The notes: a model not told the origin generated them from the sequence alone. Positions 1-64,000 are shown, numbered from the stretch's first letter. The stretch: 64,000 nt of DNA from an uncultured Acidobacteriota bacterium (GCA_963843575.1 CAWJKZ010000015.1:192001-256000), one strand, 5' to 3'. Program-made: numbers and translations.

Positions 1-348
1 TCGCCGCGCACGGCCCAGGAGCACTTTCGAATCGTCCGCTGCGAGAAGAAGAAGGGGAACCGGATCGTCGGGATGGTCAGCGTCGCCGTGTACGGCAGCG
101 TGAAGCAGCAGGCAGGTTTTCTCGAGACCGCCGTGGTGCCCGTCGCCGGGCGCTGGGTCAAGGTGTCGCCGGCGGATTCCCTCGAGCCGGGTGAGTACGC
201 CCTGGTCGAGTTGCTGGGAAAGAAGGGGATCAACACGTTCGTCTGGGACTTCGGCGTGGACCCGGAGGCACCACCCAACGCGGAGGCACAGCGGAGTGCG
301 TCGGCCAAACCCAGCCAGGCCCCCGTGCTCCAGAAGCGCAAGAAGTGA
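1..348 (+). CDS. hypothetical protein, 5'-truncated by the window edge
   Basis: Frame is open from base 1 (SPRTAQEHFRIVRCEKKKGNRIVG...) to TGA at 348; GC-rich codon usage. Confidence 0.7.
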   Translation, partial: SPRTAQEHFRIVRCEKKKGNRIVGMVSVAVYGSVKQQAGFLETAVVPVAGRWVKVSPADSLEPGEYALVELLGKKGINTFVWDFGVDPEAPPNAEAQRSASAKPSQAPVLQKRKK

Positions 349-366
349 CCCGGCCCAGCGTTTTAT

Positions 367-476
367 CAAGTGGGTCCGGGCTTCAGCCCGGACGTCTTTT
401 GATCTGATCTATGTGGCGACGGGCGCGCGTTATAGCGACCGCAAGACGGGTCCGGGCTGAAGCCCGGACCCACTTG
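367..476. repeat. REP-doublet (REPIN-like) element, family A
   Basis: CAAGTGGGTCCGGGCTTCAGCCCGGAC at 367-393 and its exact reverse complement at 450-476. Lies between convergent genes; near-identical copy at 5385-5494. Confidence 0.85.
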
Positions 477-497
477 TTTCCTAGATGCACTCGGTCG

Positions 498-968
498 CTA
501 CTTCTGCGCAGCCATGGCGCTGATGCGCCGCTTCATCTCCTCCGGCGATACGTCTTCCTTGTGGGTGGCGATGGACCACTTGTGGCCATACGGGTCGAGG
601 ATCACGCCGGAGCGGTCTCCGTAGAACTGATCCTTGACCGGTCTCTCCAGTTTTGAACCGAGGTCGACGGCCTTCCTGACGACTGCGTCGGCGTCTTCCA
701 CGTAAAGCAGCAGGCTGACGGGCGTGCCCCCGAAGTGTTCGGGGCTGAGCGCCCCCATATCGGGGTGCTCGTCGGCCAGCATGATCGGGGCGCTGCCGAC
801 CCTGATCTCGGCGTGGCCGATCTTCCCCCCGGGCCCCTCCATCCGCATCAATTCGGTGGCGCCGAATGCCTTCTTGTAGAATTCGATCGCTCGCGCCGCG
901 TCCTTCACGATCAGATAGGGGGTCACGGCACCGTAGCCGTCCGGAATCGATTTTGTTTTTCCTGCCAT
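498..968 (-). CDS. VOC/glyoxalase family protein (PhnB-like)
   Basis: VTPYLIVKDAARAIEFYKKAFGA...DQFYGDRSG..DPYGHKW motifs; GGAGG RBS. Confidence 0.9.
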   Translation of the reverse strand: MAGKTKSIPDGYGAVTPYLIVKDAARAIEFYKKAFGATELMRMEGPGGKIGHAEIRVGSAPIMLADEHPDMGALSPEHFGGTPVSLLLYVEDADAVVRKAVDLGSKLERPVKDQFYGDRSGVILDPYGHKWSIATHKEDVSPEEMKRRISAMAAQK

Positions 969-1016
969 ATCCTCCTCCGTGGTTAGCTTTCGCTGGTCCC
1001 AGGGGGGGTACTCGAA

Positions 1017-1664
1017 TCACAGGAATTCCTGCCTGCTGAGGAACGGATTACGCTGCCGCTCCTCCCCGATGGTCGTGAGCGGGCCGTGACCCGGGATCAC
1101 CCGGATGTCGTCGGGGAGTGGCATCAGCCGGTCGTGGAGCGACGCGATGATTTTTTCATACGACCCGCCGGGCAGATCGGTCCTGCCGATGCCACCGGCA
1201 AACAGGGTGTCGCCGGCGATCAGGAGCTTCTCGGCCCCGAGCAGTAGGCAGACGCTCCCCTCGGTGTGACCCGGCGTATGGATGACCTGCGCGGCAAGGT
1301 TACCCTCACCGACGCGGTCCCCGTCGTCCAGCGCGGCGTCCACGATCACCGGGTCGGGCAGCCGGACGCCGATCCAGGCGGCCTGCGTGCCGAGTTCCTG
1401 GAGGAGCCGTCGGTCGTGCGGATTCATGAGGATCGGCGCACCCGTGAGGGATTTGAGCTTCATCGCTCCCCCGACGTGGTCGATGTGGGCGTGCGTTATC
1501 ACGATGCGGTTCACCCTCAACCGGTGGGCCTGGACCACACTCACTATTCGATCGACGTCGTCTCCGGGGTCGATCACCATGGCATCGCCGGTCTGCGGAT
1601 CGCCCAGGATCGAGCAGTTGCACAGTAAAGCGCCAACGGGGAGGATTTCGTGAATGAGGCTCAT
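1017..1664 (-). CDS. MBL-fold metallo-hydrolase (glyoxalase II/YcbL-like)
   Basis: THAHIDH, HTPGHT, GDTLF and PGHG motifs; start moved to ATG 1664 (MSLIHEILPVG). Confidence 0.9.
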   Translation of the reverse strand: MSLIHEILPVGALLCNCSILGDPQTGDAMVIDPGDDVDRIVSVVQAHRLRVNRIVITHAHIDHVGGAMKLKSLTGAPILMNPHDRRLLQELGTQAAWIGVRLPDPVIVDAALDDGDRVGEGNLAAQVIHTPGHTEGSVCLLLGAEKLLIAGDTLFAGGIGRTDLPGGSYEKIIASLHDRLMPLPDDIRVIPGHGPLTTIGEERQRNPFLSRQEFL

Positions 1665-1704
1665 TCTTTCGGGACCTCTGTCATGGATACTGGATATCAA
1701 TAAT

Positions 1705-1855
1705 CGGGTCCGGTGACAATCCCCATTGTGCTCCGCGTGCGGCAGCAGGTCGCGCTCGGGTGCCTGTCGACAGGCGGCGTCGCTCCGTTGTCTTTCGAGC
1801 TGGTCATCCTCGGGATTCTCTGAGCTCTGGAAGCCGTGGAGGTGAGTTCCGGAGC
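1705..1855 (-). ncRNA. possible structured ncRNA (6S-like?), tentative
   Basis: Intergenic. On the minus strand the 5' end (TCCGG..CTCCA) can pair with the 3' end (TGGGG..CCGGA); internal hairpins GAGCT..AGCTC and GCCTGTCGACAGGC. Not confirmed by any covariance model. Confidence 0.25.
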
Positions 1856-1952
1856 CATACCCACTTGAGCTTCGCAACTGAGACCGGCTGGTGTTATCTT
1901 TGTGATCCTCAGCGTCTCAGCCGTGATGTTTTCACGTGTCGGGGGTACCCTC

Positions 1953-2639
1953 ATGACGTCGCCCTTTCCCGGTTTTCCGCCGGATGCGTTCCGCTTCCTA
2001 CGGGATCTGAAGCGGCACAACAACCGCGAGTGGTTTCTCCAGAACAAAGAGACCTACGAACAGAAGGTCAAGCAGCCGATGCTTGACCTGGTCGGGGAGC
2101 TCGGGAACCTGCTGCACGGGCTCGCCCCTGAGCTCAACACGGACCCGAAGCGGGCGATGTTCCGGATCTATCGGGACACGCGTTTCAGCGCGGACAAGAC
2201 GCCGTACAAGACCCAAGTGGCGGCCCACTTCTCGCCCCGGATCCCCGTCAAGCGCAACTACGCCGGCCTGTATTTCCAGATCGAGCCCCATGAGGTGCTG
2301 GTCGCGGGGGGAATCTACATGCCGGGGTCCGCGGAGCTCCGCCAGATCCGCGACCACTTGGCCGAGCACGGGGACCAGCTGCGCGCACTCCTGCTCGAGC
2401 CGCGGCTGAAGCGGTTCTACGGCGGGCTGCAGGGCGAGCAGACGACCCGGCCGCCTCGCGGGTACACCGCCGATCACCCGCAACTCGACCTGTTGCGCTA
2501 CAAACACTACATTGTCTGGGCCGAGCGGCCGGGTGCGCTCGCCCGTGGGCCGGAACTGTTCCGGTTTGTCGTCGAGGGCTTTGTCGCCGCCCTCCCGCTG
2601 GTGCGTTTTCTTAACGGACTCCTCGGGATTAGAGCCTAA
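1953..2639 (+). CDS. DUF2461 family protein
   Basis: FLRDLKRHNNREWF...FRIYRDTRFSADKTPYK signature; start at ATG 1953. Confidence 0.9.
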   Translation: MTSPFPGFPPDAFRFLRDLKRHNNREWFLQNKETYEQKVKQPMLDLVGELGNLLHGLAPELNTDPKRAMFRIYRDTRFSADKTPYKTQVAAHFSPRIPVKRNYAGLYFQIEPHEVLVAGGIYMPGSAELRQIRDHLAEHGDQLRALLLEPRLKRFYGGLQGEQTTRPPRGYTADHPQLDLLRYKHYIVWAERPGALARGPELFRFVVEGFVAALPLVRFLNGLLGIRA

Positions 2640-2732
2640 AATAGGCCCGGCCCGAGGTTCGTCGGACCTCGGCCGCGGATGCGCGCTGTCGCGGTGAGTT
2701 TCTTTGGATCGTTTTTATCCCATGGAAAAATT

Positions 2733-3212
2733 ATGGAAGAAACCATCTCATTCAAACTGAACAATCGTCCCGTGCAGTTGACCGTCGACGGCGAGCGCAG
2801 CCTCCTCTGGGTGCTGCGCACCGAGCTCGGCCTCACCGGCACGAAATACGGCTGCGGCCAGAGCCTGTGCGGGTCCTGCACCGTCGTGGTCGAGCGTGAG
2901 GCGGTCCGGTCGTGCCGGGTCGCGGTCAGGGAAGTGCGCGGCAAGTCGGTGACCACGGTCGAAGGCCTGTCGCCGGGCGGGAAGCTGCACCGGCTGCAGC
3001 AGGCATTCCTGGACGAAGGGGCGTACCAGTGCGGTTTCTGCACTCCTGGGATGCTCATGAACGCCTACGCGTTGCTCCTGAGGAAACCGAAACCGTCGAA
3101 GTCCGAGATTGTCGAGGCCATGGAGGGAAACCTGTGCCGGTGCGGTTCGTACGCGCGCATCGTCAAGGCGGTCCAGTCCGCGTCCCGCGGCACAAAAGGG
3201 GGTGAGGCATGA
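2733..3212 (+). CDS. (2Fe-2S) small subunit of a xanthine/isoquinoline oxidoreductase-family molybdoenzyme
   Basis: GTKYGCGQSLCGSC, QCGFCTPG and GNLCRCG motifs; ATGA overlap with the next gene. Confidence 0.93.
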   Translation: MEETISFKLNNRPVQLTVDGERSLLWVLRTELGLTGTKYGCGQSLCGSCTVVVEREAVRSCRVAVREVRGKSVTTVEGLSPGGKLHRLQQAFLDEGAYQCGFCTPGMLMNAYALLLRKPKPSKSEIVEAMEGNLCRCGSYARIVKAVQSASRGTKGGEA

Positions 3213-5311
3213 CCAATCCTGAAGAATTGAGAGAATGCGGGTCGCTGGAACGCCGGGAATTCCTGAAGCTCCTCGGCTCGGGCGTGTTCGTCTTCTTCTC
3301 GCTCGAGGAACCCTTCGCCCCCGGGCAGCAACGTGCCTACCCCGATGATTTCAACGCGTACCTTTTGATCGGCGAGAACGGGCGTGTCACCTGCTATTCC
3401 GGCAAGATCGAGCAGGGGCAGGGGAACACGACCGCCCTGGCCCAGATGCTGGCGGAGGAGCTCGAGGTGCCCTTTGCCGGGGTGGATATGATCATGGGGG
3501 ACACTCGCCTGTGTCCTTGGGACGGGGGCACCGTGGGGTCGCGCAGCATAAAGTACTTCGGCCCGGCGTTGCGCGCCGCGGCCGCCGAAGCCCGCGAGGT
3601 GCTCGTCCAGCTGGCGGCCGAGCAGCTGAAGGTTGCACCAACCAGGCTCGCGGCTAAGGATGGGTTCGTTTTCGACCGGGACAATCCCGGCAAACGCGTG
3701 TCCTACGGTTCGCTGGCCCGCGGGAAGAAAATCGAGAGACACCTCGAGAGGAAGCCTCCGCTGAAGGCTCCGGCGGAATTCAAGGTTTGCGGCAAGCCGC
3801 TGCCGCGCAAGGACGGGCTCGAGAAGGTGACCGGCGCGGCGAAATTCGCGGGCGACATCCGGTTGCCGGGGATGCTATACGCCAGGATCCTGAGGCCTCC
3901 GGCCCACGGGGCGCAGTTGAAGGACGTGGACGTCTCGGGCGCGGGAGCGGTCGAGGGTGCGCGGGTCGTACGCGACGGCGATCTGATCGCCGTGCTCCAC
4001 CCGACGCCCGATGGGGCGGAACGTGCGTTGAGCCTCCTGAAGGCGGAGTTCACCGTCCCGGAGAGCGCCGTCGACGACCGCAACATCCTCGATGTACTGA
4101 AGGCGGCGGCCTCGCCTGCCGAGCCGATCGAACAAAAGGGCGATCTGGCGGCCGGGCGCTCTCAGGCGTCGGTCCTGTTCGAGGAGACCTATTTCACACC
4201 GTACATCGCCCACGCGGCCACCGAGACACACACTGCCGTCGCCCGCGTCGAAAACGGCGAGGCCACCGTGTGGGCCTCCACCCAGCGCCCGTTCGGAGTA
4301 CAGGAGGAACTTGCCCGTACCCTGGGACTCCCCGTCGAAAAGGTGCGCGTCGTGACCCCGTACGTCGGAGGGGGGTTCGGCGGCAAGAGCCAGGCGCGCC
4401 AGGCGCTTGAGGCGGCCCGCCTCTCCAAGTCGGCGGGGGTGCCCGTCCACGTCGCCTGGACCCGCGAAGAGGAGTTCTTCTACGACACGTTCAGGCCGGC
4501 CGCCTTCACGAAGATCAGCTCCGGCCTCGACGGTTCAAACCGCATCGCGTTCTGGGACTATCAGGTGTACTTCGCCGGCGAACGAAGTTCCCAGATGATC
4601 TACGAAGTGCCCCACCTGCGCACGATTTCGGGCGGGGCAGCCCGGGGAACGCCGGGACCCAGCCCGCTGGCCACCGGCGCGTGGCGCGGGCCGGGGAGCA
4701 ACACCAACATATTTGCTCGCGAGTCCCACATCGACGTCATGGCTGCCAAGGCCGGCGTGGACCCCGTGGAATTCCGGCTGAAGAACCTGACGAACCCGAG
4801 GCTGATCCGCGTGCTGCGCGCCGCCGCAGACCAGTTCAAATACACCCCTGCCAAGGGCCCCAGCGGGCGCGGCTACGGCGTCGCCCTGCTGGACTATCTG
4901 AACACGGCCGTGGCCGCTTTCGCCGAAGTCGCCGTGGACAAGTCCAGCGGACGCATGACGGTCAAGCGAGTCACCGTGGCACAGGACCTCGGGCAGGTCA
5001 TCAACCCCGAAGGGACACGGATCCAAATGGAAGGGTGTGTTCAGATGGGGTTGTCTTCCGTGCTGACCGAGGAGATCCGGTTCAAGGGCGGCGACGTCAA
5101 GGACCGCAACTACGACACGTACGACATCACCCGGTTCTCGTGGGTGCCCGAGATAGAGACCGTACTTGTCGACAACCCGGAACTGGCCCCGCAGGGCTGC
5201 GGCGAGCCGACCATCACCTGCATGGCGGCTCTGCTCGCGAACGCTCTGTTCGATTTCACCGGCGTGAGGCTCTTCCGGCTGCCATTGACCCCCGGGAGGA
5301 TCAAGGCCTGA
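3209..5311 (+). CDS. molybdopterin-binding large subunit (IorB/isoquinoline 1-oxidoreductase beta type), Tat-like RREFLK
   Basis: KIEQGQG, GGGFGGK, WRGPG and GCGEP motifs. Confidence 0.9.
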   Translation: MTNPEELRECGSLERREFLKLLGSGVFVFFSLEEPFAPGQQRAYPDDFNAYLLIGENGRVTCYSGKIEQGQGNTTALAQMLAEELEVPFAGVDMIMGDTRLCPWDGGTVGSRSIKYFGPALRAAAAEAREVLVQLAAEQLKVAPTRLAAKDGFVFDRDNPGKRVSYGSLARGKKIERHLERKPPLKAPAEFKVCGKPLPRKDGLEKVTGAAKFAGDIRLPGMLYARILRPPAHGAQLKDVDVSGAGAVEGARVVRDGDLIAVLHPTPDGAERALSLLKAEFTVPESAVDDRNILDVLKAAASPAEPIEQKGDLAAGRSQASVLFEETYFTPYIAHAATETHTAVARVENGEATVWASTQRPFGVQEELARTLGLPVEKVRVVTPYVGGGFGGKSQARQALEAARLSKSAGVPVHVAWTREEEFFYDTFRPAAFTKISSGLDGSNRIAFWDYQVYFAGERSSQMIYEVPHLRTISGGAARGTPGPSPLATGAWRGPGSNTNIFARESHIDVMAAKAGVDPVEFRLKNLTNPRLIRVLRAAADQFKYTPAKGPSGRGYGVALLDYLNTAVAAFAEVAVDKSSGRMTVKRVTVAQDLGQVINPEGTRIQMEGCVQMGLSSVLTEEIRFKGGDVKDRNYDTYDITRFSWVPEIETVLVDNPELAPQGCGEPTITCMAALLANALFDFTGVRLFRLPLTPGRIKA

Positions 5312-5324
5312 CCCTTAAGGCACT

Positions 5325-5494
5325 CAAGTGGGTCCGGGCCTCAGAGGCTGTCCAAAGGTTGAACTACCCGCCCTGCCCGTAAAACAAGTGGGTCCGGGCT
5401 TCAGCCCGGACGTTTTTTGATCTGATCTATGTGGCGACGGGCGCACGTTACAGCGACCGCAAGAAGTGTCCGGGCTGAAGCCCTGACCCACTTG
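5325..5494. repeat. 170-bp three-REP composite, family A
   Basis: Partial REP at 5325 plus the doublet 5385-5494; the same 170-bp layout occurs inverted at 12317-12486. Confidence 0.85.
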
Positions 5495-5524
5495 TTTTTT
5501 TGTTCATTAGACTAGCCGTTCGGG

Positions 5525-7312
5525 TTGCCGCGATTGAAAAAAGCGAAGAAGGCTCGACCGGCACCGGCCGGAAAACTGTATTGGTGGTATGCGGCGCTGG
5601 CCGTGCTCGTCGTCGTTCTCAACGTAGGGTCCCTGACGAACGGCTTCACCCTGGACGATCGGACGCTGGTGTTGGAAGACCCCAGGGTGCGCGACCTCGG
5701 GCGTGTCCCCGAGTTGCTGCTCGGCGGGTACCGGCATGCGACGGAGAACAGCCTCTACCGCCCATTAACCAGCCTCAGTCTCGCGCTCAACTACGCCGCC
5801 ACGGGACCATCCGGCTGGGGTTACCACCTGGTCAACCTGGTGCTGCACCTCACGGCTTGCCTCCTGGCCTTCCGCCTGGGATCCGTGGTGCTTGGGCATG
5901 ACCCCCGCGCTTTCGTGGCGGCGCTGCTCTTCGCCGCACACCCGGTCCATGTTGAAGCGGTCGCCAATGTGGTGGGGAGGGCCGAGGTCCTGGCGTTCAT
6001 CTTCCTGGTCGGCAGCTTCCTGACGCTGCGGCGGTACGAAGCCGGAGGGACCCGACGGCTCGGCAGCCTCCTCCTCGGCGGGATGCTCTACCTCCTGGCG
6101 CTGCTCTCCAAGGAAAACGCGATCGTCGGCGTCGGCATCTGGGTGTTGATGCTCCTGTTCACCCCTGCTTCGAACTCTCCCTCTCGGAGGGTGCTGGCGT
6201 TGGCGCGGAATCGCGTCCTTTGGGTGCTGTTCTTCGTCTCGGCCGCCTACCTCGCCCTCCGCTACGCCGTGCTCGGTACGGTCGCGCCGGGCGTGCAGCC
6301 CGAAATCACCTTCGTGGAGAACCCGCTCGCGTTCGTCGACACGGGGACGAGGGTGTTGACCGCCGTGACCGTCCTGGTGCGCTACCTCGGGCTGCTCGCC
6401 TGGCCGTTCACGCTTTCCGCGGACTATTCCTATAACGCGGTCCCACTCGTGGGCAGTGCGCTCGATCCCCGGTTTGTCGTGTGCGCCGCAGTGCTGGCAG
6501 GCCTTGCAGCGGCGGCGGTCGCGGTCCGGGGGCGGCGGCCCGATTACCTGTTCGCGCTGCTTTTCTTTCTTGTGTCCATTTCGGTGGTGTCGAACGTCCC
6601 GGTGCCCATCGGGGCGACGATGGCCGAGAGGTTCCTCTATCTGCCGTCGATCGCGTTCTGCTGGGCCGCGGCCCGGCTGGGCGGCGACCTGGGAGGATAT
6701 CCGGACAGTCTGAACCGGCACGCCCTGCTGCGCAGCCCCGGGGTCGTCGGGCTCTGCCTCCTGCTCATTGTGCCCTGGAGCGTCCGGACGGTGCTGCGCA
6801 ACCGCGATTGGCGCGACGACGGCTCGATTTCGGAGGCCGCGGTCGTCGCGGTGCCTGGCAGCGCAAAAGCGCGGGTGCTCCTGGCCGACTACCACTTCGG
6901 CCGGGGCGACTACCGCGGTGCGGAGGAGGGCTACCGGCAGGCATTGGGGCTGTACCCCGAATATGCCGGGGCGGCGATCAACCTTGCGGCCAGCCTGGAT
7001 GCCCAGGCCAGGTTCGGGGAGGCACTGTCGCTGCTGGCCAGTTTCGCGGAGCGCAGCGGCAAGTTCGAGCCGGCCCGGTTGCGCGAAGTGGGCCGGGCTC
7101 ACATGGGCCTCGGAGCATGGGACCAGGCCGCGGCGGCTTACGAAGGAGCCCTGGCGCTCTTCGAGCCCGATCCTCTGGCCCACCGGAACCTCGGCGGCAT
7201 ATACATCCAGTTCCTGGGAAAGCGGGCCGAGGGGCAGGTCCACATACGGCGGAGCCTGGAGCTGGCGCCGGATCAGGACGGCGCCGCAACGATGCGCGAG
7301 GCGTTGCGTTAG
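5525..7312 (+). CDS. TMTC-like GT-C membrane glycosyltransferase with C-terminal TPRs (DUF1736 type)
   Basis: FTLDD, YRPL, HPVHVEAV..VVGRAE, SKE, LSADYS and AERFLYLPS motifs, then TPR-like repeats; TTG start. Confidence 0.85.
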   Translation: MPRLKKAKKARPAPAGKLYWWYAALAVLVVVLNVGSLTNGFTLDDRTLVLEDPRVRDLGRVPELLLGGYRHATENSLYRPLTSLSLALNYAATGPSGWGYHLVNLVLHLTACLLAFRLGSVVLGHDPRAFVAALLFAAHPVHVEAVANVVGRAEVLAFIFLVGSFLTLRRYEAGGTRRLGSLLLGGMLYLLALLSKENAIVGVGIWVLMLLFTPASNSPSRRVLALARNRVLWVLFFVSAAYLALRYAVLGTVAPGVQPEITFVENPLAFVDTGTRVLTAVTVLVRYLGLLAWPFTLSADYSYNAVPLVGSALDPRFVVCAAVLAGLAAAAVAVRGRRPDYLFALLFFLVSISVVSNVPVPIGATMAERFLYLPSIAFCWAAARLGGDLGGYPDSLNRHALLRSPGVVGLCLLLIVPWSVRTVLRNRDWRDDGSISEAAVVAVPGSAKARVLLADYHFGRGDYRGAEEGYRQALGLYPEYAGAAINLAASLDAQARFGEALSLLASFAERSGKFEPARLREVGRAHMGLGAWDQAAAAYEGALALFEPDPLAHRNLGGIYIQFLGKRAEGQVHIRRSLELAPDQDGAATMREALR

Positions 7313-7403
7313 TCGCTTTCTTCGAGATTCTTCGAGTTCCTGGAGTCTTGGAGGTCGGCGCCTTAACTGAACTAACCTCAACGGCCTGACGAGCTCCAGG
7401 AAT

Positions 7404-9647
7404 TCAAGGCCTAGGCTCGTCGCTCCCCAGGGTGTCGAGCAGCTCCTTCCAGTCGAACCACGTCTGCTTGCCCCGGACATATTTCTCGAACCAGTTGAAC
7501 TCGGTCACCATCTTTACGAGCTGGTTGCGCGCGTCGGGGATGCCGTGAGTGGTTCCGGGGTAGACGAGGAATTCCGTCGGGACGCCGAGCTGCCGGAGCG
7601 CCATGTGGAGTTCCTCACTCTGCGGTCGAGGGACACGCGGATCGCCGTCAACGACGTGGATCAGGGTCGGGGTCCGGGCGTTTTTGATGTACTTGAGAGG
7701 GGAGACGTCCCAGTAGTGTTCGAAACGGTCGTAGGGCTTCCCCAGGTAGTAATACTCCCGCTGACGCTGCGTGTCGCTCTGGGCATACATCGACGTCCAG
7801 TTCATCGCGCCGGCCCCCGAGGAAATGGCCTTGAACCGGTTGGTGTGGGTCAGGATCCAGTTCGACCAGTGTCCCCCGGCGCTCCAGCCCATGACACCCA
7901 GCTTCTCCCCGTCCGCCAGCCCGCAGGCGACGAGGGCGTCGACCCCCGTCATGATGTCCTCGTATCCGCGGTTGAAGTAGTCACCCGCGATTTCCATCTT
8001 GAATTTCTCGCCGTAGTTTGTCGAGCCCCGGTAGTTGGGGAGCAGGCAGGCGTAACCGGCCGCCGCGAACACGTGCGGGTAGTAGCTGTAGCTCGCGTTG
8101 AAGCCCAGGGTCACGGCCCCTGCGGGCCCGCCGTGAATCTGGACGATCAGCGGGTAGCGTTTGCCGGCTTCGTACCCTACCGGCTTGACGAGCACTCCTT
8201 CGACGGTCGTTCCGTCCGACGACCGCCACTGGACGGTTTCGGTCGCCCCCAGGGCCAGGTCGCGGACCCGCGGGTTTGTGTCGGTGAGTTGTTTCCACGC
8301 GCGGCGGTTGCCCACCTGCTCGGGCGAGGCCACGGCGTACAGGTTCGACGGCGTATTCGGGTCGGAGTACTGGATCAGCCAGATGCCCGACTCCTCCTGC
8401 CGGGACACGGAGACGGTGCCCTGTTCTTTCGAGACCTGCCGGACCTTCCCGGTCTCGGTGGAGAGCGCAAACACCTGGGATGTAGCGCGCAACCCCGCGT
8501 TGAAGTAGATCGTCTTGCCGTCGTCCGACCACGGGCCGATGGTCACGTCGCCGTCGAAATCGGAGCCAATGGGCTTCCTCGGTCCCTCTCCGGCCGTGGA
8601 TCCCAGGTAGACTCGGTTGTTGCGGAAAAATGCGAAATCCGCGGCAGCATGAAAGGCGATCGCCGCGCCGTCGGGCGAGAAGCTCAGCCTGCTTTCGCCG
8701 ATGTCGGCGTTGTCGGTCACGCGTTCGATACGTCCGCCCGGACCGAGCAGGTAGAGATCCGCGTAGTCGTTCGCTTCGGCGACGGTGCGGCGATAGCGGT
8801 CTTTCGGGGTGCCGCGGAACCCGATCCACCTGGCGTCCCTCGAGACGGTAACGTCGCCGACGCTGTATTCCGGGCTCGATGTCAGCCGCCTTTCCTCTTC
8901 GCCCTGCAGTTCCAGCGCCCAAAGGTGGTCGAGCGGACGCTCCGGGTTTCTCAGCTGGGCGTTGAATTTCTGCTCCATGCGTCGTTCGTCATCCTGATCC
9001 CGGCTGTCGGGAGCGACAAAGAGGATGCGCCTGCTATCGGGCGAGAACTGCCACGACTTCACGCCCGTGGCGTGATGCGTCAGCTGTCGGGGGGCTTCCT
9101 GGTCGAGCGCGCCGGCCGGGACGATCCAGATCTGCCGGGACTCGGCTTTGCCGGCGGCAAATGCGAGCCACCGGCCGTCCCGGCTGAAGGAAAACGACGC
9201 GACCCCGTCCTTCGCTTCGCTGATCCTGCGTGCCTCGCCGCCGTCGGGGCGCATCGCGTAAAGCTGGTCCTGGTCTTCCGCGCCCGGGGGTGCCTCCCGG
9301 TTGGACAGGAAACAGAAATAGCTCCCGTCGCGCGCCCACGCCGGAGAGGTCTCGTTCTTCGCTTTGGTGAATGTCATCTGCCCGGTGGAGGAGGCCCCCG
9401 CTTCGATCGAGACCAAATAGACATCCGTGAAACTCTTGCCCACCTTCCAGTCGGGAACCCGCAGGGTGTACAGGAGCCGTCGATCGTCCGGGCTGACGGC
9501 AGTGGATTCGACCGTGCGCAGCGAGAGTACGTCCATGAAGGACATCGTCTTCCTGCCGCCGGGTGTCTGCGCGGCGCAGAACAGGGGCAGAAGTGAGGCA
9601 ACCAGGAGTATGATCCGGGGGATCCGGTACGTGCCGGTGAGATTCAT
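7404..9647 (-). CDS. S9 family (prolyl oligopeptidase/acylaminoacyl) peptidase, secreted
   Basis: Signal peptide, beta-propeller repeats, IHGGP, GWSAGG nucleophile motif, DPRVP, catalytic His in TTHG. Confidence 0.92.
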   Translation of the reverse strand: MNLTGTYRIPRIILLVASLLPLFCAAQTPGGRKTMSFMDVLSLRTVESTAVSPDDRRLLYTLRVPDWKVGKSFTDVYLVSIEAGASSTGQMTFTKAKNETSPAWARDGSYFCFLSNREAPPGAEDQDQLYAMRPDGGEARRISEAKDGVASFSFSRDGRWLAFAAGKAESRQIWIVPAGALDQEAPRQLTHHATGVKSWQFSPDSRRILFVAPDSRDQDDERRMEQKFNAQLRNPERPLDHLWALELQGEEERRLTSSPEYSVGDVTVSRDARWIGFRGTPKDRYRRTVAEANDYADLYLLGPGGRIERVTDNADIGESRLSFSPDGAAIAFHAAADFAFFRNNRVYLGSTAGEGPRKPIGSDFDGDVTIGPWSDDGKTIYFNAGLRATSQVFALSTETGKVRQVSKEQGTVSVSRQEESGIWLIQYSDPNTPSNLYAVASPEQVGNRRAWKQLTDTNPRVRDLALGATETVQWRSSDGTTVEGVLVKPVGYEAGKRYPLIVQIHGGPAGAVTLGFNASYSYYPHVFAAAGYACLLPNYRGSTNYGEKFKMEIAGDYFNRGYEDIMTGVDALVACGLADGEKLGVMGWSAGGHWSNWILTHTNRFKAISSGAGAMNWTSMYAQSDTQRQREYYYLGKPYDRFEHYWDVSPLKYIKNARTPTLIHVVDGDPRVPRPQSEELHMALRQLGVPTEFLVYPGTTHGIPDARNQLVKMVTEFNWFEKYVRGKQTWFDWKELLDTLGSDEPRP

Positions 9648-9756
9648 CGAGCTCTCCAGGACGTGCTGTGGTTTGTGCGATTCGAATATTATTCAGTGTG
9701 CCGCCGGCGTCAAACGGAATCGCGCCCGGCACGTGGAGGCACCGGGGACAAGGACT

Positions 9757-10341
9757 ATGGCCGAGATAGCTACAGACCCGATTGCCGGATTTCTGCAGGC
9801 CGTGCAGAGGGCGCAGGACGCCGGCGTCGACACCGCGCCGGCGGCGCTGGGGACCGCGGACGTGCGCGGGCGGCCGTCCGTCCGGATGGTCCTGGTCCGC
9901 CACGCCGACGCGCGCGGCTTCGTCTTCTACACGAACCATCTGAGCCGGAAGGCGCGCGACCTCACGTCCAACCCGCAGGCGGCCTTGTGCTTTCACTGGC
10001 CTGCCCTCGAGCAACAGATCCGTGCGGAGGGGCGCGTCGAGCGCCTGGGCCCGAGGGAGTCGGATGCCTACTTCGCCACCCGGCCGCGCGGCAGCCAGCT
10101 TGGTGCATGGGCGTCCGAACAGAGCGCGCCCCTGCCCGCCCGGGAGTTGCTGGACGAGCGCTATCGCGAAGTGGAGAGGCGGTTCGGTGCCGGGGACGTG
10201 CCTCGTCCACCGTTCTGGGGAGGGTACCGCCTGATTCCCGACCAGGTCGAGTTCTGGTACGGCCGGCCGGACCGGCTTCACGACCGCATCCTCTTCACAC
10301 GCCACGAAGCGGCCTGGCGCAAAGAGCGCCTCTACCCGTAA
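9757..10341 (+). CDS. pdxH: pyridoxamine 5'-phosphate oxidase
   Basis: RPSVRMVL, FYTN..SRK, YFATRPRGSQLGAWASEQS and EFW.GRPDRLHDR motifs; ATG 9757. Confidence 0.95.
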   Translation: MAEIATDPIAGFLQAVQRAQDAGVDTAPAALGTADVRGRPSVRMVLVRHADARGFVFYTNHLSRKARDLTSNPQAALCFHWPALEQQIRAEGRVERLGPRESDAYFATRPRGSQLGAWASEQSAPLPARELLDERYREVERRFGAGDVPRPPFWGGYRLIPDQVEFWYGRPDRLHDRILFTRHEAAWRKERLYP

Positions 10342-10381
10342 GGAACTTCGAGGTTCTTCGAGGCCTTCGGGTTTTGGTCTT

Positions 10382-11185
10382 TCAGTGGCTAAGCAGCAGG
10401 AGGCTTACCGCCATCACGCCCATCCCTGCGATCAGGCCGTAGGCCGCGAGGTGATGTTCGCCGTACTCGCGTGCCGTGGGGAGCAGTTCGTCGAGCGAAA
10501 TGAACACCATGATGCCGGCGATTACCCCTAGAACCACGCCGCGGACGCCGTTGCCGAAGTAGCGCACAAAAAAGAAGTAGCCCAGGAGGGCCCCCAGCGG
10601 CTCGGCCATGCCGGACAGGAAGGAATAGAGGAATGCCTTCCTGCGGCTGTTGGTCGCGTAGAAGACCGGCACCGCGACCGCGATCCCCTCCGGGATGTTG
10701 TGCAGGCTGATGGCCACGGCGATCGAGACCCCCAGGGTCCTGTCGCTGAGGGCGGAGACGAAAGTCGCGAGCCCCTCGGGGAAGTTGTGTACCGCGATGG
10801 CTACAGCCGAAAATACCCCCATCCGCATCAGTTGGCGGTTTCTGCCGTTTTCGCGGTCGATTTCCTCCACCATCCGGGTTTCGTGGGGGTTTTCGTAAGA
10901 GGGAACCAGACGGTCGATGGCCGCCGTCAGGGCGATGCCCCCGAAGAAGGCCGCGACGGTGGCCCAGGCGCCCGGGCGCGCTCCGAACTCGAGGCCCAGA
11001 GCAACCCGCGCCTCGGCCAGAATCTCGACGAACGAGACGTAGATCATCACGCCCGCGGAGAAGCCGAGCGCGATGGAGAGAAACCGGGTGTTGGTTCGGT
11101 GCGTGAAGAAGGCGAGGCAACTGCCGATCCCGGTCGCCAACCCGGCGATGAACGTGAGCATAAACGCGAACGACACGTGATTCAT
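10382..11185 (-). CDS. zupT: ZIP family zinc transporter
   Basis: HNFPEG and HNIPEG motifs, GVMIYVSFVEI, DELLP. Confidence 0.92.
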   Translation of the reverse strand: MNHVSFAFMLTFIAGLATGIGSCLAFFTHRTNTRFLSIALGFSAGVMIYVSFVEILAEARVALGLEFGARPGAWATVAAFFGGIALTAAIDRLVPSYENPHETRMVEEIDRENGRNRQLMRMGVFSAVAIAVHNFPEGLATFVSALSDRTLGVSIAVAISLHNIPEGIAVAVPVFYATNSRRKAFLYSFLSGMAEPLGALLGYFFFVRYFGNGVRGVVLGVIAGIMVFISLDELLPTAREYGEHHLAAYGLIAGMGVMAVSLLLLSH

Positions 11186-11313
11186 GCAGCCGACTATCCT
11201 GGTGAAGATCCCATCATATCAGATCCGGTCGATGCGGTTCGCCGTCAAGCCTCCCGACGCGGGCGCCCCGCCCGGTGAGTCAAAACCGGGGGAGGCTCAT
11301 GCGGTTCCCCGAG

Positions 11314-12232
11314 TCAATCGGGGACCTTCATGCGAACCTTGGAGCCTTTCTTTTCGGCCCAGCCGTTGAACTCCTGCATCATCTCCCTTGTCCACCGGCT
11401 GTCGATCTGCCCGGGGGTGTACTTCCCCTCGCGCAGCATCTGATGCCCCCATTCGTCCCTGAGCTGGACTAGTTCGGACGAGTCGGCGACCTTCTCGGCG
11501 AGCTGGGCGGGGATGAATGTGAGTCCCTCGGGATCGCTCACGACGACATCGCCCGGCATGACGGTCACCTGCCCGATCCGGATCGGGACATTGATGCCCA
11601 TCAGGGTCGCGTCCCGGAGCGCGGAAGGATCGAAGCCCCGAACGAAGCAGCGGAATCCGGCGATCTCGGATATGCCGGAGACGTCGCGCACCGCCCCATC
11701 GACGATCAGGCCCGTGCCGGTCTTGGAAGAGATCGAGGTCGCGAGGTTGTCGCCGGCGAAGGTTCCGTCCTTGATTTTGCCGTACAGGTCCACCACGAGG
11801 ACGTCGTTGCGCACGAGCGTATCGATGACCCAGGAGTTCTGTCCTCCCGCCTGGTTTCTCCCCTCCTTCTTGCCGTAGTCGGCGATGACCGCGTTCACGT
11901 CGGGGCGCAGCGGCATGAAAGCGGCCGTCACGACGCGTCCGACCAGGCGTTCCCCGGGGTTGACGACTGTGCCATCCACCCTCGAACTGGTAACGATACC
12001 CCGCCCCTTGCAGTACCCCCCAGGCTTCTTCGGCGGTGACGTTTTTCAGGCGCGCGAGCAGTTCGTCCGGAACCTTCGGGCGCCCGTCGGGGAAGCGTTC
12101 CCCCTTCCATTCGCGGGTGAATTCCTTGCGCTGCTCGGCCGACCACATACCCAGCTGGGCCTGGGCGGAACTCGCGCAGAGGAAAACCAGGATCAAAACA
12201 GGAAGTGCGGAACGGCAGCCGGATGCTCTCAT
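11314..12232 (-). CDS. secreted RraA-family (demethylmenaquinone methyltransferase-like) protein, split by one frameshift near 11970
   Basis: N-terminal part (signal peptide, WKGERFPDGRPKVPD...FEGGW) and C-terminal part (VVNPGERLVGR...GDNL..DGAVRD..PGDVV) are in different frames. Confidence 0.75.
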
Positions 12233-12316
12233 AGGGTCCCCCATTTCACAAACGGAGCGCCCAAGAATAACCCAGCTCGGCCGCCGACCGACAGACATAC
12301 TTCATTCCCCGGTAAA

Positions 12317-12486
12317 CAAGTGGGTCCGGGCTTCAGCCCGGACGCTGTTTGCGGTCGCTATGCAGGGCAGGTGGAATTCTATGGAACGGATTTAAAGACG
12401 TCCGGGCTGAAGCCTGGATCCACTTGCTATACGGGCAGGGCGGGCAGACCAACCGTTGGACAGCCTATTAAGCCCGGACCCACTTG
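12317..12486. repeat. 170-bp three-REP composite, family A (inverted, diverged copy of 5325-5494)
   Basis: Same REP arms and recognisable spacers in reverse orientation. Confidence 0.8.
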
Positions 12487-12937
12487 GTAGCTGGTCGAGT
12501 TTCGCTTGGGATTAATTGAGCCGTGGAGGATCTCGAAGTGTGTTGCGGGCAAAAAAAATGGTCGCTGCGACCCCGTTCCCTTGACCCGACGCTTTCGGAA
12601 CCCTCTTTCCCGCTGCCCGGGATCGAGTATCGGTCGAAAGTAGCTGGCCGTCACCAGAGCTTTCTTCCGGTGACACCTGCCGGCTTCGACGCCGGCCGGC
12701 TTCGACCTCCTAGCGCAACGAACAAACCTGTTAAGCCCGTCCGTCGCCCATCTGCCGGTGTTCAAGGGCCGCGTAAATCACAGCGACCACAATCAATTTC
12801 TCAAATTAGTTCGCGGCCGTCAACCGCCTTTATTTGTGAAAAAGATTTCCACAGGATATCCAGCCGCGGCCGCGCGACATGCGGCCCGCGCACCTTTTTT
12901 GATAGTTTCCATCCATGGAAACTACATTCCGCGCGCC

Positions 12938-14377
12938 TCAATAGGCGCGGGCGAAGATGGCTTTTTCCCGGGAGGGTTGCCCGCAGTAGATGCACGTTCC
13001 CTCGGCTGGTTCCTGCTCGAGGGGGATGCAGCGCGTGGTCGCCCTGGTCTCCTGCTTGATGTGTTCCTCGCACTGCGGGTTTCCGCACCAGAACGCGGAG
13101 GCGAATCCCGTCTCCACTGCGGTTTTGAACTCTTCGTAGTCGCGCGGCTCGCCGGTCCGCGAGGTGCGGAAGGCGAGGGCTCGGTCATAGAGCGCCTGCT
13201 GGATTTCGGCCAACAGTTTCCGGGTCGTGTCGCACACGTTCTCCTGCGCTACGAATGACTTGCCCTCCTTGCCGGGCTTGTCGCGGCGGGCGAGCACCAG
13301 GGTCCCTTTGGCGACGTCGCGCGGGCCGATTTCGACGCGCAGCGGGACGCCGCGCATTTCCCAGTCGTTGAACTTGAAGCCGGGGCTGGTCCCTTCGCGG
13401 TCGTCGATGCGGGTTCGTATCCCGGCGGACTGGAGTGCACCGAGGATCTTGCGGCCGGCTTCGAGGACCAGGGACTTCTCGGCGTCGGTCTTGAAGATGG
13501 GCACCACGATGGCCTGGATAGGGGCGAGTCGGGGCGGGAAGATCAGGCCCTGGTCGTCGCCGTGGACCATGATAATCGCACCGATGAAGCGCGTCGACAG
13601 CCCCCAGGAGGTCGTCCAGCAGAACTGCAGTTCGCCCTGGCGGTCCAGGTATCGGATTTCGAAAGCCTTTGCGAAGTTCTGCCCGAGGTTGTGCGAGGTC
13701 CCGGCCTGCAGCGCCTTGCCGTCGCCCATCATCGCTTCGATGGAGTACGTCTGATCCGCGCCGGCGAAGCGCTCTGAGGCGGACTTGCGTCCCGGGATGA
13801 CTGGGACGGCAGCCTCGTTCCGGGCGAAGTCGACGTATATGTCGAGCATCTGGCGGGTTTCGGCCTCGGCCTCGTCGAAGGTGGCGTGGGCGGTGTGCCC
13901 TTCCTGCCAATAAAATTCCAGCGTGCGCAGGAACAGCTTGGTGCGCAGCTCCCAGCGCACGACGCTGTTCCACTGGTTGATCAGGACGGGCAGGTCGCGG
14001 TAGGACTGGATCCACTTCGAGTAGGCGTGCCCGATGATGGTCTCGGAGGTTGGGCGCACGACCAGCGGCTCCTGCAGTTCCTCCCCGCCGCCGATCGTGA
14101 CCACCGCCAGTTCCGGGGAGAAGCCTTCCACGTGGGAACGCTCTTTTTCGATGAAGCTGCGGGGGATCAGCAGCGGGAAGGCGGCGTTGGAGTGGCCGGT
14201 TTCCTTGAACCGGCGATCGAGCGCCTGCTGTATGTTCTCCCACAGGGCCCAGCCGTACGGGCGCACGATCATGCAGCCGCGGACCGGGGCGTAGTCGGCC
14301 AGCTCGGCGCGCAGCACCAGCTGGTTGTACCATTCGGAAAAATCTTCGGATCGGGACGGCAGTTTCAGATCGGACAT
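12938..14377 (-). CDS. proS: proline--tRNA ligase (archaeal/eukaryote-like type)
   Basis: FSEWY, HVEGFSPE, RPTSET, RWE..FLRTLEFYWQEGHT, QAGTSHNLGQNF; C-terminal ARAY. Confidence 0.97.
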   Translation of the reverse strand: MSDLKLPSRSEDFSEWYNQLVLRAELADYAPVRGCMIVRPYGWALWENIQQALDRRFKETGHSNAAFPLLIPRSFIEKERSHVEGFSPELAVVTIGGGEELQEPLVVRPTSETIIGHAYSKWIQSYRDLPVLINQWNSVVRWELRTKLFLRTLEFYWQEGHTAHATFDEAEAETRQMLDIYVDFARNEAAVPVIPGRKSASERFAGADQTYSIEAMMGDGKALQAGTSHNLGQNFAKAFEIRYLDRQGELQFCWTTSWGLSTRFIGAIIMVHGDDQGLIFPPRLAPIQAIVVPIFKTDAEKSLVLEAGRKILGALQSAGIRTRIDDREGTSPGFKFNDWEMRGVPLRVEIGPRDVAKGTLVLARRDKPGKEGKSFVAQENVCDTTRKLLAEIQQALYDRALAFRTSRTGEPRDYEEFKTAVETGFASAFWCGNPQCEEHIKQETRATTRCIPLEQEPAEGTCIYCGQPSREKAIFARAY

Positions 14378-14502
14378 AGCGAAGAACCCTAACGAAAGCC
14401 GACCCCCCTGTCAACAAAGAGTATGTGCAACGTGTTGCGCGGACAGCGCCGCGCCGTTATCCTGTGGGGTCGATATTTCCAGCCTTGGGGGTGAGCCGCG
14501 GG

Positions 14503-14768
14503 AACGCGGATCTTTCCGGATTTTACGGATTCACGCGGATCGGCCGCGCCCGGCATTCCTCCCCGAGGGCCGGCGCTTCGCGCCGATGCATCAAAGCCCG
14601 GCTCCCGCAGGAAAGCGCGCGGTTGGAAGGATGCCGCTCGATTCAAGGTCCACGCTTTTCTGCGGGAGCCGGGCTTTGATGCGAGCCAAAGGCAGCCCTC
14701 GGGGAGGAATGCCGGGCGCGGCCTGCCACCAGGTAGAAGTCCGCGTGCATCCGCGCAAATCCGCGTCC
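14503..14768. repeat. nested long inverted repeat upstream of proS
   Basis: Perfect 29-bp arms at 14542-14570/14695-14723 and perfect 23-bp arms at 14588-14610/14660-14682, flanked by ACGCGGAT/ATCCGCGT-type repeats. Confidence 0.8.
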
Positions 14769-14844
14769 TGGAAACGTTAGTGTATTTCTAAACACGAGTA
14801 CTTAGGGGCCTCGACGAATCTCAAAGCCCGATAGGGGGGACTGG

Positions 14845-16386
14845 ATGGGTACGACGCCGGGCGATTCCAAAGCGCGAGAAACAGGTGTGCTGGCGGCCCT
14901 GGCGGTTATGAACGTCGGCATCCACGTGGCGGCCATCGGTCGGTACGGCTACCATCGCGACGAGCTGTACTTTCTCGACTGCGCCTCGCACCTCGACTTC
15001 GGCTACGTCGACCACCCCCCTTTTCTCGAGTTCCTCCTCGCGCCGACGCGCTGGCTCCTGGGGGACTCGCTGACCGCCATCCGGGTTCCCGCGGTGCTGG
15101 CCTCGACGGCCGTCGTCCTGCTCACCGCCCGAATGGCGCGCGAGCTCGGGGGCGGGCCATTTGCCCAGCTGCTCGCCGGGCTGGCCGCCCTGCTGGCGCC
15201 GGTCTACCTGGTGACGTCGGGCATGATTTCGGTCGAAGGGATCAACACGCTGTTCTGGGTCCTGGCGCTGTACCTTATGCTCCTGATCGTGAAGCTCCCC
15301 ACCGGGCGCCGTTGGCTCACCCTGGGCGCGGTCTTTGGTGCCGGGCTGTTGACCAAGTACGCCATGGCATTCCTCGGCGCCGGCCTGGGCGTCGGATTGC
15401 TGCTGACCCGCGAGCGCAGGCTGGCCGCAAGCCGGTGGCCATGGCTGGCGGCGCTCGTGGCGTTCCTGCTGTTCCTGCCCAACCTCGTCTGGCAACGGGC
15501 ACACCAGTGGCCGTTCGTCTCCTACGCTCAGAAGATCCACGAACACATGATGCAGTGGATCCCGGTGCACTTCTACGTGCTGGCGCAGGTGTTTTTCATC
15601 GGGGTGGCGGGTTTTGCGCTGTCGCTGGCCGGGTTTTTCTGCCTGCTGTTCGTGCCGGGATTACGGCGTTTCCGTATGTTCGCGCTTGCGTTTGCCGCGA
15701 TACTGATCCTCCTGATGGTCGTGGGATCGAAGCCCTACTACCCCGCGCCGGCCTACACGATACTGCTGGCGGCCGGTGCCGTCGGCGCGGAGCGGCTGGC
15801 GGCCCGTCCAGGCTGGCGCCTCACGAAGCCGGCCGCCGTCGCGGCGCTCGGGCTCGCCGGGCTTATTCTGCTGCCCTATGCGTTGCCCGTGCTCCCGGTG
15901 GAACGGTTCCTGGCCTATTCCAGGGTCGTCCATCTGGATGCGGCGTTCACGTTCGAGACGGGACGGAAGCTACCCCTGCCGCAGCATTTCGCCGACATGT
16001 TCGGGTGGGAAAACCAGGTCGAGACGGTCGCCCGCGTCTACCGCAGCCTCGGCGCCGCTGAGCGGGCCAAGACCGTCATATACGCCGACAACTACGGGGA
16101 AGCGGGCGCGGTGAATCTCTTCGGCCGGAAATACGGGTTGCCACGTGCCGTTTCGGGGCACTTCAACTACTACTACTGGGGCCCCGGCCCCGACGACACG
16201 AAGGTAGTCATCACGCTGGGTGAGACGGACAAGTCCGCTCTTGTGCGGGGTTTCGGGGATGTGCAGCAGGCGGCGCTCATCACGCACCCGTACGCGATCT
16301 TTTACGAGAACATGATCCCGGTGTTTGTGTGCCGCAACCCCAGGCTGCCGATTCAGGAGCTCTGGCACCGCACCAAGTCGTTTTAG
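14845..16386 (+). CDS. GT39/ArnT-like (PMT_2) membrane glycosyltransferase
   Basis: YGYHRDELYF, GYVDHPP, R.P, KY, PNLVWQ, KPYY and NYGEAGA motifs; multiple TM segments. Confidence 0.88.
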   Translation: MGTTPGDSKARETGVLAALAVMNVGIHVAAIGRYGYHRDELYFLDCASHLDFGYVDHPPFLEFLLAPTRWLLGDSLTAIRVPAVLASTAVVLLTARMARELGGGPFAQLLAGLAALLAPVYLVTSGMISVEGINTLFWVLALYLMLLIVKLPTGRRWLTLGAVFGAGLLTKYAMAFLGAGLGVGLLLTRERRLAASRWPWLAALVAFLLFLPNLVWQRAHQWPFVSYAQKIHEHMMQWIPVHFYVLAQVFFIGVAGFALSLAGFFCLLFVPGLRRFRMFALAFAAILILLMVVGSKPYYPAPAYTILLAAGAVGAERLAARPGWRLTKPAAVAALGLAGLILLPYALPVLPVERFLAYSRVVHLDAAFTFETGRKLPLPQHFADMFGWENQVETVARVYRSLGAAERAKTVIYADNYGEAGAVNLFGRKYGLPRAVSGHFNYYYWGPGPDDTKVVITLGETDKSALVRGFGDVQQAALITHPYAIFYENMIPVFVCRNPRLPIQELWHRTKSF

Positions 16387-16410
16387 ACGGTTCGAAACGG
16401 ACGACGCGAC

Positions 16411-17700
16411 ATGGCATTGACTGGGACTCGCACCTTTGTCGGATTCGGCTTCGGGGCCATCCAGGCCGGACTGTTCCTGCACGAAGCCTACCTCTCCGGG
16501 GCTTTCCGGAATCTCGTGATTGCGGAAGTCCTGCCAGACCTGGTCCGGGCCATCCGCGGGTCGGGAGGGTGGGTCTCGGTTAATATCGCTCACGGCGACG
16601 GGGTGCGGGTTTCCCGCATCGGCCCTGTCGAAATGCTCGACCCGGCCTGCCCGAACGACAGGCTCCGGTTGATCGAGGTGCTCGCTGCTGCACAGGAAAT
16701 CGCCACCGCCGTGCCAAGCGTGCGTTATTACAGATCGGGGTTGCCGGGAAGCATCGACCGCATGCTGGCCGAGGGTTTGCGCCGCAAAGCGGAGCAGGCT
16801 GGGCCGCGGGCGATCGTCTACACGGCCGAGAACCACAACCACGCCGCCGAACTCCTGGAAGAGTCCGTGTTCGACGGTATCCCTGCTGCCGAGCGCGACG
16901 CGGTCCGCCCCAGCGTCTGTTTCCTCAATACCGTGATCGGGAAAATGAGCGGGATGGTCGGGGCGGCGGATCCCGGTGACGCGCCGCTCGCCACCATCAC
17001 CCCCGGGGCAGGACGGGCATTCCTGGTGGAGGCGTTCAACCGGATACTGATCTCGCGCATCCGGTTCGACCCGGCGGGACACGGACCGGGATTCCGGCGC
17101 GGGATCGAGGTGTTCGAGGAGAAAGACGACCTCATTCCCTTCGAAGAGGCGAAGCTGTTCGGCCACAACGCTACCCATGCGCTCGCCGCGTATGTCGCCG
17201 CGGTGCGAGGTCTGCGGCGCATCGCCGACCTGACGGAGTTCCCCGGGATCCTCCGCTTCGTCGAGGCGGCGTTCCTCGAGGAATCGGGCGAGGGATTGAT
17301 CCGGACGCACGCGGGCGTTGACCCGCTGTTCACCCGGAAAGGGTACCGCGCCTACGCCGAAGACCTTCTGCAGCGTATGACAAACCCGTTTCTGCGCGAC
17401 ACCGTGGAGCGGGTCGGACGGGACGCCGAGCGAAAACTCGGCTGGGACGACCGGTTGGTCGGGACCATGAGGATGGCGTTGCGGCAGGGGTTGGTTCCTG
17501 TAAGATACGCTCTGGGCACGGCCGCGGCCCTGGACGCGGCGGGCTGCGGACCAGAAACGGGCGCGTTCCTGGACAAGCTGTGGGCCGGTGCTTCACCGGA
17601 CGGTGCAGAGCGCGCCGCGGTTCTGGCGCTGGTCGAAGAAGCCCGCCGCCGGCTGCGTGCCTGGCGCGATTCCGGCTTCCCTCCGCTCGAACAGCCATAA
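16411..17700 (+). CDS. mannitol-1-phosphate/altronate dehydrogenase-like protein
   Basis: GFGAIQAG Rossmann start, AEN, KLFGHNATHA, NPFLRDTVERVGRD..RKL..DDRL motifs. Confidence 0.8.
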   Translation: MALTGTRTFVGFGFGAIQAGLFLHEAYLSGAFRNLVIAEVLPDLVRAIRGSGGWVSVNIAHGDGVRVSRIGPVEMLDPACPNDRLRLIEVLAAAQEIATAVPSVRYYRSGLPGSIDRMLAEGLRRKAEQAGPRAIVYTAENHNHAAELLEESVFDGIPAAERDAVRPSVCFLNTVIGKMSGMVGAADPGDAPLATITPGAGRAFLVEAFNRILISRIRFDPAGHGPGFRRGIEVFEEKDDLIPFEEAKLFGHNATHALAAYVAAVRGLRRIADLTEFPGILRFVEAAFLEESGEGLIRTHAGVDPLFTRKGYRAYAEDLLQRMTNPFLRDTVERVGRDAERKLGWDDRLVGTMRMALRQGLVPVRYALGTAAALDAAGCGPETGAFLDKLWAGASPDGAERAAVLALVEEARRRLRAWRDSGFPPLEQP

Positions 17701-17712
17701 TGCGAGGATCAC

Positions 17713-18012
17713 ATGTCTGAAGACGAACCGAAGAGTGCGTACGAGCTGGCGATGGAACGCCTGCGCAAGCAAGACACCGACCAGGGGGTCACCGAGCAGG
17801 CACTGACCGCAGCACAGAAACAGGCGATCGCCGAGGCGCAGCGCGCCTGCCAAGCCAAGCTGGCCGAGCTCGAAATCATGCACAAATCGAAGCTTGCCGG
17901 CGTCCAGGACGCGGAGGCGTTCGAGGCGTTGCAGCGGAATTACCGCCGGGACGTGGAGCGCGCCACCTCCGAGCGCGACCGCGCCATCGCAAAGATCCGC
18001 CGCGGTGACTAA
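17713..18012 (+). CDS. small helical hypothetical protein
   Basis: GAGGA RBS; KSAYELAMERL start; coiled-coil character. Confidence 0.75.
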   Translation: MSEDEPKSAYELAMERLRKQDTDQGVTEQALTAAQKQAIAEAQRACQAKLAELEIMHKSKLAGVQDAEAFEALQRNYRRDVERATSERDRAIAKIRRGD

Positions 18013-18014
18013 TA

Positions 18015-18450
18015 GTGGGCCGCGTCGGCCCGACGCGGCACGGGAAGCGAGGGCACGGCACCGACCAGACCCCAGCCACAGGCCACCTCGCCGGAGAAGT
18101 CCCCCAGAGCGCCGGGACCCCGTTCCACGACTCTGCCACGACGCCGTCGCCGCAGAGGGAGTTTTCGTCCCCCGAGGCAGGGCCCGGATCGGGATCCGCG
18201 GCGGTGCCACGATCAGGATCGCGGCCGCGACGGCCGTGACTTGCGCAATGCGCCGCCGGTGGGCCAGCAGACGTTCCGGAAGCGCGCGGCGTCTTCCGCC
18301 GTGCGAACCAGCACGCGGCCCCAAAGGCCGCCGAGATCCGCGGGTATCAGCGCGACCGCACCTGCCAGAAGATTGGCGAACAGGGCATCCGGCAAGGAAT
18401 ATCCCGGCATTCCGGCAGCTCCGGGGCCGCGTCGGGCCGGCGCGGCCCAC
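18015..18450. repeat. inverted pair of REP-like palindromes (family C)
   Basis: GTGGGCCGCGTCGGCCCGACGCGGC at 18015-18039 with a near reverse complement at 18426-18450; related copy at 19982-20006. Confidence 0.6.
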
Positions 18451-18462
18451 CCGATCAAGCGC

Positions 18463-19941
18463 TCAGCGCGGCGGGGGGACCAGGCGATAGCTGACGAAAG
18501 CCACACGGCGGCTGTCGGGGGACCATGACGGCACGTTGATCGTACCCTGGCCGCCGAACAAGGTTGCTATGGTGCGCGGCACGCCCCCCTCGGCGGGCAC
18601 ACGCTGAAGGGTCACGTCCTTGTTGGCCGGGTGCCCTTTTACCGACGGGTCGTAGGACAGGTACACGATCCACTTGCCGTCCGGGGAGGGATGGGCAAAC
18701 CAGTCGGCCGAATCGGGTCCGCGCGAAAACATCTCCTGCGCGCTGCCGTCGGACCGCATCCGCCAGATGCGCATGAGCCCGCTGCGCTCGGAGTTGAAAT
18801 AGATGAACGCACCGTCGGGCGAATATTCCGGCCCGTCGTCGAGCCCCGGAGCCGTGGTAAGCCGGGTTTCCTGCCCACCTTCCGCAGGAACGGTGTAGAT
18901 GTCGTACTCGTCCTTGCGGCTGGCGCAATACGCGAGCACCTTACCGTCGGGGGACCAGCCGTGCCAGTAGCTTGGCGTGTTGGGGGTGACGAGCCGAGGG
19001 GTGCCCCCCAGCGCCGGCAGCACGTAGATCTGCGATTCTCCCTTGCCGATGCGGCCGCTGATGGCCAGCAGCTTCCCGTCGGGGGAGAGGCCGTGGTCGT
19101 TGTTCACGATCACGTCGCCGGTCGGTACGATCTCCGGCGTGCCGCCCGCGGCAGGCACGCGGTACAGCTTGCCGCCTCCATTGAAATAGAGGGTCTGCCC
19201 GTCCCGGGTCCAGTTCGGGGCCTCGAAGTGCTGGAGGGCGCGGTAAACGACCCGGCGAGCGCCGGTCTGGACGTCGACGGTCTCGAGCGTGCTCTCGACG
19301 ATGCGGGCCTTCGCCGGCACCGTCCCGCGCTCGTCGAGCCCGACTTGCTTAAACACGGCGGTCTGCCGGTCTGCGTCGTCGTGGGAACACACGGCCAGCC
19401 CCGCCTGGAGGTTCACCGGCAGCTGCACAGTAAGTGCGCCCATCGGCTGAAGGTCTTCATTCGCGGGTCCCGCCTCGAGCGAGACGACGTCCCCGTGGCG
19501 GGCGAGACGGACGCGCGCCGTCTTTGCCTTCAACGGCGCCCGGACCTCGAGCGTCGGCCCACCCTTCTCGCGCCGGTACTGCAGCGAGATGAGGCCGTCG
19601 GCGTGGAGCATCACGCTGGCGTGCGGGTCGTCGGGTCCGGTCCCCGCCCTGAGCATCAGGCCGGCTTTCTTGTGCTCGTTTCCCCCCGGGGTGGCCCAGT
19701 CGACGGTCGCGGTGAGCGTCACATCGCCGCGCACCTCCTTGCGCGCATAGTAAAACCCGTCAACCCTGTCCCAGATGTTCGCCCCGCTTGCCGTGATGCG
19801 GTAGGCGCCGGCGTCACGATCGTAAACCAGCGACCCGGGGGATCCGACCTTGCCGACGTCTCCGGAAGATGTGAACAGCATGACCGCGCCCTGCGACTGG
19901 GTGACGACGGCAAACAGGATGCACATCAGCAGTTTCTCCAT
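18463..19941 (-). CDS. secreted TolB-like protein (N-terminal beta-sandwich plus PD40 repeats)
   Basis: Signal peptide; repeated SPDG/WSPD motifs (FEAPNW, NNDHGLSPDG, SYWHGWSPDG, DDGPEYSPDG). Confidence 0.85.
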   Translation of the reverse strand: MEKLLMCILFAVVTQSQGAVMLFTSSGDVGKVGSPGSLVYDRDAGAYRITASGANIWDRVDGFYYARKEVRGDVTLTATVDWATPGGNEHKKAGLMLRAGTGPDDPHASVMLHADGLISLQYRREKGGPTLEVRAPLKAKTARVRLARHGDVVSLEAGPANEDLQPMGALTVQLPVNLQAGLAVCSHDDADRQTAVFKQVGLDERGTVPAKARIVESTLETVDVQTGARRVVYRALQHFEAPNWTRDGQTLYFNGGGKLYRVPAAGGTPEIVPTGDVIVNNDHGLSPDGKLLAISGRIGKGESQIYVLPALGGTPRLVTPNTPSYWHGWSPDGKVLAYCASRKDEYDIYTVPAEGGQETRLTTAPGLDDGPEYSPDGAFIYFNSERSGLMRIWRMRSDGSAQEMFSRGPDSADWFAHPSPDGKWIVYLSYDPSVKGHPANKDVTLQRVPAEGGVPRTIATLFGGQGTINVPSWSPDSRRVAFVSYRLVPPPR

Positions 19942-20298
19942 CCGGGGCCCCCTGACGAAATGCTTTGGATTCTACCACCAAGTGGGCCGCGGCGGCTCGA
20001 CGCGGCCGTTTCTGTCGCAAGAATCGCGGCCGGGCCGCAGGGCGCAAACTGCCCGGGACCCCAACTGCGGGTGGGCTTCAGCCGGCCCCCGATGCGCGAA
20101 GGGACTCGCGCGTGACCCGGACAAGGCAAGATGCGCGAAACTTTGCAGCCTTTGGGCTCGTCCTGGAGTAACATCAGCTCGTCCGGACCCACTGCAGTTT
20201 CGAGATCATTCGCGGAAGTGGACTACTCGGATCAGAAATCCTGGCCTGAGCATGATGTCAATGCTGCCTAATTCACCTACTAACCAAGGAAAGTCACT

Positions 20299-21777
20299 AT
20301 GCAGGACAAAACCATCAAGAAGTCGCTACAGCGTCAGCTGACCCGACGCGAATTCGGCGGCGCCCTGGCCGCTGCCGGCGCGATCACCCACGCGCCGGCG
20401 TTTCTGAGGGGGCAGAACCTCAACAGCAAACTCAATATCGCGATGATTGCCTGCGGCGGTCGCGCGCTCGACAACATGAACGGCGACGGTGGAACCCGCC
20501 GTGGGCCCGGTGGCGCGGAGGCTGCTACCCCGCCCGGGCCGCCCAAGGGAATCCCGGCCGAGAACATCACGGTCCTCTGCGACGTCAACCAGGACGCCGT
20601 GGACGCCGCGGCCCTGAAATATCCGAATGCGAAAAAGTACAACGATTTCCGCAAGGTTTTCGACAGCCCGAACGACTTCGACGCCGTCATAATCAGCACG
20701 TGCGAGCACACCCATACCGTGGCAACGTACCTGGCATTGACGCACGGCAAGCACGTCTACTGCGAAAAGCCCCTCACTCACGACATCTGGGAAGCCAGGT
20801 TCATTCGTGAGACCGCCGCGAAATATCCGAAGCTCGCCACGCAGACGGGCAACGGCGGGCACGCATCGCCGAGCCGCCGGACGATGAAAGAAATAATCAT
20901 GTCCGGCGCCATCGGGCCGGTGCGCGAAGTGCACATCTGGGCGGGTCGCGCCTGGGGGCTGCAGAACGCCGAATCGGCCAAGAAGTACGACATGCCCCAC
21001 GGCTTCTACAACGGCATCCAGATAACCGAACGATTCAAGGAAGAGATGCCGGTGCCGCCGAACGTCCATTGGGACCTCTGGATCGGACCTGCGCCCATGC
21101 GGCCTTTCCACGCGACCTACCTGCCCGGACCGCGCTGGTACCGGTGGTGGGACTTCGGCAACGGCACCATGAGCGACCTCGGCGGGCACGACAACGACGT
21201 TGCCTTCCAGGTGCTGGACCTCACCCAGCCCCTGACGGTCGAGGCCGTGTCCCCGATCGGCAAGGCGCACCCGGAACTGGCGCCGGCGTCGCTGACCGTG
21301 ACCTACGAGTTCCCGGCCCGCGGCTCGGCCCCGCCGGTGAAGCTGGTCTGGTACCAGGGTGAAGGCCGGCCGCCTCAGTTCGACGCAAGCAAGATGAGTG
21401 AGCGCGCCCAGCTGTTCATCGGAGACAAGGGCATGCTTTACAGCGGTAGCCGCACCACCGGGCCCCAGTTGCTGCCCGAAGAGAACTTCAAGGGCTACCA
21501 GATGCCGCCGGAGACACTCCCCCGTTCGCCGGGTCACTACATCGAGTGGATCCAGGCGTGCAAGGGCCAGGGGCCTGCGGCTGGTTCTCATTTCGGGTAT
21601 TCCAGCTGGGTCACTCAGTCGAATCACCTCGGCAACGTGGCCTACCGGACCGGGAAGAAGCTCGAGTGGGATTTCAAAAACCTGCGTTGCCCCAACGCAC
21701 CGGAAGCCAGCCAATTCATCCGGCGTCCATACCGGAAGGAATGGGAAGGCATCCTGAAGGTACCGGCGGGAGCGTGA
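20299..21777 (+). CDS. Gfo/Idh/MocA oxidoreductase, Tat-exported
   Basis: TRREF twin-arginine motif, HVYCEKP, WDLWIGPAP, WYRWWDFGNG. Confidence 0.92.
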   Translation: MQDKTIKKSLQRQLTRREFGGALAAAGAITHAPAFLRGQNLNSKLNIAMIACGGRALDNMNGDGGTRRGPGGAEAATPPGPPKGIPAENITVLCDVNQDAVDAAALKYPNAKKYNDFRKVFDSPNDFDAVIISTCEHTHTVATYLALTHGKHVYCEKPLTHDIWEARFIRETAAKYPKLATQTGNGGHASPSRRTMKEIIMSGAIGPVREVHIWAGRAWGLQNAESAKKYDMPHGFYNGIQITERFKEEMPVPPNVHWDLWIGPAPMRPFHATYLPGPRWYRWWDFGNGTMSDLGGHDNDVAFQVLDLTQPLTVEAVSPIGKAHPELAPASLTVTYEFPARGSAPPVKLVWYQGEGRPPQFDASKMSERAQLFIGDKGMLYSGSRTTGPQLLPEENFKGYQMPPETLPRSPGHYIEWIQACKGQGPAAGSHFGYSSWVTQSNHLGNVAYRTGKKLEWDFKNLRCPNAPEASQFIRRPYRKEWEGILKVPAGA

Positions 21778-22362
21778 AGCTCGCCGCTTGAGAAGTTCCA
21801 GGAGCCGGAGGTGGAAGGTGAGTACGTGCTCGCCTTCCGCCTCCGACCTCACGCTGGACGACTCAGCCGGGAAGGCGCGTCGGCACTACGCTCGCCGCCG
21901 ATCGATGCCCTCGATCAGCCTTTTCCTCCGCCCGACAGACGCGCATCGGCGAGCATCCTCTGCGAACGCTTGTGGTCTCGCAGATCGCCCCCCCGCCCGG
22001 AGAACCGATTCACGGCGTCCGCACCACAATCGATGGCTGCGTACGTCGGCGTTTTTCCGCGTCCAGAGATACGTTAGCGTAGTTTCGACCGGCACTGATA
22101 AGTCCGCGTGGCACTCACCCAGGCCTGGCTTACCTTCCGGTTTGTGCTCCGCGACTTCCCTCTGTGCTCCCGAATGCTCTCGACGTCAGACGCATAAGCC
22201 CTCCTGCGCGTCGATCGGCTTTTCAGAGCACGTCGGAACAAGATTGGATTCTGCATTACATTTAACTTGCATACCGTGTGAGATGGTTCAATAATCGGCG
22301 CAGATTCGACCTCACAGAAGCAAGCTACGCCATGTGATTGAACAACAGCCTCGGTTGCGAGA

Positions 22363-23304
22363 ATGGTCGAGCGGCGGCGGGTTCTCGGACGGACAGGGTT
22401 ATCGGTTCTCGATGTCGGCTTTGGCGCCTGGGCCATTGGAGGGGATAGGTCCGGCTGGGGCTATGGCCCTACCGACGATCGAACATCTTTGAGGGCTGCC
22501 GAAGCAGCACTCGATCAGGGATGCAATTTTTTTGATACTGCCGACTGGTACGGGCACGGACACAGCGAGGTTTTGCTGGGGAAGGCGCTCAATTCCAGAC
22601 GCTCCGACGCGGTCATTGCCACCAAGGGGGGACTTGACTTCTACCACGGATCAGTGGGCGCAAATTTCCACCCCGCATACCTTCGCTTTGCACTCCACCA
22701 GAGCCTTCGACGCCTGCAGACCGACCATGTTGATGTTTATCAGCTTCATAATCCGCCGCCTGAGATAATCCACAGTTCGACGGTCGTCGACGAACTGAAA
22801 CGTTTGCAGAGCCAAGGCAAAATCCGCTGGCTCGGGATCTCGGCTGCTACAGTCCAAGACGGACTATCTGCCATCGACGCCCTTTGGCCGGACACCATTC
22901 AGATTGCGTATAACATGTTGGCTCCCCAGGCCGCAGCGACGCTTTTCCCCTTGGCCGATGCTCGCGGGGTTGGAGTGATCGCCAGGGAGCCACTGGCCAA
23001 CGGCTTTCTATCGGGGAAATACGGAGTGAACGCGTCTTTCCCGCCGAGCGACATCCGCAGCCATTGGCCTCCCGAGGTCCTCTGGGATGTCGTGAATCGG
23101 GTGCAGATGCTTGCGCCCTATTGCCGGCCGGGAGAAACGATGGCTCAACTGGCCATCCGTTTTGCGCTCGAACCACGTGCTGTGTCCGTGGTGGTCTGTG
23201 GCTGCAAGACTCCTGAGCATGTTGCAGAAAACTTTCGTCAAACCTCAGTCCATACTCAAGCCACTATGAAATCTACGCTGATGAACCGGGAGGTACCGTT
23301 ATGA
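22363..23304 (+). CDS. aldo/keto reductase (first gene of the putative RiPP operon)
   Basis: GFGAWAIGG, FFDTADWYG.GHSE, IATKGG, SLRRLQTDHVDVYQLHNP motifs; ATGA overlap with the next gene. Confidence 0.92.
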   Translation: MVERRRVLGRTGLSVLDVGFGAWAIGGDRSGWGYGPTDDRTSLRAAEAALDQGCNFFDTADWYGHGHSEVLLGKALNSRRSDAVIATKGGLDFYHGSVGANFHPAYLRFALHQSLRRLQTDHVDVYQLHNPPPEIIHSSTVVDELKRLQSQGKIRWLGISAATVQDGLSAIDALWPDTIQIAYNMLAPQAAATLFPLADARGVGVIAREPLANGFLSGKYGVNASFPPSDIRSHWPPEVLWDVVNRVQMLAPYCRPGETMAQLAIRFALEPRAVSVVVCGCKTPEHVAENFRQTSVHTQATMKSTLMNREVPL

Positions 23305-23738
23305 ACGAAACTACGGCCCAACAATCGGCTGGAACATGGGGAAGCCCTGGGGCGTCGCCACAAATGGCGAGCCCGTGCAACATTGCCTCCCTCGCGCCGT
23401 TTCCCCCAATGCTGCAGGAGGCGGTCATGCAAACGGTCCTGGAGGCCAAGTGCGAAAGGGCCACTGATATCTGGTACGACGACGAGGCCAACAAGTCCCT
23501 CGTTGTCATGCGTCTCGGCGTCCAATGGCAGTTGAACGAGACGGCGAGGGCGCTCTGGCTCCGTCTCGGGAAGCGCGTGGGAGAAATCGTCGATGAATTA
23601 AGTAAGGAATACCCCGGCACGGATTCTCAGCAGATCAAATATCTCACCGTTGAGTTCGTTCTGAACGCGACCTCGCACGGGATTGTTGATCTTGTCTCGG
23701 AGCCGCCTGGAGAAAAGGCCAAGAAGAAGCAGTCTTAG
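23301..23738 (+). CDS. PqqD-family stand-alone RiPP recognition element (RRE)
   Basis: LNETARALW...VGEIVDELSKEY..D..I...VEFV..A..HGIV matches the PqqD winged-helix pattern; ~40-aa low-complexity N-terminal extension. Confidence 0.8.
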   Translation: MNETTAQQSAGTWGSPGASPQMASPCNIASLAPFPPMLQEAVMQTVLEAKCERATDIWYDDEANKSLVVMRLGVQWQLNETARALWLRLGKRVGEIVDELSKEYPGTDSQQIKYLTVEFVLNATSHGIVDLVSEPPGEKAKKKQS

Positions 23739-23842
23739 GCGCAACTCGGTTCGTGAACTGTCCGGATCCCCCCCCGCCCCCCCCATGAAGGAACCGTTTC
23801 ATCCCGTGGTTCTCTTCACGTCCGTGGCTATCAGGAATCAAC

Positions 23843-25330
23843 ATGCAACGACACACGATCGACCAGTCCACGTGTTTTGTCCCGTGGCCAACGAACGGGC
23901 GAACAGCCGGGAATGGCGCGATCAGAATCCGGTTGTTTCAACGCGTGGTTGCTCCGTGGACTCAGCCCACCGCCGTCTGGGAGTTCGGACCGCTCACCGG
24001 CTCCGTGGAGGGATTGGATATCTCCTTATGGCGATTCGACCTCCGTTCGATGCGTCTGCGCAGCAGTCAAGGCACGTGCCTGGCTCATACGTTTAGCGAG
24101 GCGAAAAATCTCGATTTTTCGGAACGTATGGTGCTTGAAGTATCGTCATCGACGGTCGGGGGGGCGGGATGGTCTCAATTCGAGGTGGATCTGTTTGTGC
24201 CGCCGGACGAGCTTGATGGGATGAAACGCCGGCTCCGGCTCAGCCGGGTCCCCCCGATCGAATGGTTTTTTGTTGAGCTGACCAACCGATGCAATTTCCG
24301 GTGTGCCTGGTGTCCCAGCGTAAAGATGGCGCGGGGACGCGGCGCCATGCCGCTGGCTCGAGCCAAGGTCTTAATGGAGGAGATCGCCGCCTATCGACGG
24401 CGCCATCCTCTGTTCTCCCTATACGCACAGATCCAGAATCCGGTGTTCCTGCACGTCATGGGCGAGCCTCTCCTGCACCCCGATTTTTTTGAAATCGTCC
24501 GACACGGCCAGGATCTCGGACTGAACTTCTGCCTGGTCACCAATGCGAGCCTCATCAAAGGGGAGATGGTTCGCCGGCTGCTGGAAAGCAACTTGAATTC
24601 GATCGTCCTGAGCCTCAACGCTCCGGACGAGGCCTCCTTCTCTCAAGCGCGTGCCCCCCTTTCGTACGGCCGTCTGGTTGCACAGGTTCAGGAGCTTGTG
24701 CGGGAGCGGTATCGGCGCGGCAGCACGCTTCCGCGCCTGGAGCTTCAACTCATCAATTCCAAACGGGTCCGCTGGTCGGCCTTCCCCCTGGTGGACGAAC
24801 CTGAGCAGGTGGCGCGGCAACTCGTGTTCTGGTCGGATTTCGTGCAGTCGCTGGAGAAAGCGAGCGGTGTCATCTCCTGTGGGCTCGAACCCGCCGAGGC
24901 AGCGCGCTGGCAGACCGTCCTGGAGCGCGAGACCAACGATCGGGGCATCTACTTCGAACTGGGACTGAACCTGTCGCTGACTTTCAAGCTGGCCTGCAAC
25001 TTCGGCAACGAGCTGTTGCCGGACCACCTGAAGGTGCTTGAGACCTCCAGCGGGGTCTGCCACTTCAGGAACGCCTATCGGACGTTTTGCGTGTTCTGGG
25101 ACGGCTCTTGTACTTTTTGTTCGCTTGATTACGACAACGAAGTCAATCTGGGCAATGTCTTTGAACAAGGCATCGATGCGATCTGGACAGGTGAGAGTCT
25201 CACCCGAATCCGCGGTCTGGCCGAACACGGCGTTCTGGCCGAACCGCTGTGTCGCCGTTGCATGGGCACCCTGGTGCCGAGCCGAGTCGCTCGAGAGCCA
25301 TCCGTCCCGAAGGGAGACATCCATGGCTGA
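23843..25330 (+). CDS. radical SAM enzyme with C-terminal twitch/SPASM-like domain and unknown N-terminal domain
   Basis: ELTNRCNFRCAWC, GEPLLHP, TN; C-terminal C..VFWDGSCTFC..D...LGNV...IW...CRRC. Confidence 0.88.
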   Translation: MQRHTIDQSTCFVPWPTNGRTAGNGAIRIRLFQRVVAPWTQPTAVWEFGPLTGSVEGLDISLWRFDLRSMRLRSSQGTCLAHTFSEAKNLDFSERMVLEVSSSTVGGAGWSQFEVDLFVPPDELDGMKRRLRLSRVPPIEWFFVELTNRCNFRCAWCPSVKMARGRGAMPLARAKVLMEEIAAYRRRHPLFSLYAQIQNPVFLHVMGEPLLHPDFFEIVRHGQDLGLNFCLVTNASLIKGEMVRRLLESNLNSIVLSLNAPDEASFSQARAPLSYGRLVAQVQELVRERYRRGSTLPRLELQLINSKRVRWSAFPLVDEPEQVARQLVFWSDFVQSLEKASGVISCGLEPAEAARWQTVLERETNDRGIYFELGLNLSLTFKLACNFGNELLPDHLKVLETSSGVCHFRNAYRTFCVFWDGSCTFCSLDYDNEVNLGNVFEQGIDAIWTGESLTRIRGLAEHGVLAEPLCRRCMGTLVPSRVAREPSVPKGDIHG

Positions 25331-26606
25331 AGTGCTGCTGATCAATCCACCGATGTGGTCCCCAAAAGCCCACAGCTCTTTCACGGGGCTGTGCCCGCCC
25401 TTGGGTCTCGGGTATCTCGCCGCCTGCCTCCAACGGGAGGGCATCGGCGTCGATATTCTGGATTTGGACGTCAGTCCGGATCCTGATGCGGAACTGCGAC
25501 AGGCGTTTGCCCATCGGGCGCCTCGCTTGGTGGGCATTACCAGCCTTACGCAGAACCACTTCCTCGCCTTGCATGTGGCGCGGGCCGTAAAGGCCATGAA
25601 CAGCAAGACCCTGGTCGCCATCGGCGGTCCCCACGTTTCCTACCGTTGGGACGAGGCATTGGCACAACCCGCCATCGACGTCGTCGTGCTCTTTGAGGGT
25701 GAACGCACAATTGTCGAACTCTACCGGCAGGCGCAGCAGGAACAACCGGATTGGAGCGGCATTGCCGGCATCGCCTACCGGAATGGGGGGCATAATGAGC
25801 TGACTTCTCCCAGACCCCGCGAGCAAGAACTGGACCGCATCCCGCATCCGGCGCGCCATCTGCTGCCGATGGGCCGTTACGGAAGGCCCGGCACGATCAT
25901 GACCAGCCGCGGCTGTCCGATGAAGTGCATTTTCTGCATCTCCAGTACCTACGAGGGATGCTACCGCCCGCGCAGCGCGGATGACGTCGTCGAAGAACTC
26001 ACAGTGCTCCGGCACACCTGGGGCCTGCGGGAAGTCTACCTGTTGGACAATGTCTTCACAGTCGACAGTGCCCGGGTACAGAGCATCTGTGCGCAGATTA
26101 TCGAACGGAAACTCGGCATCCGGTTTCACTGTGTGTCACGGGCGGATTACATGACCGAGGAGCTCGCTCGCTGCCTCAAGGCCGCCGGATGCGAACGCAT
26201 CGAGATCGGTGTGGAATCGGGGTCGCAGGAAATCATCGAGGCTTTGAAAAAGCACATTACCCTGGAGCAGGTGTTTCGAGCCGCAGACCTCGTCCTGGGC
26301 GCGGGCATGCAGCCCATGTTCACCTTTCAGATCGGTTCTCCCTTCGAGACCGCCGCCTCACTGGAAAAGACCCATCAGCTCGCGGCTGACTTGCGCTCCA
26401 AAGGGGCCATCACCTTCTTCTCAGTCATGACCCCTTATCCGGGAACGCCCTTCGCTGAACGTGCGGAGGAACTCGGGGTCGTGATCCGAGCGAAGGACTG
26501 GCGGGAGTTCCGGACATCCAACCCTATATGCGACATGCGCTATCTGAATTGCAACAGTTTGCGTCAGGCTTTATACAGGGAATTTCCCCTGCTGCAAGAC
26601 CGCTAG
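25323..26606 (+). CDS. cobalamin-binding radical SAM enzyme (class B methyltransferase-like)
   Basis: PPLGLGYLAA, GGPH, EGE (B12 domain); TSRGCPMKCIFC; GVESG; TPYPGT; ATG 25323 after GGGAG. Confidence 0.92.
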   Translation: MAEVLLINPPMWSPKAHSSFTGLCPPLGLGYLAACLQREGIGVDILDLDVSPDPDAELRQAFAHRAPRLVGITSLTQNHFLALHVARAVKAMNSKTLVAIGGPHVSYRWDEALAQPAIDVVVLFEGERTIVELYRQAQQEQPDWSGIAGIAYRNGGHNELTSPRPREQELDRIPHPARHLLPMGRYGRPGTIMTSRGCPMKCIFCISSTYEGCYRPRSADDVVEELTVLRHTWGLREVYLLDNVFTVDSARVQSICAQIIERKLGIRFHCVSRADYMTEELARCLKAAGCERIEIGVESGSQEIIEALKKHITLEQVFRAADLVLGAGMQPMFTFQIGSPFETAASLEKTHQLAADLRSKGAITFFSVMTPYPGTPFAERAEELGVVIRAKDWREFRTSNPICDMRYLNCNSLRQALYREFPLLQDR

Positions 26607-27704
26607 ATGCGGTCAATACCGCGAGGCACACCCACCGTGACCGGGCCAAGACAGGGCGAAGCCCCGGGATCTCCAGACCACCTTTACCTCGAGATCACGG
26701 ATCGCTGTAATCTCGGGTGCAAGCACTGCTATCTGGGGGCGCACCCCGGCGGCAGGCACATGATGCAGGGCCGGGCTGTGCGCGCAGCGCTGTCGGACTT
26801 TGCCGCCATGGGCGGTCGCACCGTTTCGTTCAGCGGTGGTGAACCGCTGTTGCATCCCGAGTGGAAATCGTTGCTGGCACACGCGGCTCGGCTCGGCCTC
26901 GGGTGCACGTTGATCACGAACGGCACCATGCTCGACAAGGAGGCGATTGACGCCTCGGTGCGTCTGGGCGCGAGGATTGCGCTAAGTATCGACGGGAGTC
27001 AGGCCGCGACCCACGACGCGATTCGGGGCCGCGGGAACTTCGCGCGGGTCCAGACGGCTCTGAAGAATCTCGGGGCGATTGGAGCACAAGGGCAGGTGAT
27101 TGTCTGCTTCACACCCATGAGACGGAATCTGAACGATTTAATTCCTTTGGCCAAAGCGCTCCACCGGGACGGATTTCATCAGCTCTACGTGTCCCTCCTG
27201 GAAGATCGTGGCCGGAAACGAGCCCACGATCGGGAGCTGTCGCTGGACACTGGGGAGCGGGTTCGTTTGTTGACCCAGTTGGTCCTCTTGCTCACCGACC
27301 CGAGCCTGGCAATGCACGTGGATACAGGCCATCTGACGTATTTTTTTGAGCGCCTCCTGGGAAAACCGGATGGGCTCGGCGACCCGATTGAGGGAACCTT
27401 GCGTGTGGCCCCTACGGGCCAAGTCTACCTGAGCGCGTATGTGGATGATGAGGCATTCCGTTTGGGAAGTCTGCAGGAAGCAAACCTGCGGGAGTGCTTC
27501 CTGTCGGAGCGCGTCCGTGTCCTTTATGCGCAAGCCAGAGAACGGCAGGACGGTCTGCCGGCATGTCGCGATTGCCCGCACTGGATCGTGTGTGGTGGTG
27601 GCAGCCCCGCTCGCGCGTATGCGAACAACGGCTGTTTGTCCACCCCGGACGAATTCTGCGAGGCTAAACGTATCTTTCTGGAGCGATGGTACCGTGCAGT
27701 GTGA
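26607..27704 (+). CDS. radical SAM/SPASM-type peptide maturase (degenerate SPASM)
   Basis: EITDRCNLGCKHC, SGGEPLL, TNG, SIDG..HDAIRG.G; C-terminal CRDC.....CGGGS...C......FC. Confidence 0.88.
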   Translation: MRSIPRGTPTVTGPRQGEAPGSPDHLYLEITDRCNLGCKHCYLGAHPGGRHMMQGRAVRAALSDFAAMGGRTVSFSGGEPLLHPEWKSLLAHAARLGLGCTLITNGTMLDKEAIDASVRLGARIALSIDGSQAATHDAIRGRGNFARVQTALKNLGAIGAQGQVIVCFTPMRRNLNDLIPLAKALHRDGFHQLYVSLLEDRGRKRAHDRELSLDTGERVRLLTQLVLLLTDPSLAMHVDTGHLTYFFERLLGKPDGLGDPIEGTLRVAPTGQVYLSAYVDDEAFRLGSLQEANLRECFLSERVRVLYAQARERQDGLPACRDCPHWIVCGGGSPARAYANNGCLSTPDEFCEAKRIFLERWYRAV

Positions 27705-27869
27705 AAGCTGCAGGTACCGCGCCCGGTAAGTTGCTTTAAAAAGTTCAGGGATGCCCATGCGTGCTGTGCACCCCGTGTCTGAGGCAGCCTCCCGGAGGGA
27801 GCATTTATTTCCAATACAAGTCGGAGGCGGCCGGTATCTCCAAACCATAACCGAGGAGAGGAGTTTGTC

Positions 27870-28859
27870 ATGACCGACGAACAACGGATATTCGTACCAC
27901 CGAGTGCCACGGGTTTGACCGCAATGAATCCGGCAGGCGGTGTCCGCATGGGCTACGCCATGGGCGGGGCTCAGAGGATGGCACCCATGATGGGTGGCGT
28001 CCGCATGGGCTACCCCATGGGCGGAACTCAAATGATGTCCCCTATGATGGGTGGTGTGCGCATGGGCTACCCGGCCGTCATGGGATACGTAATGGACGTG
28101 TCGGGCGGTGCGGGCATGATGCCGCGCATGGGAGGAGTCCGCATGGGCTACCCGATGGGCGGTACTCAGATGATGTCCCCCATGATGGGAGGAGTCCGCA
28201 TGGGCTATCCCATGGGCGGTGCTCAGATGATGTCCCCCATGATGGGTGGTGTGCGTATGGGCTACCCATCCGTCATGGGATATGGCGCCGGTGCCGACGT
28301 GACAGGCGGCGCGCGCATGGGAGGAGTCCGCATGGGCTATCCCATGGGCGGTACTCAGATGATGTCCCCCACAATGGGGGGAGTCCGCATGGGCTATCCC
28401 ATGGGCGGTTCTCAAATGATGGCGCCCTCGATGGGTGGCGTGCGCATGGGATACCCTGCCGTCATGGGATATGGCGCCGGCGCGGACGTGACGGGCGGCG
28501 CGCGCATGGGAGGAGTCCGCATGGGCTACCCCACCATGGGCGGTACTCAGATGATGTCCCCCACCATGGGAGGAGTCCGCATGGGCTACCCCATGGGCGG
28601 TTCTCAAATGATGGCGCCCTCGATGGGTGGCGTGCGCATGGGATACCCTGCCGTCATGGGATATGGCGCCGACGTGAACGTGGCGGGCGGCGCGGGCATG
28701 GGAGGAGGCGGTTCTCAGATGATGTCACCCATGATGGGAGGAGTCCGCATGGGCTACCCCATGGGCGGTTCTCAGATGATGTCACCCATGATGGGAGGAG
28801 TCCGCATGGGCTACCCCATGGGCACGCAGCAAATGGGTAGTTTCCGAATGGGAATGTAG
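27870..28859 (+). CDS. Met/Gly-rich tandem-repeat protein; putative multicore RiPP precursor (14 x GGVRMGY)
   Basis: Strong GAGGAGAGGAG RBS; 22-aa unique N-terminus then 14 invariant GGVRMGY motifs; synonymous codon variation between repeats; located directly after the RRE and three radical SAM genes. Confidence 0.85.
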   Translation: MTDEQRIFVPPSATGLTAMNPAGGVRMGYAMGGAQRMAPMMGGVRMGYPMGGTQMMSPMMGGVRMGYPAVMGYVMDVSGGAGMMPRMGGVRMGYPMGGTQMMSPMMGGVRMGYPMGGAQMMSPMMGGVRMGYPSVMGYGAGADVTGGARMGGVRMGYPMGGTQMMSPTMGGVRMGYPMGGSQMMAPSMGGVRMGYPAVMGYGAGADVTGGARMGGVRMGYPTMGGTQMMSPTMGGVRMGYPMGGSQMMAPSMGGVRMGYPAVMGYGADVNVAGGAGMGGGGSQMMSPMMGGVRMGYPMGGSQMMSPMMGGVRMGYPMGTQQMGSFRMGM

Positions 28860-28865
28860 CAACCA

Positions 28866-28893
28866 CTCACCCTCTCCTTCGGGAGAGGGTGAG
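28866..28893 (+). terminator. perfect 12-bp hairpin with cUUCGg loop after the repeat gene (terminator or mRNA stabiliser)
   Basis: CTCACCCTCTCC-TTCG-GGAGAGGGTGAG; only a weak U-tract follows. Confidence 0.6.
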
Positions 28894-29029
28894 ATTCTCA
28901 CATGGCACATCGCAGTGTCGCACCATCGCGTTTCGTCGGCATGAAACCTCGAGGTAACTCCTCAGGCGTATCGAGTGTTGGGTTAGAGAACCAAGGTGCC
29001 TCACCCGGGAACAAGCGAGGCGCAATTCC

Positions 29030-29815
29030 ATGACGACCCTGTGCCTCCATTCAAAGCCTGAAATGGAGGCCTTTCTCCGCCACAATACCTACTTGCATCT
29101 TTATGAGATCGGTGACCTGGACGACTTCTTCTGGCCGCGGACCCTATGGTATGGCCTGAAGGACAGAGGCCAGATTACCCAACTCGTCTTACTTTACACT
29201 GGAGCATCTCCTCCCGCCTTGCTTGGTTTCACCGAGGGGCCCATAGAGGAAATGGCAGAGTTGCTGCGATCTATCATCCCTCTTCTCCCCAAACGTTTTC
29301 TTGCTCATCTCAGTCTGAATCTGGCGGCGGTATTTGCAGACGACTACCAAATCCAATCGCACGGCACGTTCCATAAGATGGCGCTGACCCGCCCCTCATG
29401 CCTGGAAGGAGTGGACACGTCTGCAGTCGACTCTATGACGCTGTCCGACATCGATGATCTACAAAGGCTCTACCGCGCAAGCTATCCGGGGAATTGGTTC
29501 GATCCGCGGATGGTCGGGACTGGCTACTTCTATGGCATACACCGCGATACCGAGCTTGTGAGCGTCGCCGGGGTGCATGTATACTCCGCACATTACAGAA
29601 TCGCCGCGTTAGGCAGCGTAACAACACACCCGAACTATTGCAAACAGGGCTTGGCAACTGCAGTTTGTGCCAAACTCACCAAGTCGTTGATGGGGAGTGT
29701 GGAACATATCGGGCTGAACGTGGAAGCCGGCAACGCGAGCGCCATACGTTTGTATGAGAAACTCGGATTTGAAGGTGTCGCTGCGTATGGAGAGTATGCC
29801 TTCGAGTGGAAGTGA
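29030..29815 (+). CDS. GNAT family N-acetyltransferase (FR47-like C-terminal domain)
   Basis: VSVAGVH, LGSVTTHPNYCKQGLA, LNV..GNASAIRLYEKLGF motifs. Confidence 0.9.
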   Translation: MTTLCLHSKPEMEAFLRHNTYLHLYEIGDLDDFFWPRTLWYGLKDRGQITQLVLLYTGASPPALLGFTEGPIEEMAELLRSIIPLLPKRFLAHLSLNLAAVFADDYQIQSHGTFHKMALTRPSCLEGVDTSAVDSMTLSDIDDLQRLYRASYPGNWFDPRMVGTGYFYGIHRDTELVSVAGVHVYSAHYRIAALGSVTTHPNYCKQGLATAVCAKLTKSLMGSVEHIGLNVEAGNASAIRLYEKLGFEGVAAYGEYAFEWK

Positions 29816-29863
29816 ATGACCCGACGGCGGCAATTACGAAATCGATTCAGACCACGGCTGTGA

Positions 29864-30100
29864 CCGTGGTCGGAGGGGAATCTTGGAAACACGGCCTGGC
29901 GGCGAGCCCGGAGCAGCGGCGAGCAGCTGGCGCAAGGACGGATTGAGCTGTTGCTCGCGACCCGAGCCACCACAAGTGCGGCGGTACGCATTTTCCTCGG
30001 GAATGGCGGTGCGCCGGATTTACGAACGGCTAACCGCGCCATGATCCTCGACTGGGCGAAGACAAACGGAGTCGAGCATGAGGAATTGAGCGCCAATTAA
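29864..30100 (+). pseudogene. start-less gene remnant, possibly ankyrin-repeat C-terminus
   Basis: Open frame ...LLLAT....AAVRIFLGNGGAPDLRTANRAMILDWAKTNG...* with no good start or RBS. Confidence 0.3.
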
Positions 30101-30420
30101 AACGGCAAAGAGCATTGGTCGTGCCTGATCGTGGAATCGATTATCGGATGTTTTCTAGCATCCTCAGATCGGTGCCTCCAGTATCAAGCTGCGAATACAG
30201 AAGGGTGCCTCAGGCGAGGCAGAAAGCCCGTACTGGGAATACCTCGGGAGGGGAGCGACAGTCTTCACCTTTCCGGTCGAGACACGGGCGTGCAGGCGGA
30301 GTTGTCACGAGAACTTAAGGCCGCGATCATCTCCTGCGGAGATGGAAGATCGGCATGCGCTCGCCGAACTGAAAGAGTCGCCGGGAGGTTCGGCTACCAT
30401 GATAGTGGTGCAGGGAAATC

Positions 30421-31254
30421 TCACTCCTGACGCCTCGAGGCAATAGCGTAGAGGGTTGCCTTCAGCTCAAAGGGGGTCAGATAGGGGTGCTTGGAGAGAA
30501 CCAGCGACACAATGCCTGAGATGTGCGGTGCGGCGAAGCTGGTGCCGGTAACCGTCTTATAACCGCCGCCCGCCCAGGGCGCACGAATATTGGTGCCGGG
30601 AGCGGCTAACTCGATTCGATTCCCGTAACGATAGGCGAAGGTGAACGAGTCGCCCCCCTGCAAGTTTCCGACCGAGATCAGAGACGAGAAGATGGATGGG
30701 AAACTCGGAGGGGGGACGTTGTTGGCCGCCGCCACGAGAATTGAGCGGCCGAAATAGGCAAGATCCGTCAGCTCATGCAACTGGGAGAAGTACTCCTCCC
30801 TCGTTGTGCCCAAGCTGAGGTTGACCACGTCCATTCTGTTCTCAATGGCCCAACGAAGGCCCAGGAGAAAAGCCTCACCGGTTCCGCCGCAGGACGGGCC
30901 GAGGACTTTGACGCTGAACAGTTCCACGTCAGGCGCGATGCCCTTGATGATGCCGGCACACGCCGTGCCGTGCCCAAAAGCATCGGTAAAACTGCAGGGA
31001 AGCAGTTGGGGCCCCGACGGAGTCATCCACACATCTACGCCCCCCTTCACGCTGCCCGTGATGTCCGGATGGGAGGCGTCGATGCCGCTGTCGACAACCG
31101 CCACTCTGATACCTCTTCCCGTGGAGTCTCCCCAGGCATTCTCAGGAGCCGCGAGTCGGGAAATGGGCCCATCGAGCCTCGAGTACACACTGCCCGAGTT
31201 CGCCGGCTGATGTCCCTGAAACCTCTGATTGCCTGTTGTGCCTCTGAGGGGCAT
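30421..31254 (-). CDS. S8 subtilisin-like serine peptidase, no signal peptide
   Basis: Catalytic triad motifs VAVVDSG, GHGTACAG and GTSFAAPH; NLSLG. Confidence 0.93.
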   Translation of the reverse strand: MPLRGTTGNQRFQGHQPANSGSVYSRLDGPISRLAAPENAWGDSTGRGIRVAVVDSGIDASHPDITGSVKGGVDVWMTPSGPQLLPCSFTDAFGHGTACAGIIKGIAPDVELFSVKVLGPSCGGTGEAFLLGLRWAIENRMDVVNLSLGTTREEYFSQLHELTDLAYFGRSILVAAANNVPPPSFPSIFSSLISVGNLQGGDSFTFAYRYGNRIELAAPGTNIRAPWAGGGYKTVTGTSFAAPHISGIVSLVLSKHPYLTPFELKATLYAIASRRQE

Positions 31255-31266
31255 GGGTTGGGCTTT

Positions 31267-32604
31267 CTACCTTCTCAATGAGCCGCCGAGACTCAGGGGG
31301 CGGAACTCCAATCGCGCGTGAACCGCATTCAGGATGTCGAGGCACAGCTGCGCATCTTGCGGCCTTCGTGTGACAATGCTGACGATCCTGGTCGCAATCT
31401 CTAACGCCATCCTGTACTCGTGTGAGGCGCTAGCCCTTTCGAGACCTGAAGCCATCGCCGCCACCACCTCCCGTGAGCCGGGGACGATATCCGTTGCCCC
31501 CAACCTCTCCTTGGCCGCTGCCAGCAACGACTGCCCTAGCAAGAACATATGGCGCTTCTCCACAGCCGCTCCCACGATCGTGGCGAACTGTGTGAGAAGC
31601 TCCATATCCTGCTCGGAAAAACCCCCTCCACCGACTTTGTTCACAGTCTCCAGGACGCCTAACACGCTGGATCCGGAAACTATCGGCACAGCAAGGATGG
31701 AGTGGGTTGCAAACTGAATGGCCTCGGAAATGGACCGGTTCCACTGTGCGTTTTCCGCCAGATCTTGCACGTTCAGTGGCTGGCCGCTGGCCACCACAAA
31801 GCCAGCGATGCCCTGGCCAATCGCCACTTTGAAGTGTTTTAATTCATCCGCCTTCTCTCCATGAACGGCAGAGAAGACAAGTTGGGTCCCGGTTTCGTCG
31901 AGGAGGAGGATCGATCCGCCCTCCGCCTCGACGGAGACCGTGGCCACGCTGATAATGGTATCCAGAAGTTCCTCTGATTCCGGGGATGGCTTGAGCATTC
32001 CCATGACATCCAGGACTTTGAAACAATCCAGGCCTGTTCCCGCCTTGTCCGCCAGGGAGTCAGATGCCTTTCTCAGATTCTCCAGTTCATTCAGGGTGGA
32101 GCGTAAGACCTCTTCGAGGGCTTGGATGCGATCATGCAGCTCTTGCGAGTCACCGTAGGCCATTTGCGTATTCCTCCATGCCGGTTCCGTCTGACTGCCG
32201 ACGGGTCGAAGCACAGCCTGTTCGAATCGATAATCGACCGCCGGCGACACAGTGACTATGAACGATCGCAGATCATCCACAACGGACAGGCAGTGACCGC
32301 AGGCTGACAGATGATCCACCACGGTTCGCAGGGTTTCACCAGACAGCGTTCCGTCAACGTAGTCCGATATGATCCCAATCCCCGGATGGTTCGCCGGCGC
32401 GTCGGGAGAGCCCGCTTCTGTTGCTGCGTCAAAAACTTCCGATCGAATCGCAAGCCACAGCGCATCCGCGCCGATGGCTCTTTCCACCTGGGCCCGGCAG
32501 ACTTCGCACACGGCGATATGGTCTGAAAGCGGCAGCAATTCCGCCACAGAGGGGCTTTGCCGGCAGTACTTCTCAATTTGAGTTTCTGCAAGATGCTCGG
32601 ACAA
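31267..32604 (-). CDS. fusion of two zf-HC2-like anti-sigma motifs, a coiled coil and a GAF domain
   Basis: HIAVCEVC and HLSACGHC; GAF motifs GQGIAGFV..SGQP, SILAVP, GVLETVNK..F...D..LL; internal GGAGG plus ATG at 32163. Confidence 0.8.
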   Translation of the reverse strand: MSEHLAETQIEKYCRQSPSVAELLPLSDHIAVCEVCRAQVERAIGADALWLAIRSEVFDAATEAGSPDAPANHPGIGIISDYVDGTLSGETLRTVVDHLSACGHCLSVVDDLRSFIVTVSPAVDYRFEQAVLRPVGSQTEPAWRNTQMAYGDSQELHDRIQALEEVLRSTLNELENLRKASDSLADKAGTGLDCFKVLDVMGMLKPSPESEELLDTIISVATVSVEAEGGSILLLDETGTQLVFSAVHGEKADELKHFKVAIGQGIAGFVVASGQPLNVQDLAENAQWNRSISEAIQFATHSILAVPIVSGSSVLGVLETVNKVGGGGFSEQDMELLTQFATIVGAAVEKRHMFLLGQSLLAAAKERLGATDIVPGSREVVAAMASGLERASASHEYRMALEIATRIVSIVTRRPQDAQLCLDILNAVHARLEFRPLSLGGSLRR

Positions 32605-32729
32605 GCGGCTCTTGACTCACGAATCGCAACCCAGGATGTTCGGCAGGAACCTGATGATAGCAAGCGGCTATCACCAAGTCCTTACGTTTCCTTAAGTTGC
32701 TGAACCTCCGTAGTTATTACCACGTCACC

Positions 32730-33803
32730 TCACAGAAAGCCCTTCAATCGCCGCGTCAGCCGTTCGCGCGCCGATTTGCGGGCATTGATCACGTGTTGCC
32801 GCCTCACATTCAGCAGCTCAGCGATGCGCGAATCCGGAAGCGGCAATTCATTCCACAGCTCGGCGAGCCGTTCGGCACTGATGTCCAGCGTTTCCGCCAG
32901 TTGTCGGATACTAGCCACCCCGGTAGCCGGAAAAAGAGCAATGCAACCGCCCCCGTCCGCATCTTTGAGGTTAAGTAGCAAAGCCGTACGCTGGTTGAGC
33001 GGAAGCCGCCTTACTTCCTCCCACAACCGCTGCAGAAAGACTCGCTTCTCGAGCTGCCACGAGGGATCCGGCTGCGGATAAGCCGCAAAAGTCATGGCAT
33101 CTTCGCCTTGGTCGATAGGTTCCGTCCGCCGCTCGCGTACCGGCAATAATGCCGCAACCAAGCTGACCAGTTTGTCGAATTCAAGCGGGCAGCCGAGGCG
33201 ATTGAAAATTGCAGCCACAGCGGGGCCGATTCTTGTCTGGGTTCCGCCGCTCGCGCAGATTTCGGTAAGCAGCTTCTCGTCCCCAGACACCTGCCTGAAG
33301 CACTCTTCGCTTGCGGCTTGATTCTGCCCTTGCCAGGCTGCGAATCCGGCAATCAGCTTTCTGCGTGCGCTCTGCCACAGCGCGAACCCTTTCTGGCGCG
33401 TCAACAGGTAGTGGAGCCGGTTGGCCAGTGCGTGCCGTTCAGGAAACCGGCGCCGCATCCAGCGGGAGCATGCGCGATATGTGATGACCGCGGCCAGTCC
33501 CCGAAAATCGCCGATCGGGTGGGCATCGGGTCGGTAACCGAATTTCTGCAACTCGGCCAGCAATTGCAGTACGGCTTCCTGGCACAAATCATCGGCATCT
33601 GCCTGTCCCGACGCATCATGATAGGAAAGGTGGAGTTTGTATCGGATGATACCTTTTATTACCGGCTCGGCATGCGCGGCAATCAACCGCGAGAGAACAC
33701 TACGGGCTTCATCATGGCTGATCGGCGGCAGAAGTGATTCCAGTAAAGGATCGATGCGCGCCGACAGGCCCGGCAAAGAACTTGCGTTTTTGATGCTGCT
33801 CAA
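32730..33803 (-). CDS. sigma-70/ECF-like RNA polymerase sigma factor with a large central insertion
   Basis: Region-2-like DADDLCQEAVLQLL; region-4-like LWEEVRRLPLNQRTALLL...IAELL.....VINARKSARERL; lies upstream of the zf-HC2 gene. Confidence 0.7.
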   Translation of the reverse strand: MSSIKNASSLPGLSARIDPLLESLLPPISHDEARSVLSRLIAAHAEPVIKGIIRYKLHLSYHDASGQADADDLCQEAVLQLLAELQKFGYRPDAHPIGDFRGLAAVITYRACSRWMRRRFPERHALANRLHYLLTRQKGFALWQSARRKLIAGFAAWQGQNQAASEECFRQVSGDEKLLTEICASGGTQTRIGPAVAAIFNRLGCPLEFDKLVSLVAALLPVRERRTEPIDQGEDAMTFAAYPQPDPSWQLEKRVFLQRLWEEVRRLPLNQRTALLLNLKDADGGGCIALFPATGVASIRQLAETLDISAERLAELWNELPLPDSRIAELLNVRRQHVINARKSARERLTRRLKGFL

Positions 33804-34124
33804 CCCTTCAGGATGTCTGTTGGATAATCAGGGGGTCAATGTGTTCGAAGTTTTACTCAGAAGGGCATCGAAGTCAAATCCTATTCGCATTTCTTGACAG
33901 CGATTCTGACGCACCAGCAACGTGCAGGTCTCCAAGCTCGCGTGCGGCTGGGTAAATAGTGACCTCCGGAGGGAGGGCTCGTGATATTGAATTCGCGGGT
34001 TGGGCGAAGCGGATCTGCGCGGACTTGGACGGCACCGCGTGAATCCGCGCCCAATATTTGAAGCCTGTTGCTCTCTGCGCTTCGGAAACCGGCTTCGACC
34101 CTTGCCGACGCGGATGTGAGCGAT

Positions 34125-34661
34125 CTATGCTCCCCACGGGCGCCGCAGCATCTCCTCAAAACGCGTTCCGGCGATGGAGATGTTGCTCAGCAGGTGCGGC
34201 GCCAGCTCATCGGGGTCCTCCGTTAGAGATTGCTCCCGCTGCACCGGCTCAACGCCGAGGCTTCCGAGGGTGGTCCGCAGGCGGTCCGCCAGAAACACCG
34301 CAAGCGACTGATAGAAGCGTGCGGCAAAACCCACATCATCCTGCAGTTTCTCCAGCAGCACGCCCCTAGGAATCGCCCCGACCCACGATTGCAGTTCGGC
34401 GCGCACGCTGGCGGTCGGCGGGCGGGAATCGACGAAGGAGACTTCTCCGATGACGTCGCCGGCTTTCAAAACAGCCAGTCTCGGTGCGGTCGTTGTATAG
34501 ACAACGAACGCGCCGTCCAAAACGAAGTAAAGCCAATCTGTCGGTTTTCCCTGCTGGATCAGCACCGTTCCTGCCGGCACTGCAATCCTGCTGCCGTTGC
34601 GGATCATCCAATCAATGTCGGGATCGTTCAGGATGCCGAGAAAATAGAGTGCCTTTCTCAT
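34125..34661 (-). CDS. cyclic nucleotide-binding protein of the bacteriocin (NHLM) transport-accessory type
   Basis: LGILNDPDIDWM, LIQQG...LYFVLDG, GEVSFVD.RPPTASV, FAARFY motifs; directly after the NHLM ABC pair. Confidence 0.85.
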   Translation of the reverse strand: MRKALYFLGILNDPDIDWMIRNGSRIAVPAGTVLIQQGKPTDWLYFVLDGAFVVYTTTAPRLAVLKAGDVIGEVSFVDSRPPTASVRAELQSWVGAIPRGVLLEKLQDDVGFAARFYQSLAVFLADRLRTTLGSLGVEPVQREQSLTEDPDELAPHLLSNISIAGTRFEEMLRRPWGA

Positions 34662-34706
34662 CGCCCCCCCACGTCGTGGCCAAAATCCTTCCGAGTACCT
34701 GAATTC

Positions 34707-37601
34707 CTACGCGATTTGGCGATGGGCCAGATCGAAGAAGGCTCCCGGCTTGTTGAGCAGCTCGCGATAGGTCCCTTCCTGAACGACCGCACCCCTCTCG
34801 ATCACATAGATGTAGTCGGCGCTGGCGACCGTGCTCAGCCGGTGCGCAATGACGATCCGCGTGGCCTGCAGTCTGGCGAGACTGCGGATGACAATCGCCT
34901 GAGTCTCGATATCCAGCGCGCTCGTCGCCTCGTCAAACAGGATAATGCGCGGTTTCCTGACGATCGCGCGCGCGATCATGAGCCGCTGCCGCTGTCCTCC
35001 CGAAAGCCCGCCGCCACCTTCGGCGATCACCGTATGCATCCCCATCGGCATGGCCTTGAGGTCCCTCTCGAGCCCCGCCGCCACTGCCGCCTGCCACGCA
35101 TCCTCTGTGGTGAGCGCGGACGATCCCACGATGTTCTGGTAGATGGATCCGGTCAGTAAACGGCCCGTCTGCAGCACTACCCCGATCTGCCGCCGCACGG
35201 CCTGTACGTCGAGATGCGCGAGGTCCTGGTTGTCAAAATAGATGGAACCGGATTCAGGAGTCTCAAAACCCAGCAACATCCGCAGCAAGGTCGATTTGCC
35301 GCTCCCCGAGGGCCCGACGATGGCGATAAACTGCTCCGGCGCGACATTGATTGAAACGTCCCGGAGCACCGGCGCGGCATCGGCCCGGTATCGGAAATTC
35401 ACATGTTTCACCTCGACCCTTCCCGACAGCTCGCCCGGATAGCTCTTGGTCCGATCCACTTCGGGCAGTGCTTCAAGAATGGGGCGACATCGTTCGTAAA
35501 GCGGGATCACGGCCAAAGCCGAAATAAGCGCAGAACACAGACTGAGCGCCGAACCTTGGAACTGCATGAAGGCGGCATTGAAGGCGAGAAAACCGCCGGT
35601 CGAGAATCCGCTGCCCGCGGGGGAATCCAGGAGGCGGCCTGCGGCATAAAAAATAACGACGGAGCTCAAGACGGGGAATGCCGAAATGAATACGACAAGC
35701 ATGGCACTCGTCTTGCGAGCTCGAAGCGCAGCCGTTTTCTCCTGCGCAAATTCCTTGGCCCAGGCCGCAAATGCCCGAGCCTCGGCACCCGACACGCGTA
35801 ATTTAGCGATTCCCTGGATGATCTGTAGCAACACGCCGGAAAGGTGCCCGCTGATTCTCGTCGCTTCCCGCTGGTGTTGGAGATTCTGAAAGCCGATCAC
35901 AAACGCACCGAGAAAGATGACAAGAGCCAAACCGGTCGCGAGCAGGGCCAGGCTCGGGCTGTAGTAGAAGAGCACGGCGAACGTAAAGACGGAGAAAACT
36001 CCCGAAAAGAGCGTCGACAACAGCGACCCGGTCAGGACCTGTCGAATCGAACTCACGGTCAGACCGCGCATCGCCAGGTCGCCGGCGGCGTAGTTGCGGA
36101 AGAATGGCACATGCAGGCTCAGCAGGCGGTCCCAGACCGCGGATTGGGTCGAGGAATCCATCTTGGCTTCCAGCCTCAGCATGGCGAAGTTCTGGACCAC
36201 CTGGAAAAGCGCGATGGATGCGGACACGACCAGTAGCACCAGAACAATCTCGAGCAGCAGGCTTCGGTCGGCACCCGGAATCACGGAATCGAAAACAATC
36301 CCGGTCATCACCGGCGCAACCAGGGCGAGAAGACCCGTCGCCATGGCCGTTATGAGCAGAGTGGTCAATTCGCCCCGGCAACCGTGGAAACTGAACCGGA
36401 TCAGATCGAGTGCGTTCAGCTTTTTGAGCGGAAACGGGCGATAAAAGCTGTAACCTAAGGGCTGGAGCGAGGCCGCAAACTTCTGGCTGACGCGGGTTCG
36501 TGTTCCGCTCGGGGCATCGAACGCGTCGTATTTTCCCGGCGTCACGGGCAGGAGTGCTATCGGGGTGTGATCTCGCTCGCTTACCGCCAGCAACGGACCG
36601 TTGTCCCGTTTCCACCATTTTCCCTTCAGGGCGACGATGCGCATCCGGACACCGGAGGCGCGGGCAATCGCCCCCACCGGATCCATCTGCACACCCCGCC
36701 GCCGGTCCGGGGCCGGCTTGAAGTCGATTCCGAGCGGTTTGCCCAATGCAGCGCAGGCGAGGAACCAGGGATCCGTCTCCTCGGCAGCATGGGGCGCTTC
36801 TTCCGGGCCCTCGAGGGGGGAGGCCAGCACCCGTATCGCCAGATCCAGGCGTGTCTGTTCGGTCTGCTTCCGCCGCTGCAGACGCGCACGCTCTCTGTCC
36901 TCGGACGCCTTCAGGCTCTCGATCAGGCAGTGCAGTGCCGTCGCATGGAACCGTTGCAGTCCCGTCCAGAGCGGATCGAGTGCAAGGAACTCGACGGTGC
37001 CGATTATCATCAGCTTGGAGCCTTTGGATACGTCCAACCACGCGTTGACGGAAACCGGGAAGAAACCTTCGCTTTCAGCGAGGCTCCAATCGCCCAGGAA
37101 ACTCGAGGTGCCCTCCAGTCGCCTGACCCAGACGACGCCCTGGCTCGGCAGCACAGACTGAGGGTGATTGAACACCGGGGTAGTGTCCGGTTGCAGAAAC
37201 TCGAAACTCTTTGCCTTTCTGTTCTGCGCGATGGCACGGGAGAGGGCGCTAATCCAATCCTCGAGCAGTTGTGCGGCACGCGGGATGTCGGACAGATCCT
37301 GCGTGCGCGATAGCTCGAGCACCTGGCCCCCCGGGCTGGGCATGGCAAGCAGTTTCTGCGACACCGAATCCGGATGCTGCATGCCAAACAGTGCCTGGCC
37401 TTTACCAAGGCGAAGCACGTGCGTGCGCGCTCCGACCGCCTCGCCATCGCGGCTCTCTACCAGGAACAAGTCGAGCGTACCCGTCTGGACGAAGAGAACT
37501 CGGTCGACATCATCGATAAAGAAAGGAGTTCTCGGACCCGCGTCGGCGAGAAATCCCGCGGATGACTGATCCTGATGAGGCCCACTGGTCTGCATATCCA
37601 T
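34707..37601 (-). CDS. NHLM/NHLP bacteriocin ABC transporter permease/ATPase (no peptidase)
   Basis: N-terminal extension, IARASGVRMR.V.L.GKWW..DNGPLL, TM domain, [25 protein letters not shown]. Confidence 0.92.
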   Translation of the reverse strand: MDMQTSGPHQDQSSAGFLADAGPRTPFFIDDVDRVLFVQTGTLDLFLVESRDGEAVGARTHVLRLGKGQALFGMQHPDSVSQKLLAMPSPGGQVLELSRTQDLSDIPRAAQLLEDWISALSRAIAQNRKAKSFEFLQPDTTPVFNHPQSVLPSQGVVWVRRLEGTSSFLGDWSLAESEGFFPVSVNAWLDVSKGSKLMIIGTVEFLALDPLWTGLQRFHATALHCLIESLKASEDRERARLQRRKQTEQTRLDLAIRVLASPLEGPEEAPHAAEETDPWFLACAALGKPLGIDFKPAPDRRRGVQMDPVGAIARASGVRMRIVALKGKWWKRDNGPLLAVSERDHTPIALLPVTPGKYDAFDAPSGTRTRVSQKFAASLQPLGYSFYRPFPLKKLNALDLIRFSFHGCRGELTTLLITAMATGLLALVAPVMTGIVFDSVIPGADRSLLLEIVLVLLVVSASIALFQVVQNFAMLRLEAKMDSSTQSAVWDRLLSLHVPFFRNYAAGDLAMRGLTVSSIRQVLTGSLLSTLFSGVFSVFTFAVLFYYSPSLALLATGLALVIFLGAFVIGFQNLQHQREATRISGHLSGVLLQIIQGIAKLRVSGAEARAFAAWAKEFAQEKTAALRARKTSAMLVVFISAFPVLSSVVIFYAAGRLLDSPAGSGFSTGGFLAFNAAFMQFQGSALSLCSALISALAVIPLYERCRPILEALPEVDRTKSYPGELSGRVEVKHVNFRYRADAAPVLRDVSINVAPEQFIAIVGPSGSGKSTLLRMLLGFETPESGSIYFDNQDLAHLDVQAVRRQIGVVLQTGRLLTGSIYQNIVGSSALTTEDAWQAAVAAGLERDLKAMPMGMHTVIAEGGGGLSGGQRQRLMIARAIVRKPRIILFDEATSALDIETQAIVIRSLARLQATRIVIAHRLSTVASADYIYVIERGAVVQEGTYRELLNKPGAFFDLAHRQIA

Positions 37602-37643
37602 AGTGTTTTTGAGAAATCCGTGTGTGGAAACGAACGCGAAACT

Positions 37644-39800
37644 TCAGTTAGCTCCCATGAGTCTGGCGTAAGTGCCGCGTTTCCTGATCAAATCCCGATG
37701 GGTGCCGCGCTCGACGATTTTTCCGGCGTCGAGGACGAGGATTTCATCACAGTCACGGATCGTACTGAGCCGGTGGGCGACAATCAGGCAAGTGCAACCG
37801 CGCCGCCGGATCGCGTCGTCGACGCGCTTTTCGGTAATCGGATCCAGCGCGCTCGTCGCCTCATCGAGCACCAGAAGCCGCGGATTGCCCGCGAGAGCCC
37901 GGGCGATCTCGAGCCGCTGCCGTTGTCCTCCGCTGAAATTCCTGCCCTGCTCTTCTATCCGGTAATCGTAACCGCCCGGCCGGTCGGCAATATCGTCATG
38001 GATGCAGGCGTCCTGGGCGGCCTGAATGACCGTCGGTTCCTCCAGTGTGTCGTCCCAGAGCGTCAGATTGCTTCGGATCGCCCCCTCGAACAACGCCGGG
38101 TCCTGATCTACCACTCCGATCGAGTTATTCATCACCTCGCGGGGAAGTTCGTCGCGCTTCTTGCCATCAAAAAGAATCTCGCCACTCCACGGCTCATAAA
38201 GCCCGGAGACAAGCTTGGCCACCGTTGATTTTCCGCTCCCGGACGCTCCGACGACGGCTACCCTTTGCCCGGGCTTGAGCTTCAGGTTGAAATCCGAAAT
38301 CAAGGGTGGCTCGAGCCGGCTGTAGCCGAACGCGACCTGCCGCATGTCCAGAGAGCCCTCGAGCTTCTGTGCCGGATCTCCGCTGACTTGAGTGTTGAGC
38401 AGCCTCTGTTCCGGATAGCGGAGCACGTCGTCGAGGCGGTTCATATCCCCGTGTGCTTCCTGGAGTTTCCCTCCCAATTGAACCAACCCGTTGACGGGTT
38501 CGGTGAAGCTGGCTGCCAGCGTCTGAAAAGCGATCAACATCCCGATCGTCAGCACACCATCAATCACCCGGATCCCCCCCAACCCGATTATGGTCACAGC
38601 GTAGAACGACATCAACAGCGGAGAACCCGCGGAGAGAAACTGTGCCGACACGGCGAGCTCCTGCTCGGCTCCGACGAGCTTAGCCTGGTGACCTGCCCAG
38701 TTGGCGAAAAACTCCGATTCGGTTCCCGTGGCCTTCAGGCTCTCAATCCCTGTCAACCCATCCATCGAGGCCGCCATCAGTTTGCCTCGCCCCTGCAGCA
38801 GCTTCCGGTTGGAGTCCCGCCGTTTTTTCGCGATGAACTGCAGGAACAGGAGGTTGGCCACGGCGATGGCGATGGCCACCAGCGTAAGCACAGTGTCGTA
38901 CTGGAACATAAGTGCAGCAAAGAAACCGATCATCACGAGATTGACCAGGTTGGTCGCCAGACCGCCGGACAGCAAGGCCGCCACGGTATCGTTCAGCTCG
39001 ACTCGTGATGCGATCTCGCCGCTGTAGCGCTGGGCAAAGAATTCGATCGGCAACCGCAATACGTGCCACAGGAATCGACTCGAGGGCCCGAGCGCGAGCT
39101 TCATTTCCAGGCGTAGCAGCCCCTGCTGTTGCAGGTAGGTGAGTCCCGCCCGGAGCACTGCGGCAACACTCATGGCCAGCAGCAACGGCTGCAGCCACGC
39201 GCGCGCCCCACCCACCATGATGTTGTCGACAAAGATCTTGAAAAAGACCGGGATCACGATTCCCGGCACGACCAATGCCAGTGTGGCCAAAACGACGTAG
39301 GCTAGGGCGAGCCGGCTGCCTGGAAGGCGCGCGGCGAGGGCCTTGAGAATGCTGGGGCGCGCCCCTCCCTTCCTGAACGCGGGGGTTAGCTGGAAGGCCA
39401 TGACAAAGCCGGTAAACGACTCGTCGAATTCCGCATCGGAAACCGCACGCGGCCCTTCGGCGGGATCGTTAAGGTACACTTTGCCGCGCTTGAAACCCTC
39501 CACCACCAGAAAGTGGTTGAAGTTCCAGAAAACGATCATGGGCAAAGGCATGTCGCGGAGTTGCGCCGGCTCCTTCGTGTATCCGTTGCCCGCTAGTCCA
39601 TAGGACTGGGCAGCCTGAAGCATGTTGAGGGCTTTGCTCCCGTCCCTGGAAACGCCGCAGGCCACGCGCAGTTCTTCGAGAGGCACGTGCCGGCCGTAGT
39701 AGCCGAGGACCATTCCCAGAGATGCCGCACCACACTCCGTTGCTTCCATCTGAATAGTGGTAGGGGTCCTGACACGCCGGCGCCGGAAAATCTTGTACAT
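37644..39800 (-). CDS. NHLM/NHLP bacteriocin ABC transporter with C39 peptidase domain
   Basis: [17 protein letters not shown] (catalytic Cys), WNFNHFLVV (His), NDP; GASGSGKST; FSGGQRQR. Confidence 0.95.
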
Positions 39801-39952
39801 ATTCAATGCTCTCTAAGGGAAGCGGACACGGGACAGCCACGGAATTCGCTCTTGCGAATGAGCCAAAGCTGGAAGTGTCCGAGCGAATACGATGGCTGTC
39901 CCCAAATCGCACCCACGGACAAACACTGACGTACACGGATCAACCGCGCCGA

Positions 39953-41209
39953 TTACCTTAGGCCGAGCTTCTCTTTCATGTACGGAAACACCAGAGTGAC
40001 CGGACGTTGTTTCCTGGTCACGATCTCCCCCTGACACAGAGCGCCGCCGCTCAGCTTGATCGGTGCGCCTTGCGCGGAGGACCAACGATACCCGGTGGGC
40101 GTCGATGGATCCGCCTGCATCTCGACATGAACTTCCGTGACCGGGCCCCCGGAAATAAGCGTCCTGACCAGTGGCGCATTTTCGAAGATTCTCATCAGCG
40201 CCTCTTCAGTCGCCGGATAGTCGGCGATGAAGGTGACCTTGCCGCGAATGTAGCCGAACTCCTCGCGTCTCACTTCGGTGGGCGAGATCTCGGCATCCAT
40301 CTCAGGCTGGACTTCTTTGGCCCTCGCGGCGGGTGTGAACAGCACCGCTTCGAGCTTGACGACGTCGGGTTGCAGGCTGATTACGGGTGTGCCTACCTGA
40401 ACCAGGCTGCCGGGTGAAACTTGCACCTCAACCACCTGTCCGGCGTAGGGCGTAACCACCTTCGATTGCATCTCGAGTTCCTTCTGCAGGACCTGCAATT
40501 CGCGATTGAACTCCGCGATTCGGTTGTCTGACTGCAGGTTGGCCTCCAGGCTTTCGTTGCGCGTCTGAAACTCCATAGAATCCAGCTGGGTGATCTGAGC
40601 GTGCCGGGACCCAATGTTGCTCTGAATACCCACAAGTTTCTCACGCGTCAGATAGGTTTGCTGCTTTGTGATAAGCCCTTTGGACAGAAGTTCTTCGTCG
40701 ACCGGGATCTGCTCCTGGACCAGCTTCGCCTGGTGCTGCAGATCGGAAATCTCTTGCTCCAGATTCGAGCGTTGGCGCGCCAGGAAGGCAAGCTGCAAAC
40801 GGCTGCGGTCCGCCCGGACGTTGAGTAACTCGTTTCGCTGTCTGGTTGCCTCCGTCAATTGGCTTTCCACAACACGAATCTGCTCGAGCAGGGAGGGCTG
40901 GGCGATGGTCCCAATCACCTGGCCCGCCGTGATGTGATCTCCGACATGTACACTCAGATCGGTAACTCGTCCAGTGCCGAGCGGGACCACACTCTGTACG
41001 CCTCCGGAGCGTATGAGCACGCCGTTGCCGGCAACCTTCGTTGTGACCTGTCCCATGTAACCCCATCCCACACTCACGCCGATCAAGGCGACCAGTGCGG
41101 CGAGCGCCAGCCAGTTTTTGGGGTTGGTCACGTGAAGCAGGCGATCGAGTTGTTCCGGTGAGGACAGCCGTTCCAGGGCGACCTTTCTGAAAACAGTCGG
41201 TGAACTCAT
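39953..41209 (-). CDS. NHLM bacteriocin secretion membrane fusion protein (HlyD family)
   Basis: FRKVALERLSSPEQLD.LL.VT, V.REEFGYIRG.V, TPTGYRWSS.QG motifs; ATG 41209. Confidence 0.93.
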   Translation of the reverse strand: MSSPTVFRKVALERLSSPEQLDRLLHVTNPKNWLALAALVALIGVSVGWGYMGQVTTKVAGNGVLIRSGGVQSVVPLGTGRVTDLSVHVGDHITAGQVIGTIAQPSLLEQIRVVESQLTEATRQRNELLNVRADRSRLQLAFLARQRSNLEQEISDLQHQAKLVQEQIPVDEELLSKGLITKQQTYLTREKLVGIQSNIGSRHAQITQLDSMEFQTRNESLEANLQSDNRIAEFNRELQVLQKELEMQSKVVTPYAGQVVEVQVSPGSLVQVGTPVISLQPDVVKLEAVLFTPAARAKEVQPEMDAEISPTEVRREEFGYIRGKVTFIADYPATEEALMRIFENAPLVRTLISGGPVTEVHVEMQADPSTPTGYRWSSAQGAPIKLSGGALCQGEIVTRKQRPVTLVFPYMKEKLGLR

Positions 41210-41420
41210 AGTTCCCTTACAAAGGACAAAGACTGCCACGGATTACACGGCCCGGCCAAGGGCCGCAACCAGTAAATTGGACGCGGATTCCCGTGGAAGA
41301 ACGCGGATTGTACTCGGGCGCGTCCATCCGCTTAAATCCGTGAAATCGTTTAAGATCCGCGTTCCGCTTTTGTTTTTTCATCCGTAGCTGCTTTGATCTT
41401 ACAGACATGGCTTCAGTACC

Positions 41421-42983
41421 TCAGTTCGACGAGGAATCCTGAAACGGGACGGTGAAGAACAAATCTCGATCGACTGATTGTACGTCCCGATCCGGAGCCA
41501 CCAAGGTCCCTGTCGCGAATCGGAACTCGGTCAGTGCCACCGCATACGCTTGTTGGGCGGTCACAAGGTCCAGCAGCGCAGACGTCAGACGGCTTTCAAT
41601 CGTAAGGAGGTCGGTGAGCGAACCCGCACCCAGGCGCAATTTGTCCTTTTCGCCCTGCAGCGCGGCCTCGAAGCCACTGACAGACTCGCGAGCTTGCTTG
41701 AGTCGGCTCATACTGTTCGATACGGCTGCGGCCGTGCTCGGGACTGCACTCGCGATGGCTCGCTCTTTGTCGGAACGCAGCAATACGGTCTCCTGGTACG
41801 AAGCCTCCGCCTCGGCCACTTTGCCTAAGGCAAAGTTGTTCACTCGAGGGAACGAATAGCGCAGACCAAAGACAAAATCAGGACCGCGGCTGCGCGTAAA
41901 AGGCGAGATCAGGAATTCATCCGGGCGACGGCCCTCCTGCAACGCCGAGTAGCCGCCGCTCATCGTCAAATCCAGCTGCGGCAAAAGATTATTCCGGGCG
42001 GGTTTGCGCAGTGTGTCTGCTTCTTCCCTGCGCGACTCGGCGGCGAACAGGTCGGCCCTGCGCTGGAGCGCCTGCTCCACGTAGAATCTGAGACTTTCCG
42101 GCGAAGTAGAGGGAGGCTTCTGCTTCGCGTCATCAGGAAAGGCATCCGAGGGGGCCGGTAAATCCATACGTTGCACGTCCGTCAAGCCCATCGCCAATGC
42201 CAGACGGTAGCGTGAGTCGACGACCTGCTGTTCTGCCAGGATTCGATCGGACGCCCGGGCCGCGAGATTCGCCTGCACCTGATAGATTTCGCTGCGTGGA
42301 ATCTTGTCTGCCCGTATCAGGACACCCACATTCTCGACGAATTCCCTTCCGCGCGCCTCGGACCCGGTGATGATCTCCAATCGCTTCAGCGAAGCGACGT
42401 AGTCCCAATAGTTCGTCGCGGTGGCTACAATGAGTTCGGCAGCGGTCTGGTTGAGATCGTACTGGCTGGCCTGAACCGCGAATCCGGCTGAACTCTCCAG
42501 CGCTGTCACGATTTCTCTTCCTCGGCCGCGCCGGAGCGGCAGAGTCACATCGAGGCTCAAGCGCGCTCGGTTGGTCCCGTCCCGGATCTGCAGATTATCC
42601 GTCGTTCGGATGATTTCGAATCGCGGCCCGATCACTACACCCGAACGAAGCAGACGCGCGGTGCCGGTACTGAGTGTCGTCAGATTCAGTGCCTGGTTGT
42701 CGATGTTGAAGCCCGATTGCTGGGCGAATAGACGTTCCGCTTCCGTCATCGGGCTGTTGCTGCGCTTCTGATCCGCCGACCATTGCAGCTGAGTATCAAA
42801 GTCGCCGCTGCGCTGCTGTCGAATAGCCCGGCCGAGCTCAACCTGCTGCTGTTGCACTCGCAACTGCGGGTGCAATCGCAAGGTGGACTGGACGGCCTCG
42901 AGCAAACCCAAGCCCGCGCGATCGTTCTGAGGTGGAGCAATCAGGAGGGGAAACAGCAACCAGACATGCCCGAACTGACCCAT
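41421..42983 (-). CDS. TolC-family outer membrane efflux protein
   Basis: Signal-like N-terminus, LPQLDL, E..KL.LG.GS..DLL...RL..A......A...Y......FR.ATG pattern. Confidence 0.85.
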   Translation of the reverse strand: MGQFGHVWLLFPLLIAPPQNDRAGLGLLEAVQSTLRLHPQLRVQQQQVELGRAIRQQRSGDFDTQLQWSADQKRSNSPMTEAERLFAQQSGFNIDNQALNLTTLSTGTARLLRSGVVIGPRFEIIRTTDNLQIRDGTNRARLSLDVTLPLRRGRGREIVTALESSAGFAVQASQYDLNQTAAELIVATATNYWDYVASLKRLEIITGSEARGREFVENVGVLIRADKIPRSEIYQVQANLAARASDRILAEQQVVDSRYRLALAMGLTDVQRMDLPAPSDAFPDDAKQKPPSTSPESLRFYVEQALQRRADLFAAESRREEADTLRKPARNNLLPQLDLTMSGGYSALQEGRRPDEFLISPFTRSRGPDFVFGLRYSFPRVNNFALGKVAEAEASYQETVLLRSDKERAIASAVPSTAAAVSNSMSRLKQARESVSGFEAALQGEKDKLRLGAGSLTDLLTIESRLTSALLDLVTAQQAYAVALTEFRFATGTLVAPDRDVQSVDRDLFFTVPFQDSSSN

Positions 42984-43351
42984 ACCATCCCCGAAGCGTA
43001 ATCAACCCTAGAAAGGACGTTGCCGAAACCGGGCGAATATTGGCACAATTCTCGAGGACGTAGCGGAAGGTCGAAAACCTGACTGGCTTGGAATTGGCCG
43101 GCCGGATATCCACCGGATCCGGACCGGACGGCATGGCCTGGGTCGCGGGCCGCTGAGGACTAGCGCCGCGCCGCAGTCGAAGTAGCGCACGAAACCACAA
43201 GGATGACGGCGGTCCTCCGGCCGGTTCGTACCTTTAATTATGCGTCGCTAACCCCAGTGTTGCTGGCGCCCTTCCGGTGGCGCCCTGCCCTGCATCCCGC
43301 CGGATTCCCCGCTCGAGTTCGGCTGCGTGACCCAGGCCTTCCTGCGCCTCA

Positions 43352-44557
43352 CTACCCGGGCGCGGCGCCCTGGGTCTGCACCTGGAGCAGGTACAGCGAC
43401 TGGCTCGCGGTGACGAAGAGGTGGTCCCGTTTCGGGCCGCCGAACGCGAGATTGGCGGCCGCCTCCGGCAGCCGTATGCGTCCCGCGAGTTTTCCCAGTG
43501 GGTTGAATACGAGCACGCCGGCATAGCCGAGCGGCGCATTGGAGCTGCACCAGACGTGGCCGGTGACGTCCGCGCGCAGGCCGTCCGGCCCACAATGGAT
43601 CCCATCGACGGTCATGTCGGTGAACAGCCGTTGGTTCGCCAGCTTGCTCCCCTGCACGTCGAAGGCATAGACGACTCCTTTGCCGCCGGGTCCCGTGTCC
43701 CCTGGCCCCTTGCCTGTGCTGGCGATGTAGAGCGTCTTGTAGTCCGGCGAAAAGCAGAGGCCGTTTGGGTCGGGCAACTGATCTTCCCGGACAACGATCT
43801 CGAGTCTGCCGGCCGGGTTCCACCGGTAGACATTCGTCGGCAATTCGCGCTGCTGGCCGCCGACCTCCACGTTTTCCGTGCCGATGCGCGGGTTGAAGAT
43901 GCCTCCGGGGTTCGTTTTACCGCCCGCGACATCCGGGTGGCCCTCGGACAGCCGGGCGCCGTAGGGTGGATCCGTGAACCAGACGCTACCGTCCGGGTGC
44001 GGCACGAGGTCGTTGGGCGAGTTGAGATGTTTGCCGTCCAACGAGTCCGCAACCACCGTCATGGAGCCGTCGTGTTCCCACCGCACCACGCGACGATGGA
44101 AGTGCTGCGCTGTAAGCTGGCGCCCCTGGAAATCGAAGGTATTGCCGTTGCTATTGAAGGAGGGGCGGCGGAAGACAGTCACCTTCCGGTCGTCCCAGAG
44201 GAAGCGATACTGGGTGTTGTCCTGGACATCGCTGAACACCAGGTACCGGCCCTGACTGGACCAGGCGGGACCTTCCGCCCATTTCGAGCCGGTCCAGACA
44301 CGCCGGATCGCGGTGATCCCGAGCATCAGTTCCCTGAACGACGGCTCGATCACGATGATATCGGGATCGGGATAGATGGTCGGAGCCGCGTCGCTCTCCC
44401 ACTGACGGGGAGGGTTGCTGACGACACTGGGCGGCGTGCCGGTCTGTTGCGCCAAGGCCGGCGCCCGCGCCAGCAGAAGCGCGCTGGCTGCCGCGCCGGA
44501 GCCGTGCAGGAAGGTGCGCCGGGACTGGAGCGTTGGTGTTCCCCGTGTCTGCCGCAT
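43352..44557 (-). CDS. SMP-30/gluconolactonase family protein, Tat-exported
   Basis: SRRTFL motif; WAEGP, SNGN, NSPND, FTDPPYG, PNGLCFSPD, PDG motifs; ATG 44557 with GGAGG. Confidence 0.93.
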   Translation of the reverse strand: MRQTRGTPTLQSRRTFLHGSGAAASALLLARAPALAQQTGTPPSVVSNPPRQWESDAAPTIYPDPDIIVIEPSFRELMLGITAIRRVWTGSKWAEGPAWSSQGRYLVFSDVQDNTQYRFLWDDRKVTVFRRPSFNSNGNTFDFQGRQLTAQHFHRRVVRWEHDGSMTVVADSLDGKHLNSPNDLVPHPDGSVWFTDPPYGARLSEGHPDVAGGKTNPGGIFNPRIGTENVEVGGQQRELPTNVYRWNPAGRLEIVVREDQLPDPNGLCFSPDYKTLYIASTGKGPGDTGPGGKGVVYAFDVQGSKLANQRLFTDMTVDGIHCGPDGLRADVTGHVWCSSNAPLGYAGVLVFNPLGKLAGRIRLPEAAANLAFGGPKRDHLFVTASQSLYLLQVQTQGAAPG

Positions 44558-44804
44558 GAGGTTGCCTCCGTCGTGCTCGAACACGCTATTCCTTTTCCAC
44601 AATGCCAGTATAGGATAACGCGTTTCTGGAACGCGGATTGCCGAAGATTACCGTCGATCCGCGTGAACCCGTCAAATCCACGGACATCCGCGTTCTGTTT
44701 TTGCTCTCGTCTTCCCTGAACGGTCCAGACGCAGATGAACACCGATCACGGCCGCGTTATTCCTGGACCCGATAATATGTCACCGCAATTATGAAATAGC
44801 GTAC

Positions 44805-45791
44805 CTAGTGGTCCAGCTCGGCGAGGAGCTTGCGATAGTACGCATAGTTCTCAAAAGGGACATCGTCCCGGACCCTGCCGTCCGCCAGGGGCACATATCC
44901 GCCTTCGGCTACCAGCGGAGCCTTGCTCGTGACCTCGTGTCGTATCGCCTCTTTACCGCGACGCAGCACATCAAGGTCGATGCCTCCGATGAGTCGAAGG
45001 TCCCGGCCGAATTCGCCCCGCAGTTGCCGGTAGTCCATGGCGCTGGTATTCGCCTCGCAAGCCCAGAGGCAGGTAAAACCCCACTTGAGAATCGACGGGA
45101 TGAGGATTCTGCTGTTTGCGTAGGTACGGAAAATGATCGTCTCGACGCCTCGCCGCCGGAGGACCCGAAGGACCGGCTCGTGGTTTCTCAGCACGAACTC
45201 CTCGTAGTGGCGCGGTGACACCAGGGGACCCGGGTTGCCGCCGATCGGCTCGCTGAACACGGCCGCGTCAATCTCCACGGTGTCCAGGAGGCGGTCGGTC
45301 AGAGAGGCGGCAAACTGAGCCTGCAGCGCCATCGCGGCGCTCACGAACGCGGGGTCGTCGTTAATCAGGAACATGAGTTCCGTGAGACGTTTCCAGTCCC
45401 GAACCCCCATGGACAAGAAGAATCCACGATGGACCCGGAGCATCAGCACATAATCGCGATCGGATCCCGCCCGCACGTGCTTCGCCCAGTCCTCGGGCAG
45501 GCGGTCCGGGTCTTCCGGGTCGAGCAGGCGCGAGAAGTTGTCCAACTCGGAAACCGACGTCGGCCATGAATCCGGCTCGGGGAGTGGGCGCAAGTCGAGT
45601 TCCGGTTCTTCGCGCCGGTCCGACTGGAACAGCCTCGAGACGCGCGAACCGCGGGGCAGGCCCTGTCGTCGCCAGGCCCGCAGGGTGTCGTCGCGCAGAC
45701 CCTCTTCAAAATACGGCACCCGGTCCGGGGTCCCGAGGCGCATGACTTCGCGGAAACGGGTGCGGCTGTTCCAGACGGGTATCGGACTCAT
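44805..45791 (-). CDS. uroporphyrinogen decarboxylase (URO-D/methyltransferase)-fold protein
   Basis: PLVSP..YEEF, MDY..LR.EFG.DL..IGGID, GGYVP..D...V..DVPFENY.YY pattern. Confidence 0.8.
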   Translation of the reverse strand: MSPIPVWNSRTRFREVMRLGTPDRVPYFEEGLRDDTLRAWRRQGLPRGSRVSRLFQSDRREEPELDLRPLPEPDSWPTSVSELDNFSRLLDPEDPDRLPEDWAKHVRAGSDRDYVLMLRVHRGFFLSMGVRDWKRLTELMFLINDDPAFVSAAMALQAQFAASLTDRLLDTVEIDAAVFSEPIGGNPGPLVSPRHYEEFVLRNHEPVLRVLRRRGVETIIFRTYANSRILIPSILKWGFTCLWACEANTSAMDYRQLRGEFGRDLRLIGGIDLDVLRRGKEAIRHEVTSKAPLVAEGGYVPLADGRVRDDVPFENYAYYRKLLAELDH

Positions 45792-45955
45792 GAAGCCATC
45801 TTAGGCGCAAAGGCAAGAACCAGCCATCAGACTTTCTGTTCCACGGCAAGGTTCTCCCATCGCTTCCGTCGTCGGTTGCACAAATCGGCCCGGCTCCCTG
45901 TTCGGATATTTGCGGCAGGTGATACAATGTATTAACAAATAGATGGAGGCCGTTT

Positions 45956-46183
45956 ATGACCAAAACATTAACCAGGCATGGGAACAGTCTGGCACTGGTA
46001 ATCGACAAACCGATACTGGAGCAGATGGGTATTGATGAGACCACGCCCCTCACGCTGGCATTTGATGGTCGCTGCGTGATCGTTACGCGTGCATCCAGCA
46101 CCGCCCGTCGCAAGATGGTCCGTTCCGCCATTGATGAGATCCATCACGAGTTTGGGAATGCGCTGAAAAAGCTCGCTGAATGA
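45956..46183 (+). CDS. AbrB/MazE-fold antitoxin
   Basis: TKTLTRHGNSLALVIDKPILE; GGAGG RBS; ATGA overlap with the Doc gene. Confidence 0.88.
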   Translation: MTKTLTRHGNSLALVIDKPILEQMGIDETTPLTLAFDGRCVIVTRASSTARRKMVRSAIDEIHHEFGNALKKLAE

Positions 46184-46632
46184 GGCCTCAGATGGAAATC
46201 GCGTTTCTCACCCTGGAGGACGTTCTGGCGCTGCAAGGAGAGCTGATCCGGCGATATGGAGGGACTCCCGGATTGCGCGATGCCGGTCTGCTGGAAGCAG
46301 CACTGGCTATGCCACAGGCCGGATTTGGAGGCCAATATTTTCACGAATTTCCTCATGAGATGGGAGCGGCCTATCTTTTCCACCTTGTTCGCAATCACGC
46401 CTTTATTGACGGAAACAAGCGAGTCGCCCTGGCGTGCGCGATTCTATTTTTCAAAATCAACCTCGTACCCTACTCATTAACGGAAGAAGAGGCGGTCGAA
46501 CTAACTCTTGGTGCAGCAAGTGGCCGAATAGATAAGGGCGCCGTGACGTTGTTTTTCCAGCAGCACTCGAAAATGCAACATAATCCGAACACATCTATAA
46601 CAAAGAGAAAAGATAGAGGAAGTCCAAAATAG
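46180..46632 (+). CDS. doc: death-on-curing (Doc/Fic) toxin
   Basis: YGG.PGLRD.GLLE.AL..P; NHAFIDGNKR Fic motif. Confidence 0.9.
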   Translation: MRPQMEIAFLTLEDVLALQGELIRRYGGTPGLRDAGLLEAALAMPQAGFGGQYFHEFPHEMGAAYLFHLVRNHAFIDGNKRVALACAILFFKINLVPYSLTEEEAVELTLGAASGRIDKGAVTLFFQQHSKMQHNPNTSITKRKDRGSPK

Positions 46633-46724
46633 CCTGGCGAATCCTGCCATACCCCTGAAGGGGAATGGCGCAATGAGAGGCCAGAAGGTATTCCGAAATA
46701 AAGTCTACGAGGAGAATGGCTTAG

Positions 46725-46801
<77 letters not shown>

Positions 46802-46973
46802 ACATTGCTTGTTTTCAAAGACTTAGCGGACTCGTAGAGTACCACGGAATCACCCGTGGTGTCCATCACTCAGCAGAGCCGCGGCCTTCCGGCGCTCCGT
46901 AGCGCCCGGGTGGGAGTACCGCTCGGTCATCTCGATCGATACATGACCCAGCAGGTTTCGAACGCATTTGTCG

Positions 46974-47127
46974 GGACGCGGATGCGCGCGGATCCCCACG
47001 GGTCGATCTGGCGACAGGCCGCGGTCGATCCGCGTGAATCCGTTGGATCCGCGGAATCTGCGTTCTGTTTTGGTTTTTGTTTTTCATCGCCCGTGTTGTT
47101 CTGCGTCCTGAAAAATACGTCAGCGTA
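46974..47127. repeat. family B palindromic element (ACGCGGAT...ATCCGCGT, ~9-nt periodic)
   Basis: Highly similar to 59219-59370. Confidence 0.8.
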
Positions 47128-47640
47128 GTTGCCTGCGTCGCGGCGCCTTGCATCTGCAACGCTGAATACAGGGTGTATCAATATTGGTGGCGCCGTATCG
47201 CGGTTGACAGCAAAACAGCCGGGCCTTAGAATGCACCCTAGTACCACGCATGCTGCAATTTCGCATGCGCCGGGTCCTGGAGGATGCTCCTTCAGGAGGA
47301 ATCCGCGGTTGGTCGGGCCGCCATCCGAAGAATCATAGGGCGCCATAAGGGGCCGGTTGCAGCATGTTTGAAAACCGGCGCCGGGCAGTTGCTCGAAAAT
47401 GGTTTCTTCGGTCGGCTCGCAAGGCGGGTTTGCGGCGCGGTGCGATGTAACGAGATTTTCGCTTCGCTTCTATTCTCTCAGCCCCTCCCGCGTATCCCCT
47501 GAACGCTGCAGAGCGTTCCCTCGCAGCTACTCTGCACCGCAAAATCCAGAGCCGATTCTTCACTGCGATCAGAAAAATTGCCTAGGCGAATCCTCTCCTC
47601 CCGTTTGTGCGGTCGGAGTGCAGCGAAAAAGAGGCCAGTC

Positions 47641-47736
47641 ATGGCATTAGACAAAATCGTAGTGCTCGTTCTAGCGACCTTGTTCTTTGGAGGCATATTC
47701 TATCTGGCCTGGAAGAACCGCTCAAAAGCCAAGTGA
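47641..47736 (+). CDS. 31-aa single-pass membrane peptide (MALDKIVVLVLATLFFGGIFYLAWKNRSKAK)
   Basis: AAGAGG RBS, hydrophobic helix with a basic tail; below the ORF-track size cutoff. Confidence 0.55.
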   Translation: MALDKIVVLVLATLFFGGIFYLAWKNRSKAK

Positions 47737-48046
47737 CTGTCCACAGTCGGACCCAGTGAACCTGTCCCTGTCGTCTGCAACGAACACGGCCCTGAACCGC
47801 AGGAGTTCACTGTCGATGTGGACCGCATGATTGGGATCTTTCGCGATGGGTTTCAGCACTTTGAGACTGAGCTTCGTCGAAAGGACATAGCTGGTGATAT
47901 TGGCAACCATGAGTGGCAAGATGATGGCATAGTTGCTTCTTGCCGCTTTCGGCGCCCTGTGGCGATACCCGAGTGTCGCTTTAAGGTCAGGGTGGCGGTT
48001 GGTCGGTTTGGCGACTGCAACCACGGGTGCGGCCGACACCGTGGCG

Positions 48047-48583
48047 CTAGCGCGCCGAGCCGAGATGGCGGATGGCGTCCCAGAGATTGGTGAAGTATTC
48101 CACGGCGACCGGATCGACGCGGGTCGGCGTCCAGACGTGCTGGCCGATACCCAGCTGTGCCAGCACATACCGGCCGACGGCGAGCTGCCCGATTGCGGTA
48201 TCGCCGGTCGCAAACTGGCCCAAACCATACAGGACGCCCAGCGCTACCTGACCTGCCGCGAACAGCGCTCCCCCGGCCTGAGCCAGGCATAGGATGATCC
48301 CGATACTCACCTGACCGATACCCACGACGCCGGCCGAGGCTTGGCCGATCGCGATCACGCCCAGCGCGAGCCGTCCCACCGCCAGAAACCCTCTCGCAAC
48401 CACCCGCCTGCCTGTCTCCGGGCAGATGCCTCGCGTGTAATGTACGAGAGGCATTCCGAAGACCTGGGTGTTACTGCGAAACTCTGCAAAATAGCGGCCG
48501 TCGGGATAAACGAACCGCCGCCAGGAGCCGCGCGGCGTTTCCTCGACCTGGTACTCCACTTTTTCCAGAAGCATGTTCTTCAT
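48047..48583 (-). CDS. hypothetical membrane protein with Gly-rich repeats
   Basis: GMPLVH...VARGFLAVG..A.G.IAIGQ repeats; ATG 48583. Confidence 0.7.
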   Translation of the reverse strand: MKNMLLEKVEYQVEETPRGSWRRFVYPDGRYFAEFRSNTQVFGMPLVHYTRGICPETGRRVVARGFLAVGRLALGVIAIGQASAGVVGIGQVSIGIILCLAQAGGALFAAGQVALGVLYGLGQFATGDTAIGQLAVGRYVLAQLGIGQHVWTPTRVDPVAVEYFTNLWDAIRHLGSAR

Positions 48584-48825
48584 GATATGTAACCTGTTCG
48601 GCCCCTTGTTGTGGTTTGCACCATGATAGCCTGTCGGTGGGCGTTTGCGATCCTGATTTCGGAACCCACCTACCCGCGAGCGCCCTGGAACTCCTGATCG
48701 GGTCCGGAAGGACGTCCGGAAATTGGTATCATCCCTCCAGATTACGACTGGCAAGCACGAACCTTCCGGGCCAGGCATTGGTCCGCAACGGTTCTGATGG
48801 CTCGGGGTACAACGGGGGAAAAGAC

Positions 48826-49392
48826 ATGCGGAAATTGGTGGTTTTCAACCATGTGACGCTCGACGGGTATTTCACCGACGCGGCCGGCAACATGAGTTGG
48901 GCTTACGGCGGCAACGACGACGCCGAGTGGAACGCGTTCGTCGCAGGCAATGCCGGCGGCGGCGGCGAACTGCTGCTCGGCCGGATCACCTATGACCTGA
49001 TGGCCGGCTATTGGCCCACACCCAATGCGATCAGGGACAATCCCGCGGTGGCCAAGGGCATGAACAGCATGCCGAAGGTCGTGTTTTCGAGAACGCTGGG
49101 TAGGGTGTCCTGGAGCAACACCAGGCTCGTGAGGGACGGCCTCGCGTCGGAAGTGCGCAGGATGAAGGGAGAACCGGGGCCGGACATGGTGATCCTGGGG
49201 AGCGGCAGCATTGTTGCGCAGTTGGCGCCGGAGGGATTGATCGACGAGTACCAGGCCGTGGTGAATCCCGTGGCTCTGGGCCGGGGGCGGACGATGTTCG
49301 ACGGCATGAAAGCGAAACTGCACCTGAAGCTGGCGAAGACACGAGCCTTCGGCAACGGGAAAGTACTGTTGTGCTACGAACCGGTGGCGTGA
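48826..49392 (+). CDS. dihydrofolate reductase/RibD C-terminal family protein
   Basis: MRKLVV...TLDGY, LLGRITY, KVVFSRTL, GSGSIV, LIDEY...V.PV.LG.G motifs. Confidence 0.92.
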   Translation: MRKLVVFNHVTLDGYFTDAAGNMSWAYGGNDDAEWNAFVAGNAGGGGELLLGRITYDLMAGYWPTPNAIRDNPAVAKGMNSMPKVVFSRTLGRVSWSNTRLVRDGLASEVRRMKGEPGPDMVILGSGSIVAQLAPEGLIDEYQAVVNPVALGRGRTMFDGMKAKLHLKLAKTRAFGNGKVLLCYEPVA

Positions 49393-49583
49393 TTGCGTCT
49401 ACTCAGTGGTCAGTTTCATGAATATGGCGGCGCGTTTTTCGTACGCCGACTGGCGCAGATCAAAAACAAAGGCATTGGCCTCGGATGCCTACGGCCGATC
49501 CGCGTGAATCGTTGAAATCCGCGAACATCCGCGTTCCGCTTTTGCCTTTGTCTTTCCCAGGTAAACTCTCTGTGGAGGTTCAG

Positions 49584-50072
49584 GTGGGGCCTGTCCTTTT
49601 GTTTTTCAGCACCGATCACCGCAGACTGAATCGGCTGCTCCTGCGGGCAATCGGCCAGCCCGGCCGCATCGACCTGCCGGTCTTTGAGGAATTCCGCGCC
49701 GGGCTGCTCAAGCACATCGGGATGGAGGAGAAGGTGCTCTTGCCTGCGGCCCGGCGTGCCCGGGGAGGGGAGCAGCTACCGCTGGCGCGCCGGCTGCGCC
49801 TGGATCACGGCGCGATAGCGAGCCTGCTCGTGCCGACGCCCACGGTCGCCGTGGTGGAAAAACTCGTGTCGGTGCTGACGCCCCACAACGAGGTGGAAGA
49901 ACAGCCCGCGGGGCTCTACGAACAGTGCGACGAGTTGCTGGTCGCCGAGACGGCCTCCCTGCTGGAGCGGCTCCGCGCCTTCCCTGAAGTTCCGCTTGCG
50001 CCGCACAGCGACGGGCCGCTGGTCGAGCGCACGATCGAGAACGCGATCCGGCGCGCGCGCGAGTCGTGGTAG
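49584..50072 (+). CDS. hemerythrin-like (HHE) domain protein
   Basis: DHRRL, HIGMEEKVL, DH, HNEVEE..GLY motifs; GGAGG plus GTG start. Confidence 0.8.
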   Translation: MGPVLLFFSTDHRRLNRLLLRAIGQPGRIDLPVFEEFRAGLLKHIGMEEKVLLPAARRARGGEQLPLARRLRLDHGAIASLLVPTPTVAVVEKLVSVLTPHNEVEEQPAGLYEQCDELLVAETASLLERLRAFPEVPLAPHSDGPLVERTIENAIRRARESW

Positions 50073-50126
50073 CGAACCCCGGGTCAAGCTTCGGAAGCCG
50101 GAACGACCCCGCCCCAGCCGTCCGTA

Positions 50127-50431
50127 TCATGCAAGCGTCCAGGGACTGCGCATCGGCCGCGTGCGCAGGGCGTTTGCCTCGTCGTCGTCCAGGAAGCGCT
50201 CGTCCTTGGGATCCCACCTCAGCCTGCGCCCCAATCTCACCGCGAGGGTGCCGAGGTGGCAGACGGTCGCGACGCGGTGCCCGATCTGCCGTGGTCCCCG
50301 ACCCCGATGAACCCGACCGTGATTTTGTGGCTCGGGGAGTCCTGTCCCAGGACTCGGCCCGGGATGATGTAGGGCGCGGCGATGGCGGCTGCGCCCGCCT
50401 GCACGAACCGACGTCTGGAAACCCGCTTCAT
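50127..50431 (-). pseudogene. internally deleted Tat-exported Gfo/Idh/MocA oxidoreductase
   Basis: N-terminus SRRRFV...ITVGFIGVGDHG is joined out of frame to the C-terminus GHRVATVCHLG..AVRLGRRLRWDP..E.F..D.EAN...RPMRSPW. Confidence 0.75.
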
Positions 50432-50524
50432 GTGCCCCTCCGGGTGTCGTCAATGGGGGGTCATGTTAGCACGGAACCAGCGGACAGGCGTGTCCGGCAT
50501 CCAGCTTCGGCAGCACACAACCAT

Positions 50525-50712
50525 TGGGTCCGGGCTTCAGAGGCTGTCTAACGGTTGACTCTGGAGTGCGGCGCCTCGGCTGCCTCGGCGCCGCTTTCAC
50601 TTACGTCCTACGGCAGGAATGCTCGGCGCCTCGGCGCCGCGCCGAATTGCGGGATGCGATTCTGCGACCTCGGCCTTTGGCGGCGTCGAGCCAGTCGAGC
50701 CGCCGCACTCCA
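50525..50712. repeat. partial family A REP followed by a TGGAGTGCGGCG...CGCCGCACTCCA REP-like doublet
   Basis: TGGGTCCGGGCTTCAGAGGCTGTC matches 5329 onward; inverted arms at 50562-50573 and 50701-50712. Confidence 0.6.
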
Positions 50713-50716
50713 AATA

Positions 50717-52148
<1,432 letters not shown>

Positions 52149-52161
52149 TGCCTCGCCTTCG

Positions 52162-52704
52162 CTATCCGAACTTGGCCCGGTCCGCGAGGTCGGGCATCCG
52201 GCCTTCGAGCAGTTCGCTGCGAGCACGCGGAAAATGATGTCCGCCGACGGCGGGCAGCCCGGCACGAACACGTCCACCGTGACGACCTCGTGGATCGGCC
52301 GGACGACGCGGCAGCAGCGTCGGCACGACCTCGTTCGGAATCTGCGGTTGCAGCGTCCCGTTCTTCGAGGTAGGCGCGCTCGAGCACGGCGTCCAGCGCC
52401 GAACGGGTTGCGCATCGCCGGCACGTTGCCGGTGACCGCGCAGTCGCCCAGCGACACCAGGATCCTGGTGCGCGCTCCGCACCATCTTGATCTTGTGCAG
52501 GTCTTCCTCGCTGCTGACCGCGCCTTCGACCAGCGTGACGTCCACGTTTTCCGGGAACTCCTTGGCGTCCACCAGCGGGCTGTACACGAACGTCAGCCTT
52601 CGCCGCCAGTGTCGATCAGGCGCTCATCCATGTCCAGGAGCGACATGTGGCAGCCCGAGCAGCCGTCCAGCCAGACTGTTGCCAGCGCGTAGCTTTGCCG
52701 TCAC
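52162..52704 (-). CDS. hoxY: hydrogenase small subunit, frameshifted
   Basis: [30 protein letters not shown] and PGCPP motifs across frames. Confidence 0.82.
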
Positions 52705-53426
52705 CGCCGTCCCTCCCGCATCGAGGTCAGGTAGGGCAGGAACTGCCGCCGCTTGGACATCTCCGCCACCGATTTCCCCTTCTCGAACAAGCGCGCCCGT
52801 CGGGCAGACCTGGACGCACTTGCCGCAGCCGGTGCAGCGTCTCGGACTCGCCCCAGGGCTGCTCGAGGTCGGTGATCACGCGGCACTCGATGCCGCGCCC
52901 CATCACGTCCCAGGTGTGCGCGCCTTCGATCTCGTCGCACACGCGCACGCAGCGCGTAGCACAGGATGCAGCGGTTGTGGTCCACCACGAAGCGCTCGTG
53001 CGAGGCGTCCACGGGGAGCCGCGGGTACAGATACGGGAAGTGCACGTGAGTCATGCCCGAGCTTCTGCGCCAGGCTCTGCAGGTCGCAGTGGCCGTTGGA
53101 CACGCACACCGAGCAGACGTGGTTGCGCTCGGAGAAGAGCAGTTCCAGGATCATCCGGCGGTAGTTCGCCAGGCGCTCGGAGTTCGATCGTGACCTCCAT
53201 GCCTTCGTCGACGCGGGTGACGCAGGCGGGCAGCAGCTTGCGACGACCCCTTGACCTCCACCAGGCACAGGCGGCACGCGCCGACGTTGGACAGCCCTTC
53301 GAGATGGCACAGCGTCGGGATGTAGATCCCGTTTTCGCGCGCCACTTCCAGGATGGTCTGGTCCTCGCGCGCGCCGACCTCACGCCGTCGATGTTGCAGT
53401 GTTTTGACGCGAACAGTGGTTGTCAT
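52701..53426 (-). CDS. hoxU: diaphorase Fe-S subunit, frameshifted
   Basis: IPTLCH..G....[41 protein letters not shown]. Confidence 0.85.
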
Positions 53427-55089
53427 GGCAGTCACCTCCTTGGCGGCTTCGATCTGGCAGGCGCCGGCCGGGCAGCTGCTTGTCGTCGATGTGCGCCGCG
53501 TACTCATCGCGGAAGTAGCGCAGCGTGCTGAGCACGGGATTGGGCGCGCGTCTGGCCCAGGCCGCACAGGCTGGTGTTCCGGACCAGGTCGCAGAGCTCT
53601 TCGAGCAGGGCCAGGTCGGCCGTCGTGGCCTCGTCCCGTTGCGTGATCTGCTCCAGCAGCTCGTACATCTGCGTGCGTGCCGACGCGGCAGGGGATGCAC
53701 TTGCCGCACGATTCCGATCATGCAGAATTCCATGAAGTACTTGGCCACGTCCACCATGCACGAGGTCTCGTCCATGACGATCATGCCGCCCGAGCCCATG
53801 ATGGAGCCGACCTTGGCCAGCGATTCGTAGTCGACCGGCATGTCCAGGTACTCCTCCGGGATGCAGCCGCCCGACGGGCCGCCCGTCTGCACCGCCTTGA
53901 ACTGCTCGCCGTCCGGAATGCCGCCGCCGATGTCGAAGATGATCTCGCGCAGCGTGATGCCCATCGGCACTTCGATCAGGCCGGTGTTCTCGACCCTGCC
54001 CGGCCAGGGCGAAGACCTTGGTGCCCTTGCTCTTCTCCGTGCCGATCGCGGCGAACCACGCCGCCGCCGTTGCGGATGATCGGGCGCGATGTTGGCGAAC
54101 GTCTCGACGTTGTTGATCAGCGTCGGGTAGCCCCACAGCCCGCTTCCGCCGGGTACGGCGGGCGCGGGCGCGGCGTGCCCCGCTTGCCTTCGATCGAGGC
54201 GATCAGCGCCGTCTCTTCGCCGCACACGAACGCGCCGGCGCCCAGCCGGATGTCGATGTGGAAGCTGAACGTGGTGCCGCAGATGTTGTTGCCCAGCAGA
54301 CCCAGTCCGCTCCGCCTGCTGGATCGCCGTCTTGAGGTGCTTGACCGCCAGCGGATATTCGGCGCGCACGTAGATGTAGCCCTGGTTGCGCGCCGACGGC
54401 GTAGGCCGCGATCGCCATGCCTTCGAGCACGCGGTGCGGGTCGCTCTCCAGCACGCTGCGGTCCATGAACGCGCCCGGGTCGCCCTCGTCGGCGTTGCAG
54501 ATGACGTACTTGCGCTCCTCGCTCGGCCTTTGCCACCGTGCTCCACTTCAGGCCGGTCGGATAGCCGGCGCCGCCGCGGCCGCGCAGGCCGCTGCTCAGC
54601 ACCTGCTCGACCACCTCCTGTCGGCGTCATCTCCGTCAGCGCCTCCAGCAGCGCGGCATACCCGTCGGCGGCGATGTAGTCCTCGATCCGCTCGGGATCG
54701 ATCCTGCCGGAGTTCTCCAGCACGATCTTCTTCTGCCGCTGGAAGAACGGGGCGGACGTGGGGCAGTCGAGGCGCGGGACGGCGGTCCCCTCGACCGCGT
54801 GACTCACGATCTCGGCAGCGTCCTCGGGCACGGCCCCCTGATTCAAGGCTCCTTCCGGTTCGACGGACACCAGCGGGCCCGCGGAGCAGAGCCCCATGCA
54901 GCCGACGCCCTTGACCTGGCAGGACTTCTCCAGGCCGCGGTCGCCCACTTCCTTCTTCAGCGCTTCGAGCACGCGGTCGCTGTGCGAGGAGAGGCACCCG
55001 GCCGCCATGCAGACATGCAGCCGGTGAGGATACTGTTGCTGGGTTCCCCGTTCCGTTTCGGCGATTTCGTTAAGTTCTTCCGGCGTCAT
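53423..55089 (-). CDS. hoxF: diaphorase NAD/FMN-binding subunit (NuoF-like), frameshifted; 3' end approximate
   Basis: [53 protein letters not shown] motifs. Confidence 0.85.
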
Positions 55090-55587
55090 CGCTGCGCCAC
55101 CTCCCGGGCCCTGTCCACCGCCTGTTGCGGCGTTAATCTCCCGACGACCTCGTTGTCGAACACCGCCACCGGGGCCAGGCCGCACGACCCCAGGCAGCGC
55201 GCCGTGAGCAGCGACAGGCTGCCGTCTTCCGTGGTCTCGCCTGGCTTGACTTTGAGCGCCCCTTCCACCGCCGGCGAGGAGTCCCGACGCCCCCTTGATG
55301 TAGCAGGCCGTCCCGGTGCACACCACGCACGTGTGCCGCCCCTGCGGCTTCAGCGTGAAGAAGTGATAAAAGGTCGCGACGCCGTACACCTGGCTGAAGG
55401 CAACCCGCAGTGACTCCGCCACATAGCGCAGTGCGGACTTGTCCAGGTAACCGAAGCACTCCTGGACCGTGTGCAGCGTCTCGATCAACGCATCTGGCGC
55501 GTGCCCGTGGCGGCGCATCGTGGCGTCCACGATCTTCCAGCGCTTGTCCTCGGATGGCGGCGATGGCTTCTTCAGAGCCAGCGGCAT
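55086..55587 (-). CDS. hoxE: NuoE-like 2Fe-2S subunit, one frameshift near 55270
   Basis: LIETLHTVQECFGYL, YGVATFYHFF, CTGTACYIKG, RCLGSCGLAP; GAGGAGG RBS. Confidence 0.88.
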
Positions 55588-55630
55588 GTCGTACCTCCTC
55601 AACCTCGACAAAGAGAAACTAATTCCATTC

Positions 55631-55645
55631 GCAATTTGCGTGCCA
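55631..55645 (-). promoter_or_regulatory. sigma-54 (-24/-12) promoter of the hox operon
   Basis: Minus strand TGGCACG-CAAA-TTGC is an exact consensus match, about 45 nt upstream of the hoxE ATG. Confidence 0.7.
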
Positions 55646-55817
55646 GGATAGCTCTCGGATGCCGGTGGGGATGGGCTGGTAAATCTATTGGGTTGTTGTA
55701 ATTACAGTAGGACAATTGGTGCGGCGCAGGAGGGCGGATGCCGGTGCCGATTTCGTTGTGGGATATACCCCAGCACTGGGTTAATACCGAGTGCTGCGAG
55801 TCTGCTCGGCGCGGGTC

Positions 55818-56462
55818 TTACGGAGTCCGGGGTACCGGGACACCGAACACCTCGATCCAGTCGAGGCGAGAGCAGGCATCGCTCAGCCCTCCCGGCATCA
55901 GGTCGGTGAACCCGACTTCCCGGACCCGGCTCAAGTCCGGGGTGGCGGCGGGTTTTCCTTCCGCCACCCGGCTGATATCGAGCGCGTGCCAGTGTATGGC
56001 ACGGACATCGAATTCCCGCACGCGCCATTCGTCGGAGGCGCCGTCGAAGAGGTCGCTGACCAGCCAGACGCCGTCGGCGGTCTTCAGGATGATGCGCAGC
56101 TGGCGGAAGCCGGACTGCCTGGCGCGCCAGCGAATCGAAGCCGTGCCGCGCAGGTCGACGTCCTGGTCTCGGTGCTTCAGGGTCACAGCCCAGTTGCCGG
56201 GGCAGGCGCCCGACCAGATGTAGTACGGGTCATTGGGGATCGGGGGGTGGTTGCTCTTCTTGATCCCGTGCAGGCCGGGGCCGTACAGCTGAAGCAGGAG
56301 AGCCGGGTTCGAGACATGCTCCTGGCTGACCGGGAGCTCCGCCGGGGTCTCTTTCCAGTCCTCCCTGAAAAAGAGCGGCGGACGATCGGCGGACGCGGAC
56401 CCCGCAACCGCCGAGAGGACCCAGAGCGCCAGCACAAGGGCAGGTGCGTCTTTTATCCGCAT
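55818..56462 (-). CDS. secreted hypothetical protein
   Basis: Signal peptide followed by PPLFFREDWK...YIWSG.C..NW...VGFTDLMPGG...CSRLDWIEV. Confidence 0.7.
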   Translation of the reverse strand: MRIKDAPALVLALWVLSAVAGSASADRPPLFFREDWKETPAELPVSQEHVSNPALLLQLYGPGLHGIKKSNHPPIPNDPYYIWSGACPGNWAVTLKHRDQDVDLRGTASIRWRARQSGFRQLRIILKTADGVWLVSDLFDGASDEWRVREFDVRAIHWHALDISRVAEGKPAATPDLSRVREVGFTDLMPGGLSDACSRLDWIEVFGVPVPRTP

Positions 56463-56487
56463 GGCCGGACTCGCGCAGGTTTCAGGC

Positions 56488-57543
56488 TCACTTCTTCCAT
56501 TCATCAGGGCGCAGTGCGCGGACCGCTGCGCCGGCGCGCCACATCTCCGAGTCGCGCATCTCGCGGAGCTCGGCGTCGAGTTTTTCTTTGTAATCGGGGG
56601 CGCTGTTGGTTTCCAGCACGCGCCGAGTCTCCTCGCCGGCGACGACGCTGCGATAGAGCTGGTCGAACACCGGTTCCACCGCACCGCGGAACTTGTGCCG
56701 CCAGTCGAGGGCACCGCGCCGCGCCGTGGCGCTGCAGTTTTCGTACATCCAGTCCATGCCGTTTTGATCGACCAGTCGGATCAGGCTCTGGGTGAGTTCC
56801 TCGACCGTCTCGTTGAAGGCCTCGCTGGGGCTGTGCCCGTTCTTGCGCAGAACGTTGTACTGTGCCTCCATGATGCCTGCCAGGGCACCCATCAGGACGC
56901 CGCGTTCGCCGGTGAGGTCGCTGTAGACCTCCTCGCGGAAGGTGGTCGGGAAGAGGTACCCCGATCCGACCGCGATGCCGAGCGCCAGCGTCCGCTCCAT
57001 GGCGCGGCCTGTGTGGTCCTGCTGCACCGCATAGCTGCTGTTGATCCCACTGCCGGCGAGGAAGTTGGCGCGGACGCTTCGGCCCGAACCCTTCGGCGCC
57101 ACCATGATGACGTCGACGAACGCCGGCGGCAGTACGCCGGTCTGATCGCCGTAAACGATGGAGAACCCGTGCGAAAAATAAAGGGCATCCCCTTCCTTGA
57201 GGCAGGGCTTGATCCGCGGCCACGTCATCATCTGGGCTGCGTCCGACACCAGGTACTGGAGGATCGTGCCCCTGCGTGCGGCCTCCTCGAGGGAAAACAG
57301 CGTCTTGCCGGGCTGCCACCCGTCCTTCAGGGCGCGCTCCCACGCAACCTTGTCGCCTTCCCACTGCCCGACGATGACGTTGATGCCGTTGTCTTTCATG
57401 TTGAGGGCCTGGGCCGGACCCTGGACGCCGTAGCCAAGGACGGCGACCACCTCGTCCTTCAAGACCTGACGCGCCTTCTCCAGCGGGAACTCCTCGCGGG
57501 TGACCACGTCTTCTTGAACTCCTCCGAAATCGATCTTTGCCAT
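56488..57543 (-). CDS. ilvC: ketol-acid reductoisomerase (Bacteroidetes/fungal-like type)
   Basis: GYGVQG, FSHGF, VAPKGSG, SDLTGERG.LMG, EAFNETVEE, CSATA.RGA motifs; ATG 57543. Confidence 0.95.
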   Translation of the reverse strand: MAKIDFGGVQEDVVTREEFPLEKARQVLKDEVVAVLGYGVQGPAQALNMKDNGINVIVGQWEGDKVAWERALKDGWQPGKTLFSLEEAARRGTILQYLVSDAAQMMTWPRIKPCLKEGDALYFSHGFSIVYGDQTGVLPPAFVDVIMVAPKGSGRSVRANFLAGSGINSSYAVQQDHTGRAMERTLALGIAVGSGYLFPTTFREEVYSDLTGERGVLMGALAGIMEAQYNVLRKNGHSPSEAFNETVEELTQSLIRLVDQNGMDWMYENCSATARRGALDWRHKFRGAVEPVFDQLYRSVVAGEETRRVLETNSAPDYKEKLDAELREMRDSEMWRAGAAVRALRPDEWKK

Positions 57544-57719
57544 CTCGAGCTCCTGTAAAAGTGCTGCATTGTACCGCGAGGCGGAGACGCCCACAACTCG
57601 AATGAGCTAAAACAGTGCAACAACTTGCCACGGAAAGCACGGAACCCACGGAATCTCCAAATCTGGGTTTTCCGTGGTTTGCCGCGTCTTCCGTGGCGAG
57701 TTTTGGCTCATGTGCGCAA

Positions 57720-58910
57720 TCAGCTGAGGTTGTGTTCGCGCAGGTCGATCTTGCCGCGGTCGGCGACGCCGAGGCCGAGCGCGCCGGCGATGTCGACGTG
57801 CTCCGGCTGCATGCGCACGAAGTGGCTGAAGTCGTCCTGCTGAGCTTCGGCCAGCGGCTTCATCCCGACCGCGACACGCTTGCGATCGAGTTCTTCCCAA
57901 CCGATCTTGTCGAGGGCGACCGGATCGGTTGCGAAATACATGCGTTTGGGTTCCCAGATGAACTTCCTGGCCTCCTGCCGCATCACGGGCCCCCCATGAT
58001 ACAGTCCCTGGACCGCGTCGCAGATGTGCAGGACGGCTTTGTCGCGAATCACGGGGATCGACACCGACGACGGTATGAAGGCGCCGCAGGCGTTGAGCAT
58101 CGGCGAGGAGTGGCTGCGGTTGACGTTGTTGACCAGCCCGTGTGACAGATTCTTGAGCGCGCAGGTGATCCCGGCGGACTGGTGGTGCTTCAGGAGCGCC
58201 AGGTTGACGAGCTTGTCCACTTCGCGCGTGATGAACAGGGCGGCGTAGGATCGCCGGGCCCTCTCATTGTCGAAGCCGAAGCCGGGAAGCGTGAGCTGCA
58301 TATCCATCCAGTGGTCGGGGTCATAGCCGTCGATCCGCTGCTGGACGTTGTCGACGTAATCCGTCGCCCAGGACGTGCGCACCCCTTCGGGCACCCAGCC
58401 GGCAAACCCCGCCTGGACGAACTGGCTCTTATACCGGTCGTAGATGACGATGTCCTTGCGCCGCACGCCCGCTGCTTCCAGGCCCGCGACGATTTCCTGG
58501 ACGACCTCGGGCGCCGATATCACCCAGGGCACGCTCGCCGGATTCAGCTTTATCCCGACCACCTCCCCAGGTTCGAAGAATGAGCGCCAGCCCGACACCC
58601 AGTCGGGGGCCCCGGTCAGTTCCGCCATCCCGCGCCGGATCATCGCGGTGACGGGTTCGCGCTGGTACCGCCCGTCGACAATGGCCCCAGGATGGTGCAC
58701 CGAGACTACGCGCCCGGGAAACAGGCCGGGCATCGACCACTTCGTCCTGCGCGATTTCCCGTAGGTTGATTCGGCAAACAGGGGCACCCTGGCCGCCGCA
58801 GGCACCACCACCGCCGCCGCCAGCACTCGTTCCAGCCACTCGCGCCGCGTCTCCCTCCTCGACCCGATCGTTCCCGACACTAACCCCACTTTTCCGCCAC
58901 CAAGACTCAT
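57720..58910 (-). CDS. DUF362 domain protein, Tat-like signal
   Basis: TRREWL, VGIKLN, LKHH..AG.TCALKN..HG, ATDPVALD motifs. Confidence 0.85.
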   Translation of the reverse strand: MSLGGGKVGLVSGTIGSRRETRREWLERVLAAAVVVPAAARVPLFAESTYGKSRRTKWSMPGLFPGRVVSVHHPGAIVDGRYQREPVTAMIRRGMAELTGAPDWVSGWRSFFEPGEVVGIKLNPASVPWVISAPEVVQEIVAGLEAAGVRRKDIVIYDRYKSQFVQAGFAGWVPEGVRTSWATDYVDNVQQRIDGYDPDHWMDMQLTLPGFGFDNERARRSYAALFITREVDKLVNLALLKHHQSAGITCALKNLSHGLVNNVNRSHSSPMLNACGAFIPSSVSIPVIRDKAVLHICDAVQGLYHGGPVMRQEARKFIWEPKRMYFATDPVALDKIGWEELDRKRVAVGMKPLAEAQQDDFSHFVRMQPEHVDIAGALGLGVADRGKIDLREHNLS

Positions 58911-59206
58911 CTCCGCCTCCACCCTGTACTCCGCCCGAATTGAACCATCTGAATGGACGGACGCCCGTGCAAGCTCGGGCTCCCGGTTTCTTGCTTACCG
59001 CGTTGCGGTTTAGGAACCAACTGGTTAATAGGATAGCAGAGCCGCAAGCGGCGGCAACAGGGCTCCGGAGCCGGCCGGGCGGGGGAATTTCGCCCGGGCG
59101 CTGCGGTCGGGCCCGATCGCGGCCGTCGGCGTACACAACGAACAAGCGATTCGTTCCCGACCTGGAACACGGCTTGCTTCAGGGAGGCAAGGTGCAGGAG
59201 GGTTTA

Positions 59207-59370
59207 ACGTGTTTTTCAGGACGCGGATTAGCGCGGATCCCCACGGATCGACCTGGCGACAGGACGCGGCCGATCCGCGTCAATCCGTTGAATCCGCGGA
59301 ATCTGCGTTCTGTTTTGGCTCTTGTCTTTCATTGCCCGTTGTTCTGCGTCCTGAAAAATATGTCAGCGTA
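59207..59370. repeat. family B palindromic element with 18-bp imperfect terminal inverted repeats
   Basis: ACGTGTTTTTCAGGACGC (59207-59224) pairs with GCGTCCTGAAAAATATGT (59346-59363); close copy at 46974-47127. Confidence 0.75.
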
Positions 59371-59594
59371 TTAATCCGCCCCCCCACAAACTCACTTCTT
59401 ATTCTGAGTCACACTGAACACCTGCCCGTTCACCGTGATCGTGCCGGTGCGGCGTTGCCTGGCAGATGCCACGGAGTAATTGAAACCCTGAGACGTCTGC
59501 GAGGTGACGGTGATGCCTGACTAGGAGTCACGCCTAATCTGGCAATTTGGTGATCCAGCGCACCGGCGGGCCCCTGGGCCCTGGAGGCGGGCAA

Positions 59595-62542
59595 TCATGG
59601 GGCGGTGCCGGCGACCTGCTTCTGCCAGGGTTCGACTTCTGCTGCCGACCCGCCGAGCGCGAGGAAATCGCCGATGAAGATTTCCGCCTCGACCCGGCGG
59701 CCCAGTTGCGCGGAGGTGCGGGCGAGCAACACGTAGAGTTCGATTGGCAGGGCGGGTGTGAGGTCGAGCACCTGCCGGTAGAGCCGGTAGGCCTCCGCCA
59801 CGCGAGAGTCGGACTCGTAGACCCGGCCCAGGTCGATGAGCAGTGCGACGTCCTGGGGGCGCCGTCGCGCCATGATCTGCAGGGTTTCGGCGGCGGCCTG
59901 CCGGTACCCGGCCGCGGTCAAGGCGCGCGAGAGCAGGAGCCCGACGGGGCGCTCATCGGGTGCGAGCGCGAAGGCCCTCTGGAGCACCTCCGTGGCGCGC
60001 TGGTGGTTGCCGAGTTTGAAGTAAGCGATGCCGAGGCCGTACCAGAGGTCGGCTTGGCCGGGGTAGCGGGCGGCGAGGGGCTCGACGGCTGCGGCGAAGC
60101 CCTGCATGTCGCCGGCCTTCTGCGCCGCGACGGCCCGGGCGAGCAGCGCTTCCCGGGTCTCCCCCGGGGCGGCCTCGGCCGCTTCGGGCTCGGCGGGCCG
60201 CCCGGCGAAGTAGCCCTTGCGCGCGTGGACCCGCGCGTCCGGGATCGAGACGGTCACCCGGATGGGGTGGAACCGGCCGTCGGTCGACTGCTGGGATACG
60301 AAGCCCAGGTAGTAGACCCGCCCCCGCGACCCGATCAGCTTGTCGGCTGCGCCGGCAAGATCGTTGGTGGAGTTCATGAAACGTCCCGCCGTCTCGACCG
60401 CCAGCTGCGAGAGCGGCGATTGCCGGTCCATGCGCCAGGCGCGGGCGTGCTCGTGGAGCAGGGCGATGAGGTGGGGATTGCGCACCAGGAACGAGCCGTT
60501 GGCCCGCAACCCGATGGCCTCGTCGACATCGAGTCCCGCCGCGTCGATCGTATAAAAACGAGTTTTGCTCCGCCTGGCCTCGGCGATGATTCCCTCCAGC
60601 CGCCCCGACAGGTCGCCGCGCGTACTGGTGCGGCCCAGCGTGAATCCGGTCGACAGAAGGAGGACGTCCTTCGGGTAGCTCCCCGCGTCGGCCGACGCAG
60701 CGTTGACGACCGCGCGGAGCCCGTCCAGTGCGTGTGACACCTGGCCCAGGTTTTCGGTCAGCAGCTGCCTTGCCAGGTTGACCACCATCGTCTGGATCAT
60801 CTCCCGGGTCGTCCCCGGCTGGCCGTCGACCTCGCCCATGTCGTTGCGGAACTGGGCCCCGATGCTCGACGCGTACCGCAGCTCCGCCACCTGCTGCGCC
60901 TCCCGGTCACCCCGGTCGATCAGGAACGCCTGATAGACGGTCATCAGACCGTCGTTGCTCGACAGGGACGGGTTTCCGCGGGGCGAGGTCCTGCGGATCT
61001 TTTCGATCATCTTCTCGGCGGTGAGTTCGGGCGCGATCTCCGCGCTCAACTCGCTCATGAGGTGAATGGACAACGGACGCAGAGGGTCCTGGAAGTCCCG
61101 CACGATCTTCTCGGCGGCCTTCTTGATCTGCAGGAACGCGGCCGAGTCCGACATGATGTCGTCGAGCACAAGGTAATAACGGCCGAGCCTCAGCTCCGGG
61201 CTGTCTGTCGCGACGGCAATGGGCGTGCCGTCGCGCGCGCTCAACTTGCGGATGGCCCGCGCACGCGGCTCCGCCAGGTTGCGCGACCCCACGTCGCGCG
61301 CGAAAAATGCGATCTCGCGGAGCTGGTCGTCCTCGTAGATGCGGAAGTCGCGCTCCCCGAGCTCCGGCGACTCCCGCCCCGGCGGCGACTCGACCAGGAC
61401 GGGAATCTCGACGAAACGTGTTTCGACACGGAACAGCGGTGCCGCACGCCCCGTCGGTTCCGTTTCACGAGGGGAGGGGAGGGGCAGTGACACGGACTTG
61501 AACCGCAGCACCCGATCCATCTCAGGCGAATGGATGAGTTCCCGGAGCGCTTTCTGTGCGTTCGGGTCCCGCACCTCGGGCTCGGCGCGCGCCAGCGTGC
61601 GCGGTCTCGCGGGTTCGAATGACTCCGATGCGGGGTTTCGCGCCCTTCCTGAGCCCGCGAAAAAGCCCTTCCGGCTGTGCACTTTCAGCCTGGGGTTGTT
61701 CGCCGCGAGGGTCACGTCGTGCCAGCGGCCGTCCTGCGGCACGTCTGTGTAGTAGTTGACCACGAGGATCGATCGGAGCTCGGTGGCCACCTCGACAAAG
61801 CGTGTGCCTGAGGCTGTCGGGGTCGTCGACAACGAACATCCTGCCGCTGTTGATTTCGGCGAGCTGCCGCAACACGCGACTCAACGCGTCGGTCCGCAGC
61901 GCCGCGCGCGCGGCGATGGTGTAGATCGGGAAACCGTGGCGGGCGGCGGCATTGAGGACGGTTTCGAGCGAGGAGATGCGGGCCGTGTCTTCCCCGTCCG
62001 AGAAGACGACGATCACCCTTCGTCCCTCCGCCTTGCCCAGGTGCTTCATCGCGAACAGGAGCGCGTCGTACAGCTTGGTCGCACCGCGGGCCTGCGCCTG
62101 CCGGATTGCCGACACGATCGCGATCCGGTCGTCGCTCAGTTGCGGCACGAGCCGGATGTCGGAATTGAACGGAATGAAACTGACGCGGTCCTCGGGCTGC
62201 AGCGATTCGACGAAGGCGACCGCCGCTTCCTGAGTCGCGGCGAGCGTCTCCGTCATGCTTCCGCTCGTGTCCAGCAGGAGCGCGACCTGGAGCGGCACCG
62301 TCTCGCTGTCGAGCCGGTGTATCTCCCGTTTGCCGCCGTCCTCGGTCAGGACAAAGTCCGATCCGGTCAGGTCCGTGACCCGGCGGTTTCCCTCGGTGAC
62401 GCTGACGTAGAGCTGGACCAGCTGGGACTGCACCTGGATCGTCAGGTCGCCGGCCGGCGTCGTCCTCGACTCCTGCGGCAGCGCCCGCGCGGCGGCGAGC
62501 AGGACGCAAAAGGCCGTGATGCGGGATCGTGGCTTTTCTCAT
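59595..62542 (-). CDS. secreted tandem VWA (acidobacterial VWFA-type) plus TPR protein, frameshifts near 62520 and 61800
   Basis: LLDTSGS MIDAS motif, T.LYDA, SDGED, LAE.NSG, DGRWH..SRKGF; second VWA domain (LAVETAG..Y.LGF..DGRFH..ARKGY); C-terminal TPRs. Confidence 0.75.
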
Positions 62543-62670
62543 GGCGGCACGCGACTCCTTTCTCCTCCGTTGTCCGGATATTTCGAGGGCCTCGGAGCTG
62601 TCTGGGGCGAGCCGTGGAACTCGTCTCAGAGGCTTCAGAGTTCTCGAAGACCCGGTCTCCACCTGCCCGG

Positions 62671-64000
62671 TCACTTCAACCTGGCCGCGGCCTCTGTCGC
62701 ACCGTCCTCCGCCGCCAGGACCCCGCGGGTCGCGAGATCCTCGATCCAGCGTCGGGCGTCGTCGACGCCGAGCCGGCCGATCTGCTCCAGCGCGGTCTTC
62801 CATGTGCCGGCCCGGGCCGCCAGGCTGCGCGGCAGAATTTCCTGCACGGCCAGCTCCCCCTCGGCTTCGCCGAGGAATGCCGGGATCCCCATGCCGTAGT
62901 GCAGGTCCGCCAGCCGGATTTTCAGGTCGCATATGCGCTCGAAGAGCACTTCCTCCCCGCCGGCCTGGTCCAGTTGCTCGTAGCTGTCGGGGATCGATGC
63001 CGTCGTCTGGCTGATCCCTATGCGGCGGCGCAGGAAGATGCCGTACTGATCGAGTTCGCGCTGAAAAGACGCGGACTGGTCTGCCGCCGGAACGATCGCC
63101 TTCAGTCGGATGGCCACCGGGGAGGAGAGGACGGGGCTGTTTTCGACTGTTTTTTCCCCCAACCACTGGCGGCCGAGCAGCAAGAGCTCCGATGCGGACA
63201 GGGCTGCGGCTGCCCGCAGGGGGCTGCCTGCTGCGAGCGCCTCCAACACCTCGTCGCGCCTGCGCGGGAGCAGCCTGCGCCGCAGATACGCCTCGCACCA
63301 TCGGCGCGTCTCGCCCTCGACCGCGGCCGTGGCGAGCAGCTCGCGTCCGAGCCGCACGGAGAGCGCCACGTACTCCTGCGCGCGGTCGCTCCGCAGCGCC
63401 CGGCGCACCGAGCGCATGCCTGCCAGCACCGTGGGAACGAGGCTGCGTTCCTCCCGATCGCCCAAGTCCTGGGCCCACTGTGCTGTTTCGAGACGGCTCA
63501 ACTCGAACCCGAGCCCGGAAAGCGACCCGGTGCAGTACGACCCTGTCCCGGCTTTCTGCTCGAGACGGGTCGCCGCCCACGGCCCGCCCCGGTCGGGTGC
63601 CCCGGCGAAGAAATCGTGCTTGCGGACGAAGTTCGGGTCGAAGGCCAGCACGTCGGCTTCCGGCGCCCCGTGAAAGGCGTAGCAGAAGCTGAGCAGGGTG
63701 ACTCCTAACTCGGTGTTCAACGCCTGGGCGACCTCGAGCGCGAGAGTTGCGGGCGCCGCCCCCCCCGCGCTTGGGGCGGAGGCGAGCTTGCCCGCCAGTT
63801 TTTCCAGGTCGGCCCCGGCGATCCCCTCGCGTCTGGTCCGGCCCTCGCCTGCGCGGGTGAGATCCACCGCCCGGATGAGCGACACGGCGCTGCGCAGCTG
63901 TTCGACGGTCGCGCCGGTTCCCGTCAATCGAAACGCCTCGAGGAGACGGTCCAGGGGGGTGACGCTCTGGTGCATGATTGCCGATTTCATGCGCTGCAGC
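62671..64000 (-). CDS. hypothetical protein, 5'-truncated by the window edge
   Basis: Long open frame running off the window edge, with GC-rich codon usage. Confidence 0.7.
   Translation of the reverse strand, partial: LQRMKSAIMHQSVTPLDRLLEAFRLTGTGATVEQLRSAVSLIRAVDLTRAGEGRTRREGIAGADLEKLAGKLASAPSAGGAAPATLALEVAQALNTELGVTLLSFCYAFHGAPEADVLAFDPNFVRKHDFFAGAPDRGGPWAATRLEQKAGTGSYCTGSLSGLGFELSRLETAQWAQDLGDREERSLVPTVLAGMRSVRRALRSDRAQEYVALSVRLGRELLATAAVEGETRRWCEAYLRRRLLPRRRDEVLEALAAGSPLRAAAALSASELLLLGRQWLGEKTVENSPVLSSPVAIRLKAIVPAADQSASFQRELDQYGIFLRRRIGISQTTASIPDSYEQLDQAGGEEVLFERICDLKIRLADLHYGMGIPAFLGEAEGELAVQEILPRSLAARAGTWKTALEQIGRLGVDDARRWIEDLATRGVLAAEDGATEAAARLK

Follow-up and report, generated by a model that had tools for sequence, protein, structure and literature searches.

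A 64,000-nucleotide stretch of DNA from an uncultured Acidobacteriota bacterium (GCA_963843575.1, CAWJKZ010000015.1:192001-256000; referred to as the window) carries what is likely a horizontally acquired gene island of the RiPP type, with a 329-residue repeat protein as its precursor. The repeat-core radical SAM (rSAM) system is a real RiPP family, probably a new one, although its general kind is known; since related operons elsewhere also carry repeat peptides, it appears to be a family of modified peptide natural products not described before. Established are the gene content, the coding frame, a precursor family with conserved leader and core, a five-domain cassette that recurs in a second phylum, and the presence of repeat peptides at two related operons.

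Gene content of the island and its enzymes

All genes named in a preceding sequence-only reading of the window were found, gene for gene and at the positions given there (Table 1). Pfam and NCBIfam matches confirmed the + strand order AKR, PqqD-like protein, rSAM1, B12-rSAM, rSAM3, repeat ORF and GNAT, as well as the facing - strand block of S8 protease, zf-HC2/GAF protein, sigma-like protein, cNMP protein, NHLM ABC2, C39-ABC1, HlyD and TolC-like protein. The two blocks are convergent and separated by a gap of 600 bp. At the junctions 23301, 25323 and 26607 the genes overlap or abut as described: AKR and PqqD share 4 nt, rSAM1 and the B12-rSAM 8 nt, and the B12-rSAM and rSAM3 genes abut. Together with a strong Shine-Dalgarno sequence 5' and a strong hairpin 3' of the precursor gene, these are the operon signals of the window. 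The labels "twitch" and "SPASM" given to the rSAM enzymes were not borne out as written, because a Pfam SPASM match was obtained for the first rSAM and none for the third.

The lower GC content claimed for the island was recovered in comparison to the outer flanks, with values of 0.57-0.61 (22-42 kb) versus 0.62-0.69 (1-22 kb and 48-64 kb); the adjacent 42-48 kb show 0.63, 0.61 and 0.55. In the cluster genes GC3 lies at 0.62-0.75, whereas the majority of probable genes in the flanks reach 0.78-0.87.

Table 1. Features of the island, with positions counted from the first letter of the window.
Feature	Position	Strand	Evidence
Aldo/keto reductase (AKR), first gene of the + operon	22363..23304	+	PF00248, E 7e-55
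PqqD-like RRE, 65-aa N-terminal extension	23301..23738	+	PF05402, 34.8 bits (cut-off 23.4)
Radical SAM/SPASM enzyme rSAM1	23843..25330	+	PF04055 + PF13186 (SPASM E 1.7e-10)
B12-binding radical SAM enzyme	25323..26606	+	PF02310 + PF04055
rSAM3, radical SAM peptide-maturase-like	26607..27704	+	PF04055
Shine-Dalgarno-like GAGGAGAGGAG, 6 nt 5' of precursor ATG	27853..27863	+	direct sequence reading
329-aa precursor candidate, 14 GGVRMGY repeats	27870..28859	+	
Putative leader, 24 aa, MTDEQRIFVPPSATGLTAMNPAGG, Gly-Gly at end	27870..27941	+	alignment with P0126, P0137, P0138
Perfect 12-bp hairpin, TTCG loop, right behind precursor stop codon	28866..28893	+	folding
Two-domain GNAT acetyltransferase	29030..29815	+	PF00583 + PF12746
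Short subtilisin-like S8 protease	30421..31254	-	PF00082, E 1e-37
zf-HC2 anti-sigma-like protein with GAF domain	31267..32604	-	PF13490 + PF13185
Sigma-70/ECF-like, weak	32730..33803	-	PF04542, E 0.003; TIGR02937, 41.4 bits (cut-off 42.9)
cNMP-binding, bacteriocin-transport-associated type	34125..34661	-	PF00027
NHLM-type ABC permease/ATPase (ABC2), 277-aa N-terminal extension	34707..37601	-	TIGR03797, 918.9 bits (cut-off 709.4)
NHLM-type C39 peptidase/ABC exporter (ABC1)	37644..39806	-	TIGR03796, 1057.8 bits (cut-off 853.3)
NHLM-type HlyD adaptor	39953..41239	-	TIGR03794, 324.6 bits (cut-off 156.2)
TolC-like outer-membrane channel	41421..42983	-	PF02321, E 7e-25

With a PqqD-like RRE and an rSAM/SPASM maturase in one operon, the island has the generic layout of RRE-dependent rSAM RiPP systems. 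rSAM1 carries CX3CX2C at residues 150/154/157 and eight C-terminal Cys; its N-terminal ~140 residues, without any Pfam match, form a domain of unknown family. The ORF of the B12-rSAM was listed from 25038, and the ATG at 25323 yields a typical N-terminus. Its top NCBIfam matches are BchE (151 bits) and ApyD (149 bits), and TIGR03975, the proteusin-type RiPP C-methyltransferase, scores 102.2 bits, under the cut-off of 281.85. rSAM3 belongs to a rare family: among 5.8 billion clusters, 24 full-length relatives with 45-76% identity and seven with 34-41% were detected. Its predicted structure (pLDDT 92.9) matches peptide-modifying SPASM enzymes best, the closest folds being CteB, anSME, ChlB, SkfB, SuiB and PqqE. 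In the comparison with three-residue cyclophane and WprB-type maturases, WgkB (NF050035) scores 73 bits against rSAM3, with a cut-off of 650. All three rSAM enzymes stay below every curated NCBIfam cut-off, and homology therefore assigns them no reaction. The GNAT has a homologue over its full length (29% identity, E 9e-26), which adjoins an rSAM3 orthologue on the metagenome contig L084; this orthologue is a fragment without its first 57 residues, and there is no cassette upstream.

In the facing block, the catalytic residues of the C39 domain (Cys25, His98, Asp114) are in place and ABC1 is the genome's sole TIGR03796 match over the cut-off. The cNMP protein scores 127.8 bits against TIGR03896, under the cut-off of 161, with a match that covers the second half of the model. 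The S8 protease has its Asp55, His95 and Ser239 motifs and an N-terminus that, by eye, is unlike a signal peptide.

The probable repeat precursor and its relatives

The repeat ORF contains exactly the 14 copies of GGVRMGY previously counted. They are arranged in 57-nt units within a 189-nt super-repeat, each unit comprising 19 residues with an invariant core of six. The protein consists of 23% Met and 26% Gly, has no Cys, Trp, His or Lys, and is encoded by the only copy in the genome. Its + frame is the coding frame: the GC3 of 0.733 is similar to that of the neighboring genes, the variable columns at codon positions 1/2/3 amount to 4/2/9 in eight canonical units, and synonymous to non-synonymous codon differences are 100:67, versus 27:140 in the antisense direction. 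The hairpin behind the gene has a minimum free energy of -25.2 kcal/mol (z -4.19), which none of 200 shuffles matched or surpassed; it is not followed by a T-run.

A search of representatives with the repeat protein gave 11 matches, and one of the six inspected was a true relative (P0126, 86 aa), derived from a metagenome-assembled genome named Acidobacteria bacterium. Searching with P0126 as seed led to P0137 (64 aa) and P0138 (55 aa). All four proteins share the leader M-x-(D/E)-E-x-x-FVPP(S/V)A-x-G...N-x-G-(G/A), in which M1, E4, F8, V9, P10, P11, A13, G15, N20 and G23 are invariant. In the three relatives it is followed by three to four VRMGYP units with differing spacers, which are not Met-rich, so that the copy number across the four members ranges from 3 to 14. 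Judged from the alignment, this combination of conserved leader and core with free spacers and variable copy number, here in a precursor gene adjacent to the maturases, is what multi-core RiPP precursors show. In size, the contigs carrying these relatives (9020, 2604 and 4239 bp) match none of the rSAM3-homologue contigs listed; the adjacency of a VRMGYP precursor and an rSAM3-family gene was thus seen in the window only. Small ORFs with a motif like that of the leader, (F/Y)xPPx(A/I/V), lie beside related PqqD/rSAM genes at other loci. Directly upstream of these genes [FY]xPP reads YEPPKV (G1349), YTPPRI (G1192), YVPPTV (L172) and YEPPLI (L166), with the variants YEPA (L164), YESP (L165) and YTRP (L168).

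Typical NHLM-exported precursors carry NHLP or Nif11 leaders, and their reported absence held: neither TIGR03793 (NHLP) nor TIGR03798 (Nif11) matched any of 52 ORFs scanned against NCBIfam between 18.6 and 49.4 kb, 36 of which are small and lie between genes at 27.7-43.2 kb. These 52 ORFs included no further precursor candidate. The Nif11 leader had no match in the genome, which is 88% complete; the genome-wide NHLP search gave no match either and is uninformative, since its control matched in no genome.

The repeat protein might instead be a Met-rich disordered bystander, for instance one binding Cu(I) or oxidants, with the true rSAM substrate elsewhere or in an unrecognised small ORF. Met-rich motifs bind Cu(I), and the high Met and Gly content with MxxM-like strings would suit such a role, as would a related locus (G1192, see below) where the repeat ORF is without the [FY]xPP leader and a separate upstream ORF carries the motif. 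Leader and VRMGYP core are, however, kept in relatives of 55-86 residues without Met-rich spacers, which indicates that it is the leader/core logic that is conserved and not the Met richness. As the scan brought up no rival precursor and the repeat protein shows, by eye, no signal peptide, we regard the bystander role as very unlikely. The proposal that the GGVRMGY protein is the substrate is supported by the shared leader of the VRMGYP relatives and by repeats at two related loci.

Related cassettes in other bacteria

Three other loci with an rSAM3-family gene were available in full context: L192, L197 (G1192) and L199 (G1349). The earlier proposal was to be abandoned if homologous rSAM operons never co-occurred with a repeat ORF; the opposite was seen, with repeats at L192 and L197.

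On the Rhizobium acidisoli plasmid NZ_CP034999.1 (L192), AKR, PqqD, rSAM1, B12-rSAM and rSAM3 occur in the same order as in the window, with identities of 33% for rSAM1 (L192 9031-10467), 42% for the B12-rSAM (L192 10484-11986) and 33% for rSAM3, which scores 415.8 bits against the family profile. The AKR and PqqD-like domains are fused in frame in one ORF, the C-terminal part of which is 26% identical to the PqqD of the window. Between both domains, and in frame, MAMSPRGAFAVTPN is encoded 12 times by perfect repeats of 42 nt, and a degenerate unit with PRMGF stands ahead of them. Since their DNA is 100% identical, these repeats give no test of selection, and, being located inside an annotated enzyme ORF, they could instead be a linker.

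The second locus, in a genome of the order Hyphomicrobiales, harbors a PqqD-fused rSAM3 orthologue (369 bits) and, 106 nt downstream, a repeat ORF of 187 residues with a GAGGAGG site. This Met/Arg-rich protein (24% Met) is composed of 34 five-residue units (MRGAP, MRGMA, MRATA, MRSPA), and up to five synonymous DNA variants exist for one and the same peptide. At the third locus the gene order is a 55-aa ORF, PqqD, the rSAM3 orthologue, an HprK-like gene and a B12-rSAM. The 55-aa protein is non-repetitive, with a YEPPKV leader, an ARGF core and KFPARGFSG at its end. A common R-(M)-G-(Y/F) pattern may be read from these sequences, which are short, low-complexity strings with no statistics behind the reading.

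NHLM genes were found at none of the three loci by tblastn over approximately 10-12 kb to either side of the rSAM gene. This result, together with the convergent orientation and the gap in the window, would fit biosynthetic operon and NHLM export/regulation block being independent chance neighbors, the exporter handling a different peptide. Both blocks nevertheless have the lowered GC3 in common, unlike the flanks; a Nif11 precursor in the genome and NHLP or Nif11 leaders among the small ORFs of the window were not found, and a Gly-Gly site is available in the repeat precursor. We consider chance neighborhood unlikely.

The same loci bear on the possibility that the product of the cassette is a peptide-derived cofactor or redox mediator that stays inside the cell, with the AKR as partner oxidoreductase, the exporter serving something else and the repeats being many copies of a short V/R/M/G/Y motif. 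A stand-alone PqqD-type RRE with an rSAM/SPASM enzyme and a Tyr-containing peptide is the layout of mycofactocin (MftA/B/C) and PQQ (PqqA/D/E), and the AKR-RRE fusion in Rhizobium and the exporter-free surroundings of the other loci point in the same direction, as does the operon in Rhizobium, which goes on to encode an Fe-S assembly protein instead of a transporter. MftC is also second among the NCBIfam matches of rSAM3 (101.2 bits, E 6e-29, the same score as StsB), but its equivalog cut-off of 265 bits is far from reached by rSAM3 or by rSAM1 (34.9 bits), as is that of PqqE, which is not among the top 25 matches of rSAM3. The precursor is unrelated to those of mycofactocin and PQQ, with neither a C-terminal GVY nor E-x3-Y; it has a leader with Gly-Gly at its end and is encoded next to the sole NHLM C39 exporter of the genome, in the same low-GC3 island. 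Moreover, a 14-core precursor combined with S8 protease and GNAT is more like a natural-product pathway. We regard a cofactor as distinctly unlikely.

Known systems and proposed maturation

That the combination is not a described class was confirmed insofar as no curated family and no paper in the literature searched covers this precursor/enzyme set; the motif of the repeat precursor is likewise absent from the relevant literature searched. With NHLP/Nif11-leader systems such as proteusins the island shares NHLM ABC1, ABC2 and HlyD over curated cut-offs, a cNMP protein, and B12-rSAM and rSAM enzymes in the same island, but differs in its leader of 24 residues with an FVPPSA motif. The curated GRRM pair consists of a tandem-repeat protein rich in Gly (TIGR04260) and an rSAM/SPASM enzyme (TIGR04261); to our knowledge it is uncharacterised, and the literature search found no paper on it. 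Neither model matches anything in the cluster, TIGR04260 missing the repeat ORF, and the six matches of TIGR04261 in the genome are on other contigs and all below cut-off.

For the poly-cyclopropylglycine RiPPs TvgA/TvgB and TigB/TigE (PMC9062424, PMC10878394), the precursor is described as a series of short repeats (TVGG, TIGSVS) containing a conserved Val or Ile, which one rSAM/SPASM enzyme modifies again and again, with peptidase/transporter genes within the cluster, as is the case here. These clusters are described there with one rSAM and without B12-rSAM, AKR or separate PqqD. The GYW motif, which ligates auxiliary cluster I and is given there as strictly conserved in the cyclopropylglycine synthases (PMC10878394), is absent from rSAM1, rSAM3 and the B12-rSAM, and TigE (8vpo) ranks only 28th among the structural matches of rSAM3. 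In the WprA/WprB/WprC system (PMC11851443), the precursor repeats a motif of three residues, and an rSAM working with a small chaperone/RRE-like protein is described to join an aromatic residue to Arg by a C-C cross-link at each motif. The S9 serine protease WprP is reported to cut the modified precursor uniformly. This system has three repeats versus 14 here and Trp-Pro-Arg versus R-M-G-Y, and its description includes no AKR, B12-rSAM, second rSAM or NHLM exporter.

The following scheme for the island is inferred throughout, from the individual enzyme reactions and their sequence to where the precursor is cleaved and what the exporter does. The N-terminal 24 residues would act as leader, whose FVPPSA motif would be recognised by the PqqD-like RRE. 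The RRE would present the 14 units that contain VRMGYP to the radical SAM enzymes, with rSAM3 as conserved core partner and rSAM1 and the B12-rSAM as putative tailoring enzymes, and the AKR may work on the RRE-bound peptide. The core reaction, at a guess, would most plausibly install a side-chain cross-link or functionalise a C-H bond within R-(M)-G-(Y/F); an Arg-aromatic link like that of the WPR system is one candidate, held with low confidence. The GNAT might acetylate an amine of the product or provide self-protection. The C39 domain of the NHLM-type exporter would cut after the Gly-Gly of the leader, and possibly also at the Gly-Gly before each VRMGY; the S8 protease may aid the release of units, and the product would leave via ABC1/ABC2-HlyD-TolC.

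It is a tentative and rather doubtful suggestion that the AKR-RRE-rSAM-B12 rSAM-rSAM cassette represents a new RiPP class, tailoring R-(M)-G-(Y/F) tandem cores by a chemistry as yet unseen in RiPPs, with the Rhizobium substrate in cis. If true, the substrate repeats of Rhizobium acidisoli would be fused in cis between reductase and recognition domain, and we know of no precedent for such a fusion of substrate and recognition element. It would also mean that Arg/Met/Gly-rich cores are tailored iteratively, for example by a radical cross-link and a subsequent carbonyl reduction.

Gene content and genomic setting of the island

All genes which the sequence-only reading had assigned to the island were recovered in place by the ORF map and domain scans (see table), and its tightly packed plus strand series was likewise found. 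The genes encoding the aldo/keto reductase (AKR) and the PqqD-like protein (RRE) share 4 nt, those encoding rSAM1 and the B12-binding radical SAM enzyme (B12-rSAM) share 8 nt, and the gene of the third radical SAM enzyme (rSAM3) directly abuts B12-rSAM. The lower GC content claimed for the island was borne out, amounting to 0.57-0.61 compared with 0.62-0.69 in the outer flanks (1-22 and 48-64 kb), and the GC3 of island genes is 0.62-0.75 versus 0.78-0.87 for most likely flank genes. The latter are housekeeping genes, e.g., for prolyl-tRNA synthetase and ketol-acid reductoisomerase.

The GC content of the window is lowest (0.548) where an ORF for a Doc/Fic-family toxin adjoins a tRNA-Arg(CCT) gene. 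This stretch may represent the far edge of an acquired island; an integrase was not seen. Three copies of an intergenic repeat of about 60 nt are present (identity to the reference 68-100%), with one of them in the gap between the HlyD and TolC-like genes, and an Rfam match to the nhaA-I riboswitch was detected (50.4 bits, gathering score 37).

Features of the window and of related loci
Feature	Position	Strand	Basis or remark
AKR	22363-23304	+	ORF map, domain scans
PqqD-like protein (RRE)	23301-23738	+	ORF map, domain scans
N-terminal extension of the PqqD-like protein	23301-23495	+	65 aa
rSAM1	23843-25330	+	Pfam SPASM match
LFVPPDE in rSAM1	24191-24211	+	residues 117-123
B12-rSAM	ATG 25323, end 26606	+	ORF map, domain scans
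rSAM3	26607-27704	+	ORF map, domain scans
Repeat ORF	27870-28859	+	ORF map
Antisense His-rich ORF	27138-28607	-	489 aa; rejected as coding
GNAT	29030-29815	+	ORF map, domain scans
S8 protease, zf-HC2/GAF protein, weak sigma-70-like ORF, cNMP protein		-	domain scans
Two NHLM ABC subunits, HlyD adaptor, TolC-like channel		-	NCBIfam cut-offs exceeded by the three NHLM parts
Intergenic repeat, about 60 nt	41322-41382, 44653-44713, 47024-47083
Doc/Fic-family toxin ORF	46180-46632	+	adjoins tRNA-Arg(CCT)
tRNA-Arg(CCT)	46725-46801	-
nhaA-I riboswitch	47272-47326	+	Rfam
Further PqqD-domain loci, own genome	C25:204063-204263, C13:281052-281225, C10:132716-132880
Rhizobium acidisoli plasmid locus, features after the cassette	14048-14737	-
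	13028-13339	+
ORF just upstream of PqqD/rSAM genes, G1349			YEPPKV
ORF just upstream of PqqD/rSAM genes, G1192			YTPPRI
Same, L164	835-1014		variant YEPA
Same, L165	2877-3095	-	variant YESP
Same, L166	2888-3217	-	YEPPLI
Same, L168	980-1186		variant YTRP
Same, L172	867-1031		YVPPTV

The repeat ORF and its putative precursor family

The repeat ORF encodes exactly the 14 GGVRMGY copies that had been claimed, arranged in 57-nt units nested within a 189-nt super-repeat. Since Met codons are read as His codons on the reverse strand (ATG/CAT complementarity), its antisense strand also displays a long ORF with His-rich repeats, which spans the repeat gene and extends into rSAM3. Three lines of evidence establish the plus frame as the real one: its GC3 of 0.733 equals that of the neighboring genes, nine of the 15 variable columns in the eight canonical 57-nt units fall on third codon positions, and synonymous and non-synonymous codon differences stand at 100:67 in this frame compared with 27:140 in antisense. 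With this ratio and its lower GC3 the antisense ORF was rejected as an artefact, which could nevertheless mislead gene callers. The repeat ORF is preceded by a GAGGAGAGGAG site 6 nt upstream of the ATG and followed, 3' of the stop codon, by a hairpin of 12 perfect base pairs (-25.2 kcal/mol, z -4.19). The gene is present as a single copy in its own genome. For positions 22300-30400, a look-up of sequencing runs listed none, RNA included.

Although phmmer matches the repeat protein to itself with an E-value of 1.6e-183, it was missing from the results of a word-indexed search in 5.8 billion protein clusters, so that it is apparently absent from that collection. In an exhaustive HMMER search, 11 of 1.84 billion representatives matched with E <= 0.001, and six of these were inspected. 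One of the six, P0126 (MCU0286875.1; 86 aa, named at NCBI as an Acidobacteria bacterium MAG), is a true relative; P0125, P0129, P0130, P0131, and P0134 were discarded as unrelated low-complexity repeat proteins. Searching with P0126 provided two more relatives, P0137 (64 aa) and P0138 (55 aa). All four aligned proteins have the leader M-x-(D/E)-E-x-x-FVPP(S/V)A-x-G...N-x-G-(G/A) in common, followed by VRMGYP units that number 3, 4, 4 or more, and 14, whereas the spacers between the units (AGA, SGWERINPQFGA, MGGTQMMSPMMGG) are unrelated. Conservation therefore concerns the leader and the hexapeptide and not the richness in Met and Gly. Directly ahead of every unit stands GG or GA, and C39 peptidases cut after GG/GA, as is established for double-glycine leaders. 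A comparison by size of the contigs of the three short relatives with those carrying rSAM3 homologues gave no match. A predicted complex of the RRE with precursor residues 1-62 reached a score of 0.32 (mark 0.34; controls 0.00), which favors neither binding nor its absence.

Counted from the N-terminus, the FVPPSA of the window's precursor is placed like the [FY]xPP motifs and their variants in ORFs of other loci, among them L164, L165, L166, L168, and L172 from Acidobacteriota-sample genomes with PqqD-fused rSAM3 relatives (see table). Judged by this conservation, an [FY]xPP-type motif is a candidate for the element that the RRE binds across the wider enzyme family. Translating the window in all six frames gives only four occurrences of FVPP. 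The LFVPPDE in the N-terminal domain of rSAM1, tried as a mimic of the leader's IFVPPSA, is not kept in the Rhizobium homologue and probably echoes it by chance.

In five of the nine matching genomes of the Acidobacteriota-phylum sample a small ORF precedes the gene for a PqqD-fused rSAM/SPASM protein. The encoded peptides combine a leader Y-x-P-P-x-(I/V)-T-x-Y-(S/T)-S-x-E-I-(L/I)-E with a core GPAxxCSxxPC, and in L164 and L168 an HprK-related kinase follows. None of these peptides matched an NCBIfam model; they thus apparently form another uncharacterised, Cys-containing RiPP family.

Radical SAM enzymes and related operons

None of the three radical SAM enzymes reached an NCBIfam cut-off and all are distant in sequence from solved structures. 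In addition to its SPASM match, rSAM1 has eight C-terminal Cys residues and a 140-aa N-terminal domain without Pfam match; an ESM Atlas search with rSAM1 returned generic rSAM/SPASM clusters only. The AlphaFold model of rSAM3, built from 32 sequences (pLDDT 92.9), is closest in fold to the peptide-modifying SPASM enzymes CteB, anSME, ChlB, SkfB, SuiB, and PqqE, and five Cys residues besides CX3CX2C are invariant in its family, a number compatible with either one or two auxiliary clusters. This family is rare and nearly all metagenomic: 24 full-length members share 45-76% identity with rSAM3 and seven others 34-41%, and one further member is partial.

Among 41 relatives (E 1e-20), rSAM3 was found in its own genome, plus one match at 27% identity only; in the class sample (1/137) and the phylum sample (1/401) the own genome was the sole carrier of an orthologue. 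The 391 genomes from the phylum of the Acidobacteriota-titled MAG contained no orthologue and nine distant PqqD-fused relatives, and a second order-level draw (n=373, with the same first 20 genomes and apparently a repeat of the first) brought nothing new. The failure to find the family in closely related genomes fits horizontal acquisition. Three more PqqD-domain loci were detected in the own genome, where other RRE-dependent clusters thus probably exist.

When the collection was scanned twice with the rSAM3 alignment, generic rSAM patterns dominated the output; among the matches listed, the only orthologue (59% identity) lies on L084, a 5.5-kb metagenome contig. It is cut by the contig end and lacks the first 57 residues; the protein encoded next to it is homologous over its full length to the GNAT of the window (29% identity, E 9e-26). 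By tblastn against plasmids, the gene order of the cassette was found on pRapFH23a of Rhizobium acidisoli FH23: AKR, PqqD-like domain, and homologues of rSAM1 (33% identity), B12-rSAM (42%), and rSAM3 (33%; 415.8 bits against the family profile). Here the AKR and PqqD-like domains belong to one annotated ORF, and the gap between them contains 12 perfect 42-nt repeats encoding MAMSPRGAFAVTPN, after a degenerate PRMGF unit. Shortly before the repeats there is an internal ATG (position 8026 of the locus) with an SD-like AGGAAAGAGGAAAG ahead of it, so that a separate repeat-PqqD protein could also be made.

The N-terminal extension of the window's PqqD-like protein contains SPQMASP, which resembles both the QMMSP in the repeat spacer of the window and the NMAMSP found in the Rhizobium repeats; the extension could be what remains of an ancestral fusion between repeats and PqqD. 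IS remnants lie upstream of the Rhizobium cassette, and past it are encoded an Fe-S cluster assembly accessory protein, a CYTH-domain protein and a pyroglutamyl peptidase I. With the Rhizobium B12-rSAM homologue as query, a Clostridium estertheticum plasmid (match H4) was hit at 31% identity.

Within the GTDB order of the Hyphomicrobiales-titled MAG one of 401 genomes (G1192) had a match, and within its family two of 132 (G1192 and G1349). In G1192, PqqD and an rSAM3 orthologue fused to PqqD are encoded first, and 106 nt further on lies an ORF of 187 aa that has a GAGGAGG site of its own. This ORF consists of 34 five-residue units with 24% Met (MRGAP x12, MRGMA x8, MRATA x5, MRSPA x5, and others) and is neighbored by HprK-like genes and an AKR gene; as many as five synonymous DNA variants encode one and the same peptide, in support of the frame. 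In G1349, a 55-aa ORF ending in KFPARGFSG, a single-core precursor candidate, is followed by genes for PqqD, the rSAM3 orthologue, an HprK-like protein and B12-rSAM. The proposed co-occurrence of repeat ORFs with homologous rSAM operons was thus found as Met/Arg-rich tandem repeats in two of three further loci with full context, G1349 being the third. A short string R-(M)-G-(Y/F) recurs as VRMGY, PRMGF/PRGAF, and ARGF, with only MRG in G1192; this is suggestive, though the strings are short and of low complexity.

Possible export, relation to known systems and significance

The C39 domain has kept Cys25, His98, and Asp114, and the NHLM ABC1 of the island is the only one over the cut-off in the own genome. 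As already noted from the sequence, no NHLP or Nif11 leader was found among the 52 ORFs around the cluster. In the own genome Nif11 leaders gave no match; the negative result for NHLP is uninformative, as the control also matched nowhere. As the precursor leader ends in Gly-Gly, the repeat protein would, together with these findings, be the most economical cargo of the NHLM exporter. NHLM genes were found near the cassette in none of the three further loci (0/3), and the link between exporter and cassette is local. The S8 protease possesses its catalytic motifs, and its N-terminus, judged by eye, is not signal-peptide-like; it might serve intracellular trimming or the release of repeat units.

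Repeat-core rSAM RiPPs have precedents in TvgA/TvgB and TigB/TigE (PMC9062424, PMC10878394) as well as WprA/B/C (PMC11851443). The GYW motif defining the cyclopropylglycine synthases TvgB/TigE (PMC10878394) is absent from the cluster's rSAMs. The cluster is not matched by the GRRM pairing (TIGR04260 Gly-rich repeat protein with TIGR04261 rSAM), and scores against the models of mycofactocin, PQQ, the proteusin methyltransferase and others remained far under the cut-offs throughout. Searches of the paper library for VRMGY, RMGYP, FVPPSA, and GGVRMGY found nothing relevant, that for GRRM with radical SAM found nothing, and that for PqqD/B12/rSAM RiPPs found no mention of an aldo/keto reductase in the 10 papers listed. 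A compendium of about 15,000 RiPP-associated rSAM enzymes (PMC10288494) could already cover this enzyme family in its supplementary tables.

Comparative evidence supports the original proposal, and we consider it fairly probable that an undescribed RRE/rSAM pathway has the repeat protein as its substrate. The general logic of leader, RRE, rSAM, repeated core, protease and exporter is familiar. The precursor family, the conserved cassette of AKR, RRE and three rSAMs, and the in-frame repeat-RRE fusion in Rhizobium are unfamiliar. We infer the chemistry, what AKR, GNAT, rSAM1, and B12-rSAM each contribute, how the precursor is cleaved and its connection with the exporter.

Radical SAM RiPPs are a recurrent source of new peptide chemistry. 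The family described here combines three rSAMs and one reductase with a hexapeptide that is strictly conserved and devoid of Cys, Trp, His, and Lys, which excludes the common thioether and Trp-based cross-links; the product, if any, should therefore be chemically new. The 14-fold repetition multiplies mass shifts and makes them easy to detect, and the plasmid copy in a cultured, non-pathogenic Rhizobium acidisoli strain offers a tractable host. Precursors like the repeat ORF may be routinely overlooked by gene callers, which may explain why the family went unnoticed.

What the first reader, a model, noticed from the sequence alone, without database searches (positions are those of the whole stretch)
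27870..28859. Hierarchical multicore precursor: 14 invariant GGVRMGY motifs arranged as 4 triplets plus 1 doublet
Seen (hand count): a 22-aa unique N-terminus, 14 identical GGVRMGY motifs, short 12-13-aa spacers (PMGG[T/S/A]QMM[S/A]PxM), and a longer P[A/S]VMGY... spacer after every third core, giving 18 MGY in total. About 75 Met and 87 Gly out of 329 aa, with no Cys, Trp, His or Lys. Codons vary synonymously between repeats (GGA/GGC/GGT, GTC/GTG, TAC/TAT) while the core peptide is invariant, which implies selection at the protein level. Known: multicore precursors occur in cyanobactins, microviridins/graspetides and fungal dikaritins, but I know of no 14-core rSAM substrate like this. Alternative: a Met-rich Cu/Ag-binding or structural protein secreted by the T1SS-like exporter.
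Basis: partly seen in the sequence, partly recalled or inferred. Interest (0 to 1): 0.92.

Follow-up and report, generated by a model that had tools for sequence, protein, structure and literature searches.

The report
Fourteen-repeat peptide beside radical SAM enzymes
A real gene, missing from the public protein collection searched, encodes a methionine- and glycine-rich protein with 14 identical seven-residue motifs; it is most likely the raw material for the neighbouring peptide-modifying radical SAM enzymes, so it is a candidate new family of modified peptides.

Summary
ORF 27870-28859 (+) encodes 329 aa with 14 invariant GGVRMGY motifs, arranged as four triplets plus a doublet. All variation among the 14 cores is synonymous (at least 9 events, P about 4e-6), and only this reading frame keeps the motif invariant. 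The gene is last but one in a tightly packed operon: aldo-keto reductase, PqqD-type RRE, rSAM/SPASM, B12-rSAM, rSAM, repeat gene, GNAT. That operon faces an operon for an S8 protease and an NHLP-type C39/ABC/HlyD/TolC exporter. Both lie in a 24.9-kb low-GC block next to tRNA-Arg that a same-genus genome lacks. No homologue of the repeat protein turned up in protein, genome or metagenome searches. The five-enzyme cassette recurs, in the same order, on a Rhizobium acidisoli plasmid. There, 12 tandem 14-aa Met-containing repeats sit between the reductase and RRE domains. The best reading is a repeat-motif RiPP-type substrate of the rSAM cassette. The chemistry, and whether 14 units are released, remain inferred. 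Repeat-motif rSAM substrates are already known (TvgA, TigB, WprA), so this is a new variant, unusual in scale and composition.

The parts
22363..23304 (+). aldo-keto reductase, first gene of the operon; its stop overlaps the RRE start by 4 nt
   Evidence: PF00248 E 7.4e-55. Exact 313-aa protein is in the public collection. Fused to the RRE in the Rhizobium relative.
23301..23738 (+). PqqD-type RiPP recognition element (145 aa)
   Evidence: PF05402 PqqD, 34.8 bits against a cut-off of 23.4, residues 68-128.
23843..25330 (+). radical SAM/SPASM enzyme (495 aa) with a 140-aa N-terminal extension
   Evidence: PF04055 and PF13186. CNFRCAWC at residue 150. No NCBIfam cut-off reached.
25323..26606 (+). 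B12-binding radical SAM enzyme (427 aa); its start overlaps the previous stop by 8 nt
   Evidence: PF02310 and PF04055. Best named RiPP family is ApyD, 148.9 bits against a cut-off of 750. The exact 427-aa protein is in the collection, which supports the start.
26607..27704 (+). radical SAM enzyme (365 aa) with a SPASM-like C-terminus; starts directly after the previous stop
   Evidence: PF04055. StsB and MftC models at about 101 bits, below their cut-offs. Small family in metagenomes, best 56% identity.
27853..27863 (+). Shine-Dalgarno sequence GAGGAGAGGAG
   Evidence: Read from the sequence.
27870..28859 (+). repeat protein P0001 (329 aa): 22-aa N-terminus plus 14 GGVRMGY units
28866..28893 (+). 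12-bp GC-rich hairpin with UUCG loop, 7 nt after the stop codon; no U tract
29030..29815 (+). GNAT acetyltransferase (261 aa)
   Evidence: PF00583 E 1.2e-10.
30421..31254 (-). small subtilisin-like S8 protease (277 aa), no signal peptide visible
   Evidence: PF00082 E 1.1e-37. QhpE model 85 bits against a cut-off of 165.
31267..33803 (-). zf-HC2/GAF anti-sigma-like protein and sigma-70/ECF-like protein
34125..34661 (-). cyclic-nucleotide-binding, bacteriocin-type transport-associated protein
   Evidence: TIGR03896 127.8 bits, below its cut-off of 161.
34707..37601 (-). NHLP-type export ABC permease/ATPase
   Evidence: TIGR03797 918.9 bits against a cut-off of 709.4.
37644..39806 (-). NHLP-type C39 peptidase/ABC exporter
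   Evidence: TIGR03796 1057.8 bits against a cut-off of 853.3; PF03412.
39953..41239 (-). NHLP-system HlyD-type secretion protein
   Evidence: TIGR03794 324.6 bits against a cut-off of 156.2.
41421..42983 (-). TolC-like outer membrane protein
   Evidence: TIGR01844 E 1.1e-16, below its cut-off.
46725..46801 (-). tRNA-Arg(CCT), right border of the 24.9-kb variable block

Best explanation
P0001 is the ribosomally made substrate of the adjacent aldo-keto reductase / PqqD-RRE / three-rSAM cassette. In other words, it is a repeat-motif RiPP-type precursor. Shown: the gene is real and under purifying selection on the motif; it is packed with these enzymes; and the whole set was acquired as one block. 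Inferred: the 22-aa N-terminus, or the repeat flanks, are held by the RRE. The two SPASM-type rSAM enzymes act at each of the 14 M-GGVRMGY-P units, most plausibly on the single aromatic residue Tyr with a neighbouring Arg, Val or Met carbon. The B12-rSAM adds a methyl group or another C-C bond. The reductase and GNAT tailor the product. The cytoplasmic S8 protease and/or the C39 domain cut at repeat boundaries (each unit offers GG sites). The NHLP-type ABC/HlyD/TolC system exports the product(s).
For: The operon is tight: the AKR and RRE genes overlap by 4 nt, rSAM495 and the B12-rSAM overlap by 8 nt, and rSAM365 abuts the B12-rSAM. The PqqD RRE scores above Pfam's cut-off, and there are three rSAM enzymes. 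The core is invariant through at least 9 synonymous changes, whereas all 7 or more non-synonymous events in the 8 regular units fall outside it. No other precursor-like ORF lies in the gaps of the block. No NHLP or Nif11 leader was found in the genome that could claim the exporter. The block at window 21.79-46.72 kb has GC 0.57-0.61 over 22.0-43.0 kb against 0.645-0.685 in the flanks profiled (16.0-22.0 and 49.0-52.0 kb). The same-genus genome G001 has an unrelated 3.7 kb in its place and no close C39-ABC (30% identity). A collinear cassette lies on Rhizobium acidisoli pRapFH23a: AKR 29%, RRE 26%, rSAM 33%, B12-rSAM 42% and rSAM 33% identity, with 12 tandem 14-aa Met-containing repeats in frame between the AKR and RRE domains. 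Those repeats are also seen in partial proteins from other assemblies. Precedents for rSAM enzymes acting on repeated motifs are TvgB, TigE and WprB. ApyD is a B12-rSAM that makes beta-methyl-Tyr in a Gly-Tyr context.
Against: There is no experimental or expression datum. No homologue of P0001 exists to test co-occurrence. The repeat units of the window and of Rhizobium are no more alike than shuffled units: 799 and 809 of 2000 shuffles reach the observed score. The Rhizobium repeats are identical at the DNA level and could be a recently expanded linker. None of the three rSAM enzymes reaches the cut-off of a named peptide-maturase family. At 329 aa the protein is long for a RiPP precursor, and its N-terminus is not a canonical double-glycine leader. 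The exporter is on the opposite strand and is linked to the operon only through the shared block. The control for TIGR03793 rang in none of the 14 control genomes, so that negative is weak.
Confidence: 0.55

Rival explanations
1. Same enzymes and substrate, but the product is one long poly-modified polypeptide that is not cut into 14 units. This would resemble the poly-cyclopropylglycine peptide from TvgA.
For: TvgB was shown to modify the repeats of one peptide, and no unit release is reported in the sections read. No repeat-boundary protease site can be named from the sequence. The spacers are themselves conserved, with only 7 or more non-synonymous events in 8 units.
Against: A cytoplasmic-looking S8 protease, a C39 peptidase domain and a GNAT lie in the same block. 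Every unit carries GG sites. TigB's five repeats were read by its authors as five identical products, and WprP2 cuts WprA uniformly.
Confidence: 0.2
2. P0001 is an unmodified Met-rich protein (a Cu(I)/Ag(I) binder, oxidant sink or structural protein) that merely sits beside the rSAM genes and may be secreted by the ABC system.
For: The protein is 23% Met with M-x-x-M spacings. Met/Gly/Tyr-rich segments occur in unrelated proteins found by the MGY pattern scan; I read several of them by eye, with no family search, as periplasmic CpxP/Spy-like proteins, e.g. L048 and L049.
Against: There is no signal peptide and no His or Cys, and no Pfam or NCBIfam hit. Of the 120 MGY-pattern loci, 0 contain VRMGY and 0 have an rSAM, B12-rSAM or RRE neighbour. 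Strict invariance of seven residues, including Val, Arg and Tyr, is not needed for Met-based metal binding. The operon packing with an RRE also argues against it.
Confidence: 0.1
3. The repeats are a fast-expanding coding minisatellite or disordered linker with no role as a substrate. The true substrate of the cassette is encoded elsewhere.
For: In Rhizobium the repeats are 12 near-identical 42-nt copies placed like a linker between two domains. The RRE protein in the window has a P/S/A-rich N-terminus containing SPQMASP.
Against: In the window the repeats form a separate gene with its own Shine-Dalgarno sequence. The copies have diverged at synonymous sites while the peptide stayed invariant, which means long-term selection on the peptide. 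No other candidate substrate was found at either locus.
Confidence: 0.1
4. It is not a gene: an open frame arising by chance in GC-rich repeated DNA.
For: The exact protein is not in the 15-billion-protein collection, although four neighbours from the same contig are. A 489-aa shadow ORF lies on the other strand.
Against: All variable sites among the cores are at third codon positions of this frame. The other five frames give 4-9 peptide variants. There is a Shine-Dalgarno sequence, and GC3 of 0.74 matches the neighbouring genes.
Confidence: 0.03

Closest known systems
TvgA/TvgB and TigB/TigE (cyclopropylglycine RiPPs; PMC9062424 abstract and sections 4-5, PMC10878394 abstract and sections 5-6)
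   Same: The precursor is built from a short motif repeated in tandem, with a conserved Val/Ile. It is modified at every repeat by an rSAM/SPASM enzyme, and transporter/peptidase genes lie in the cluster.
   Different: Those repeats are 4-6 residues long, and TigB has up to five of them in 60 aa. Here there are 14 units of 19 aa in 329 aa. Neither SPASM enzyme here has the GYW motif that defines the cyclopropyl synthases. Three rSAM enzymes plus a separate RRE and an AKR are present here.
WprA/WprB/WprP2 (PMC11851443 abstract and start of text; PMC12957482 abstract and introduction)
   Same: An rSAM makes the same aromatic-to-Arg cross-link at each of several repeated motifs, and a serine protease then cuts the precursor uniformly.
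   Different: That system has three WPR motifs, one rSAM and an S9 protease. Here the only aromatic residue is Tyr, the nearby protease is S8 plus C39, and no cross-link has been shown.
Mycofactocin (MftA/B/C) and PQQ (PqqA/D/E) systems (family models; chemistry recalled, not read here)
   Same: A separate PqqD-type RRE works with an rSAM/SPASM enzyme on a Tyr-containing motif. MftC is among the best-scoring models for rSAM365 (101 bits).
   Different: The scores are far below the cut-offs (265 for MftC; PqqE 31.8 against 381). P0001 does not end in Val-Tyr and has 14 internal motifs.
ApyD of aminopyruvatide biosynthesis (bioRxiv 10.1101/2023.10.30.564719, passages found with 'ApyD')
   Same: A B12-rSAM in an RRE-guided RiPP cluster. 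[quoted passage not shown]
   Different: The score is 148.9 bits against a cut-off of 750, so it is not an orthologue. ApyD carries its own RRE. The rest of that pathway (MNIO, P450) is absent here.
NHLP/Nif11-leader bacteriocin systems (NCBIfam TIGR03793-03798)
   Same: The exporter trio scores above the equivalog cut-offs.
   Different: No NHLP or Nif11 leader domain occurs in P0001 or elsewhere in the genome.
Rhizobium acidisoli pRapFH23a cassette (NZ_CP034999.1, 131.5-137.7 kb; annotated only as aldo/keto reductase and radical SAM proteins)
   Same: The five enzyme domains lie in the same order, with tandem Met-containing peptide repeats in the cluster.
   Different: The repeats (12 x PNMAMSPRGAFAVT) lie in frame between the AKR and RRE domains of a single 618/642-aa protein and are identical at the DNA level. 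There is no separate repeat gene, and no S8 or NHLP exporter lies beside the cassette. An IscA-like gene and a pyroglutamyl peptidase follow it.

Membership tests
RRE-dependent RiPP gene cluster (generic) | A RiPP recognition element (PqqD-like domain) is encoded with the modifying enzymes | tested here: met
   PF05402 34.8 bits against a cut-off of 23.4
RRE-dependent RiPP gene cluster (generic) | The precursor gene is co-transcribed with or adjacent to the maturases | tested here: met
   Same strand, 165 nt after rSAM365, with its own Shine-Dalgarno sequence. Co-transcription itself was not tested.
RRE-dependent RiPP gene cluster (generic) | The precursor is post-translationally modified and its leader is removed | not testable with these tools
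   Needs mass spectrometry.
Cyclopropyl synthase RiPPs (TvgB/TigE) | GYW motif in the rSAM/SPASM enzyme | tested here: not met
   GYW is absent from rSAM495, the B12-rSAM and rSAM365. The motif is defined in PMC10878394 section 5.
Cyclopropyl synthase RiPPs (TvgB/TigE) | Repeated motif with a conserved Val or Ile | tested here: met
   Val is present in all 14 cores.
Mycofactocin system | MftC equivalog score and a precursor ending in Val-Tyr | tested here: not met
   TIGR03962 101.2 bits against a cut-off of 265. P0001 ends ...SFRMGM.
PQQ system | PqqE equivalog score | tested here: not met
   TIGR02109 31.8 bits against a cut-off of 381 for rSAM495; it is not among the 25 listed models for rSAM365.
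NHLP/Nif11 bacteriocin system | Exporter trio TIGR03796, TIGR03797 and TIGR03794 | tested here: met
   1057.8/853.3, 918.9/709.4 and 324.6/156.2 bits (score/cut-off)
NHLP/Nif11 bacteriocin system | Precursor with an NHLP or Nif11 leader domain | tested here: not met
   No NCBIfam hit for P0001. No match for TIGR03793 or TIGR03798 in the 88%-complete genome; the TIGR03793 control rang nowhere.
B12-rSAM RiPP methyltransferases (ApyD; TIGR03975) | Curated family score | tested here: not met
   ApyD 148.9 against 750; TIGR03975 102.2 against 281.85. The B12-binding and rSAM domains are present.
Spliceotides (XYG motif, PlpX) | Splicease orthologue and X-Tyr-Gly sites | not tested
   No model or sequence of PlpX was to hand; the family is recalled, not read. 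Only 3 Tyr-Gly pairs occur, all in the long spacers.
Met-rich periplasmic copper/silver-binding proteins | Signal peptide and a known metal-binding domain | tested here: not met
   No Pfam or NCBIfam hit. The N-terminus MTDEQRIFVPPSATG... has no hydrophobic core (read by eye, no predictor run).

The most novel reading that the evidence does not exclude
A new RiPP-like family in which a conserved aldo-keto-reductase / RRE / three-rSAM cassette works on Met-rich tandem-repeat polypeptides. The substrate is free-standing with 14 cores here, and built in cis between the reductase and the RRE in Rhizobium acidisoli (an enzyme-substrate fusion). The pathway would yield many copies of a small Tyr/Phe-centred product, possibly a peptide-derived small molecule in the manner of PQQ or mycofactocin, made by rSAM chemistry not yet described.
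Probability: 0.25. Interest if true: 0.85.

Novelty: new variant of a known kind. Interest (0 to 1): 0.66.

Why it matters
If the reading is right, this is the largest repeat-motif substrate so far linked to radical SAM peptide maturases. Its core (VRMGY) contains no Cys, Trp, Lys or His, so the usual cross-link partners are absent and new chemistry on Tyr, Arg, Val or Met is likely. The finding also names a cultured, tractable organism, Rhizobium acidisoli FH23, that carries the same enzyme cassette, so the question becomes testable at the bench. The gene is missing from the public protein collection although its neighbours are present. That is a reminder that protein-database mining can be blind to such low-complexity precursors.

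Tried and rejected
- **Protein homologue searches.** P0001 found nothing among near-length, shorter or longer proteins. A phmmer self-test showed HMMER can see the protein (E 1.6e-183). The ESM Atlas gave no usable hit.
- **Metagenome scans.** With P0001, 50 pattern matches were found and 0 confirmed. None of them carries the cassette. The metagenome relatives at 56% identity were therefore never seen in their genomic context.
- **Genome contigs MGY x3 DNA pattern.** It returned mostly CRISPR-like or REP-like DNA and unrelated Gly/Tyr/Met-rich proteins. Of the 120 loci, 0 contain VRMGY and 0 have rSAM or RRE neighbours.
- **Viral contigs.** 0 matches.
- **Whole-genome searches.** P0001 gave 4 weak hits among 400 genomes of the phylum. 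All were Gly-rich and none Met-rich. rSAM365 had no orthologue in 40 relatives, 400 phylum genomes or 136 other genomes of the class. The G473 hit is an RRE-fused rSAM in a different context. rSAM495 had 3 hits among 400 genomes at 29-34% identity, without the other genes.
- **RRE plus P0001 residues 1-48 complex prediction.** No verdict.
- **Sequencing runs.** No RNA holder was listed. Two soil-metagenome DNA runs hold only a few pieces of 151-214 nt, with no differing letters, outside the repeat gene.
- **Promoter/terminator scan.** Counts equal those of shuffled sequence.
- **Rfam.** No match in 21.5-30.6 kb.
- **Block borders.** No att-like direct repeat of 12 nt or more links the left border to the tRNA.
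- **Unit-level alignment of the window and Rhizobium repeats.** Not better than shuffles.
- **Paper searches.** Motif strings, accession numbers and the enzyme combination found nothing relevant.

Full report
**Observation.** The ORF at 27870-28859 (+) translates without a stop into 329 aa. A script count gives 14 exact GGVRMGY, 18 MGY, 87 Gly and 75 Met, with no Cys, Trp, His or Lys. The N-terminus before the first core is 22 aa. Of the 13 spacers between cores, eight are 12 aa, one is 13 aa and four are long. The long spacers begin P[A/S]VMGY and follow cores 3, 6, 9 and 12. Tandem Repeats Finder sees a 57-nt period nested in a 189-nt period (4.0 copies, 87% matches).

**Is it a gene under selection?**
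- Among the 14 cores, 6 of 21 nucleotide columns vary, all at codon position 3. At least 9 substitution events are needed and none changes the peptide. With 25% synonymous sites the chance of that is 4.4e-6.
- In the eight regular 19-aa units there are at least 13 synonymous and at least 7 non-synonymous events. All the non-synonymous ones lie outside the core.
- Only + frame 1 keeps the motif constant: 13 of 14 copies read MGGVRMGYP. The other five frames give 4-9 different peptides.
- A GAGGAGAGGAG sequence ends 6 nt before the ATG. A 12-bp hairpin follows the stop. GC3 matches the neighbouring genes.
- The exact protein is not in the 15-billion-protein collection, although four neighbours from the same 315,910-nt contig are. 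No version of it appeared in three homology searches. Public gene calling therefore seems to have missed it.

**Surroundings, same strand.**
- The order is aldo-keto reductase (22363-23304), PqqD-type RRE (23301-23738), rSAM/SPASM of 495 aa (23843-25330), B12-binding rSAM (25323-26606), rSAM of 365 aa (26607-27704), the repeat gene, then a GNAT (29030-29815).
- The first five genes overlap or abut. The B12-rSAM start at 25323 is backed by an exact match in the collection.
- None of the three rSAM enzymes reaches the curated cut-off of a named family. The best models are MftC and StsB for rSAM365, and BchE and ApyD for the B12 enzyme.
- Neither SPASM enzyme has the GYW motif of the cyclopropyl synthases.

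**Surroundings, opposite strand.** Converging on the operon lie an S8 protease, an anti-sigma-like GAF protein, an ECF-like sigma factor and a cyclic-nucleotide-binding protein. They are followed by an NHLP-type exporter that scores above the equivalog cut-offs (TIGR03797, TIGR03796, TIGR03794) and by a TolC-like protein.

**One acquired block.**
- A same-genus genome (G001, 81% complete) is syntenic up to window 21,760 and again from the tRNA-Arg(CCT) at 46,725-46,801.
- Between those points G001 has about 3.7 kb with no translated similarity to the window. The window has 24.9 kb there.
- G001's best C39-ABC is only 30% identical.
- GC is 0.57-0.61 from 22.0 to 43.0 kb, against 0.645-0.685 in the flanks profiled (16.0-22.0 and 49.0-52.0 kb).
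- No integrase was seen among the ORFs of the block that I scanned, and no flanking direct repeat.
- The rSAM operon, the protease and the exporter thus share origin and borders. This is the only link between the exporter and P0001.
- No NHLP or Nif11 leader was found in the genome (the first control rang nowhere). No other precursor-like ORF lies in the gaps of the block.

**Relatives of the repeat protein.** None were found.
- Protein searches at three length ranges gave nothing. A self-test showed that HMMER can score the protein.
- Also blank were the metagenome pattern scan (50 candidates, 0 confirmed), 400 genomes of the phylum (4 weak Gly-rich hits, none Met-rich), plasmids, viral contigs and the protein atlas.
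Of those 120 loci, 0 contain VRMGY and 0 have an rSAM, B12-rSAM or RRE neighbour.
- Because gene callers can miss such ORFs, the protein-database blanks are weaker than they look.

**Relatives of the enzymes.**
- rSAM365 has 86 representatives at E of 1e-30 or better. The closest are at 56%, 46% and 40% identity. The first stands for 70 metagenome sequences on contigs of 5 kb or less.
- No orthologue was found in 40 relatives, in 400 genomes of the phylum or in 136 other genomes of the class. These tallies include the unpublished genome G034, which had no close match.
- A translated search of plasmids gave the key lead: Rhizobium acidisoli pRapFH23a.
- That plasmid carries the same domains in the same order: AKR 29%, RRE 26%, rSAM/SPASM 33%, B12-rSAM 42% and rSAM 33% identity.
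- Its 'aldo/keto reductase' is a 618/642-aa fusion of AKR and RRE. The two domains are joined by 12 tandem copies of PNMAMSPRGAFAVT, preceded by ...PRMGFSAS....
- Partial proteins from other assemblies of the species break inside the repeat, in frame on both sides.
- No other Met-rich or repeat ORF lies in that locus. No other plasmid in the collection carries the cassette.

**What the Rhizobium locus does and does not show.** It shows that the five-enzyme cassette is a conserved unit in two unrelated genomic settings. It shows that the reductase and the RRE belong together. It also shows that a tandem Met-containing peptide repeat accompanies the cassette in both cases. It does not show homology of the repeats: aligned as tandem units, they score no better than shuffled units (799 and 809 of 2000 shuffles reach the score). 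The Rhizobium copies are identical at the DNA level, so they carry no signal of selection and might be a young linker expansion.

**Most likely mechanism.** P0001 is the substrate of the cassette.
- *Shown:* the reality of the gene, selection on the core, the operon packing, the RRE, and the shared acquisition with protease and exporter.
- *Inferred:* RRE-guided binding, and rSAM chemistry at each of the 14 units.
- Tyr is the only aromatic residue in the core. [quoted passage not shown] ApyD is a B12-rSAM that makes beta-methyl-Tyr after a Gly.
- My best guess is therefore Tyr-centred cross-linking within VRMGY, plus C-methylation. The conserved reductase hints at a carbonyl intermediate.
- Cutting by the S8 and/or C39 peptidase, N-acetylation by the GNAT (a role recalled from the microviridin pathway, not read here) and export are plausible but untested.
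- A C39 domain cutting after GG has precedent in one rSAM RiPP, xenorceptide.

**Comparison and novelty.** Repeat-motif rSAM substrates are known: TvgA, TigB with up to five repeats in 60 aa, and WprA with three. The principle is therefore not new. The new elements are the scale (14 units in a two-level hierarchy), the Met/Gly-rich, Cys/Trp/Lys/His-free core, the enzyme set (AKR with RRE and three rSAM enzymes, one of them B12-dependent), and the fused form in Rhizobium. Searches of the paper library for the motifs, the accession numbers and the enzyme combination found nothing on this family. Supplementary tables were closed and may list it. I rate it a new variant of a known kind, with interest 0.66.

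Noticed in passing
L259 4096-6024 (Rhizobium acidisoli pRapFH23a, NZ_CP034999.1 about 131.4-133.4 kb): The protein annotated 'aldo/keto reductase' is in fact an AKR domain, then 12 perfect 14-aa repeats (42-nt DNA repeats), then a PqqD-like RRE. Draft assemblies of the species break inside the repeat.
   Followed up: partly
window 27870-28859: The repeat protein is absent from the 15-billion-protein collection, while the AKR, rSAM495, B12-rSAM and GNAT of the same contig are present as singletons. Automated gene calling appears to have skipped it.
   Followed up: partly
window 26607-27704, residues 320-351: In rSAM365 and its four closest relatives the C-terminal motif reads CxxCx5CGGGS, with Ser where the canonical SPASM CX2CX5CX3C has its fourth Cys. 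Only four C-terminal Cys are invariant (C320, C323, C329, C351), which hints at a single auxiliary cluster.
   Followed up: no
window 23301-23420: The N-terminal 40 residues of the RRE protein are P/S/A-rich and contain SPQMASP, which resembles the NMAMSP of the Rhizobium repeat. This may be a vestige of a linker or repeat.
   Followed up: no
window 21790-46725: A 24.9-kb block is absent from the same-genus genome G001. Its GC is 0.57-0.61 over 22.0-43.0 kb, lower than in the flanks. It is bounded by tRNA-Arg(CCT) and includes a Fic/DOC gene (46180-46632), an SMP-30/gluconolactonase-like gene and a URO-D-like gene. No integrase was seen among the ORFs scanned, and no att repeat.
   Followed up: yes
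window 7404-9647 (-): An S9 prolyl-oligopeptidase-family protein with PD40 repeats lies 18 kb upstream, outside the block. It is noted only because an S9 protease processes the repeat precursor WprA.
   Followed up: no
L048, L049, L072, L074 (Marinobacterium, Halomonas, Modicisalibacter records): Open frames whose densest 80-aa stretch is 21-30% Met, rich in Gly and carrying 3-7 MGY. Two of them (L048, L049) I saw in full: they start with a signal-peptide-like N-terminus followed by a helical Q/E/M-rich region that I read by eye as CpxP/Spy-like. They are unrelated to P0001 and have no rSAM neighbours.
   Followed up: partly
L230 2132-3793 (G473 contig C72): An RRE-fused rSAM/SPASM (456 aa) is preceded by a 74-aa ORF ending ...AQACSPSPCVSDP. 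Next to them are two large proteins I read, by eye only, as nucleotidyltransferase-like. This looks like a different, Cys-containing RiPP cluster.
   Followed up: no
window 27789-27801: A small hairpin (CTCCC GGA GGGAG) followed by a T-rich tail lies between rSAM365 and the repeat gene. The terminator-like count in the region equals that of shuffled sequence.
   Followed up: no
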